DNA of 30,552 nt from NCBI GenBank assembly GCA_964569725.1, contig CAZMUE010000001.1:1-30552 (forward strand). Direction: 5' to 3'. Source of the DNA: an uncultured Gammaproteobacteria bacterium. Its GTDB lineage: Bacteria; Patescibacteriota; Microgenomatia; UBA12405; CAZMUE01. Positions 1-30,552 of this stretch are shown here, piece by piece (the stretch's first letter is position 1; the number at the start of each line of letters is the position of its first letter). The position numbers and the translations under genes were made by a program. The notes below the pieces were generated by a model, which saw only the letters and a list, made by a program, of their open reading frames with translations, had not been told where the DNA came from and made no database searches.

Positions 1-1
1 A

Positions 2-418
2 CAACAAGGGTTGGAAGTGGTCGCCGGAGACATGACAAGACTCCCGTTTCCCGCAGGCACTTTCAGGCATGTGTTGCTCATGGATGTAATTGAACATGTT
101 CCCCCAGAAGCGGCCGAACAGACTCTCCTTGAAGCAGAAAGGGTTATGTCGCCTGGCGGCAAACTGTCAATTAGGACGCCCAATGAAGCCTGTTTATGGA
201 CAGATAAATATCGCCTCGATCCAGATCATCGTAGGCTTTATTCTCCGGCAACCCTAACAACTCTTGCTTCTCGCGCTGGTTTTACAGAAATTATGACTAC
301 TACTATTGGCCACCCAGATACTCAAGATTTTTATACTACTACCGCAGGCAACTCTCGACCAGAAGACGGAGCAGTTATTCTTCTTCAGGGAAAGAAAAAA
401 ATAACGAGCGATGAATAA
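2..418 (+). CDS. Class I SAM-dependent methyltransferase (Methyltransf_11-like), 5'-truncated by window edge
   Basis: Frame is open from base 2 (CAA CAA GGG TTG...). 'GDMTRLPFPAGTFRHVLLMDVIEHV...LSPGGKLSIRTPN' match post-motif I/II elements of class I MTases. Motif I is absent, so the true start lies upstream. Confidence 0.8.
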   Translation, partial: QQGLEVVAGDMTRLPFPAGTFRHVLLMDVIEHVPPEAAEQTLLEAERVMSPGGKLSIRTPNEACLWTDKYRLDPDHRRLYSPATLTTLASRAGFTEIMTTTIGHPDTQDFYTTTAGNSRPEDGAVILLQGKKKITSDE

Positions 419-1040
419 AAGGGGGGTCTATTCTAAGAAAGCAAAAGCTGTGTTTCTTGATCGCGATGGCATCATAAACGAGATGTGTTATCACCAAGAA
501 CACGGATTGATTGATTCTCCAGCTAACCCTAAACAATTCAAGCTTATTGCAGGAATAGGAAAGCTTATTAAAGACCTCAAAAAGCTAGGCTATCTAGTAA
601 TCGTCATTTCAAATCAACCAGGAATAGCTAAGAAAAAATACACTAAAAGGCTTTTCAATGCTATTAACCAAAAAATGCACAAGTTGTTAGAAAAAGAGGA
701 GACGAAACTGGATGACGTCTACTATTGCCTTCATCATCCAGAAGCCAAAGATAAAAATTATAAGGCAATTTGTGAGTGTAGAAAACCAAAACCGGGCCTG
801 ATATTGAGAGCGGCTAAAGATCATAATCTGAATCTTAAGAAATCATGGTTTGTCGGTGACGGGATTGTTGATATCCAAGCTGGAAAAACCGCTGGCTGCA
901 AAACCATTCTCGTCGCGAAACTAAAACTAGATCTTTGCCAAATCCTAATCAAAAAATCTATAAGACCGAATTTCGTTGTCTCTGATCTAAATTGGGTCTT
1001 GAAAACCATCGAGGAACAAGATAAAATTAAATCCTTATAA
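411..1040 (+). CDS. gmhB: D-glycero-D-manno-heptose 1,7-bisphosphate phosphatase (HAD IIIA, GmhB family)
   Basis: FLDRDG (DxD) motif, ISNQ.G, Zn-binding CxH...CxC followed by RKPKPG, and VGDG..DIQAG. Confidence 0.88.
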   Translation: MNKRGVYSKKAKAVFLDRDGIINEMCYHQEHGLIDSPANPKQFKLIAGIGKLIKDLKKLGYLVIVISNQPGIAKKKYTKRLFNAINQKMHKLLEKEETKLDDVYYCLHHPEAKDKNYKAICECRKPKPGLILRAAKDHNLNLKKSWFVGDGIVDIQAGKTAGCKTILVAKLKLDLCQILIKKSIRPNFVVSDLNWVLKTIEEQDKIKSL

Positions 1041-1059
1041 TAATTAATCTTATACTTGA

Positions 1060-1821
1060 ATGACAAAAGAAATCTTCATTGACTCTGCCCGATTGCCCGA
1101 AATTGAAAAATGGGTCGCCTCTGGGGTTGTCACCGGCGTCACTACGAACCAATTGATAATGTTGAGGGATGGCGTCCACCCTCGAGGTTTTTCTGAGCAT
1201 ATCGAAAGGATCTGCGAAATCGCAAAAGGCCCTGTTTCCGTAGAGTTAACAGATAGTACTGCAGACGCAGGAACCATGGCAACGGAAGCAACGAGATTAA
1301 GAGCAATTCATGATCTGGTAGTGATAAAAGTTCCTCTTATTCCAGGAACAACTAAATCCCTCGAAGTAATCAGGGAATTAACGGCTAGAGGAATCCCTGT
1401 GAACGTTACCTGCATGATGACAGTCGAGCAAATGATGATAGCAGCTCTAGCCACTAAAGATGCCGAACAGGCGTATATTAGCCTTTTCTGGGGCCGAGCC
1501 CAAGAAGATCACGAGCAATATCGAACTAATCCAGAATGGGTCACCGCCCATCCTAAGGTGGGGCCAGAAAGTGAAATCAATTCTAACCCGGGAAGAATTA
1601 CAGAAACTGTTGCTGATTTCATACGGACAGGAGGCCAGAAACAACCAAGAATCATCATCGGAAGCGTGAGAAATGCTAGGCAGGTGGGAGAAGCTTTTGC
1701 TCATGGAGCCCATATTGTTACTGTGCCTCCGGCAATACTAGAAGCCATGATTGAGAGCGAAAGGACCAGACAAACTATAATCCAATTCGATCAGGCGTGG
1801 GAAGAGCTTAAGCAAAAATAA
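1060..1821 (+). CDS. tal: Transaldolase (short TalC/FSA-family type)
   Basis: IFIDS, GVTTN, GPVSVE, Schiff-base lysine in VIKVP, NVT, YISLFWGR, GSVR and IVTVP. Glu in SVE and Phe in SLF are the transaldolase-type residues, not the FSA-type Gln/Tyr. Confidence 0.85.
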   Translation: MTKEIFIDSARLPEIEKWVASGVVTGVTTNQLIMLRDGVHPRGFSEHIERICEIAKGPVSVELTDSTADAGTMATEATRLRAIHDLVVIKVPLIPGTTKSLEVIRELTARGIPVNVTCMMTVEQMMIAALATKDAEQAYISLFWGRAQEDHEQYRTNPEWVTAHPKVGPESEINSNPGRITETVADFIRTGGQKQPRIIIGSVRNARQVGEAFAHGAHIVTVPPAILEAMIESERTRQTIIQFDQAWEELKQK

Positions 1822-1846
1822 AACGCTAGGTTAGCTTTCCCTATTC

Positions 1847-1875
1847 TTGTCTTCAAGACTCAAATCATTTATCAT
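1847..1875 (+). promoter_or_regulatory. Putative sigma70 promoter, leaderless-type (TTGTCT-N17-TATCAT, 7 nt before ATG 1883)
   Basis: -35 TTGTCT at 1847-1852, 17-nt spacer, -10 TATCAT at 1870-1875, ATG at 1883. Confidence 0.5.
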
Positions 1876-1882
1876 AAACAGG

Positions 1883-2566
1883 ATGATTAAAGATAATTTT
1901 AATGATATCAGTGTTGTCATGATATCGCTAAATGAAGAGCGAGCCGTCGCCGAAGTGATAAGAAAAATTAGGAAAACTCTCCCCGGAAGCGAAATTGTCC
2001 TTGTAGACAGCAGCACCGACAACACCGCTAAAATCGCCAAGAGGTTAAAAGCAAAAGTTATTAAACAGTTGCCTCCAAAAGGCTATGGAAAAGCCATGAT
2101 CAGGGGGTTAAGGGGTGCAAAAAACCACATTGTCATCACTATGGATTGCGATAACACCTACCCCATTGAGGCTGCCCCTCTTATGATAAAAGGGATTAGA
2201 GAAGGATACGATCTCGTCGGAACCACTAGAATGTCACAAGGGAAACCGGACAATCTCTCCTGGCCTAATTATTTAATTAATAGAATATTTTCTATTACGG
2301 CTTCTGTTCTCTTCCTTCGCAAAGTAGAAGATCTTCACACAGGAATGAGAGCTTACAGAAAAAAAATGCTTGAAGCTATTGATTGGCAACCAGAAGGACC
2401 TGCGCTTCCAGTGGAATTACTGCTCAAGCCCGTGGCTCTAGGCTATAAAATCACTGAAATTCCGATAGCCTATCATCCAAGGATTGGAAAAAGCACCCAT
2501 CGCAATAAACTTAAAAGCGTTTTTTGGACTTTTAAGCGTATTTTTAGATGCCGGTTTAAAAAATAA
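1883..2566 (+). CDS. GT2 glycosyltransferase, DPM1/Ppm1-like (putative polyprenol-phosphate glycosyltransferase)
   Basis: MISLNEE, VDSS.D.T, GYGKA, TMDCD (DxD), DL.TGMRAY and EIPI.Y.PR.G. ATG 1883 is preferred over the TTG at 1847 because that TTG coincides with a -35-like box. Confidence 0.85.
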   Translation: MIKDNFNDISVVMISLNEERAVAEVIRKIRKTLPGSEIVLVDSSTDNTAKIAKRLKAKVIKQLPPKGYGKAMIRGLRGAKNHIVITMDCDNTYPIEAAPLMIKGIREGYDLVGTTRMSQGKPDNLSWPNYLINRIFSITASVLFLRKVEDLHTGMRAYRKKMLEAIDWQPEGPALPVELLLKPVALGYKITEIPIAYHPRIGKSTHRNKLKSVFWTFKRIFRCRFKK

Positions 2567-2567
2567 A

Positions 2568-2573
2568 AAGGAG
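2568..2573 (+). promoter_or_regulatory. Shine-Dalgarno-like RBS (AAGGAG) for the 2582 CDS
   Basis: AAGGAG lies 8 nt upstream of ATG 2582. Confidence 0.5.
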
Positions 2574-2581
2574 ATGCAAAG

Positions 2582-2938
2582 ATGGAGTTTTTATTAATAT
2601 TGGTAAACATTTTTCTCGCTATTTGCGGACAATTGACCACCAAGATCGGAATTAATAAAATTGGTTCTTTCTCCTCTATGCCTATTCAGACCTTTATTTT
2701 TAAATGTCTTACTTCGCCATTAGTCATCTTGGGCTTTGGTCTCTATTTCTTTTCTGCTCTTATCTGGTTCATGGTTTTGTCTAGGATAAACTTAAGCGTT
2801 GCTTATCCCACTCTAAGTCTAGGATATATCCTCATCTTAATAACCAGTGCGATTTTTCTTAAGGAACCAATAGGGTTAGCAAAGATTATGGGTAGCCTCC
2901 TTATCTGCGCCGGGGTTTTTCTTATTTTCAGGAAATGA
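2582..2938 (+). CDS. Small 4-TM EamA/SMR (DMT) protein, ArnE/ArnF-like; putative lipid-linked sugar flippase
   Basis: 118 aa with 4 hydrophobic segments. GQL..K, LSR..LS.AYP.LSL.Y and F.KEP....K..G are typical of ArnE/F-like DMT proteins. Sits between GT2 genes. Confidence 0.75.
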   Translation: MEFLLILVNIFLAICGQLTTKIGINKIGSFSSMPIQTFIFKCLTSPLVILGFGLYFFSALIWFMVLSRINLSVAYPTLSLGYILILITSAIFLKEPIGLAKIMGSLLICAGVFLIFRK

Positions 2939-3477
2939 AAACAAACCCAAAGATAACTATTTTAATCCCCTGCCTCAATGAAGAAAAGGTTATCGGATTT
3001 GTAATCAAAAATTGCCTTGCCGGATTGAAAAAAGCCAAAACAAAAGGTCAAATTCTTATTATTAACAGCGGAAATGATAGATCTGCCCAAATCGCTAGAA
3101 ATCTTGGCGCCGACGTTGTTAATAAACCTAAAGGAGGGCTTGGTCAAGCCTATATTGACGCTATCCCGTATATCAAAGGTGAATACGTTATCATGGGAGA
3201 CGCTGACGCGACTTATGACTATGCAGAAGTAGATAAATTCATTAGGAAGCTCCGCCAGGGATATCAGTTGGTTATGGGAACACGACTGAAAGGATGGATT
3301 GAAAAGGATGCCATGCCGAAGCTACACCGATATTTTGGAACCCCAATAATTACCTGGATGCTTAATAGGCTCTTTGGGCTTAGTTTTTCTGATGTTGCTT
3401 GCGGTATGCGAGCAGTTACCAAAGAAGCGCTTTTAAGAATCGATTTGAAATCTCCATCTTGGGAATACGCCTTCTGA
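2935..3477 (+). CDS. GT2 N-terminal fragment (catalytic core) of the frameshifted gene
   Basis: IPCLNEE, GLGQAY, MGDADATYD, VMGTRLKG and SDVACGMRA. Ends prematurely at TGA 3475. Confidence 0.65.
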   Translation: MKTNPKITILIPCLNEEKVIGFVIKNCLAGLKKAKTKGQILIINSGNDRSAQIARNLGADVVNKPKGGLGQAYIDAIPYIKGEYVIMGDADATYDYAEVDKFIRKLRQGYQLVMGTRLKGWIEKDAMPKLHRYFGTPIITWMLNRLFGLSFSDVACGMRAVTKEALLRIDLKSPSWEYAF

Positions 3478-3478
3478 A

Positions 3479-4093
3479 ATGATGGTTAAGGCTGGACTCC
3501 TAAAGCTAAAGTCTACAGAAGTCCCAATTCATTTCTATAAAGATCGCGAAGGAAGAGTTAGCCATCACAAAAGAACCGGTTGGTTTTCGCCATGGTATGC
3601 CGCTTGGATTAATTTTAAAATAATCCTGCTTTACGCTCCTAACTTTGTTTTTTTCACCCCAGGAGCACTCTCTCTAGCGGCGGGAATCACCATAATTATT
3701 ATTAGCGCCCTTAGACTGCAGCCAAATTTTCAATATCACTGGAACCTTTTAGGTTTTATATTAACCATTATTGGTTATTCGACAATCCAATTGGGTATTC
3801 TTTCAAAAACGTTCAGTGACTTAAACAATTACTACCATGATAGGATAATCGTCTTTATGAAAGAAAAATTTACTTACGATAAAGGCATGCTCGCTGGATT
3901 TTCTGTGTTAATCAGTGGCTTAGCATTGACCTCGCTCTTGATAATCCAATGGCTCCGCAATCAATTCAAACTCACCGAGATTTCTTCCCAGGGAATCCTC
4001 GGCCTTCTTCTAATTGTTATGGGATTCCAAACGATTATCTTTACTTTTATCTATACCTTATTTAAATTTTCCACAAAAAAACAGATTCCCTAA
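3479..4093 (+). CDS. GT2 C-terminal fragment (EVPI motif plus TM helices) of the frameshifted gene
   Basis: Begins with MMVKA...EVPIHFYKDREGRVSH, the end of the GT2 domain, followed by about 4 TM segments. Confidence 0.6.
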   Translation: MMVKAGLLKLKSTEVPIHFYKDREGRVSHHKRTGWFSPWYAAWINFKIILLYAPNFVFFTPGALSLAAGITIIIISALRLQPNFQYHWNLLGFILTIIGYSTIQLGILSKTFSDLNNYYHDRIIVFMKEKFTYDKGMLAGFSVLISGLALTSLLIIQWLRNQFKLTEISSQGILGLLLIVMGFQTIIFTFIYTLFKFSTKKQIP

Positions 4094-4094
4094 G

Positions 4095-5771
4095 ATGCAA
4101 CCGAACGGAAAGGTCATAAAAACCGCTCTAATCATCTCACTCCTCACAATCCTCGCTGGATATATTAGGTGGGGAATCGTAGAGTCTTTTAGGCACTATC
4201 CTTCATTTGACGAAGCCGGCGTTTTAGCAATTGCTAGCAATTTTGCTCGCTATGGCAAATACGAAACTGTTTTCAGCTACCATGATGCTCCTAGAGTATT
4301 TAATCCCTTCACCTCCACTGGACCAACTATTATCTTGCCGCTATCTCTTTTATTCAAGATTTTCGGTTATCACTATTATTTGTCAAATCTATTCATTTTT
4401 TTCACCATAAACTTACCCCTAATAGGAATAGCCCTGCTTTTATTTTGGCGCATTATCGGTAAAAAACCAATTGTGGAAAAAATGTTCCTTTCTTTACTGC
4501 TTCTTCTTCTGTTTTTAACCAACAGGCTATTCTACGCCTCCCCCCCCACCGGCGGATCGTTTACCCACGGAGCTCTCGGCGAACCATGTGCCTTATTATT
4601 AATTTTTACTTCTTCTCTCTTGCTGCTAAAAGGAATTGAGTCTAATAAACTATTAATTGTTTTCCTTTCCGGTCTCTTCTCTGCCCTTGCCCTTAGTACT
4701 AAAACCATCGCCACATTTCATTTCTTGGCCCTAACCTTAACTATTGGCATCGTTGCCCTAGTGAGCTTAAAAAGAAAACAGAAAAACAGAATGTTTTTCT
4801 TGAAGGCTATTTTTTTAATTATCACCGCACTCATAGCTGTCAAACTACCATTATCATTGTGGAAAAATTATAGTCTCAGGGGCCAAGATCAACAGAACTA
4901 CAGCTGTTGGCGTAAGGTTGCCTTTTTAACTCATGGATCTGGGATTAATACTTTGCTTTCTATGGACCCTAAAAGAATCATGCAAAAACCTAAACAATCG
5001 CTGGAAGAAATAATTAATTTCTTTACTGTAAAAATGGAGCCTAAATGGAAAATCGAAAACAAGAAGAAAATAATTTATCTTGCAATCGGCTACGTTCTAA
5101 CAGCCATAATCTCATTTATCAACTTTATAAAGACACTTTCTTTTGCTCTTATCAAGAAAAAGACTAAAGTCGACGGACAGTTAATCGTCAAGGCGACTCT
5201 CGTTGTAACTTTTCTGCTGGGAACCATTTGGTTTTTCCTTCTCGCCGATTTTTCCTGGATTAGGTTCTATTACATCTTTTTCTTTGTCGGAATTATTACC
5301 GTCATCTCTCTCGCTCCTAGCCTTCCAAAAATCCTCTATCTGATTTTTACTTCCCTCGTTTTTGCGCATTCTCTCGTTGCCATCTGGCAAAGTCCTTTTG
5401 CCATCACTAACCTAACTATTCCAGAAGACAAGATCGATATAGAAAAAACAGACAATGCTTTTATCGATTTTTATTCTGCTAGGGAGAACAAGAAAACTTA
5501 TGTCTGCGGATATTTCAATCTCTGGGAAATAACCTTTCTCACGGGAGTTAATTTCTATAATAACATCCTAATCGACGACAGGGACATTTTTCCAGAGTGC
5601 AATTTCTTGCCTCGTCCTAAAATTAGAGATATTACGGAAAAAGATTTTTACTACATCATGGTGTCAACCATGAATCCAGAATGCGAGCAGTTCCTTGAGG
5701 ATAACAAAAATCGCCTAAAGCTTATTTATGACCAAGGTTATCGGGTTTTTACTACCACCTCGTCGCCTTAG
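4095..5771 (+). CDS. GT-C fold membrane glycosyltransferase (ArnT/PMT/GT39-like)
   Basis: N-terminal TM, then PSFDEA (acidic DE loop), STGP..ILP...LFKIFG, GE..A, ALSTK, many TMs and a soluble C-terminal tail. ATG 4095 lies just after the upstream stop and is preferred over 4014. Confidence 0.7.
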   Translation: MQPNGKVIKTALIISLLTILAGYIRWGIVESFRHYPSFDEAGVLAIASNFARYGKYETVFSYHDAPRVFNPFTSTGPTIILPLSLLFKIFGYHYYLSNLFIFFTINLPLIGIALLLFWRIIGKKPIVEKMFLSLLLLLLFLTNRLFYASPPTGGSFTHGALGEPCALLLIFTSSLLLLKGIESNKLLIVFLSGLFSALALSTKTIATFHFLALTLTIGIVALVSLKRKQKNRMFFLKAIFLIITALIAVKLPLSLWKNYSLRGQDQQNYSCWRKVAFLTHGSGINTLLSMDPKRIMQKPKQSLEEIINFFTVKMEPKWKIENKKKIIYLAIGYVLTAIISFINFIKTLSFALIKKKTKVDGQLIVKATLVVTFLLGTIWFFLLADFSWIRFYYIFFFVGIITVISLAPSLPKILYLIFTSLVFAHSLVAIWQSPFAITNLTIPEDKIDIEKTDNAFIDFYSARENKKTYVCGYFNLWEITFLTGVNFYNNILIDDRDIFPECNFLPRPKIRDITEKDFYYIMVSTMNPECEQFLEDNKNRLKLIYDQGYRVFTTTSSP

Positions 5772-8651
5772 CTAATCTCCCTTTCTGATTAATACTTTTT
5801 CTATGTCTATAGGCACTGATGCGCTTAGGTAAATTTTCGCTATTTGCCCAACCGTCCATTTATACCAGGAACTAATCCTTACCAAATAATCCTCTGATTT
5901 CCCTGTCGGCTTTAGGTCAAAGTTTATTTCCGGACCCAGCAAATCAATCTTCACTCTCAATATCCCCTTTTGTTCTGATTTTATTCTTAACTGTAAGTAA
6001 TTACCTAAGGATTTATCAATTTCTTGTTTTAAATCCAAAGCCATCGTTTGCCCCACAGCTAAAGACGACACCGCAGGGCTTATCTCTTGTAAAATTATTG
6101 TTTTGCTCGAAGCCATTTTTGGATCGTAATTAGCCCAAATATATGGCAATTCGCTCAGCGGAAAGTCTTTGTCAACTGAACTTACCCCAACTAAACCAAT
6201 TCCCTTCTCTTTGTATTCGTTTATCTTCTGCGATACTGTTTTTTGGGTAAAGGCCCTTTTCTCTTCAAAGATCAAATAGTCATCTATCTCTCCTAATGGC
6301 TCGTAGTTACGGTAAATGAATTCGGTAATTCTAAAACTCCTCGCCTCGCTAGGAATATTATCAATGTGCCATCCAAACCAATCAAGTTTTCTAAAAATCA
6401 CTATTGGCATTTTCTCATTGTCATAGAACTCTTGAAGATTTTTTAGTGTAATTAGCTGTGACGGATCTGAAGAATAAAACAACGTGGGCAAGAAGAACTG
6501 CCCCGGAACTTCCCTATTGGTAAAAAAGTATAGCATCGGCGCATTGATAAACTCATAAAAAGTCTGCTCTTTGCTTAAACGAAAATCCAAAAACCGAGAT
6601 AAAGAACGATACTGACTATCGTCATTAATCACCACCCTGGCTTCTTTATCTCGCCAATTTTTAAACCAGAAGAGTTCTCCCTCCTTGGCTAAAACAGAAA
6701 AATTAGGAAAAAGAAAATGATAAAGAAGTAAAACAGTAACGAAAAAAATTTGCGCCGCTCTTCTGCTAATAGATTCTAAAGAAAAGGGGAAAACAAGCAA
6801 TAGAAATAAAAAGAAATAGGGGTTGAAACCCTCTATTAATCCATGCCTCGCCAAACCCCTAAAAGACAAAACCAAAGACATAATGGCAACAAAAGCAAGG
6901 ATAAAGTTCTGCGCGCCCACCTTCTCTCTGTTAATTAATTTCACAATAACTGTTAGAAAACAAACCGCAAAAAGCGCAGGGCAAAGCACATATTGAAAGA
7001 TTGCCAGCGGTGAATATCCTTTTGCTATAATCGCATAGCCCCCTATTAACGTATCTGCCTTAAGATACTGAAAAATTAAAGTGATCACATCTGCAATATT
7101 TTTCTGCTTTATCGCTAATAGAAGAATATAGAAAACAAATGAACCGCCAGCCACGTAAACGAATGATAGAAAGGCTTCTCTTAAATAGCGCCATTTGTTT
7201 TTCACGAAGAAAAGCAATAACATCAGAATCGAGCCCAGGAAAGTTGCCACTCCTAAGGAGGGGGTCCAGAGCGAAACAAAAATATTACTTAACCAAATCC
7301 AATAAAGTCGCTGGCTGGCTGGTTTCTTTAAAAAGAGGTAGAAACAAAGCACTGAAAGAAAAGAAAAGGCAACGTCTACGTTATAGAAATAAAAGCTCTC
7401 CGTTGGCAAAAGAATTATTGTCAAGAAACTAAAAATGGGACTTTTTGATATTGAATAGAGGACAAAATAAAGAATTATTGCCGCAAAGACTTTTGGTAAA
7501 AGTTCCCACCAAATCAACATCTCTAGGCCCCGATAACCATTGATCAAAGAATAAAATGATTGAAAAAGCAAATCAGAAAGACCATGGGCAGGAAGAAAAT
7601 CAACATAGGGAATCTTTCCGTATTGGAATAATTGCTGTACTGGGGTCGTTCTCTCCCCTTTGTGTAAAAGGTCAAAGGGACCAAGGGCTAAACCATGATT
7701 ATAATACCTAAACATAGCCAGGGCCGCAATAATGATCGGGAAATAAAAAAGCCAGAAAACTCTCTGAAGATTTTTTGGATTTTTCGCCTCTCTAATTTTC
7801 TTACGGAATAGCAATAAAGAGGCAAGAAAAGAAAATACTAGTAAAGAAATGGAAATTTCTCTAGCTGTAATTTTTGTCAGGGACGAAAGGCCAAACTGGA
7901 TTTCGTTAGCGATCGGAATTAAGAGTGGATAAAAAGACAGGGGGAGATGGAAGAACAAAATCGCATGATCGAGCAGTTTCTTCCCTAAATTATATTTTTT
8001 AGCTATGGTTATAGCTATTTGGTAAAGAACGAAAAATATTGCCAGGAAAATCGGATACCACAGAAAAAACCTGTTATCAACCTCTAGCTTTCCTCCGAAA
8101 ATAACCCACCACGCCGACCCGTAGAAGAACGGCGCCAATAGGGCAAGATCTATTATTGCTTGACTTGAAAATAAAACCAACAATTTAGGTTTCTTACTCC
8201 GAACAAAAACGTCCTTGAGAAAAATAATTAACAGATTAACGGCAGTTACGAAGAGGAGCACCCTGACAATGTTTATATAGAATCTTTTTTGAGTCAGGAG
8301 ATATAAAACGATCTCTGCTATGGAAAAAAGGCTCAGGAGAAAAATCCTTTTTTTTTGAGGCAAAACTAACCGATGACTTTTCTTGGTGAGTTGACTGTCA
8401 AACCAAGAAATGAGTGCGTAGCAAAGAACAAAGAAGAAAATGAAATACAGACAGGCCTTAGCATAAACCAGAGTTCTTAACCTAGGATCAATACCCATGA
8501 CGATCGCATTACCAATTGCCCTGTCAGTAAAACGACTGACCGAAATCGAAAACTTTTCTAAATTAAAACCAAAGAAGCCTCCTATTGACAACAAACCAAT
8601 TAGAGCGCACAAAGATAAGATCCATCCTTTTCTGCCTAATCTTTTTCCCAT
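5772..8651 (-). CDS. 959-aa polytopic membrane protein, putative GT-C-like glycosyltransferase
   Basis: Long ORF with very many TM segments. Loop DLLHKGE...GKIPYVDF...HG resembles GT-C first-loop motifs. Has a soluble C-terminal domain. Confidence 0.6.
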   Translation of the reverse strand: MGKRLGRKGWILSLCALIGLLSIGGFFGFNLEKFSISVSRFTDRAIGNAIVMGIDPRLRTLVYAKACLYFIFFFVLCYALISWFDSQLTKKSHRLVLPQKKRIFLLSLFSIAEIVLYLLTQKRFYINIVRVLLFVTAVNLLIIFLKDVFVRSKKPKLLVLFSSQAIIDLALLAPFFYGSAWWVIFGGKLEVDNRFFLWYPIFLAIFFVLYQIAITIAKKYNLGKKLLDHAILFFHLPLSFYPLLIPIANEIQFGLSSLTKITAREISISLLVFSFLASLLLFRKKIREAKNPKNLQRVFWLFYFPIIIAALAMFRYYNHGLALGPFDLLHKGERTTPVQQLFQYGKIPYVDFLPAHGLSDLLFQSFYSLINGYRGLEMLIWWELLPKVFAAIILYFVLYSISKSPIFSFLTIILLPTESFYFYNVDVAFSFLSVLCFYLFLKKPASQRLYWIWLSNIFVSLWTPSLGVATFLGSILMLLLFFVKNKWRYLREAFLSFVYVAGGSFVFYILLLAIKQKNIADVITLIFQYLKADTLIGGYAIIAKGYSPLAIFQYVLCPALFAVCFLTVIVKLINREKVGAQNFILAFVAIMSLVLSFRGLARHGLIEGFNPYFFLFLLLVFPFSLESISRRAAQIFFVTVLLLYHFLFPNFSVLAKEGELFWFKNWRDKEARVVINDDSQYRSLSRFLDFRLSKEQTFYEFINAPMLYFFTNREVPGQFFLPTLFYSSDPSQLITLKNLQEFYDNEKMPIVIFRKLDWFGWHIDNIPSEARSFRITEFIYRNYEPLGEIDDYLIFEEKRAFTQKTVSQKINEYKEKGIGLVGVSSVDKDFPLSELPYIWANYDPKMASSKTIILQEISPAVSSLAVGQTMALDLKQEIDKSLGNYLQLRIKSEQKGILRVKIDLLGPEINFDLKPTGKSEDYLVRISSWYKWTVGQIAKIYLSASVPIDIEKVLIRKGD

Positions 8652-8660
8652 GGTTGCCTA

Positions 8661-8669
8661 ATTCTACCA
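8661..8669 (-). promoter_or_regulatory. Extended -10 promoter (TGGTAGAAT), 9 nt upstream of ATG 8651
   Basis: Minus strand reads TGGTAGAAT-TAGGCAACC-ATG. Confidence 0.5.
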
Positions 8670-8739
8670 GAAACAATAAGTCTTAATACTATCACCCATA
8701 TCTTTATTATAAGACCTCTTTTCATCAGCTATCTAAAAA

Positions 8740-8748
8740 TGATAAAAT
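8740..8748 (+). promoter_or_regulatory. Extended -10 promoter (TGATAAAAT), 6 nt upstream of ATG 8755; leaderless-type
   Basis: Plus strand reads TGATAAAAT-CTGAAC-ATG, with no SD sequence. Confidence 0.55.
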
Positions 8749-8754
8749 CTGAAC

Positions 8755-9471
8755 ATGCCTAGAGACAAAAAAGAGAACAATGATTTTCGGGACGTCACCG
8801 TTGCCATGATTTCTCTCAATGAGGAAAAGGCTGTTGGCAAGGTGATCAGAGAAATCAAGAAAAACGTCCCCAAAGCGGAAATCCTAATTGTTGATAGCAG
8901 TAAAGACAAAACACCTCAAATCGCTAAAAAACTAGGGGCAAGAGTAATCCGGCAATTTCCTCCCCGGGGCTATGGAAAGGCCATGGACAAGGCCTTAAGA
9001 AACGCTAAGGGTGAAATCGTCATCACCATGGACTGTGACGCAACTTATCCATCAGAGTTAATTCCCAAAGTAACACAACTTATTCGTAATGGTTATGACC
9101 TTGTTAATTGTTCAAGAACTTCTAAAAGACCAAAGAACATGCCTTTTTTTAACTATATTGCCAATAGGCTTTTTGCCCTACTCACCACCATGGTTCATGG
9201 CATAAAGACTACCGACATCCATAGCGGCATGAGAGGTTACAGAAGATCAATGATAGAAAAACTATCTTTTGACCTAGGACAACACGCTCTCCCAGTAGAG
9301 CTACTCATTAAACCCGTTATTCACGGATACAAATTTAAAGAAATAAATATTCCTTATAAAGAAAGGCTTGGAAACACAACTCTCAGGCGGCTTAATGGAA
9401 CATGGTGGACTATAAAAAGGATTGTCAATCTCAAATTAAAGAAGAATAAATGCGCTTCTTTAAAAAATTAA
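8755..9471 (+). CDS. GT2 glycosyltransferase, DPM1/Ppm1-like; paralog of 1883..2566
   Basis: MISLNEE, VDSSKDKT, GYGKAM, TMDCD, DIHSGMRGY and EINIPYKERLG. Confidence 0.87.
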   Translation: MPRDKKENNDFRDVTVAMISLNEEKAVGKVIREIKKNVPKAEILIVDSSKDKTPQIAKKLGARVIRQFPPRGYGKAMDKALRNAKGEIVITMDCDATYPSELIPKVTQLIRNGYDLVNCSRTSKRPKNMPFFNYIANRLFALLTTMVHGIKTTDIHSGMRGYRRSMIEKLSFDLGQHALPVELLIKPVIHGYKFKEINIPYKERLGNTTLRRLNGTWWTIKRIVNLKLKKNKCASLKN

Positions 9472-12257
9472 TTCACAAAATTCCTGTCCGGCTGATAATC
9501 ATTGTCCTAATTTTAGCTCCTTTTTATAACGTCATCTTCCTGAACAAAACCCTATCTTCCTCACCCATCGCTCCGGGAACTTTTCCTAGTGGTCCCCTGG
9601 GAAGGGTATCAAACTGGGAAGGTATTAAAGAAACCTCTTATATGGATGTCGGTGCTTTTGCCTGGATAGACGAACCACTTACGCTCCTGGCTGGAAAATC
9701 ACTTAAAGAACGCAAAAGTCTTCTATGGAATCCGTATATTGGCTCATCCGTCCCCCTTATGGCAGAACTTCAATCGTCAATTTTCTTCCCTTTAAAAATA
9801 ATCATTTACGCTTTACCAAAAATTATTGCCTGGGATATTTTTTTAATTGTTAGACTTTTGATTTCGTCTCTTTTTTGCTACTTATACTTCAGGAAAATTA
9901 AGCTCTCCAGGGTCGCCGCAGTTTTTGGAACGATTTCCTTCTCGCTCTCTGGATATTTTTTGTATTATATCAACCTCTTCCATCTGAACTTAGAGCTTAT
10001 GATTCCTATTTTCTTCTTCGCTGCCGAATTGATAATAGAGAAATTTAATTCCACAAGGTTATTATTTCTCTTCCTAATCTCCCTCTCTTCCGTTTTTACA
10101 GGAATGTTCGAAAGTCTTCCGTTGATCTGGGGGATTTTTTGTCTTTACCTCATCGCAAAAACTATTCATATTGGCAAACAAAATGGAACGAAATATTTCC
10201 AAAAAATCATTATCGTTCTTGCAACTATGATCAGTGCTATTATTACAGCCAGTTTTTACATTATTCCCTTTTTGGAATATCTTCAGAAAACAAAAACCAT
10301 TCACGAACACTCCGTAGGATTGGGCTATATTCCCCTTAAAACAGCTATCTCCATCTTTATCCCTTTCTTTTTTGGGCCCCTTAACGGCTCCTGGAATAAA
10401 ATGAGCTCTACGGCAATTTTACCCTATCTTGGTTTTATCCCAGTTGGATTCGCATTAACAACTTTTTTCATTAAAGAAAGCAAGCATTTGATTTTCAGGG
10501 GCATTTTTTCTTTTATCGCCCTCCTTTGTTTTCTGAAAATCTTTGGATTCCCTCTTGTTAATTGGATTGGAAATATTCCGGGTTTTAATGTAATTATCTT
10601 TACTAAATATCTCGTCCCCATAGCCGCTTTTTCTATTTCTTCTTTGGCAGCAATTGCTGTAAACTCCTTACAGTCAAGCAAAAAATTTCCTCTGGCAATT
10701 TTCTCTATTCCCGTCTTCTTTATTACTATTGTCTCAATCTTCTATTTTTTAAACAAAATCAACGCCTATGAAGCGGGCTATTCTAAATACCTTGAGAGAG
10801 AAATCTTTTTCGCTTCGACCATCATCATCGTTTTCACTGCTTTCCTGATTATCAAGATAATAAAACCAAAAACAAATAAAATTATGCGCAAGCTCTTTGT
10901 TATCGCCCCTCTCTTTATTTTGTTGTTTGAGTTTTATCAACATGGATTCAGACTTTCTAGGGGCAGGGCAGAGAGGATGGACAGTTATAAAACCCCCGAC
11001 TTCATTGAATTCCTCAAAAAGGATCCGGAAAAATTTCGTGTATTTGCCATAGATCGAATCCTATATCCCAACACCGCGGTCGCGTATGGCATCGAGGATA
11101 TCAGGATAATTGATCCATTAACTCCAGGCGATTATTTGAGATTAATTGCTGCAACAATCGCGCCAGGCGTTAGAGAAAGATTTACCGGCGACGAATGGGA
11201 AAAACCAAACATTTCCGCAAAAGCACTGGATCTTTTGAACGTTAAATATGTCATTTCTATGAAAGATATCTTTAAAACGTTAGCCATTGACGAAATTCTT
11301 TCTAAGGCAACTATCAATGTCCCCCAAAAGGACTACGTCGGTAAAAGTTCATATTCTATAAATGGAGAAGAAAAAACCATTTTATTTGCCCATGCTCCTG
11401 CGGAAATCAAATTCAAAAAATTAATTGATTCAGAATCAACGAAAATGAGTTTTAGTTTGGGAATGAACCCAAGTCTTTATGATTCTAAATTCGGAGATGG
11501 CGTTGGATTTAGCATTTTTGTCAATACTCAGAAAAAGAAAAACCTTTCCGTTTTTGCAAAGGTTATCGACCCTAAGAATCGACAAGAAGACAGAATTTGG
11601 CATAACCACGAAATTAACCTTTTTCCTTACCTTAACAGTGAAATCGAGATCATCTTGAAAACCAATCCTCTTAAGAATAATGCTTATGATCAAATTGGCT
11701 GGGGGGATATCAGCTTCGATGACGAATCAAAAATGCAAAGGTTTAGTCTCGTCCACCAATCGAATGGAGTTCGCGTCTACGAAAACAAAAATTATCTTCC
11801 TCGGGTTTTTTTTGTTGACTCTGTTGAGAAAAGAAATAAAGAAGACATTCTTAAATTATTAAACGAAGAAACCATTGACTATCAAAAAACTGCCTTTGTC
11901 GAGGAAGATTTTCCTAGAAACTATTTAGAGAATGATCCCATTGTTTTTGAAGGCAAGGCAACTATAAAGAGCTATAATCATACCAGGATAGAAATATCGA
12001 CAAACATTAGCCAAAACTCATTTTTGATCATTTCTGATAATTATTATCCCGGCTGGAAAGTCTATTTAGACGGGAAAGAGGGGTACGTCTACAAAACAAA
12101 CGTTACCCTCAGAGGTGCTTTTGTTCCAGCTGGTACTCAGGAGGTTGTTTTCATCTATAAACCGAAATCATTACGATACGGAATAATGATCTCTCTAGCC
12201 GGATTATTATTCTTTGTAATCTGCAGAAGAATCGCGTCTCAAAGTGAAAGTAGATAG
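9450..12257 (+). CDS. YfhO-family membrane protein (GT-C glycosyltransferase) with an inserted extracytoplasmic beta-rich domain
   Basis: LLWNPY...P..AELQSSIFFP, FRVFAID..L.PN....YGI, LLNVKYVIS, ENKNYLPRVF and DNYYPGWKVYLDG...LRGAFVPAG.QEV.F.Y.P are YfhO hallmarks. Confidence 0.85.
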   Translation: MRFFKKLIHKIPVRLIIIVLILAPFYNVIFLNKTLSSSPIAPGTFPSGPLGRVSNWEGIKETSYMDVGAFAWIDEPLTLLAGKSLKERKSLLWNPYIGSSVPLMAELQSSIFFPLKIIIYALPKIIAWDIFLIVRLLISSLFCYLYFRKIKLSRVAAVFGTISFSLSGYFLYYINLFHLNLELMIPIFFFAAELIIEKFNSTRLLFLFLISLSSVFTGMFESLPLIWGIFCLYLIAKTIHIGKQNGTKYFQKIIIVLATMISAIITASFYIIPFLEYLQKTKTIHEHSVGLGYIPLKTAISIFIPFFFGPLNGSWNKMSSTAILPYLGFIPVGFALTTFFIKESKHLIFRGIFSFIALLCFLKIFGFPLVNWIGNIPGFNVIIFTKYLVPIAAFSISSLAAIAVNSLQSSKKFPLAIFSIPVFFITIVSIFYFLNKINAYEAGYSKYLEREIFFASTIIIVFTAFLIIKIIKPKTNKIMRKLFVIAPLFILLFEFYQHGFRLSRGRAERMDSYKTPDFIEFLKKDPEKFRVFAIDRILYPNTAVAYGIEDIRIIDPLTPGDYLRLIAATIAPGVRERFTGDEWEKPNISAKALDLLNVKYVISMKDIFKTLAIDEILSKATINVPQKDYVGKSSYSINGEEKTILFAHAPAEIKFKKLIDSESTKMSFSLGMNPSLYDSKFGDGVGFSIFVNTQKKKNLSVFAKVIDPKNRQEDRIWHNHEINLFPYLNSEIEIILKTNPLKNNAYDQIGWGDISFDDESKMQRFSLVHQSNGVRVYENKNYLPRVFFVDSVEKRNKEDILKLLNEETIDYQKTAFVEEDFPRNYLENDPIVFEGKATIKSYNHTRIEISTNISQNSFLIISDNYYPGWKVYLDGKEGYVYKTNVTLRGAFVPAGTQEVVFIYKPKSLRYGIMISLAGLLFFVICRRIASQSESR

Positions 12258-13174
12258 TCCCAGGTTTTTCTAATCCCCAACAAAAGATCGACCTGAGGAG
12301 TCCAATTAAACTCTCTGCGAAAACGAGAAATGTCTAAAATAATAGACCGAATATCGCTCGACCTCGCCGGAAGATATTCGGGATTAATTGATCTTTTTGT
12401 TACTTGCCTCATTAAATCAATGAGTTCGTTAAGAGTCGTTCCTTTACCACTCCCTAAGTTATAAATACTTTTCTTTGTCTTTTTCTTAAAAGAAACGGCA
12501 ATTCCTTTTATTAAATCAGAAATGTAAATGTAATCCCTTTTGTTTTCGCCATCACCAAAGATAATCGGCTGCTTGCCCTCTTTAATCATATTAAGGAAAA
12601 TAGGAATTACACCTTGCGTGCCAATAACATTTTGCCTCGGGCCATAAGGATTAGAAGCCCTAATAATCAAATGGTCTAACCCTTCCTTGACGCGAAAATA
12701 CCCTAAATATCTTTCTATTGCCAGCTTATTGATGGCATAAGGAGAAATTGGATAGGCAGCATCATCTTCCCGATGTAAAGATTTTTCATTCTCGCCGTAA
12801 ATCGCCCCTCCAGAAGAGATAAAGATAACTTTTTTTACTGATTTTTCTGAAGATAATAATTTGAAAAGCTCTAGCGAGCCCTTTAGGTTTGTTTCAATAT
12901 CAAATAAAGGATCTGCCATTGACGAAGCTGGATTGGTAGTTGAAACTAAATGAAAAACATAGTTAAATCCCTTAACAGCCTTACGAAGACTGTCCGTTTC
13001 TAAAAAATCGCCCTTGAATAAATCTACCCTCTGGGAAAGATGATCCACATTGATCGCCTTATTGTTTTTGAATCTGTCAAAAATTCTTACTCTATATTTC
13101 TCTGCTACCAATCTCTCTGCAAGATGGCTGCCAATAAAACCATCACCGCCTAAAATCAAACATTTATCTTTCAT
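12239..13174 (-). CDS. NAD-dependent epimerase/dehydratase (extended SDR, UDP-glucose 4-epimerase-like)
   Basis: GGDGFIG Rossmann motif, SSGGAIYG, YAINK (YxxxK), NPYGPRQ and RDYIYISD. Confidence 0.92.
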   Translation of the reverse strand: MKDKCLILGGDGFIGSHLAERLVAEKYRVRIFDRFKNNKAINVDHLSQRVDLFKGDFLETDSLRKAVKGFNYVFHLVSTTNPASSMADPLFDIETNLKGSLELFKLLSSEKSVKKVIFISSGGAIYGENEKSLHREDDAAYPISPYAINKLAIERYLGYFRVKEGLDHLIIRASNPYGPRQNVIGTQGVIPIFLNMIKEGKQPIIFGDGENKRDYIYISDLIKGIAVSFKKKTKKSIYNLGSGKGTTLNELIDLMRQVTKRSINPEYLPARSSDIRSIILDISRFRREFNWTPQVDLLLGIRKTWDYLLSL

Positions 13175-14495
13175 CTTTATCCTTGATTAATTTTCTATAA
13201 ATATTCTCTACCGCCTTTGCGTTATCTCCAATCGTAAACGGTTTTTTCATTTTTGCGGCCATAGCCGAAATTAAAGACGGATCACTAATAAATCTTAACA
13301 TTTTATCTTTTAACTCTCCTACATTATTGATCTCAAAATCAAAGCCGTTAACTCCATCTTTTACCAAATAAGTCATTCCTCCCAATCTAGTTACAATCAG
13401 AGGCGTTTTTGCTAAAAGTGAATTCTTGATAACTAGGGGGGCGTTCTCAAACCATCGAGATGGCACGATTAAAACATCTATTTTCTTAAAAACCTCACTA
13501 ATTTCATCCGCCGGAAAAGTTCCTAAAGAAGATATCCTTTTGTCCGCAATAATCGCTCTATTGATTTTAGCTCCATATATATCTTCTTTTATTTTCCCCC
13601 AGATCATGAGGCGAATGTTCTCGTTTTTTATTTCACTGAAAGCATCTAAAACAAGATCAAGCCCCTTTGAAGCAACAATAGAACCAATAAAGCCAAAAGT
13701 TAATCTTTTCCGCATAACCGGATATTTTTTTTCAAACCCTTCAAAGTAGCACTCCTGAATACCATCGTCTATAAATTTAATTTTATTTTTGCTTATACCC
13801 CATTTAACAAATTCGTCTCTTAACATCGGTGTTGGCGCTACAAATAAATCAATTCCTCTGATGAGTCGCTTAAATTCTTTATTTCTCAAAACAACTAATC
13901 TTTTGTAGAATTTTTTTGAGCAGGCAAAAATTACCCTCTTTAAAAAATTGTTTCTCAGCTGGAGGATTTCCTTTCTTGGAGAAACTATCCCCTCAAAATC
14001 CTGATCAATCATCTCATCCAATATACACCTGGCACAGTCAACCGAACGAAAATCATAACAAACGCGTCTTCTGTTTATCAATCTCTTGTGGGTTAGGCAC
14101 TGGATCCAAAAATCATGTAGCGTGTAGACTTGAGGTATGTGTCTTTCTCTGGCGATATTAGGAAATTCTATGGAAAAAAACATCAAATGATGATAATGAA
14201 TAATATCTGGCTTGAATTCATCAATTGTTTTTTCAAAAAAAGGAATCGTCCCCAGATCATTATAAGATTGCTCAAAAGTGCAATAATGCCGCACATCTTT
14301 ATCGAGAGTATAACAATCCAGCCCCTTATATCGATTTATTTTGACTTCATAAGTCCCCTCGCCTAAAGGATTAGTGGTAAAGATAAGAACCTTGTGTCCC
14401 CTCTTCTGTAACTCTTTCCCCAGTTCAAAAACGCAAATTTCTGTTCCCGAGAAATATTCTGGAAGAAAATCGTGCACTACTAATAGAATTTTCAT
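13164..14495 (-). CDS. GT4 (GT-B) glycosyltransferase with a 4-Cys insertion
   Basis: MKILLVVHDF.P...SGTE, PDIIH.HH, TLHDFW.C, FIGSI...KG.D and IVPSRWFENAPLV. Confidence 0.88.
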   Translation of the reverse strand: MKILLVVHDFLPEYFSGTEICVFELGKELQKRGHKVLIFTTNPLGEGTYEVKINRYKGLDCYTLDKDVRHYCTFEQSYNDLGTIPFFEKTIDEFKPDIIHYHHLMFFSIEFPNIARERHIPQVYTLHDFWIQCLTHKRLINRRRVCYDFRSVDCARCILDEMIDQDFEGIVSPRKEILQLRNNFLKRVIFACSKKFYKRLVVLRNKEFKRLIRGIDLFVAPTPMLRDEFVKWGISKNKIKFIDDGIQECYFEGFEKKYPVMRKRLTFGFIGSIVASKGLDLVLDAFSEIKNENIRLMIWGKIKEDIYGAKINRAIIADKRISSLGTFPADEISEVFKKIDVLIVPSRWFENAPLVIKNSLLAKTPLIVTRLGGMTYLVKDGVNGFDFEINNVGELKDKMLRFISDPSLISAMAAKMKKPFTIGDNAKAVENIYRKLIKDKDER

Positions 14496-16966
14496 TAGAC
14501 CTTTGCTCCTAGATAATCTGCTACTATTGCCATCTTTTTGTCATTATTCTTGTCTTTATTGCCCATAAAAAACTGCGCTAGTAAGGAACCCCCTGCCAAA
14601 CCCAGCGCATTTTCGACAAAAACAAGACGTTCTTCACGAGAAAGCTTAATCCTCTTTTCGCCTATGAAATTGAAAAAGCTTGTCGAAACATACCTTAAAA
14701 CCGTTTTTATTGAAGACAATACCCTTCGTATATCTGCCTCTTCGCAGCTCGTTCGCTCGAAAGCATTCCTCACTGGATGCAAGAAACTGCTCCAACGAGT
14801 TTCTCTTTTTTCTTCCTTTAGATCGTCAAGTCTCAAATCAATCAGGCCTCGCAAATCCACTCTATTGCTTCTGACAACCCATCTCTTGAGCCATCGGCTA
14901 AGCGAGGGGATGATCATAGTCAATGCCAGAATTTCTTCTTCTGTTGTTTCGCCAATATTGGGGTTCTTGCCTAATATTTTTTCAAGGGCTAGGCTTTCCA
15001 CAAAGGCTCTCTTAAAATGATAAGTTGCATCTCTTTCGTGAGAATGAGAAACCCAAGCAGAGGCTAATAAACCAATTCTTTTTTTATTGGCCAAAAGTTT
15101 CATCGACATAAGGGCATCTTCTGCAAATTCAATTTCGTTAGAAAATTTAATCTTCGAAAATTCTTTTTTGTTATAGATCGAAAAAACGTCGTCAATCAGG
15201 CAATTTTTTCTTTTTTCAAAAAATCCAAGACCCTGCGGATCAATTTCCTTACCATCAATAATCTGGTCCCCACCTTCGGGATTAATAAAATCATAATGAT
15301 TGTGCATTTGCCATTGAGAAAATGGCGAAGCTCCGCTCCTGGGTCGCTGAATCGGCGAAGCCGCCGCCAAAGAATTGACTTTCATAAAATTAATTATTTT
15401 ATTAAGCAAATTGTCCATTTCTGGAATCGCATCTTGAACAGTGAAGAGAAAGTAATCACCTTTAGCAAGACTCGCGCCCAGATTTCTAGTTTTCCCATGG
15501 CCAAACTCTGACGGCTTAATTTTAATAACCCTACAGCCAAACTGTCTCGCTATTGCCGTAGTTCTGTCAGTTGACCCGGAGTCAATAACAATAATCTCCG
15601 TTCTTTTAACCCCTCTTTGCTTTTTGAGAAAAAGCAATACCTTAAAAAAATCGTCTCCGGCGTTTAATGTAGGAATAATCACCGAGACCATCTCCCGAAC
15701 TGGATCATCCCCGGGAATAGCCACAGGAGATCTTCTCTTCTTAACGAATGGTTCCAGCATCATCCGCTTTAGAACATTAAATTTCTGCCAGGCCCTAAAG
15801 GTTTTCGCAGAAATTATATTATCTAACTGATTCTTAAGAATTTTTAACTCCTCTTTGCTATTAATGAGCTGAACCTCTCTCCTAGAATGATTCTCTCTGA
15901 GTCTCTGCAATTGCAAATCCCTTCTCTTAACGGCAGCATCCAAGGCTACAATTTTCCTCTTTGCCGCTTCTAGCTCGTCTGCAATGAGATTCAACTCTTC
16001 CGTATCCATCTTTAGCTTTCGCACTTCACGATCCAAAATATCTTTCTCTTTTTCAAGAACACTTTTCTGTTTCCCAAAAGCCTCTATGCTTAAATCCTTT
16101 TCAATGTTAACCCTAGTTAAACCTTTCAAATGAGAAAATAAGTCTGCCCCCTCGTAAATCACCTTTTCATAAGAAAAATTCGTTCTTATATTAGGATCTG
16201 AGTAATCATAGACGTAGCGTTGAAAATTCTCTTCTTTCCTCTGGAAATTAATCAGCAATTTTCGATTTAAGTCGTTAAAGGCCATACTCCACCATTCTTC
16301 AAAAATCAACAGGCCTGGTTCGACGAAATTAACCATTCTCTTGCCGGAAAATTTTCTTAAAAGCGGCCCTATTTTATTGGCTAAATAGAAAAGATATCGG
16401 TATTTAACAAAATCTCTCTCTATGGGAAAATCAAAAATCCATTCACAGTCAATAAAGAGAGGCTTATCTTTTGAAATGATTAAATTATCAGCAACGATAT
16501 CCAAATTTGCAGTCTTGATAAAATAACTCGGCAAAACAGGATTAGCCAAAAATACCTCCCTATACTGTTTCAGGTTTGTAAATTGGGCTAAGGCGTCTAA
16601 ACGAAAACAAGGAAGCCCCTCAATAATTCTCAAGCCTAAAGAAAAGTGCTCTGACGCTTTAGCGAAATCTTTCTCTAGAAGAAAATCACTGATGTTCTTT
16701 TCCAAATTATAGTCGCTAATAAATGAATACTGTATACCAGAACCACTCTCTACCAATTTACCTCGCAAGACTTTCCCTGTTTCAGCGATGAAGTTTTGCC
16801 ATTTTTCTTCATTCTTAAGAATACCTCCCAAATGACGCCTTGATTCTGGTGATAGCGCCTTTTTAAAAACCAGTCGTCTTCCCGATCTTTCCTCTATAGA
16901 AGTTAGAATTCTAAATTTCTCCTTCCGGCTCGCCACCGTTTTTGCGTATAAAACTTTATTCATCAT
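14495..16966 (-). CDS. Multidomain protein: kinase-like domain (aa ~1-255), coiled coil (~289-386), GT2 (rhamnosyltransferase-like, ~426-650)
   Basis: VFKKAL, NLDIVADN (D-x4-N) and IDCEW are ePK/APH-like. A heptad-rich E/K/L stretch ends in SAKTFRAW. GT2 motifs are VIIPTLNAG, IDSGSTD, HGKTRNLGA, TVQDA and AED. Confidence 0.78.
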   Translation of the reverse strand: MMNKVLYAKTVASRKEKFRILTSIEERSGRRLVFKKALSPESRRHLGGILKNEEKWQNFIAETGKVLRGKLVESGSGIQYSFISDYNLEKNISDFLLEKDFAKASEHFSLGLRIIEGLPCFRLDALAQFTNLKQYREVFLANPVLPSYFIKTANLDIVADNLIISKDKPLFIDCEWIFDFPIERDFVKYRYLFYLANKIGPLLRKFSGKRMVNFVEPGLLIFEEWWSMAFNDLNRKLLINFQRKEENFQRYVYDYSDPNIRTNFSYEKVIYEGADLFSHLKGLTRVNIEKDLSIEAFGKQKSVLEKEKDILDREVRKLKMDTEELNLIADELEAAKRKIVALDAAVKRRDLQLQRLRENHSRREVQLINSKEELKILKNQLDNIISAKTFRAWQKFNVLKRMMLEPFVKKRRSPVAIPGDDPVREMVSVIIPTLNAGDDFFKVLLFLKKQRGVKRTEIIVIDSGSTDRTTAIARQFGCRVIKIKPSEFGHGKTRNLGASLAKGDYFLFTVQDAIPEMDNLLNKIINFMKVNSLAAASPIQRPRSGASPFSQWQMHNHYDFINPEGGDQIIDGKEIDPQGLGFFEKRKNCLIDDVFSIYNKKEFSKIKFSNEIEFAEDALMSMKLLANKKRIGLLASAWVSHSHERDATYHFKRAFVESLALEKILGKNPNIGETTEEEILALTMIIPSLSRWLKRWVVRSNRVDLRGLIDLRLDDLKEEKRETRWSSFLHPVRNAFERTSCEEADIRRVLSSIKTVLRYVSTSFFNFIGEKRIKLSREERLVFVENALGLAGGSLLAQFFMGNKDKNNDKKMAIVADYLGAKV

Positions 16967-17889
16967 TTTTTGACAAAGAATAGAAAAGAGTTGGCAAATT
17001 CTACTAATAAGCCCGCATCTTTCAGGGTTTTGGCAAACAGAACCTCGTTGATTAAGTAGAGCCGTTCTGTGAAAGGTCCTCCTGTCGGAAAAATAGAATT
17101 GATTCCAATAGTATCTAGGCTCCTCAAAAAACCACTCTCTAAAACCTGAATTGGTAGTTTATAGTCAGGAAAGGGTAGATATAGCGAAAAATCGCTAAAA
17201 CCTGCTTGCTTTAAAATTCTTACCATATCTCCCAAGGCGAAAGTCCTTATTCCCATATAGTCTGGGTAATCTTCTAAGGATTGATATCCTATAGAGTAGT
17301 GATCTTCGTAGAACCCTGAAAAATATTTCACGCCAAGTTTATTTTCTATGGCAATAATCAATATCCCCTCTTCTTTCAAAAGCGTTCTGCATCTTTTTAA
17401 CATTTTAAGATAGGGCACAAGAGAATATCTGCTCTCGTGTGTTTCTCCAAAGAAAGCGCCCGCATATTCTAAAACACCGATCAGAGTCACGAAGTCGAAT
17501 TTCTCTTTACAAGAAAAGGTAGCAAAATCTCCAACGACGACTTCTAAATTCTGTTTTTCTTTAAATCTCCTTCTGATAATTTCTGCTCTTCTTTCCTCTA
17601 GCTCTAAAGCAACTACCTTTTCGCATCTTTCACAAAATAATCCAGTCAAGGCGCCGCACCCGGCACCAATTTCTAAAAGGCTCTTCTTCTTGCCAAAATC
17701 AAACCAGTTTAAAATGGCATGTCTCTGGGGGGAAAGATGATATAAAACTGGCCAGGATTTATGCAAGAATTTCGCGATTGCCTTTACCTGTTGAGATTCG
17801 CTTTTATCCTCAAAAAGTCGCAGAAGAATCTCCTCGGCATTATCTTTATATTCCTTTTTATCTCCTCCGCTTACGTCTTTTGTTGCCAT
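16963..17889 (-). CDS. Class I SAM-dependent methyltransferase (glycan O-methyltransferase-like)
   Basis: LLEIGAGCGALTG motif I, FDFVTLIGVLEYA, IIAIENKLG.KYF.G..EDH and PFPDYKLP. Confidence 0.87.
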   Translation of the reverse strand: MATKDVSGGDKKEYKDNAEEILLRLFEDKSESQQVKAIAKFLHKSWPVLYHLSPQRHAILNWFDFGKKKSLLEIGAGCGALTGLFCERCEKVVALELEERRAEIIRRRFKEKQNLEVVVGDFATFSCKEKFDFVTLIGVLEYAGAFFGETHESRYSLVPYLKMLKRCRTLLKEEGILIIAIENKLGVKYFSGFYEDHYSIGYQSLEDYPDYMGIRTFALGDMVRILKQAGFSDFSLYLPFPDYKLPIQVLESGFLRSLDTIGINSIFPTGGPFTERLYLINEVLFAKTLKDAGLLVEFANSFLFFVKK

Positions 17890-19100
17890 TGGTGTTTTTC
17901 CAAAACCACTCCCCTAGAAAATAGTAATGATCTTACCTCTAGCTCTTTTGCTCTGTGTAAAAAATGGTAAGGGCTCGCCTCGTCATTGCCGTAAGCAGCA
18001 ATTCTTAAGTAATACTTACCAGCGTTAAGGCTTAGCTCTGGAAACGATAAGCTCACATTTCCGCTTTTTTTGTTTGTCTTGATCCTAAAACCATCGAAAT
18101 CTGTCCCGAGACCAGAAACATAAACACCATCCTCTCTATAAATGCCCAAAGAAAACTTTAGTGTCGCTATCTTCTTTACAACCCTATAGTTAATCCCTAC
18201 CCTTAACAGCTCTCCTGATCTTATTAGCTTGACTTCGTTATTCCTATGGTCGAGAAGTTGAACGTTTTTTATCAGAACTTCTCCGCTCCCCCATTGTTCA
18301 AAACCATCGGGATGCCCCTCTTTATCTTTACCCTCGCCCATCTCTTTTAGTCTTTCCTTTTTATAAAAGAATTTTTCATAATCCAAAATCGTTTTTTCTA
18401 CAGAAGAAATTTCCGTCGCCTTACCTTTATTAAGGAAAATTCCTCTATCACAAAAATTTAGAATTAAGTCCATAGAATGAGAAACTAAAATGATAGTTTT
18501 GCCTAACGACCTTAAATGATGGAATTTAGATAGACATTTGGCCTGAAAAGCTCTATCGCCAACTGCCAAAACTTCATCTACTAATAAAATGTCGGCATCC
18601 GTATTAACGGCAATGGCAAAACCGAGTCTGGCATACATCCCAGAGGAATAGCGCTTAACCGGCTGAGTAATAAAATCCCAAAGCTCAGCAAAATCAACAA
18701 TTTCTGTGAATTTTTCGTCTATTTCTTTCTTAGTTAAACCAAGAATTGAACCGTTGAGATAAATGTTCTCAGCGCCAGTTAAGTCGGGATGGAAACCGGC
18801 CCCCAGTTCAATCAGGGGAGAAACCCTACCGTTAACGACGATTTTTCCCTTGTCTTGCCTCGTTACTCCGGCGATTAACTTTAAGATTGTTGACTTGCCA
18901 GCTCCATTGGGTCCGACGATGCCTATTGCCTCTCCTCTTTTTATTTTGAAAGAAACATTTTTCAGGGCCCAAAGTTCTTTTCTCGCCTCTCTTTTTTTGA
19001 TTGCGGCCGGAACCAGCTCCTTTAAAGTCCGATGAACCTGCAGACGATAAAGCTTGCAAACGCTATCGAACTCTATGGCAAAACCATTTGTTCTTTTCAT
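17871..19100 (-). CDS. wzt: Polysaccharide ABC exporter ATP-binding subunit with C-terminal carbohydrate-binding (Wzt_C) domain
   Basis: Walker A GPNGAGKST, signature YSSGM, Walker B LLVDEVLAVGD and H-loop VSHS. A ~150-aa C-terminal beta domain (GSGEVLI...LNAGKYYL) follows. Confidence 0.93.
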   Translation of the reverse strand: MKRTNGFAIEFDSVCKLYRLQVHRTLKELVPAAIKKREARKELWALKNVSFKIKRGEAIGIVGPNGAGKSTILKLIAGVTRQDKGKIVVNGRVSPLIELGAGFHPDLTGAENIYLNGSILGLTKKEIDEKFTEIVDFAELWDFITQPVKRYSSGMYARLGFAIAVNTDADILLVDEVLAVGDRAFQAKCLSKFHHLRSLGKTIILVSHSMDLILNFCDRGIFLNKGKATEISSVEKTILDYEKFFYKKERLKEMGEGKDKEGHPDGFEQWGSGEVLIKNVQLLDHRNNEVKLIRSGELLRVGINYRVVKKIATLKFSLGIYREDGVYVSGLGTDFDGFRIKTNKKSGNVSLSFPELSLNAGKYYLRIAAYGNDEASPYHFLHRAKELEVRSLLFSRGVVLEKHQWQQKT

Positions 19101-19867
19101 GCAACGTCTGCGAATTTTCCTGCTAACCTCTTAAAGAGTATCCAGCCGATCAGAAAAACTCCCGAAGAAAGCAATAGGGCAATTCCTAAATGTAGCCAAT
19201 CAGGTTGTCCTGCTCCCAAAATAACCTGACGATAGGCGTTAATTAAAACAGAAATTGGGTTCAAAGAAAGAACGGTTCTTAACTCAAGAGGAACTGCCTC
19301 TACCGGGTAAACCACCGGCGTTAGATAAAATAAAATCACCAGAACTAACCCCATCAAATGTTGCACGTCTCGGTAAAATAAGTTTAGAGCAGAAATCAAA
19401 AGACCAAGTCCAAAAGTAAAGATAAGCTGAACAAGAAAAATGAGGGGAACTATTAAAAGATCAAGAATCAGGTTCGTGGGTTGCCTGAAAATAATCATAA
19501 AAAAAACAAGGACCAAAGAAGCCAAAGCAAGATCCACAGTTTTCGCTAGAATTGTTGCCAGAACAATTAATTCCCTGGGGAAATAAACTTTCTTAATCAA
19601 AACACTCATGTTGACGAGTTCTCCCATCGAAGAGGTCAAAGAATTAGCGAAAAAGGTCCATGGCAACAGACCAACATAAAGAAAAATCGGGTACGGAACC
19701 CCAGGAACAGAAATTTTCATGATTCTGGAAAAAACTAGGGTCATAACCAACATTTGCAAGAAGGGGTTAAGAATTACCCAGAAGTAACCCAAAACCGATT
19801 GTTTATATCTGCCCGCAATCTCTCTTTTTATTAGGTTCGACAGAAGATCCTTATGATTTTGCTTCAT
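19097..19867 (-). CDS. wzm: Polysaccharide ABC exporter permease (ABC-2)
   Basis: RYKQSVLGYFW..LNP, GLLPWTFF, IKKVYFPRE, YRDVQH, FYLTPVVYP and LNPIS.LI..YR, with 6 TMs. Confidence 0.93.
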   Translation of the reverse strand: MKQNHKDLLSNLIKREIAGRYKQSVLGYFWVILNPFLQMLVMTLVFSRIMKISVPGVPYPIFLYVGLLPWTFFANSLTSSMGELVNMSVLIKKVYFPRELIVLATILAKTVDLALASLVLVFFMIIFRQPTNLILDLLIVPLIFLVQLIFTFGLGLLISALNLFYRDVQHLMGLVLVILFYLTPVVYPVEAVPLELRTVLSLNPISVLINAYRQVILGAGQPDWLHLGIALLLSSGVFLIGWILFKRLAGKFADVA

Positions 19868-19873
19868 TTCGGC

Positions 19874-20944
19874 TTAACTATTATATACTCTCCGAACATC
19901 CTTTATCCAGGATAAGCCAATTTTAATGACATCAAATTTAAAGGGCAAATAAGGGTTATGCTTAAATACCCGTTTATCGTTGATTTTTCTGTTTCTCTGC
20001 GCCAATCTCCTAGATGATCGGTACTTTCCTAAAATTAATTTTATGAAAAAATTAATTATCCCCACCAGCTTCGCCATAGTAATTTTGGGCGAAATCAAAA
20101 GATATCCCAAAGAGAAAACGGTTCTAGAAGCTATCAAGGGGAGAAATAGCAAAATAAATACTCCTAGGGATAGATTTTTATAATAAACGGTAAGAAGATT
20201 GGTTTCTGTCTGGCTTAATAATCTTAAAGAAAGCTTTTTATCGGGCGAAGACCCGTGTCCCCAATGAAATACTCTCGCTCTAGGATTAACCACAATTTGT
20301 TCTCCGCCCAGGAGAATACGCCAAGATAAATCAACATCTTCAAAATACATAAAATAATCCGGATCAAAAAGACCATATTTTTTAAAGACCGCTACTCTTA
20401 TCATCATCGCCGTAACTAAACCGCTGAAAATCGAAAATTCTTCTTGCCTATATTCCTTTGGAATTTGTGTTATCTTTTCTCCACCAAGAAAACCGACAAA
20501 AACACCAAAAAAAAGATTACGAATCGCCCCGCCAGCAGAATCGATTGTTTCTCCTTGCCAATCTAAACTCAAGCTGGCGCAGATAGCTATCTTATTATTC
20601 TTTTCTAGAGTTTTTAAGGATTCTTGCAGCCAATTTCTATCTGCTCTGACATCAGCATTCATCAGAGCGATTCTCTTAAATCCTTGCCCTATTGCCTTTT
20701 TAATCGCCTGGTTAAAAGCTCTGCCCACGCCAAAATTGTGATTATTTTCAATCAGTTTAAAGGGGACTCTGTGTTCTCTAGAGGCTATTTCTCTTAAATA
20801 ATTTTTACTTTTATCTTGGGAATTATTATCTATTACCCAAACTTCATAGTTTTCAGCTGTCTGATTAAAAAGAGATTTCAAGCATTCTGGCAGGAATTTA
20901 TAACAATTGTAGTTTAGAACAATAACAACAGTTTTATTTTTCAC
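19874..20944 (-). CDS. GT2 glycosyltransferase (WbbL/RfbF-like)
   Basis: VIVLNYN, IDNNSQD, N.GVG.AFN, MNAD and FDPDYFMYFEDVDLSWR. GTG start overlaps the upstream TGA. Confidence 0.87.
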   Translation of the reverse strand: MKNKTVVIVLNYNCYKFLPECLKSLFNQTAENYEVWVIDNNSQDKSKNYLREIASREHRVPFKLIENNHNFGVGRAFNQAIKKAIGQGFKRIALMNADVRADRNWLQESLKTLEKNNKIAICASLSLDWQGETIDSAGGAIRNLFFGVFVGFLGGEKITQIPKEYRQEEFSIFSGLVTAMMIRVAVFKKYGLFDPDYFMYFEDVDLSWRILLGGEQIVVNPRARVFHWGHGSSPDKKLSLRLLSQTETNLLTVYYKNLSLGVFILLFLPLIASRTVFSLGYLLISPKITMAKLVGIINFFIKLILGKYRSSRRLAQRNRKINDKRVFKHNPYLPFKFDVIKIGLSWIKDVRRVYNS

Positions 20945-22155
20945 TTTCTTTTGACCAGGAAAACGAAAAGTCTAATAATAAAAAGCCAGAAGAAGATTAA
21001 GAAGATCAGGTGGGTTGTTAGAGCTGTCTTTGTTAATCCGAAAAGAGGAATTGCTGTTCCCAATCCTTGACTGGCAAAAGCTAAATCCACTGAGGCAGAA
21101 TTGAGAATCTTTTGGGAAACGAAGCCAGGAATCAACCAAAGGAACATTGATGGAAAAAAGAAACTGTAAAACGAAGCCATTGCTAGGCAGGCAAAAAAAG
21201 AATAATAAATCGCCATTTTGAGGTCTATGATGATTAAGAAGGGCAAAATCCAAACAAGATATTGGGAAGAAATGCCGCCGTAAAAGAGGTAGAAAGCAGT
21301 GAAAATTATTGTCCAGGCAAAAATCAAATCCTTTTTCTTTTTTATCAGCCAGAGAAAAAGAAAACCGTAGAGCGCCAAGAAACCAATCTTATTCCAAGAC
21401 AAAAGAGTTCCGAAACCATCAATCGCTAGAAATGCTTGCCCATGACTTAACCAATTGATCGCCCTAATGATTGCCATCCAACCAAAATCAGTAATTCCTG
21501 AATAGCCAAAAATATATTTAGCTGAACCTAAAGAATATTTAAAAAGAAAAGGCAAAAGAATCAGAAATATAGGAAGGGCTGACCAGAAAGCAAAGATTAT
21601 TTTTTCTTTAATCTTTTTCTTTTTAAGCAAAAAAACAGGCCCTATTAGGACCGGAAAGCTCTTGAGAGCAATTCCCAAACCAAGGGAAAAGGGACTAAGC
21701 CATTTCTTAGGAGAGCGGAAAAATTTAATAGCCAAGAGAATCGTTAAAATCACAAAACTGTCAAATTGGCCATGAAAACCGGTAACCAGAATGGAAACAG
21801 GATTGAGGCTATAGAACAAAGCAGAGACAAACCTAAGTTTTTTATCTTTAACCAGCTGATAAATCAATAAACAAATCAAGATGTCTGCCAAAATCATCGG
21901 CACTTTTATCACTAATTGAAAGGGAAGGTGAAAAAATTGTCCTAAAGAAAAAGCCCCTGCCCCCCACCATAACCAAAGGGGTGGATTGGAACAAACTCCA
22001 CTCAAATAAGGATCGTCTCCTTTGAAAATAAGTTCATTAACAACAAAAGAGTTTTTAAGATCACCACTAACCGGCGTTATCACTGCCGGAATGAATCTTA
22101 AAACAATGGTTAATAAAATCAAAAGAATAATCTTTTTCTTTTCGCTAATTTCCAT
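20941..22155 (-). CDS. GT87/DUF2029-like GT-C membrane glycosyltransferase
   Basis: SGDL...NPPLW, KVPMILAD, LNP.SI...GFHGQFDS, LGIALKSFP and SSQYLVWILP, with about 10 TMs. Confidence 0.78.
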   Translation of the reverse strand: MEISEKKKIILLILLTIVLRFIPAVITPVSGDLKNSFVVNELIFKGDDPYLSGVCSNPPLWLWWGAGAFSLGQFFHLPFQLVIKVPMILADILICLLIYQLVKDKKLRFVSALFYSLNPVSILVTGFHGQFDSFVILTILLAIKFFRSPKKWLSPFSLGLGIALKSFPVLIGPVFLLKKKKIKEKIIFAFWSALPIFLILLPFLFKYSLGSAKYIFGYSGITDFGWMAIIRAINWLSHGQAFLAIDGFGTLLSWNKIGFLALYGFLFLWLIKKKKDLIFAWTIIFTAFYLFYGGISSQYLVWILPFLIIIDLKMAIYYSFFACLAMASFYSFFFPSMFLWLIPGFVSQKILNSASVDLAFASQGLGTAIPLFGLTKTALTTHLIFLIFFWLFIIRLFVFLVKRK

Positions 22156-22808
22156 TATTTCTGAGCAATCAATAAAAGCTCTTGCCCCAGTTTTTTAATA
22201 GGCAGAAAGACTGGTTTTATTATAGAGGGTTTTACTTTTTCTCTTAAAGATGGGGTTGGCGGAAAACCAAAAGAAAAAATATGCTTGATCTTCACGCGAC
22301 TAAAACCAATATTCCTTAGATTTAAAAGCCAATATTGCTGATCCCAAACATTAATATGGGTTTGATCTTTATCCTTAAAGAATTTCCTCAATACAAAGGC
22401 AGCGTTGGGAGTAGTAGCGTAAAACAAACCCCTTTTCTTTAATCTTTGATAAATGAATTTCAACATTCCCTGGTCATCTTCCAAATGCTCTAGGACATCA
22501 AAAGCAGTGATAGCATCGAAAGTTTTTCCCTCAAAAAAGGAGAAATTGCTCCTAATCTTAGCCTTGGTGAATTTCTTTGCTTGGCTAATGGCGTATTCGG
22601 AAATCTCTAAACCATAAGTTTTGATCCCCTTTTCATCGCAAAGACCGAGGAAATAACCAAAACCGCAGCCAATATCTAAAATCCTCCTCGCCCTCTTCCT
22701 TTTCAAAATCTGTTTTAAATGATAGCTAAAAATATCTCTTCTCTCTTTATTAAATTGATAGCCAGCTGACTGGTTGGCAAAATAGCTTTGATCATAAGGG
22801 GCTTTCAT
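22155..22808 (-). CDS. Class I SAM-dependent methyltransferase
   Basis: ILDIGCGFG, GLEIS.YA, FDAITAFDVLEHL and ATTPN. Confidence 0.9.
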   Translation of the reverse strand: MKAPYDQSYFANQSAGYQFNKERRDIFSYHLKQILKRKRARRILDIGCGFGYFLGLCDEKGIKTYGLEISEYAISQAKKFTKAKIRSNFSFFEGKTFDAITAFDVLEHLEDDQGMLKFIYQRLKKRGLFYATTPNAAFVLRKFFKDKDQTHINVWDQQYWLLNLRNIGFSRVKIKHIFSFGFPPTPSLREKVKPSIIKPVFLPIKKLGQELLLIAQK

Positions 22809-23806
22809 GGTTTTATTCTCCTTAATTTTAAAATTAGAGAAAGAATCTTTTCTTTATAATTATCAACCATTAGCCGCAAGAATTTTCTGGGAATAATGAT
22901 GGTTCCCAGACTGCAGAACCAAAAACCAAGATTAAACAGATTTCTCGGTCTCTGTTTCGCTAAGATCAAAATCTCTTTAAGCAGATTCTTAAAAGAGCCA
23001 TAGTTTTTTATCTGCACTAGACCAATATAATGAGTAGTGATCTGGTCAATGCCGGTTTTCCTCACTTTTTCATATCTCTCGCCTTGGTAAACATCTTTAA
23101 ACATCCTTACCCAACTCTCGGTCGGAGAAATATCGTAAATACCTGATTTAAACCTGGTCTGACTACTCTTAATCCTAACCGCGACGGTGTAATCTTTTAG
23201 AAAAACAACCTTATGTTTTTTGGTAATCGAGGCGAAGGGATAAATATGGGCCGGGAAGGTATCGGTATGAAAATCGCGATCTAAATTTTTTACCCGATAG
23301 GCTAAACCGGAAAGCTGGCCAACGGAGCCAAAAATACTTCTTACCTCTTTTGGGCCATCGAAAACAGAAATTACCCTATCTTTCTCTCTATCATAAGGCA
23401 TTATGGCCCTAACCGGTCTTTTTGAATCTTCATCAAACCAATAGAAGGGCCGGGTCACTGCTCCGATATCTTTATCCAAAAAGAAAGCGTCATGGGTCTT
23501 GCGTAAAGCATCTTTTAAAAGGAAATCGTCTTGGGCCATTAAAAAGAGAAGATCAGAATCAACCATTTTCCTTAAAACCTGGAGATTGGCGCCATAGCCT
23601 AAGTTCCCAGGATTCCTGTGTATTTTGATTCGCCTATCTTTAAAACTCTTAATTGACTCTACAGTATCATCAGTCGAGCTATCATCAGAAACGATCATTT
23701 TAAAATCAGTTAAGTTTTGGCTCAAAATGCTTCTTATGGTTTCTTTGATCCATTGACTACCGTTATAAGTGGGCATGGCAATAGTTAAGCTTAATTTTTT
23801 ACTCAT
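22805..23806 (-). CDS. GT2 glycosyltransferase
   Basis: AMPTYNG, VSDDSSTDDT, NLGYG.N and MAQDD. Confidence 0.87.
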   Translation of the reverse strand: MSKKLSLTIAMPTYNGSQWIKETIRSILSQNLTDFKMIVSDDSSTDDTVESIKSFKDRRIKIHRNPGNLGYGANLQVLRKMVDSDLLFLMAQDDFLLKDALRKTHDAFFLDKDIGAVTRPFYWFDEDSKRPVRAIMPYDREKDRVISVFDGPKEVRSIFGSVGQLSGLAYRVKNLDRDFHTDTFPAHIYPFASITKKHKVVFLKDYTVAVRIKSSQTRFKSGIYDISPTESWVRMFKDVYQGERYEKVRKTGIDQITTHYIGLVQIKNYGSFKNLLKEILILAKQRPRNLFNLGFWFCSLGTIIIPRKFLRLMVDNYKEKILSLILKLRRIKP

Positions 23807-24923
23807 TAAACATTGTTTTTATAACTGCTATTTCTCTTTCCGCTGTCTTCTCCCAATTAAAACGTCTGGCATTAACCAAAGCTTCTTTGGTTAATTTTTG
23901 CCGTAGTTCATTGTTTTCAAGAATTTCTATAACTGCTCTTGCGAAAGCAACCTTATCTCCTTGGCTGATCTTAATCATCCCTTGGGGAAAAATTTCCGCA
24001 AAGACCGGCAGATCCCAAGCCACTACTGGCAAGCCCAAAGCCTGAGCTTCTACTAAAACCAAGCCAAAACCTTCCTCATAAGAAGGAAAAATGAAAACCT
24101 TGGCTGATTTTATGGTCTCAAAGGCGAGTTGATTGGGCAGGAAACCTAAAAGATCAATATTTTTATTCACTTGTTTAACCACAATTTTTCCCCTGAGCCC
24201 TGCGATGATTTTCTCTTCCCCTTTGCCAATGATCGCCAGTCTTGCTTGAGGAATTATTTTAATCACCTCTTGCCAGATCTCCGGTAAATCAAGGATGCCT
24301 TTAGAACGCCTAAGCTGCGCCATGAAAACTGCTTCGTATCCATGCTTCTTTGTTTTGATCTTCTCCGGATCTTTAATCCCGATTCCCGAATAATTCACGA
24401 AGATCTTTTTTAGGCTAAAACCCAAACTTATTAATTGGCTTTTTAAAAGCTTGCTGTTAACCGAAATCTGATCCGCTTTTGACTTTATTAAGATAAAGCT
24501 TAATTTTTGAAACAACCAGGCAATCTTCCTGGCCTTAGGAATTAAATGGTGAAGTCTTTGAAACCAAAGAGTCTTTCTTTTTCTTAACTTCATGAAAAAG
24601 GCAGGAATAACATCTGGCAAAGCATCAGAACTGACTATCAACAAATCTCTGGAATCAAGATTAATTTTCAGAAAGATGGCCAGAAAAATTCTTTTAAGAT
24701 AGATTATCCATGGATTATTGAATTTCTTTTCTTTTGTTGTTAATAAATATTCTGCCTCCAAACCGTTTTCCTGGCAAAGCTCTTTACCTAATAAAGAGGT
24801 AATAATTATTTTGGGGTGGTTCTTCTCCCTTTTAAGAATTTCAATTAGGGCAATATCCGCTCCACTCTTGCCTTGAGAAAAGGCATTCATAAAAGCAATT
24901 ATTTTCTTATTCTTTGCTGCCAT
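23799..24923 (-). CDS. GT4 (GT-B) glycosyltransferase
   Basis: KSGAD, F....R.SKG.LDL and FPSYEEGFGLVLVEA (EX7E). ATG 24923 (MAAKNK) is preferred over 25019, which would overlap the upstream gene by 121 nt. Confidence 0.87.
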   Translation of the reverse strand: MAAKNKKIIAFMNAFSQGKSGADIALIEILKREKNHPKIIITSLLGKELCQENGLEAEYLLTTKEKKFNNPWIIYLKRIFLAIFLKINLDSRDLLIVSSDALPDVIPAFFMKLRKRKTLWFQRLHHLIPKARKIAWLFQKLSFILIKSKADQISVNSKLLKSQLISLGFSLKKIFVNYSGIGIKDPEKIKTKKHGYEAVFMAQLRRSKGILDLPEIWQEVIKIIPQARLAIIGKGEEKIIAGLRGKIVVKQVNKNIDLLGFLPNQLAFETIKSAKVFIFPSYEEGFGLVLVEAQALGLPVVAWDLPVFAEIFPQGMIKISQGDKVAFARAVIEILENNELRQKLTKEALVNARRFNWEKTAEREIAVIKTMFNE

Positions 24924-25759
24924 TTTTTTATTAAAGCTGGTAAGTAAGTAAAACCCACTCCGATTCTCAAAACATAGATCCCCAAAACCAAGAATGGGTG
25001 GCTCAAAAACCTTTTCCACTTGCCTTTTTCTAAGAAGATACCAAAATAGCGATAACAGAAATCAAACTGCAGCTGAGTTTCTTTAGTGCCCCATTTTTTA
25101 AAGTATTGACTAAAATTCTTCTGATAATAACCTTTCTTGGCCAAATAATTTTTGAGGTTAAAATCAGGTTCATGATGATAAATCACTGCTCCCAGATCCC
25201 TGGCAAGCAACCCGATTTTCCCTTCTTTTCTAACTCTTTTGTCTAAATCCCAATCCTCGCAGGCAAACAAGTCTTCATCAAAACCATTGACCTTCTTAAA
25301 GGCTTTTCTTTCTAAGAACCTTGGGGCATCAATCATCGTCCCGTCATAAAAGCTTCTTTCTAAATTCCTGACTTTTGCCCAAAAAGAACTTCCCGGAATC
25401 ACCTCAGGCAGATAAAGAGCGACCAGATTCTCTTTCTCTGCCTTAAGAACAGCCTCTTTAATCACATTTCTTGAAAGACTCATGTCTGCATCTAAATAAA
25501 AAAGGTATTTGCCCTTGGCTTTTTTCAGCATGCCGAAGTTACGCTGGGCTGACCTTTCCTGGCCATAAGTAAAAACCTTATTAGTATATTGACGGCTAAT
25601 TTCTTTGGTTCTATCCGTAGATGTTGGGTTATCAACAACAATGATTTCTATTCTCTCCTGAGGATAATCTTGATTCTTCAGGCTTTGCAAACAGCGACTA
25701 ATATTTTTTTCTTCATTTTTGGTGGGGATAACCACAGAAACCAAAGGTCGAATTTTCAT
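24899..25759 (-). CDS. GT2 glycosyltransferase
   Basis: VSVVIPTKNEE, VVDN..STD.T, ERSAQRN.G, YLDAD and GFDE.L.ACEDWDL. Confidence 0.88.
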   Translation of the reverse strand: MKIRPLVSVVIPTKNEEKNISRCLQSLKNQDYPQERIEIIVVDNPTSTDRTKEISRQYTNKVFTYGQERSAQRNFGMLKKAKGKYLFYLDADMSLSRNVIKEAVLKAEKENLVALYLPEVIPGSSFWAKVRNLERSFYDGTMIDAPRFLERKAFKKVNGFDEDLFACEDWDLDKRVRKEGKIGLLARDLGAVIYHHEPDFNLKNYLAKKGYYQKNFSQYFKKWGTKETQLQFDFCYRYFGIFLEKGKWKRFLSHPFLVLGIYVLRIGVGFTYLPALIKKWQQRIRK

Positions 25760-25762
25760 TTG

Positions 25763-26209
25763 CTAGTAGCCCACAAAACTTTTTAACGAAAAGCCATTTA
25801 AGAGTCTATAGCTGAAAAAATAGGCCAAAGGGTGATGGCGGAAAGAGAAATTATCAAAGGCAATATGGAAAAAATAAGATAAAGCCAAAACCCAATTGAG
25901 ATTCTTTATCCCTAATTTATTACCCAACGCTTTACCTATTAAAAACATCAGCGGAATGAATTCCCAGCCGTGAAAAAAGATATAGGCTTTCTGCGAAGGG
26001 CCGACATAATTCTCCACGTTAAGAAATTCTACTAAGTCAAAAGAGATTCCGGCATGAAGCCAATAATCAAACCAGTGGTCGACATCAATGAAAAAGCCTA
26101 CCAGAAAGCTAGCCAGAACCAATCGCCAATCTCTGGCCTTTTTCCAAAAGAAAAAGGCCACTAATCCCGATAATGAGAAATGGATAATTTCATGAGCCAA
26201 AAGATCCAT
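25763..26209 (-). CDS. Small membrane-bound putative metal-dependent hydrolase (YdjM-like)
   Basis: HEIIH (H-x3-H), DVDH, FFHG and HIAFD (H-x3-D) lie in or near TM helices. Confidence 0.62.
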   Translation of the reverse strand: MDLLAHEIIHFSLSGLVAFFFWKKARDWRLVLASFLVGFFIDVDHWFDYWLHAGISFDLVEFLNVENYVGPSQKAYIFFHGWEFIPLMFLIGKALGNKLGIKNLNWVLALSYFFHIAFDNFSFRHHPLAYFFSYRLLNGFSLKSFVGY

Positions 26210-27671
26210 TTTTTCTTTTTCCTTTGAAATCTAAAAGCCTACTAATATATTTTAAAACAAACCAAAGATAGGCTTTGAATTTGACTCTACTGGTCAAGCC
26301 TTCTCTTAATTTCCTCACCAGGAACTGGGGCGTCCAAACAAAAGCATAGCTTTTTCTCACTAAGGCCATAATCTCTTCATCTAAAAGGGCGGTTTTGAGA
26401 ATCGGTTCTTTCATATCATAAGCATCCCAATCTAAAGTTTTCAGCCATTTTTTCTTTTGAGCCTCTTTGAACAAAGAGGTACCCGGATAAGGGATAGCCA
26501 CTGTCGCCTGCCAGCTATCTACCAGTCCCCTGGCAATCAAGCCCCTAGTAAAGGCTAGAGTCTTGAAAACAGCTTTTTTATCTTCCCATGGGTAGCCGAA
26601 CATAATGGTAATATGAGGAGAAAGGCCTGCCCTTTTGGCCAGCCTTAAGGCTGGCTCAATCTGCTCAACCTTCAGGTTTTTATTAAGTTTATCTAATGTC
26701 TCTTGATTGGCAGATTCTAGACCATAGAGCAGGAAACGGAAACCAGCTCTAGCCATTAGCTGATAGTCTTTTTCAGTTAAGCCCGAATTGAGTCTCATGT
26801 TGGCGCTAATTTTGATTTTTTTATGGTAGCCGCGCCTAATCATTCCCTGGCAAAATCCCCTTAGCCATTTACCAGTAGGGAATGTTCCAGAATCATCCAT
26901 GATTTCTTTAACGGGATAATTTTCCAGAAGATAACCAACTTCATCTAAAGCTCTTTTAACGCTCATGATGCGATAGCAGTTACTAGGAAAAAGGGTTGTC
27001 CAAGAACAGAAACTACATTTTCCCCACCAACAATCACGGCCAAACATTGTATAGGTTCCTGGTATCTGGCCATAATTACTGTTCTTATAAGCATAAAGCT
27101 GCCATTGAGTCAGATCTCGATCAATAAAAGGCAGTTTGTCCAGGTCGTGATTCAGCCTGAAGAAACCAGTAGTTTTGATTCTTCTGCCCTGACGATACCA
27201 AATACCTGGTTCTAGTTTTTCTTTTCGAGTTAGGTAATTAACCAGATTTAAGAGTAAGAAATCATAATCTCCCCCAGTCAAAACATAGTCTACCCTTGAC
27301 TTCTGCAGGCTCTCTTTGGGCAGAGCAGTAACATGATCTCCGGCTAAAACCACCATCGTTTTTAATCTTTTTTTAAGCTCGTTAATAATCTGCCAGTGCT
27401 TTTTTACTGCTGGAGTTTTACTTTCTAAGAAGATCAGGTCTGGCCCTATCTTCTTAACTTCGCTTAACCATCTTTTATATCCCCAGCCTTGACTAATACC
27501 GTCCAGCCAAAAAACTTGATAACCAACTCTCTTAAGCATCGTCGCTGCGTAAGCTGAAACCATCGGATAAGCTGTCCAGGCTGTTTTTGCCCATTGGAAT
27601 TGACGATTCTGGCCTAAAAGAGGAATTCCTTTAGATGATTCTAGCGGCGGGTAAGCCACAATAACTTTCAT
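26190..27671 (-). CDS. Cobalamin-binding-domain radical SAM protein (class B methyltransferase-like)
   Basis: N-terminal B12-binding-like domain (PDLI....TP, GDHVTALP.E, DYVL.G), CWWGKCSFC cluster motif, MDDSGTF, GLESANQETL, MFGYPWE and IPYPGT.LF. Start could be ATG 27671, 27677 or 27683. Confidence 0.85.
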   Translation of the reverse strand: MKVIVAYPPLESSKGIPLLGQNRQFQWAKTAWTAYPMVSAYAATMLKRVGYQVFWLDGISQGWGYKRWLSEVKKIGPDLIFLESKTPAVKKHWQIINELKKRLKTMVVLAGDHVTALPKESLQKSRVDYVLTGGDYDFLLLNLVNYLTRKEKLEPGIWYRQGRRIKTTGFFRLNHDLDKLPFIDRDLTQWQLYAYKNSNYGQIPGTYTMFGRDCWWGKCSFCSWTTLFPSNCYRIMSVKRALDEVGYLLENYPVKEIMDDSGTFPTGKWLRGFCQGMIRRGYHKKIKISANMRLNSGLTEKDYQLMARAGFRFLLYGLESANQETLDKLNKNLKVEQIEPALRLAKRAGLSPHITIMFGYPWEDKKAVFKTLAFTRGLIARGLVDSWQATVAIPYPGTSLFKEAQKKKWLKTLDWDAYDMKEPILKTALLDEEIMALVRKSYAFVWTPQFLVRKLREGLTSRVKFKAYLWFVLKYISRLLDFKGKRKNGSFGS

Positions 27672-27702
27672 TGCCATTAGCATACCACGAATGTAGTATA
27701 CT
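27671..27702. promoter_or_regulatory. Putative bidirectional promoter: palindrome AGTATACT gives TATACT on both strands; also TTGCCA-N17-TAGTAT on +
   Basis: AGTATACT at 27695-27702 lies 11 nt from ATG 27714 (+) and 11 nt from ATG 27683 (-). TTGCCA at 27671-27676 and TAGTAT at 27694-27699. Confidence 0.5.
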
Positions 27703-27713
27703 CTAATCAAAAT

Positions 27714-28355
27714 ATGCTCAGAAGATTGGCTCATCGTTTTTTAGATTCAGTCCTTCCACCCCCAAGAGATTTCGCTGGTTATGAATCCTTGATTAAGTTT
27801 ATTAAAAAGAATCAGATTCTTAAGCTCGAGGGCGATCTAGTTGAGATCGGAACCCTCTTCGGCGGCGGTGCCCGTAAATTGGCTAAACTTCTAGAAAAAG
27901 AAAAAAGCGATAAAAAACTCTATGTCGTTGATATCTTCGACTTAGAAAAGGATAAAAGTATTACCGCTCAGGGAAGGGCTATGACTAATATCTATAAGGA
28001 AATTCTTGAAAGGTTCGGACCAAAACGCAGTCAATGGGAAGTCTTTCTTTTAACTACTCGAAATTGTCCTAATATTTTTACTATTAAGAAGGATTCTAAA
28101 AAGGCTAAGCTGCCAACCCAGAAAGTCTGTTTTTGCTTCATCGATGGTAATCATCAACCCGATTATGTCAAAAATGATTTTTATCTTATCTGGAAGAAAC
28201 TTGTTTCTCGAGGCTTGGTAGCTTTCCATGATTACAATTCCAATCTACCGCTAGTGACTAAAGCCGTTAATCAACTGCTGAAGCGGCATTATCGCCAAAT
28301 TGATAAGACTACCTATGACCCCAAGAACACCATCCTTTACGTTGAAAAAAAATAA
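27714..28355 (+). CDS. Class I SAM-dependent methyltransferase (Methyltransf_24/TylF-like)
   Basis: GDLVEIGTLFGGG, YVVDIF, FIDGNH....VKNDF and GLVAFHDY. Confidence 0.85.
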   Translation: MLRRLAHRFLDSVLPPPRDFAGYESLIKFIKKNQILKLEGDLVEIGTLFGGGARKLAKLLEKEKSDKKLYVVDIFDLEKDKSITAQGRAMTNIYKEILERFGPKRSQWEVFLLTTRNCPNIFTIKKDSKKAKLPTQKVCFCFIDGNHQPDYVKNDFYLIWKKLVSRGLVAFHDYNSNLPLVTKAVNQLLKRHYRQIDKTTYDPKNTILYVEKK

Positions 28356-28374
28356 TGACTAAGGCAACAAAAAG

Positions 28375-30201
28375 ATGCTTACCGGAAAACAAAAAAAATA
28401 TTTAAAAAAGAATCTCCGCAAACTCAGTCCAAGTAAAATCGCCAGAAAGCTTGGCGTTTCTGAAGAGATTATTAGGGAGTATCTGAAGAAAAAATGGAAA
28501 GGCAAAAAATATCAGAAATTCCAAAGTCTGCACCTCTCCCTGAATAGAAAAAGCCTGGTTTCTAGAATTACCAAATTTAATTTTAAGGATTGGCTTAAGA
28601 AAAACCGCTTCCAGCTTTTAATCATTGCTTTTCTGACTTTCGTGGTTTACGCAAACGGCATCAGCAATGAGTTTGTTTCTGACGATGTTGCTGGCATTTT
28701 GCAGAATCCGGCCATCGGCCAACTAGATCATGTTTTTGCCAATCCTCCCGGGATTATGCAACCACTGATTTTCTTTATCATCCATGAAGTCTTTGGCAAG
28801 ATTCCGGCTGCCTTCAGAACGGTCAATATTTTCTTTCATTTGGCTAATTGTCTTCTGGTTTATCTTTCTGTTTCTTTATTAGTCAATCGCTCAGCTGCTT
28901 TTTTTGGCGCCGCCCTAGCCGCTGTTCATCCCCTAATGGTAGAGTCAGTGACCTGGATTTCCGGAGGTATTTACGCTCAATATAGTTTCTTCTTGCTCTT
29001 GGGTTTAGTTTTTTATCTCTTTTCTCTTAAAGATAAACGCTTTTATTGCCTCACCATTCTTGCTTTTATTGTCGGTCTAATTTCCTCTGAAAAAGCCATG
29101 GTCTTCCCTTTTATTCTCCTAGCCCTCCATTTAAGCTATCCCAAAGATTTTAAAGGTTGGCAAAAGCTAATCATTCCCTTTCTGATTGGTTTCACCTGGA
29201 TCAGTTTTTATGTCGGTAAAGTTCCCGAAAGAATCAGCATTCTTAAAAATGTCCATTACGAGCAAGCCCAAACCATTAATCCTTTGCTGCAAATACCTAT
29301 TGCTATTGGCTCCTATCTGCAAATGACTTTTTGGCCAACTGGATTAACCCTTTATCACACCGAGCTTCATTTTTCTGTTCCCGTGTTCGTTTCTAAGGTT
29401 CTTGTCCTCTTGGTTTATCTTTTTTTTCTCGGCTATTCTTTCTTCCGTAAGAAAAAATACTTTTTCTGGCTCTCTCTTTTCGGAATTGCTCTTTCACCGA
29501 CTTTGACTCCTTTTGGCATCTCTTGGATTATCGCTGAACGCTATGCCTATTTAGGATTATTCGGTATTTTTGTCAGCCTAGGCCTCTTACTCGCCAGACT
29601 AGGCCGCAGAAAGGACCGCAAAATGATAATCGCCATCCTTTTTGCTCTTATTATTTTTGGCTTTTCAGCTCGAACTATTGTTAGAAATATTGACTGGAAA
29701 AACCAGGATAATCTTTGGATTGCGGCTGCCAAAACTTCACCCTCAAGCTCACAAAACCACAATAACTTAGGCGATATGTACGCTCGTCATAATGATTTGG
29801 ATAAGGCTATTGAGGAGTTTGAAATCGCCATCAAGTTGAAGCCTGGCTATGCTGACGCTTACCATAATCTCGCTAACATCTACTTGCGCAAAGAAGAAAT
29901 GGATAAAGCCATTGCTGGTTATGAAAAAGCTTTAGAGCTTAATCCCAATATCTGGCAATCGCACCAGAACTTGGCTGCTATTTATTTCAATCAGAATAAT
30001 CCAGAAGAAGCAGAAAAACACTTAAGGGCTGCTTTAGAAATTAACCCTAAAGAGACTAGTCTTTATCCAGACCTAGCTATTATCCTCTTTAGAAAAGGCC
30101 AAAAGCAGGCCAGCCTTGATCTTCTCAATCAAGCCTTGCAAATAGATCCCGATAATCAAAAGGCTAGAGATCTATTTATCCAGATCAAACAGACTAATTA
30201 A
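28375..30201 (+). CDS. TMTC-like GT-C protein O-glycosyltransferase with four C-terminal TPRs and an N-terminal HTH-like extension
   Basis: EFVSDD..ILQNP, HPLMVESVTWISG, SEKAM.FP, AERYAYL and RNIDWKN..NLW followed by TPRs match TMTC/DUF1736-type transferases. Confidence 0.83.
   Translation: MLTGKQKKYLKKNLRKLSPSKIARKLGVSEEIIREYLKKKWKGKKYQKFQSLHLSLNRKSLVSRITKFNFKDWLKKNRFQLLIIAFLTFVVYANGISNEFVSDDVAGILQNPAIGQLDHVFANPPGIMQPLIFFIIHEVFGKIPAAFRTVNIFFHLANCLLVYLSVSLLVNRSAAFFGAALAAVHPLMVESVTWISGGIYAQYSFFLLLGLVFYLFSLKDKRFYCLTILAFIVGLISSEKAMVFPFILLALHLSYPKDFKGWQKLIIPFLIGFTWISFYVGKVPERISILKNVHYEQAQTINPLLQIPIAIGSYLQMTFWPTGLTLYHTELHFSVPVFVSKVLVLLVYLFFLGYSFFRKKKYFFWLSLFGIALSPTLTPFGISWIIAERYAYLGLFGIFVSLGLLLARLGRRKDRKMIIAILFALIIFGFSARTIVRNIDWKNQDNLWIAAAKTSPSSSQNHNNLGDMYARHNDLDKAIEEFEIAIKLKPGYADAYHNLANIYLRKEEMDKAIAGYEKALELNPNIWQSHQNLAAIYFNQNNPEEAEKHLRAALEINPKETSLYPDLAIILFRKGQKQASLDLLNQALQIDPDNQKARDLFIQIKQTN
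29749..30156 (+). repeat. Four tandem 34-aa tetratricopeptide repeats (protein-level)
   Basis: SQNHNNLG...KPGY / ADAYHNLA...NPNI / WQSHQNLA...NPKE / TSLYPDLA...DPDN, each 34 aa. Confidence 0.9.
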
Positions 30202-30552
30202 TCTTTTCTTAAGCCCCGAGAGCTAAAAAAACCTTTCAGGAAGAAAAATCCATAGTAAAAATGAGTTATGAGAATGACTAGCATCGTCGTCATCGCTAGG
30301 GCTAAACTACTTCTTTTCAGAAAAATTTCAAAGCCCGCGATTAGGAGAAAGAGGGCATATAAAGAAATCCCTAGCCGGTATACGGACCAGAGATTAAAAA
30401 GCTGGGCAATTATTGGTCCAAGAAAAAAACCAATCAAGAAAAGGCTCGGCAAAAGATAGCCTAATCTTAAGGATGTTTTTGGCAAGACTCTGGCAAAGTG
30501 ACCTCGCTGCGCTCCATAGCGAGAAATCTGTTTTAAATGACCCTTAAAGATG
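30198..30552 (-). CDS. C-terminal TM end of a GT2 glycosyltransferase (5'-truncated by window edge)
   Basis: Frame stays open to the window end: ...IFKGHLKQISRYGAQRGHFARVLPKTSLRLGYLLPSLF...THFYYG...LKG, typical of ExoA-like GT2 C-termini. The ORF-track TTG at 30485 is internal. Confidence 0.72.
   Translation of the reverse strand, partial: IFKGHLKQISRYGAQRGHFARVLPKTSLRLGYLLPSLFLIGFFLGPIIAQLFNLWSVYRLGISLYALFLLIAGFEIFLKRSSLALAMTTMLVILITHFYYGFFFLKGFFSSRGLRKD

Follow-up and report, generated by a model that had tools for sequence, protein, structure and literature searches.

A cell-envelope glycan gene island with ABC-exporter genes and two uncharacterised membrane-protein families

The contig analysed here, called the window in its full length of 30,552 nucleotides, is a single dense island of sugar-polymer genes for cell-envelope glycan biosynthesis. 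Pfam and NCBIfam searches linked 26 of the 28 ORFs across the entire 30.5 kb contig to glycans, a share far beyond chance. The locus is real and, for the most part, an ordinary mosaic of known systems, together with two uncharacterised families of membrane proteins. The domain identities of the gene products, the operon layout and the synteny kept in other metagenomic loci are directly supported.

Gene content and layout

The following genes are encoded in the window (GA, Pfam gathering threshold):

2..418, plus strand: class I SAM methyltransferase, C-terminal part (Methyltransf_11, _23, _25)
411..1040, plus: GmhB-like HAD-IIIA phosphatase (D-glycero-D-manno-heptose 1,7-bisphosphate 7-phosphatase type)
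1060..1821, plus: transaldolase/fructose-6-P aldolase family enzyme (TAL_FSA 115.6 bits)
1847..2566, plus: soluble DPM1/AglJ-type GT2 (GT2 80 bits)
2582..2938, plus: ArnF/ArnE-like small SMR/EamA-type four-helix membrane protein
2935..3477, plus: GtrB/AglJ-type membrane polyprenyl-phosphate glycosyltransferase, catalytic GT2 part (GT2 64 bits, AglJ 102 bits)
3479..4093, plus: C-terminal transmembrane half of the GtrB-type enzyme (PF26629 GT2_TM_C)
4095..5771, plus: 558-aa polytopic membrane protein, ~11 TM segments; rare family with no Pfam entry
5772..8651, minus: 959-aa polytopic membrane protein of a large Pfam-less family, at least 16 TM segments, C-terminal beta-sandwich
8755..9471, plus: second soluble DPM1-type GT2 (GT2 91.6 bits)
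9450..12257, plus: YfhO-family GT-C glycosyltransferase, 935 aa (PF09586 YfhO 52.1 bits, GA 28.5)
12239..13174, minus: GalE-type NAD-dependent sugar epimerase/dehydratase (Epimerase 171.8 bits, GalE 149 bits)
13164..14495, minus: GT4 (GT-B) glycosyltransferase (Glyco_transf_4, Glycos_transf_1)
14495..16966, minus: 823-aa multi-module protein (GT2 67.6 bits)
16963..17889, minus: 308-aa SAM methyltransferase adjoining Wzt (RrnaAD, Methyltransf_11/25)
17871..19100, minus: Wzt ABC ATPase with C-terminal carbohydrate-binding domain (ABC_tran 81.6 bits, Wzt_C)
19097..19867, minus: Wzm ABC-2 permease (ABC2_membrane 70 bits)
19874..20944, minus: GT2 with C-terminal membrane helices (GT2 97.9 bits)
20941..22155, minus: GT87-family GT-C glycosyltransferase (PF09594 GT87 33.4 bits, GA 25)
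22155..22808, minus: SAM methyltransferase (Methyltransf_23 76.7 bits)
22805..23806, minus: GT2 glycosyltransferase (GT2 80 bits)
23799..24923, minus: GT4 glycosyltransferase (Glycos_transf_1 89.7 bits)
24899..25759, minus: GT2 glycosyltransferase (GT2 85.8 bits)
25763..26209, minus: 148-aa His-rich membrane protein (DUF6122 match below threshold only)
26190..27734, minus: B12-binding radical SAM enzyme (Radical_SAM 50.2 bits, above GA)
27714..28355, plus: Methyltransf_24 (TylF/CmcI-like) protein of the sugar O-methyltransferase type (PF13578 49.5 bits)
28375..30201, plus: PMT_2-like polytopic protein with C-terminal TPR domain (PMT_2 20.6 bits, E 5e-4, below GA 26.1)
30198..30485, minus: 95-aa small membrane protein, 3-4 TM segments by hydropathy, with zero Pfam family matches

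A long minus-strand operon of ~15.5 kb runs from 27734 to 12239, with the B12-radical SAM gene first and the GalE-type epimerase gene last. The inventory of the first-pass annotation was recovered for Wzm, Wzt, the two GT4 enzymes (13164-14495 and, by Pfam, 23799-25019), the four SAM methyltransferases (from 2 and 27714 on the plus strand, from 16963 and 22155 on the minus strand), the B12-radical SAM enzyme, the flippase and the three DPM1-like GT2s, whereas its count of about nine GT2 domains falls to the seven detected by Pfam (ORFs 1847, 2935, 8755, 14495, 19874, 22805 and 24899) and its GT-C count is likewise revised below. Two genes beyond that tally, encoding the GmhB-like phosphatase and the TAL/FSA aldolase, also fit sugar metabolism. 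The GT4 gene at 23799 probably starts at ATG 24923 or 24890 rather than at GTG 25019. All NCBIfam 'equivalog' matches score under their curated cut-offs, and the PMT_2 and B12-binding matches lie below the Pfam GA.

None of the window ORFs matched the WecA/MraY, Bac_transf (WbaP), Wzy_C/WaaL or Lpx families of Pfam and NCBIfam, in agreement with the earlier remark that initiator, ligase and lipid A genes are absent from the window. Neither tRNA, Rfam and tandem-repeat features nor marker genes were found in the window. The closest named homologue came from candidate division FCPU426, which lies outside the CPR to which the first-pass annotation likened the organism, and a single genome-collection scan gave nothing beyond a relative at 34%.

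The export operon and its candidate terminator

Because the long operon carries Wzm, a Wzt with the Wzt_C domain (77.8 bits, GA 30.4; aa 269-390) and an adjoining methyltransferase, an ABC-exported, end-capped polymer, as first proposed, is its best reading. The top NCBIfam match of Wzt is a TagH-type teichoic-acid exporter (231 bits, under cut-off). In characterised ABC-transporter-dependent systems, the Wzt_C-type CBM binds the chain-terminating residue and the terminator is carried by a coiled-coil protein (PMC11231755, PMC3482155). The 308-aa methyltransferase is a candidate cap methyltransferase, and its homologues of 37% identity lie directly after Wzt in metagenomic locus L047 and after Wzt and an 806-aa GT in L003.

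The 823-aa protein consists of an N-domain (aa 1-270), a coiled coil (~295-395, to which the high heptad score is confined), a GT2 module (~425-665) and a helical tail. In L003, L044 and L047 the N-domain is conserved in proteins whose genes neighbour those of Wzt and a methyltransferase, and in L047 the gene order, Wzm-Wzt-MT-(N-domain protein)-GT2, parallels that of the window. Residues D156, N161, D173 and W176 are invariant between the 823-aa protein and these three loci, and belong to the kinase-like motifs D-x4-N and [I/L]D-x-E/K-W. Profile searches against PDB and Pfam gave nothing significant for a kinase fold, and the domain may be called kinase-like on the strength of these short motifs only. 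The whole protein is a putative terminator or ruler fused to a polymerase module.

Among the other enzymes of the operon, the GT4 at 13164 has a syntenic homologue in L004 (39% identity), while the GT2 at 19874 has its TM segments after aa 250 and a rhamnosyltransferase subfamily as its top NCBIfam match. The B12-binding domain of the radical SAM enzyme scores 27.2 bits, below GA, and its top NCBIfam matches, HpnJ (131 bits) and BchE (115 bits), are both far under their cut-offs. To the right of the operon, the methyltransferase at 27714 shows weak matches to TylF and RMNT_CmcI.

Lipid-phosphate sugars and polytopic membrane proteins

Three GT2s are of the DPM1/AglJ/GtrB type. The first (1847) is a putative polyprenyl-phosphate hexose synthase, with dolichyl-phosphate hexose transferase as its top NCBIfam match (172 bits, cut-off 375) and a true start probably at 1883, as called by Prodigal. 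The second soluble enzyme (8755), whose gene overlaps the start of the YfhO gene by 22 nt, is 51% identical to the first and matches the same NCBIfam family at 194 bits. A 1-nt insertion at 3472/3473 interrupts the GtrB-type gene, giving WEYAF* at the junction in the window versus WEYASEM in L004; the downstream half has its own ATG immediately past the stop codon (TGAaATG) and ~4 TM segments. The two products are 65% and 60% identical to the N- and C-halves, respectively, of the fused 379-aa protein of L004. Since the gene is frameshifted, this branch may be inactive. The ArnF/ArnE-like protein (ArnF 57 bits, cut-off 99; ArnE 33 bits; EamA 28.6 bits, GA 28.2) is a putative lipid-phosphate-sugar flippase.

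Of five GT-C enzymes proposed earlier, three have HMM matches, that of the PMT_2-like protein being below GA. The YfhO match spans residues 127-915 of a protein with ~14 TM segments, and GT-C-fold transferases include YfhO proteins (PMC8035078). The GT87 protein has ~10 TM segments and an acidic motif in the first loop. The PMT_2-like protein, with at least eight TM segments, a DD motif in the first loop and four TPRs (aa ~450-605), is probably a GT-C transferase of the GT39/83-like kind. Together with the three synthases and the flippase, these proteins support the suggestion that lipid-phosphate sugars are used extracytoplasmically. The accompanying idea, that they serve a separate glycosylation of surface proteins or lipids, fared less well: the GT87 gene is located inside the Wzm/Wzt operon, and decoration of the exported polymer itself by this enzyme fits at least as well.

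The remaining two proteins, of 558 and 959 aa, matched nothing in Pfam, NCBIfam or PDB sequences, nor any GT-C HMM, and their structural models are of low confidence because only five homologues were usable. The 558-aa gene lies downstream of a GtrB-type gene in the window and likewise in L004 and L005, where the series runs from the GtrB-type gene through a methyltransferase gene to the 558-aa homologue; the upstream GtrB-type gene is absent around the homologue in L066. Across five homologues, the D39-E40 pair of the loop following TM1 does not vary. The AF2 model (pLDDT 54, pTM 0.61) retrieved GT-C enzymes as 13 of its 14 best Foldseek matches in PDB, with E 0.07-0.6 and TM 0.25-0.35, which is weak fold support for a putative GT-C-fold transferase.

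The 959-aa family is represented by 1,531 clusters at E<=1e-3, with a near-invariant D55 in the first loop. A DPM1/GtrB-type GT2 gene occurs within 5 kb in 15 of 44 family loci, six times directly adjacent, and all ten such GT2s tested had AglJ, DPhHx, PpgS, ArnC or PgfS as best match. Foldseek matches of the poor AF2 model were restricted to CBM6-like domains at residues ~850-959, and the membrane part matched no known fold. GT-C enzymes with acceptor-binding CBMs exist (PMC11127046, PMC8035078), and the C-terminus may be analogous to these. Context, topology and this CBM-like region suggest a putative lipid-phosphate-sugar-dependent transferase.

Heptose supply and a proposed three-layer organisation

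The gene of the methyltransferase at the left end is truncated by the contig start, its frame being open from base 2. The GmhB-like phosphatase (PRK08942 152 bits, GmhB_yaeD 141 bits, each slightly under cut-off) has a 44%-identical homologue in L004, and the transaldolase, which likely supplies sedoheptulose-7-P, a syntenic one of 52% identity. In L004, GmhB-, HddC-, GmhA- and HddA-like genes and TAL are found directly upstream of the GtrB-type/558-aa gene pair. The left end reads as the tail of a GDP-heptose-type cassette continuing off the contig.

The locus is probably best explained as a cell-envelope glycan island in which three layers work together. In the first, the GT2 and GT4 enzymes of the minus-strand operon would build a polyprenyl-linked polysaccharide on the cytoplasmic side of the membrane, until chain growth is stopped by the 823-aa terminator and the adjoining methyltransferase. 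The ~100-residue coiled coil would hold the kinase-motif domain away from the GT2 module, and the finished chain would bear a methyl or methyl-phosphate cap, a chemistry that we infer. Wzm/Wzt would export capped chains only, recognised by the C-terminal binding module of Wzt. In the second layer, the three DPM1/GtrB-type GT2s would make polyprenyl-phosphate monosaccharides, the ArnE/F-like protein would flip them, and the YfhO, GT87 and PMT_2-TPR proteins, probably also the 558- and 959-aa proteins, would attach the flipped sugars outside the membrane. The pairing of donors with transferases, the GT-C status of the last two proteins and the acceptor, with the exported polymer, a wall polymer and proteins as candidates, are likewise what we infer; since an initiating phosphoglycosyltransferase and a ligase are absent from the window, the exported polymer is linked to the GT-C enzymes by co-location only. 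In the third layer, the GmhB-like phosphatase and transaldolase would feed a GDP-heptose-type supply, and the epimerase, further methyltransferases and the B12-radical SAM enzyme would modify sugars.

All these kinds of machinery are already known, and what is undescribed are the families of the 558- and 959-aa membrane proteins. The combination of the 823-aa protein, the adjoining methyltransferase and Wzt_C resembles the terminator-and-polymerase logic of K. pneumoniae O7 and E. coli O9a.

Gene content and organisation of the locus

The window is a complete contig with a GC content of about 38% and is nearly all coding, with 28 open reading frames (ORFs) arranged in six transcription units. 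Genes were assigned by Pfam and NCBIfam scans of all ORFs. A shorter Logan contig of one metagenomic run (ERR6222542) carries the same sequence, and the contig was found in that run only. No rRNA, tRNA or ribosomal protein genes, Rfam features or tandem repeats were found in the 30,552-bp window.

Table. Transcription units of the locus
2-5771, plus strand: unit 1, truncated methyltransferase, GmhB-like HAD phosphatase, TAL/FSA aldolase, soluble DPM1-type GT2, ArnF/E-like four-helix protein, GtrB/AglJ-type GT2 (two pieces), 558-aa polytopic protein
5772-8651, minus strand: unit 2, 959-aa polytopic protein
8755-12257, plus strand: unit 3, second DPM1-type GT2, overlapping the YfhO gene
27734-12239, minus strand: unit 4, 14 close-packed genes in the order B12-radical SAM, 148-aa membrane protein, GT2, GT4, GT2, methyltransferase, GT87, GT2 with transmembrane (TM) helices, Wzm, Wzt with Wzt_C, methyltransferase, 823-aa GT2 protein, GT4, GalE-like epimerase
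27714-30201, plus strand: unit 5, TylF/CmcI-like methyltransferase, PMT_2-TPR protein
30198-30485, minus strand: unit 6, 95-aa membrane protein

The locus is real and its first-pass annotation is largely correct. The Wzm/Wzt pair, two GT4 enzymes, four SAM methyltransferases, the B12-radical SAM enzyme, a small flippase candidate and three DPM1-like GT2s of that inventory are all present according to Pfam and NCBIfam, while the number of GT2 domains, put at about nine, is reduced to the seven detected by Pfam. Among the five proteins proposed as GT-C enzymes, the YfhO, GT87 and, below the Pfam gathering threshold (GA), PMT_2 proteins match GT-C HMMs, and the 558-aa and 959-aa proteins match none. 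The absence of initiator, ligase and lipid A genes is borne out, with no match to WecA/MraY (Glycos_transf_4), WbaP (Bac_transf), Wzy_C/WaaL, LytR_cpsA_psr or Lpx models in any ORF of the window; an initiator and a ligase may be encoded in another part of the genome.

Convergent genes are packed without spacers: the 558-aa and 959-aa genes abut stop-to-stop at 5771/5772, and the 3' ends of the YfhO and epimerase genes overlap by 19 nt (12239-12257), so that there is no room for terminators between these units. The longest-ORF starts of the GT4 gene at 23799-25019 (minus strand) and of the DPM1-type gene at 1847-2566 (plus strand) are probably too long. For the former, an ATG at 24923 or 24890 is likelier, since a start at the GTG at 25019 would mean an overlap of 121 nt with the upstream gene; for the latter, the likelier start is 1883, the one called on the Logan contig. 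No family was assigned to two small membrane proteins. The 148-aa protein at 25763-26209 (minus strand) is rich in His, contains H-x3-H and D-x-D-H motifs and matches DUF6122 weakly; the 95-aa protein at 30198-30485 (minus strand) has three to four TM helices. The glycan operon is headed by the gene of a B12-binding radical SAM enzyme (26190-27734, minus strand), which is HpnJ/BchE-like, far below the family cut-offs, and hints at radical chemistry on a sugar, possibly C-methylation. A homologue of this enzyme (81 bits) adjoins a 959-family gene at 509-1858 of L016, one of the related loci found in other metagenomes (designated by L numbers).

Putative lipid-phosphate-sugar synthases and candidate GT-C transferases

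For three small GT2s, the best NCBIfam matches are to polyprenyl- or dolichyl-phosphate sugar synthases, with scores (172, 102 and 194 bits) that all fall short of the equivalog cut-offs; one of the three GT2s carries a GT2_TM_C membrane domain. By sequence, they are putative polyprenyl-phosphate sugar synthases. The 118-aa four-helix flippase candidate matches ArnF best (57 bits, cut-off 99) and EamA with 28.6 bits (GA 28.2), and has no match to the GtrA family. The YfhO and GT87 proteins score 52.1 bits (GA 28.5) and 33.4 bits (GA 25), respectively, while the PMT_2-TPR protein (28375-30201) reaches only 20.6 bits with PMT_2 (E 5e-4, GA 26.1) and has a DD motif after TM1. A weak match to PgfM2 was also obtained with NCBIfam.

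The three lipid-phosphate-sugar synthases stand beside three large transferases, and from this arrangement we infer a set of pairings. The GtrB-type enzyme would serve the 558-aa protein, whose gene it directly precedes, and the second DPM1-type enzyme would serve YfhO; the first DPM1-type GT2 and the flippase would be left over for the 959-aa protein. The second DPM1-type gene overlaps the YfhO gene by 22 nt, suggesting translational coupling.

The 558-aa protein (4095-5771, plus strand) has about 11 TM segments and only four homologues, of 34-42% identity, among 5.8 billion proteins; a metagenome scan with the family found nothing. Residues D39-E40, directly after TM1, are invariant in the protein and its homologues. 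No Pfam, NCBIfam or PDB-sequence match was obtained, including relaxed Pfam searches with the homologues and a five-sequence profile, and hhalign comparison of the 558-aa profile with the PMT_2-TPR and GT87 proteins yielded no classification. An AlphaFold model from the five sequences is of low confidence (pLDDT 54, pTM 0.61). In a Foldseek search of this model against the PDB, 13 of the 14 best matches are GT-C enzymes (STT3, PglB, EmbA/B, AftA), at E-values of 0.07-0.6 and TM-scores of about 0.3, which are not significant, and ArnT, Pmt4, PimE and PIG-M stand lower down the list. The protein is a putative, though likely, GT-C enzyme. Its gene follows the GtrB-type gene in the window, and a GtrB-type gene and a methyltransferase gene in L004 and L005; a third context, L066, has no GtrB-type neighbour. 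In L004 (10346-11550) and L066 (3940-5150), a transketolase-like protein is encoded in two pieces of about 236 and 165 aa between GT2, methyltransferase and SDR genes; this pair has no counterpart in the window and suggests uncommon chemistry on the carbon skeleton of a sugar.

The GtrB/AglJ-type polyprenyl-phosphate glycosyltransferase gene is split by a single extra T at 3472/3473 (window 3472-3481) into a catalytic ORF (2935-3477, plus strand) and a TM ORF (3479-4093, plus strand). The insertion turns WEYASEM into WEYAF-stop, and the ATG directly after it (TGAaATG) opens the TM half. An independent Logan assembly of the same run has the identical split, and the homologues in L004 (379 aa) and L002 (401 aa) are fused. 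Programmed frameshifting was considered; 3472/3473 has no slippery run, and the stop codon there is immediately succeeded by a start codon. The split gene could be a pseudogene or could encode a working two-part enzyme analogous to GacI, which works with GacJ (PMC8035078).

The HAD phosphatase of the window is GmhB-like (152 bits, NCBIfam). In L004, its homologue (112 bits) is accompanied by the same TAL/FSA aldolase gene and by HddC-like (101 bits), GmhA-like (43 bits) and HddA-like (182 bits) genes; none of the four scores reaches its curated cut-off. The GmhB-like and aldolase genes fit sugar metabolism, with a pathway of the GDP-D-glycero-D-manno-heptose type, which has been described for C. 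jejuni capsules (PMC10680097). Only the GmhB-like gene of the four-enzyme heptose set is present in the window; the remaining genes of the cassette would lie beyond it, because the window starts at the contig end. Fusions of an HddC-like nucleotidyltransferase with a GmhB phosphatase are encoded near 959-family genes in L047 (15459-16763) and L048 (11804-13075) and are a further link of the 959-family loci to heptose nucleotide synthesis.

For the 959-aa protein (5772-8651, minus strand), a word-indexed search found four relatives, the best (33% identity) in a MAG of candidate division FCPU426, and an exhaustive profile search retrieved 1,531 representative clusters without a Pfam model; the family is therefore large and unannotated. 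The protein has no Pfam or PDB-sequence match even with an 80-sequence profile, relaxed Pfam searches with its homologues were likewise blank, and hhalign against YfhO yielded no classification. In an all-against-all BLAST of the window proteins, the GT-C candidates show no mutual similarity. A model based on a five-sequence alignment is poor (pLDDT 51), and only its C-terminal beta-sandwich has Foldseek matches, to CBM6-type carbohydrate-binding modules and toxin receptor-binding domains. The conserved residues comprise the near-invariant D55 in the first loop, E250, H356 and the cluster R598/R602-H603/E607. Many members of the family have an extra N-terminal TM segment and an extracytoplasmic domain of about 170 aa (proteins P0040-P0185). 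A fused GT2 was ruled out as the identity of this N-terminal extension of about 210 aa, which has no Pfam match and appears to consist of one TM segment and an ecto-domain.

Gene context is the strongest clue to the role of the 959-aa protein. A small GT2 is encoded within 5 kb in 15 of the 44 related loci with usable flanks, and directly adjacent in six. These neighbours are closest to the DPM1/GtrB-type enzymes of the window, and all ten GT2s scanned from 959-family loci have polyprenyl-phosphate sugar synthases (AglJ, dolichyl-P hexose transferase, PpgS, ArnC, PgfS) as best match; an ArnE/F-like gene is found in four of the loci. The combination of many TM helices with a C-terminal CBM is that of large GT-C enzymes (PMC8035078, PMC11127046), and the protein can be tentatively interpreted as a lipid-phosphate-sugar-dependent transferase.

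It is also conceivable that the 959-aa protein, and perhaps the 558-aa protein as well, has a different function in the envelope. It could be a polymerase- or ligase-like enzyme, an acyl- or phospho-transferase, or a transporter or scaffold whose tail binds carbohydrate. For the membrane domain of the 959-aa protein, HMM, PDB-sequence and fold matches are all lacking, a DPM1-type GT2 lies near only about a third of the 959-family loci, and the homologue in L003 adjoins MBOAT, AlgX and acyltransferase_3 genes. However, the near-invariant acidic and basic loop residues, with D55 in the first loop, the synthase-type GT2s directly adjacent in six loci and the GT-C-like architecture speak for a transferase, as does the dominance of GT-C enzymes in the Foldseek ranking of the 558-aa protein. 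A different function is unlikely. A further reading is that both proteins would be the founders of two new GT-C-type families and that, in addition, the GtrB-type enzyme and the 558-aa protein, which are syntenic with a GmhA/HddA/GmhB/HddC-type cassette, would carry out extracytoplasmic heptosylation from a polyprenyl-phosphate-heptose donor. This joint proposal is unlikely, and no description of such a donor was found in the literature searched.

The first-pass annotation had suggested that surface proteins or lipids are glycosylated separately. In such a view, the ABC-exported polymer would be one product, and the plus-strand modules of lipid-phosphate-sugar synthases and GT-C enzymes would serve other acceptors, such as pilins, S-layer proteins, Ser/Thr-rich regions or lipoglycans. 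The modules do lie on different strands and in separate transcription units, and promoter-like sites cluster on both strands of the 103-bp gap (8652-8754) across which the 959-aa gene and the second DPM1 gene diverge. The PMT_2-TPR architecture suggests protein recognition, and YfhO/PgfM2-type and related enzymes glycosylate streptococcal proteins (PMC12041528). However, the GT87 gene is located inside the Wzm/Wzt operon, between GT2 and methyltransferase genes and overlapping the gene of the GT2 with TM helices, suggesting that the acceptor of at least some of the GT-C enzymes is the exported polymer and not a separate molecule. In L003, L018, L047 and L053, homologues of the 959-aa protein share a contig stretch with Wzm/Wzt or Wzt-associated genes. 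In L004 the heptose/GtrB/558-aa unit again adjoins epimerase, GT4 and 823-like genes, which argues for a conserved functional unit. Functionally independent pathways are unlikely.

The export operon and its predicted terminator

The Wzm and Wzt proteins match ABC2_membrane (70 bits) and ABC_tran (81.6 bits), respectively. At its C-terminus (aa 269-390) Wzt carries a Wzt_C domain (PF14524; 77.8 bits, GA 30.4), a predicted binding module, and its best NCBIfam match is to TagH-type teichoic-acid exporters. In characterised systems Wzt_C binds the residue that terminates the chain, which restricts export to finished chains, and the terminator is part of a protein that has a coiled-coil ruler (PMC11231755, PMC3482155). 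By analogy, the 823-aa protein (14495-16966, minus strand), encoded next to the Wzt-adjacent methyltransferase (308 aa; 16963-17889, minus strand), fits this terminator/ruler pattern.

The 823-aa protein has broad homologues for its GT2 module (aa ~425-665) only. A crude heptad score is high at aa ~295-395 only, and phmmer matches to coiled-coil proteins are weak. The first ~270 residues make up a domain without a Pfam match, which is also encoded in L003, L044 and L047, there too next to Wzt and to homologues of the Wzt-adjacent methyltransferase. The invariant residues of this domain are V-x-K, D-x4-N (D156-x4-N161) and [I/L]D-x-E/K-W (ID173-x-E-W176), motifs that we take to be typical of choline/aminoglycoside-kinase-like enzymes. 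Profile searches against Pfam and the PDB for a kinase fold in this domain gave nothing significant; the sole match, over the motif region, was to DUF4135 (E 0.038). In the Klebsiella pneumoniae O7 system, a methyl-phosphate cap is made by ORF6, in which methyltransferase, kinase and CBM domains are followed by a coiled coil and two GT2 modules; the kinase domain of ORF6 likewise escaped sequence searches (PMC11231755). From the likeness to this protein, an exported polymer with a methyl or methyl-phosphate cap is a reasonable hypothesis.

A genome-collection scan with the TAL/FSA aldolase gave a single match of 34% identity, which is weak evidence since the scan needs exact 8-residue matches. 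L004, the syntenic locus nearest to the window, is from an anaerobic digester sample (PMC7842101). The YfhO protein, the TagH-like Wzt and GT87 suggest a monoderm, and the ArnE/F-like flippase and the O-antigen-type terminator logic suggest a diderm.

In a diderm, the locus could be an ordinary O-antigen cluster, in which a WaaL encoded elsewhere ligates the polymer to lipid A-core and the GT-C enzymes are periplasmic O-antigen modifiers, as in Citrobacter youngae O1/O2 (PMC11127046), Shigella Gtr and Arn-type systems; the acceptor would then be LPS and the mechanism otherwise unchanged. Every well-characterised system cited here that has a terminator, a Wzt binding module and a coiled coil is a Gram-negative O-antigen system (PMC11231755, PMC3482155), and GT-C enzymes of three-component systems are known to decorate O-antigens exported by ABC transporters (PMC11127046). 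The ArnE/F-like type of the flippase candidate agrees with this, as does the nearest named homologue of the 959-aa protein, since FCPU426 is a candidate phylum outside the CPR. However, no WaaL, Lpx, Kdo or core genes are present within 30.5 kb, the characterised YfhO members are from Gram-positive bacteria (PMC8035078, PMC7389260), and the TagH-type best matches of Wzt point in the same direction. An O-antigen cluster is possible, if somewhat unlikely.

Significance and comparison with known systems

If the reading of a capped, ABC-exported and GT-C-decorated polymer holds, an uncultured anaerobe-type organism uses the export and quality-control logic of enterobacterial O-antigens, with a coiled-coil-ruler terminator and a cap-reading ABC transporter, and stacks several lipid-phosphate-sugar decoration systems upon it. 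The locus brings no new concept in glycobiology; in practice it is useful because it draws attention to two membrane-protein families without annotation, of which one is very widespread in metagenomes and both are good candidates for new CAZy GT-C families. It also points to a putative, divergent terminator domain that is invisible at sequence level, and the possible heptose link and the B12-radical SAM enzyme at the operon head are noteworthy besides.

The export part resembles the systems of E. coli O9a/K. pneumoniae O3 (WbdD-WbdA), K. pneumoniae O7 (ORF6) and O12 (WbbB), which likewise have Wzm and a Wzt with a C-terminal binding domain (PMC3482155, PMC11231755) and a methyltransferase in the same operon. 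Like the predicted coiled coil of the 823-aa protein, that of O7 ORF6 lies between an N-terminal non-GT domain and C-terminal GT2. However, the methyltransferase of the window is a separate polypeptide, not a fused one, one GT2 module follows the coiled coil instead of two, no sequence similarity to WbdD was found in the PDB search, and WecA and WaaL are absent from the window.

The decoration modules share the scheme of a GT-A polyprenyl-phosphate sugar synthase, a small flippase and a polytopic GT-C enzyme with the multi-component transmembrane systems CsbB/GtcA/YfhO, GtlA/GtcA/GtlB, GacI-J-K-L, GtrA/B/V and ArnC/ArnE-F/ArnT (PMC8035078, PMC7389260). The window, too, has a YfhO-family member, and the variants with a soluble GT2, or with a GT2 and a separate membrane protein (GacI/GacJ), are known among them. 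The window differs in having three synthases and up to five transferases with one visible flippase, which is of the ArnE/F (SMR) rather than the GtrA type; two of its transferase candidates belong to undescribed families, and one synthase gene is frameshifted.

In the three-component pentofuranose system of C. youngae O1/O2, the polymer is exported by an ABC transporter and only then decorated, by a GT-C enzyme (GT136) whose C-terminal carbohydrate-binding domain binds the substrate, and auxiliary epimerases diversify the donor (PMC11127046). That system employs a PRPP-dependent polyprenyl-phosphoribose synthase and a MATE-type flippase, whereas the window encodes DPM1/GtrB-type GT2s and an SMR-type flippase. 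No sequence relation between the two was detected.

A further likeness is to the slg clusters, which in a monoderm provide ABC-transporter export of an O-methyl-capped glycan and comprise multi-module rhamnosyl/methyl-transferases and a heptose nucleotide pathway clustered with the glycan genes. In comparison, the window has no WsaB-type O-oligosaccharyltransferase or WsaP initiator, and its heptose genes are only the GmhB-like and TAL genes; to our knowledge, GT-C enzymes are not part of classical slg clusters. Distant homologues of the GT2 module of the 823-aa protein carry WsaF-type domains. The locus is a mosaic of two well-described strategies, ABC-transporter-dependent assembly of a capped glycan and multi-component transmembrane glycosylation.

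Follow-up and report, generated by a model that had tools for sequence, protein, structure and literature searches.

On the minus strand of the DNA analysed here (30,552 nucleotides, hereafter the window), six translationally coupled genes form one operon. These are wzm (19097..19867), encoding the 256-aa ABC-2 permease of a glycan exporter (Pfam ABC2_membrane, E 2.8e-19); wzt (17871..19100), encoding a 409-aa ABC ATPase with a C-terminal carbohydrate-binding module (ABC_tran, E 1.1e-22); a gene for a stand-alone, terminator-type SAM methyltransferase of 308 aa (16963..17889; Methyltransf_11, E 2.6e-9); the open reading frame (ORF) of an 823-aa protein (14495..16966; Glycos_transf_2 at aa 428–561, E 1.7e-18); a gene for a 443-aa GT4 glycosyltransferase (13164..14495; Glyco_transf_4 and Glycos_transf_1, E ~1e-22); and a gene for a 311-aa NAD-dependent sugar-nucleotide epimerase/dehydratase (12239..13174; Epimerase, E 2.2e-50). 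They were assigned to a single operon because their junctions overlap or abut, with overlaps of 4 nt (wzm/wzt), 19 nt (wzt/methyltransferase), 4 nt (methyltransferase/823-aa ORF, in the form ATGA), 1 nt (823-aa ORF/GT4), and 11 nt (GT4/epimerase). The first four genes had been named in a preliminary description of this DNA, including the C-terminal binding domain of Wzt; an ORF check recovered all four (4/4) at the same positions on the minus strand, and the Pfam assignments agreed.

Upstream of wzm, on the same strand (19874..20944), lies a gene for a 356-aa GT2 glycosyltransferase with about three hydrophobic segments (PF00535, E 8.2e-28), which probably belongs to the same pathway as the operon. 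Its match to an NCBIfam rhamnosyltransferase subfamily (E 9.8e-15) was under the cut-off, as were the matches of the epimerase to the NCBIfam GalE and dTDP-glucose dehydratase models. The GT4 enzyme is a candidate second polymerase or adaptor glycosyltransferase (GT). An initiating phosphoglycosyl transferase was not recognised among the genes of the window, which also holds three further methyltransferase genes.

The features of the exporter were all present, with PF01061, PF00005, and PF14524 above their gathering cut-offs, while the NCBIfam Wzm/KpsM-type matches of Wzm were under theirs. The best solved relative of Wzt was the 404-residue ABC-transporter chain of PDB 8dku/7k2t (E 6.6e-69, aa 29–390), which we take to be full-length Aquifex aeolicus Wzt. 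This alignment spanned both the nucleotide-binding domain and the C-terminal module, whereas the Wzt_C module by itself (Wzt aa 269–390; 17931..18296, minus strand; PF14524 E 1.1e-21, 77.8 bits vs. a cut-off of 30.4) was too divergent to give a significant pairwise match to solved PDB chains, and the ligand specificity of the Aquifex protein is therefore not transferable to it. In characterised systems a Wzt_C module goes together with recognition of a terminal cap (Kelly et al., 2024; PMC11231755), and the module in the window is a predicted reader of the chain-end cap.

Domain architecture of the 823-residue protein

The N-terminal domain of the 823-aa protein (aa 1–255; 16202..16966, minus strand) is a predicted glycan-terminus kinase, as suggested by AlphaFold2, Foldseek, residue conservation, and HHalign. 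The AlphaFold2 model of this segment (pLDDT 89.7) confidently predicted an aminoglycoside/choline-kinase-type fold. Its best Foldseek match was APH(3')-Ia (4few; E 1.7e-6, probability 1.00, TM 0.43–0.53), followed by choline and ethanolamine kinases; the probability was also 1.00 for 4r7b, 2qg7, and 3q2j, with LicA and ethanolamine kinase among these matches. The domain has in common with these enzymes the features of a bilobal kinase fold, namely the beta-3 lysine (K35), the D-x4-N loop (D156-IVAD-N161), and the metal-binding Asp (D173). It differs from them in its low sequence identity (10–14%), in TM-scores to solved kinases that are only moderate (the same 0.43–0.53), and in its substrate, which is predicted to be the end of a polymer. 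The preliminary description had anticipated a kinase fold for aa 1–255, which the structural matches bear out, and had listed K35, K36, D156, N161, and D173 as catalytic residues. Alignment of 151 members of the family showed K35 (0.99), D156 (0.97), N161 (0.97), D173 (0.99), E175 (0.99), and W176 (0.95) to be near-invariant, together with R14, T22, and R190; K36 was not conserved.

The kinase fold was not revealed by sequence alone. No APH model of Pfam matched the domain, neither Pfam nor NCBIfam names it (no NCBIfam model was above cut-off), the kinase-family profile retrieved nothing from the PDB sequences but coiled-coil proteins and, below significance, GCN2 and CDKL2, and a phmmer search of the same sequences with the 823-aa protein returned GT2 enzymes only. 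The family was collected by an exhaustive search with aa 1–293, a word-indexed search with the whole protein having given mostly GT2-only matches. It comprises more than 1,200 protein clusters at 50% identity, with 20–38% identity between kinase domains.

The kinase domain is followed by a low-confidence linker of 46 residues (aa 256–301; 16064..16201, minus strand; pLDDT <50 for aa 265–304 in the full-length model), in which AlphaFold2 placed no folded Ig-like module, and then by a coiled coil (aa 302–386; 15809..16063, minus strand). AlphaFold2 predicted helices at aa 302–317, 322–386, and 388–408, and the hydrophobic a/d periodicity exceeded that of 5,000 shuffled sequences (p = 0.0006 for aa 322–386 and p = 0.0014 for aa 302–386), with a shift of heptad register near aa 318–321. 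The segment is 44% charged and contains no Pro or Gly. Since the AlphaFold2 run was that of a monomer, it is the heptads that point to an oligomeric coiled coil. The preliminary description had delimited a heptad stretch of about 98 residues (aa 289–386) and derived from it a ruler of 14–15 nm. The coiled coil itself holds, while its N-terminal boundary was set about 13 residues too far out, and a predicted molecular ruler of about 85 residues, or ~12.6 nm, is better supported. Many relatives carry very short coiled coils (~20–40 residues), so that a ruler role would not be universal in the family.

The heptad stretch ends, as described earlier, in SAKTFRAW (aa 386–393) and is followed by a GT2 domain. 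Between the two lies a basic helix (aa 388–412; 15731..15805, minus strand; helical at aa 388–408, net charge +8), at whose position both kinase families keep an S-x-S-W-R/K motif that is degenerate in the window. The entire 823-aa protein showed no transmembrane segment, and the basic helix is a candidate membrane-proximal anchor. The GT2 domain (aa 423–665; 14972..15700, minus strand; PF00535, E 1.7e-18) was modelled with pLDDT mostly >90 as a confident GT-A fold and is predicted to act as the polymerase at the ruler's base. Its fold resembles those of polymer-modifying GT-A enzymes, with PcManGT, TarS, TarP, RmlT, WrtF, and K4CP among the Foldseek matches (E 7e-12 to 1e-9), and it has the active-site-type motifs DSGS and QDA in common with its homologues. 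In the homologues P0002–P0005 the same GT2 subfamily is located after coiled coils. The protein closes with a helical region (aa 666–823 and the stop codon; 14495..14971, minus strand; pLDDT 34–58), and P0002–P0005 likewise terminate in G-V. An origin of the kinase-GT2 fusion in an assembly or frameshift artefact was rejected because nothing interrupts the ORF, the same methyltransferase occurs in a separate Logan assembly ahead of a product of 444 aa or more, and the kinase–coiled coil–GT layout recurs in several relatives.

Relationship of the methyltransferase and kinase to ORF6-O7

ORF6 of the Klebsiella pneumoniae O7 locus joins a methyltransferase, a kinase, a coiled coil, and a pair of GT2 modules in one polypeptide; it was shown biochemically to add methyl-phosphate, phosphorylation being complete and methylation incomplete in vitro, and a D441A substitution abolished phosphorylation (Kelly et al., 2024; PMC11231755). 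The K. pneumoniae systems have their terminator at the N-terminal tip and their GT at the C-terminal base, and it is the hallmark of such terminator-ruler systems that the modifying enzyme is distal on the coiled coil and the GT proximal (PMC11231755).

Comparison of the window methyltransferase with ORF6-O7 (phmmer, Z = 1e6) gave 130 bits and an E-value of 6.6e-36 over ORF6 aa ~55–322; the ORF6 sequence consisted of the N-terminal 444 residues re-typed from the OCR'd SI Fig. 9 of that paper and ended at the D-x4-N motif. Residues Y50, G75, G77, E96, and Y142 correspond to ORF6 Y66, G91, G93, E112, and Y158, each shifted by 16 positions, and the full length and donor-binding residues are common to the window enzyme and the phosphate-methylating ORF6-O7 domain. 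These sequence matches strongly support the gene just upstream of the 823-aa ORF as a stand-alone version of the ORF6-O7 methyltransferase, which is predicted to methylate a terminal phosphate. Its Pfam matches were to class I SAM methyltransferase models, and no NCBIfam model was above cut-off. Identity among relatives was 40–54%, and the closest named relatives were Microgenomates (candidate phyla radiation). A search with the window methyltransferase yielded 1,821 clusters (90% identity), the best 120 of which were all stand-alone proteins of ~300 aa, and a search with ORF6-O7-N yielded 4,668 clusters, the best ones being fused methyltransferase-kinase proteins. The search for related loci with the methyltransferase turned up one weak Omnitrophota locus.

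The kinase domain matched the kinase domains of ORF6-O7-N homologues in HHalign with 99.2% probability (E 1.6e-19, 208 columns), and a partial ORF6 orthologue alignment with 93–95%; identity to the O7-type homologues was ~19% over the aligned HHalign columns. The kinase-family HMM also detected full-length ORF6-O7-N homologues (47–62% identical to ORF6-O7-N; E 1e-11 to 1e-13), in matches that span the D-x4-N, D-x-E-W, and R190 motifs. The K. pneumoniae O7 protein itself was not among the homologues listed, the best match being 56% identical. Against the OCR'd, truncated ORF6-O7 orthologues the family HMM gave no significant score (−2 to 5 bits). ORF6 D441 lies in F-I-D-A-V-P-Q-N, which aligns with L-D156-I-V-A-D-N of the window. 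Judged by these alignments, the methyltransferase and kinase of the window are homologues of the ORF6-O7 methyltransferase-kinase terminator.

Gene arrangement ties the two enzymes further. Kinase and methyltransferase are fused in 17/150 family representatives, with the methyltransferase in front, and a further architecture, kinase–coiled coil–GT without a fused methyltransferase, also accounts for 17/150. The split, two-gene arrangement of the window recurs in five related loci, in all of which (5/5) the gene with the kinase domain lies directly downstream of the methyltransferase gene (E 1e-58 to 1e-76). Fusion in some members and adjacency in the five sampled loci indicate a functional link between methyltransferase and kinase. 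A Wzt with a Wzt_C module adjoins the pair in three of the five loci (P0020, Woykebacteria, and Daviesbacteria), and Wzt is absent within 7 kb in the remaining two.

Proposed mechanism and alternative explanations

The operon probably serves the ABC-transporter-dependent assembly of a glycan with a methyl-phosphate cap and a coiled-coil ruler, as an O7-type system with its modules redistributed. The glycan would grow on a lipid carrier at the cytoplasmic face through the action of the GT2, which would lie where the coiled coil is closest to the membrane, with the coupled GT4 and the upstream GT2 as likely contributors to its synthesis. The 823-aa protein would oligomerise through the coiled coil and hold the kinase about 12–13 nm from the polymerase. 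Once the growing end reached the kinase, a hydroxyl of the terminal sugar would be phosphorylated, with D156 as catalytic base and N161 and D173 binding Mg-ATP, and the phosphate would be methylated by the methyltransferase, a separate protein that probably docks on the kinase. The resulting cap would stop extension and act as the ticket for the Wzt_C module, upon which Wzm-Wzt would export the chain. Several points count against this best explanation: the cap chemistry is borrowed from a homologous protein at ~19% kinase identity over aligned HHalign columns, the family HMM was not significant against the re-typed ORF6 fragments, the TM-scores are moderate, two of the five related loci are without Wzt within 7 kb, the coiled coils of many relatives are short, and the window shows no recognisable initiating phosphoglycosyl transferase.

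The cap could instead be a simple O-methyl group, the kinase-like domain being a catalytically silent scaffold that positions the methyltransferase. The methyltransferase is far better conserved (40–54%) than the kinase domain (20–38%), it is a separate protein, and three other methyltransferase genes are present in the window. However, all the residues that phosphotransfer requires (K35, D156, N161, and D173) are 97–99% conserved across 151 members, which would be unexpected for a pseudokinase, the homologous ORF6-O7 domain is an active kinase, and the methyltransferase is of the phosphate-methylating ORF6-O7 type; we regard a methyl-only cap as distinctly improbable. Another explanation accepts an active kinase and moves the methyltransferase to a sugar hydroxyl or elsewhere, leaving either phosphate alone as the cap or phosphate together with a separate O-methyl sugar. 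That ORF6-O7 methylation remained incomplete in vitro while phosphorylation was complete is compatible with such a cap, as is the lack of a covalent link between the two window enzymes. The full length and donor-binding residues in common with the ORF6-O7 domain, and a gene pair that is strictly adjacent or fused, argue for methylation of the phosphate and make this explanation very unlikely.

A role outside termination appears unlikely as well. Under this explanation the pair would decorate internal residues or another substrate, the coiled coil would serve for oligomerisation or as a scaffold only, and chain length would be set otherwise. It would account for the two of five related methyltransferase-kinase loci that have no nearby Wzt_C transporter and for the coiled coils of ~20–40 residues in many family members, and the experimental tie of the family to termination is limited to K. 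pneumoniae O7. Against it, the pair is contiguous with wzm-wzt and a Wzt_C module in the window, P0020, Woykebacteria, and Daviesbacteria, and the window protein shows the hallmark layout of a terminator-ruler system.

Microgenomates are not known to have an outer membrane. As they are the nearest named relatives, a glycan linked to the wall or an S-layer is a likelier product of the capped, ruler-controlled pathway that we favour than an O antigen. More tentatively, the surface glycan of an LPS-free Microgenomates-type bacterium may be length-controlled and methyl-phosphate-capped by a split terminator, with the kinase at the tip of a coiled coil fused to a polymerase GT2 and the methyltransferase recruited in trans, the 823-aa protein having arisen by fusion of a stand-alone kinase of ~305 aa with a GT2 of ~450–495 aa and expansion of the coiled coil. 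This fuller scenario is plausible rather than probable; if true, the locus would be a natural example of evolving ruler length and module linkage.

The hybrid design put forward in the preliminary description is not new, since terminator, ruler, and polymerase in one chain were already published for K. pneumoniae O7 ORF6 (PMC11231755) and kinase–coiled coil–GT proteins without a fused methyltransferase are common in the family (17/150); the locus adds no new principle. It would extend a proven strategy, consisting of a cap, a coiled-coil ruler, and a cap-reading transporter, beyond enterobacterial O antigens to a very large, mostly unannotated family, and naming the kinase domain would improve the annotation of thousands of glycan loci. 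The split between methyltransferase and kinase raises the question of how an untethered methyltransferase finds the chain end. To our knowledge, almost nothing is known about the envelope of ultra-small candidate-phyla bacteria, and the context of the locus hints that they make length-defined, capped surface glycans.

Comparison with known terminators

The window resembles ORF6-O7 in combining a homologous methyltransferase with an atypical aminoglycoside-kinase-like kinase that keeps the catalytic Asp, in placing the terminator N-terminal to the coiled coil and the GT2 C-terminal to it, and in an ABC-transporter-dependent pathway. It differs in that the methyltransferase is a separate polypeptide, an Ig-like carbohydrate-binding module lies between kinase and coiled coil in O7 and none in the window protein, two GT2 modules are present in O7 and one in the window protein, the window kinase has an extra helix (aa ~43–57) that is absent from the O7 type, and the likely host of the window is without LPS.

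WbdD (Escherichia coli O9a/K. pneumoniae O3; PMC3482155) is likewise a kinase and methyltransferase that produce a methyl-phosphate cap, with a coiled coil that sets chain length and a Wzt-C that reads the cap. It carries no GT of its own and recruits WbdA as a separate polymerase, whereas the window GT2 is fused after the coiled coil. Descent from a WbdD-like enzyme was not borne out, and assignment to the WbdD family was rejected on the profile searches of PDB sequences and on Foldseek. WbdD was missing from the matches of the kinase-family profile at E ≤ 10, was not among the best 60 of 85 PDB matches (E ≤ 1) of the methyltransferase-family profile or in the phmmer search with the methyltransferase, and was not among the best 50 Foldseek matches of the kinase domain. 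The resemblance to WbdD is functional only and not by descent; the O7-type kinase, too, is unlike WbdD in sequence and predicted structure (PMC11231755).

WbbB (K. pneumoniae O12/Raoultella terrigena; PMC11231755) also unites terminator, coiled coil, and polymerase GTs in a single polypeptide, but its terminator is a GT99 Kdo transferase, whereas the N-terminal domain of the window protein is predicted to have a kinase fold. Pfam gave no GT99 or Kdo-transferase signal in the window. Methyl-only terminators, which a simple O-methyl cap would resemble, are found in E. coli O8 and in the Geobacillus S-layer glycan. WsaE of Geobacillus stearothermophilus reportedly places its 2-O-methyl group on rhamnose directly, without a kinase; it is said to join a cap-adding methyltransferase with GT modules in the ABC-transporter-dependent synthesis of a non-LPS S-layer glycan, in which it would resemble the window system, and to differ from it in lacking the kinase that the window has.

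Genomic setting of the operon

The operon comprises six genes on the minus strand: wzm (19097-19867; Pfam ABC2_membrane), wzt (17871-19100; ABC_tran and, at aa 269-390, Wzt_C with E 1.1e-21), a gene for a 308-aa methyltransferase (16963-17889; Pfam class I SAM methyltransferase models), an 823-aa ORF (14495-16966; Glycos_transf_2 at aa 428-561), a GT4 (13164-14495) and an epimerase/dehydratase (12239-13174), with a start/stop overlap of 1-19 nt at each junction. The first four had been named in the preliminary description and were confirmed by the ORFs and Pfam matches. Wzt aa 29-390 aligned with the 404-residue ABC-transporter chain of PDB 8dku/7k2t (E 6.6e-69), presumably full-length Aquifex aeolicus Wzt; the Wzt_C binding module by itself was too divergent for ligand inference.

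Outside the operon, the window forms a large glycan island with more GT2 and GT4 genes. Three additional SAM methyltransferase genes (22155-22808, minus, Methyltransf_23; 27714-28355, plus, Methyltransf_24; 11-418, plus, 5'-truncated) suggest a heavily methylated glycan, and a 514-aa B12-binding radical SAM enzyme encoded amid glycosyltransferase genes (26190-27734, minus) may serve in sugar C-methylation or other sugar tailoring. Five genes encode large polytopic membrane proteins that could act in extracytoplasmic glycosylation or ligation: two without a Pfam or NCBIfam match (959 aa, ~18 hydrophobic segments, 5772-8651, minus; 585 aa, ~10 hydrophobic segments, 4014-5771, plus), a YfhO-like (935 aa, 9450-12257, plus), a GT87-like (404 aa, 20941-22155, minus) and a PMT_2+TPR protein (608 aa, 28375-30201, plus). 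Genes for a HAD/PNK3P-type phosphatase (411-1040, plus) and a transaldolase (1060-1821, plus) lie at the left end. Two minus-strand ORFs (23799-25019 and 24899-25759) share 121 nt; the longest-ORF rule has probably given the downstream GT4 an artefactual GTG start (25019), the real one likely lying further in.

Genes for lipid A, core or Kdo were not seen in the window. Its proteins were present in a metagenome run assembly, and the named close relatives of the methyltransferase (40-54% identity) belonged to the Microgenomates-group Woykebacteria, Daviesbacteria and Woesebacteria. These relatives, along with the YfhO-like and other GT-C-like membrane proteins, suggest that the host is a candidate-phyla-radiation bacterium. 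Such bacteria are not known to have an outer membrane or LPS.

Kinase domain, coiled coil and following helix

The N-terminal ~290 residues of the 823-aa protein had no match among Pfam or NCBIfam models, and an exhaustive search with aa 1-293 matched 1,243 protein clusters (E <= 0.001). In a 151-member alignment, R14, T22, K35, D156, N161, D173, E175, W176 and R190 were 95-99% conserved, a set that contains the beta-3 lysine, D-x4-N catalytic loop and metal-binding Asp of a kinase. The kinase-like residues proposed earlier (K35, D156-x4-N161 and D173) were thus retained, except for K36, which was not conserved. The AlphaFold2 model of the domain (60-sequence alignment) had a mean pLDDT of 89.7 and a pTM of 0.86. 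The kinase fold anticipated in the preliminary description was borne out by Foldseek against the PDB, with APH(3')-Ia as the top match (E 1.7e-6, probability 1.00, TM 0.43-0.53), followed by choline kinase LicA, ethanolamine kinase, APH(3')-IIIa, corramycin phosphotransferase, N-acetylhexosamine kinase and some protein kinases. WbdD was absent among the 50 best Foldseek matches, and the kinase-family profile retrieved from all PDB sequences no WbdD, only coiled-coil proteins and sub-significant GCN2 matches.

The full-length AlphaFold2 monomer model (pLDDT 78.5) showed a disordered linker (aa 265-301), helices at aa 302-317, 322-386 and 388-408 and a confident GT-A domain at aa 423-665, with no Ig-like module between kinase and helix. 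The predicted helices and a hydrophobic a/d periodicity that stood out significantly from 5,000 shuffles (aa 322-386, p = 0.0006; aa 302-386, p = 0.0014) agree with the coiled coil expected before the GT2. The segment is 44% charged, lacks Pro and Gly and shifts register near aa 320; its 85 residues at 0.148 nm each correspond to ~12.6 nm.

No transmembrane segment was found in the 823-aa protein. A motif (N/S)-S-x-S-W-(R/K)-x-T-x-P-(L/I)-R positioned immediately behind the coiled coil was shared by the window kinase family, the ORF6-O7-like methyltransferase-kinase family and unrelated coiled-coil GT proteins (database homologues P0002-P0005, P0112, P0119, P0131, P0350 and P0375 among the carriers), and in stand-alone terminators it lay 15-25 aa from the C-terminus. 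The copy in the window (15767-15817, aa 384-400) is degenerate (IISAKTFRAWQKFNVLK) and runs into a basic helix (aa 388-412, net charge +8). This element may be membrane-proximal, a candidate for docking to the membrane or to the polymerase.

Relationship to the O7 terminator and to other loci

In ORF6 of Klebsiella pneumoniae O7, a methyltransferase is followed by an AmiN-like kinase that had not been annotated before, an Ig-like CBM, a coiled coil and two GT2 domains; in vitro the protein adds methyl-phosphate to the terminal rhamnose at O-3 (Kelly et al. 2024, PMC11231755). The authors note a flexible distribution of modules and orthologues with and without C-terminal GTs, and describe the methyltransferase-kinase pair as unlike WbdD in sequence and predicted structure (PMC11231755). 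The window methyltransferase matched aa ~55-322 of the ORF6 sequence, as re-typed from OCR text, with 130 bits (E 6.6e-36; E-values of local searches refer to a database size of Z = 1e6, or are pairwise HHalign values). The donor-binding residues named for ORF6 in that paper, Y66, G91, G93, E112 and Y158, correspond, at a constant offset of 16, to Y50, G75, G77, E96 and Y142 of the window protein, and the C-terminus of the latter (…EFANSFLFFVKK) falls just beyond a conserved (A/S)-N-S-F-L motif that in ORF6 precedes the kinase domain.

Six orthologues of the N-terminal methyltransferase-kinase part (ORF6-O7-N) were re-typed from the OCR'd supplementary alignment (PMC11231755), giving incomplete, error-containing fragments of ~440 residues each that end at the D-x4-N motif. 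Against these truncated fragments alone the kinase-family HMM was not significant, and profile-profile comparison gave 93-95% probability. With 120 full-length relatives (47-62% identity to ORF6-O7-N, mostly ~600-aa methyltransferase-kinase-coiled coil proteins), the window-family HMM gave matches of E 1e-11 to 1e-13 that span the D-x4-N, D-x-E-W and R190 motifs in the C-lobes of their kinases, and HHalign of the window kinase (aa 5-255) gave 99.2% probability (E 1.6e-19, 208 columns). Given this homology, both enzymes belong to the ORF6-O7 terminator lineage and not to that of WbdD. The WbdD-based interpretation was largely right about function, but the resemblance to WbdD is one of analogy, not of relationship. 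The fused family (including homologues P0299-P0418) is very large, with 4,668 clusters at E <= 1e-10 and members in Pseudomonas, Nitrosospira, Leptospira interrogans and Methylococcales among others; it is annotated at source only as "class I SAM-dependent methyltransferase" or "UbiG-like", the kinase domain being unannotated everywhere.

The methyltransferase and the kinase probably form one functional unit. Of the 150 best family representatives, 17 had a homologous methyltransferase fused immediately N-terminal of the kinase, and a kinase-domain gene (E 1e-58 to 1e-76) directly followed the methyltransferase gene at all five other loci on which the synteny is based: the metagenome contig of homologue P0020, Ca. 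Woykebacteria GCA_001816635.1, Ca. Daviesbacteria GCA_016186955.1, a MAG labelled Deltaproteobacteria and a Logan contig. Contiguous wzm-wzt with Wzt_C was present at three of the five, and the P0020 and Daviesbacteria loci share the order Wzt, methyltransferase, kinase with the window. At the Woykebacteria locus, a Methyltransf_23 gene also follows wzt. The Woykebacteria (L005 8912-9838) and Daviesbacteria (L010 7978-8892) kinases are ~305 aa long with a coiled coil of only ~25 residues, and a separate GT2 gene lies nearby in an otherwise similar operon (495 aa, L005 12828-14315, 34% identity to window aa 383-672; 444 aa, L010 9866-11200). The 823-aa protein therefore resembles the product of two such stand-alone genes that have fused, with an expanded coiled coil. 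Kinase-coiled coil-GT fusions are not rare: C-terminal tails exceeded 300 aa in 17 of 150 kinase-family representatives, and all four scanned carried GT2 or GT2+GT1 modules. Directly after the kinase-coiled coil-GT gene of the P0020 locus, genes for a nucleotidyltransferase, GHMP kinase, HAD phosphatase and SIS isomerase (L001 11124-14139) resemble a pathway to heptose nucleotides, a hint that heptose may occur in the glycans.

Proposed mechanism and comparison with known systems

The domain architecture and the fold are established, as are the conservation of the catalytic residues, the homology with a proven methyl-phosphate terminator and the coupling of the genes to those of a Wzt_C transporter. 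In the mechanism we propose, the GT2, with the coupled GT4 and an upstream GT2, would elongate a lipid-linked glycan at the membrane, while the coiled coil would oligomerise and keep the kinase ~12-13 nm away. Once the chain spans this distance, the kinase would phosphorylate the non-reducing terminal sugar, and the separate methyltransferase, probably kinase-bound, would methylate the terminal phosphate. The cap would stop extension, and its binding to Wzt_C would license export by Wzm-Wzt. As a whole, this mechanism is fairly probable. Among its main rivals, a non-terminating decoration and a methyl-only cap with a silent kinase are unlikely, and a phosphate cap without phospho-methylation is very unlikely.

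The closest solved relatives of the GT2 domain (PcManGT, TarS, TarP, RmlT, WrtF, K4CP) are polymer-modifying or polymerising GT-A enzymes, and the same subfamily follows coiled coils in proteins with a distal GT2, LmbE+GT2 or Methyltransf_24 domain, a placement that fits a putative plan of polymerase at the base and terminator at the tip. Window D156 (L-D-I-V-A-D-N) corresponds to ORF6 D441 (F-I-D-A-V-P-Q-N), and phosphorylation was abolished in ORF6 D441A (PMC11231755).

A phospho-methyl cap combined with a ruler and polymerase in one chain, put forward earlier as a hybrid design, is already known, having been published in 2024 for K. pneumoniae O7 (PMC11231755). The differences here are that the methyltransferase and the kinase are separate proteins, the two being fused in all orthologues described in the SI Fig. 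9 analysis of that paper, that the 823-aa protein lacks a CBM and has one GT2, that its kinase subfamily is divergent, and that the likely host is free of LPS.
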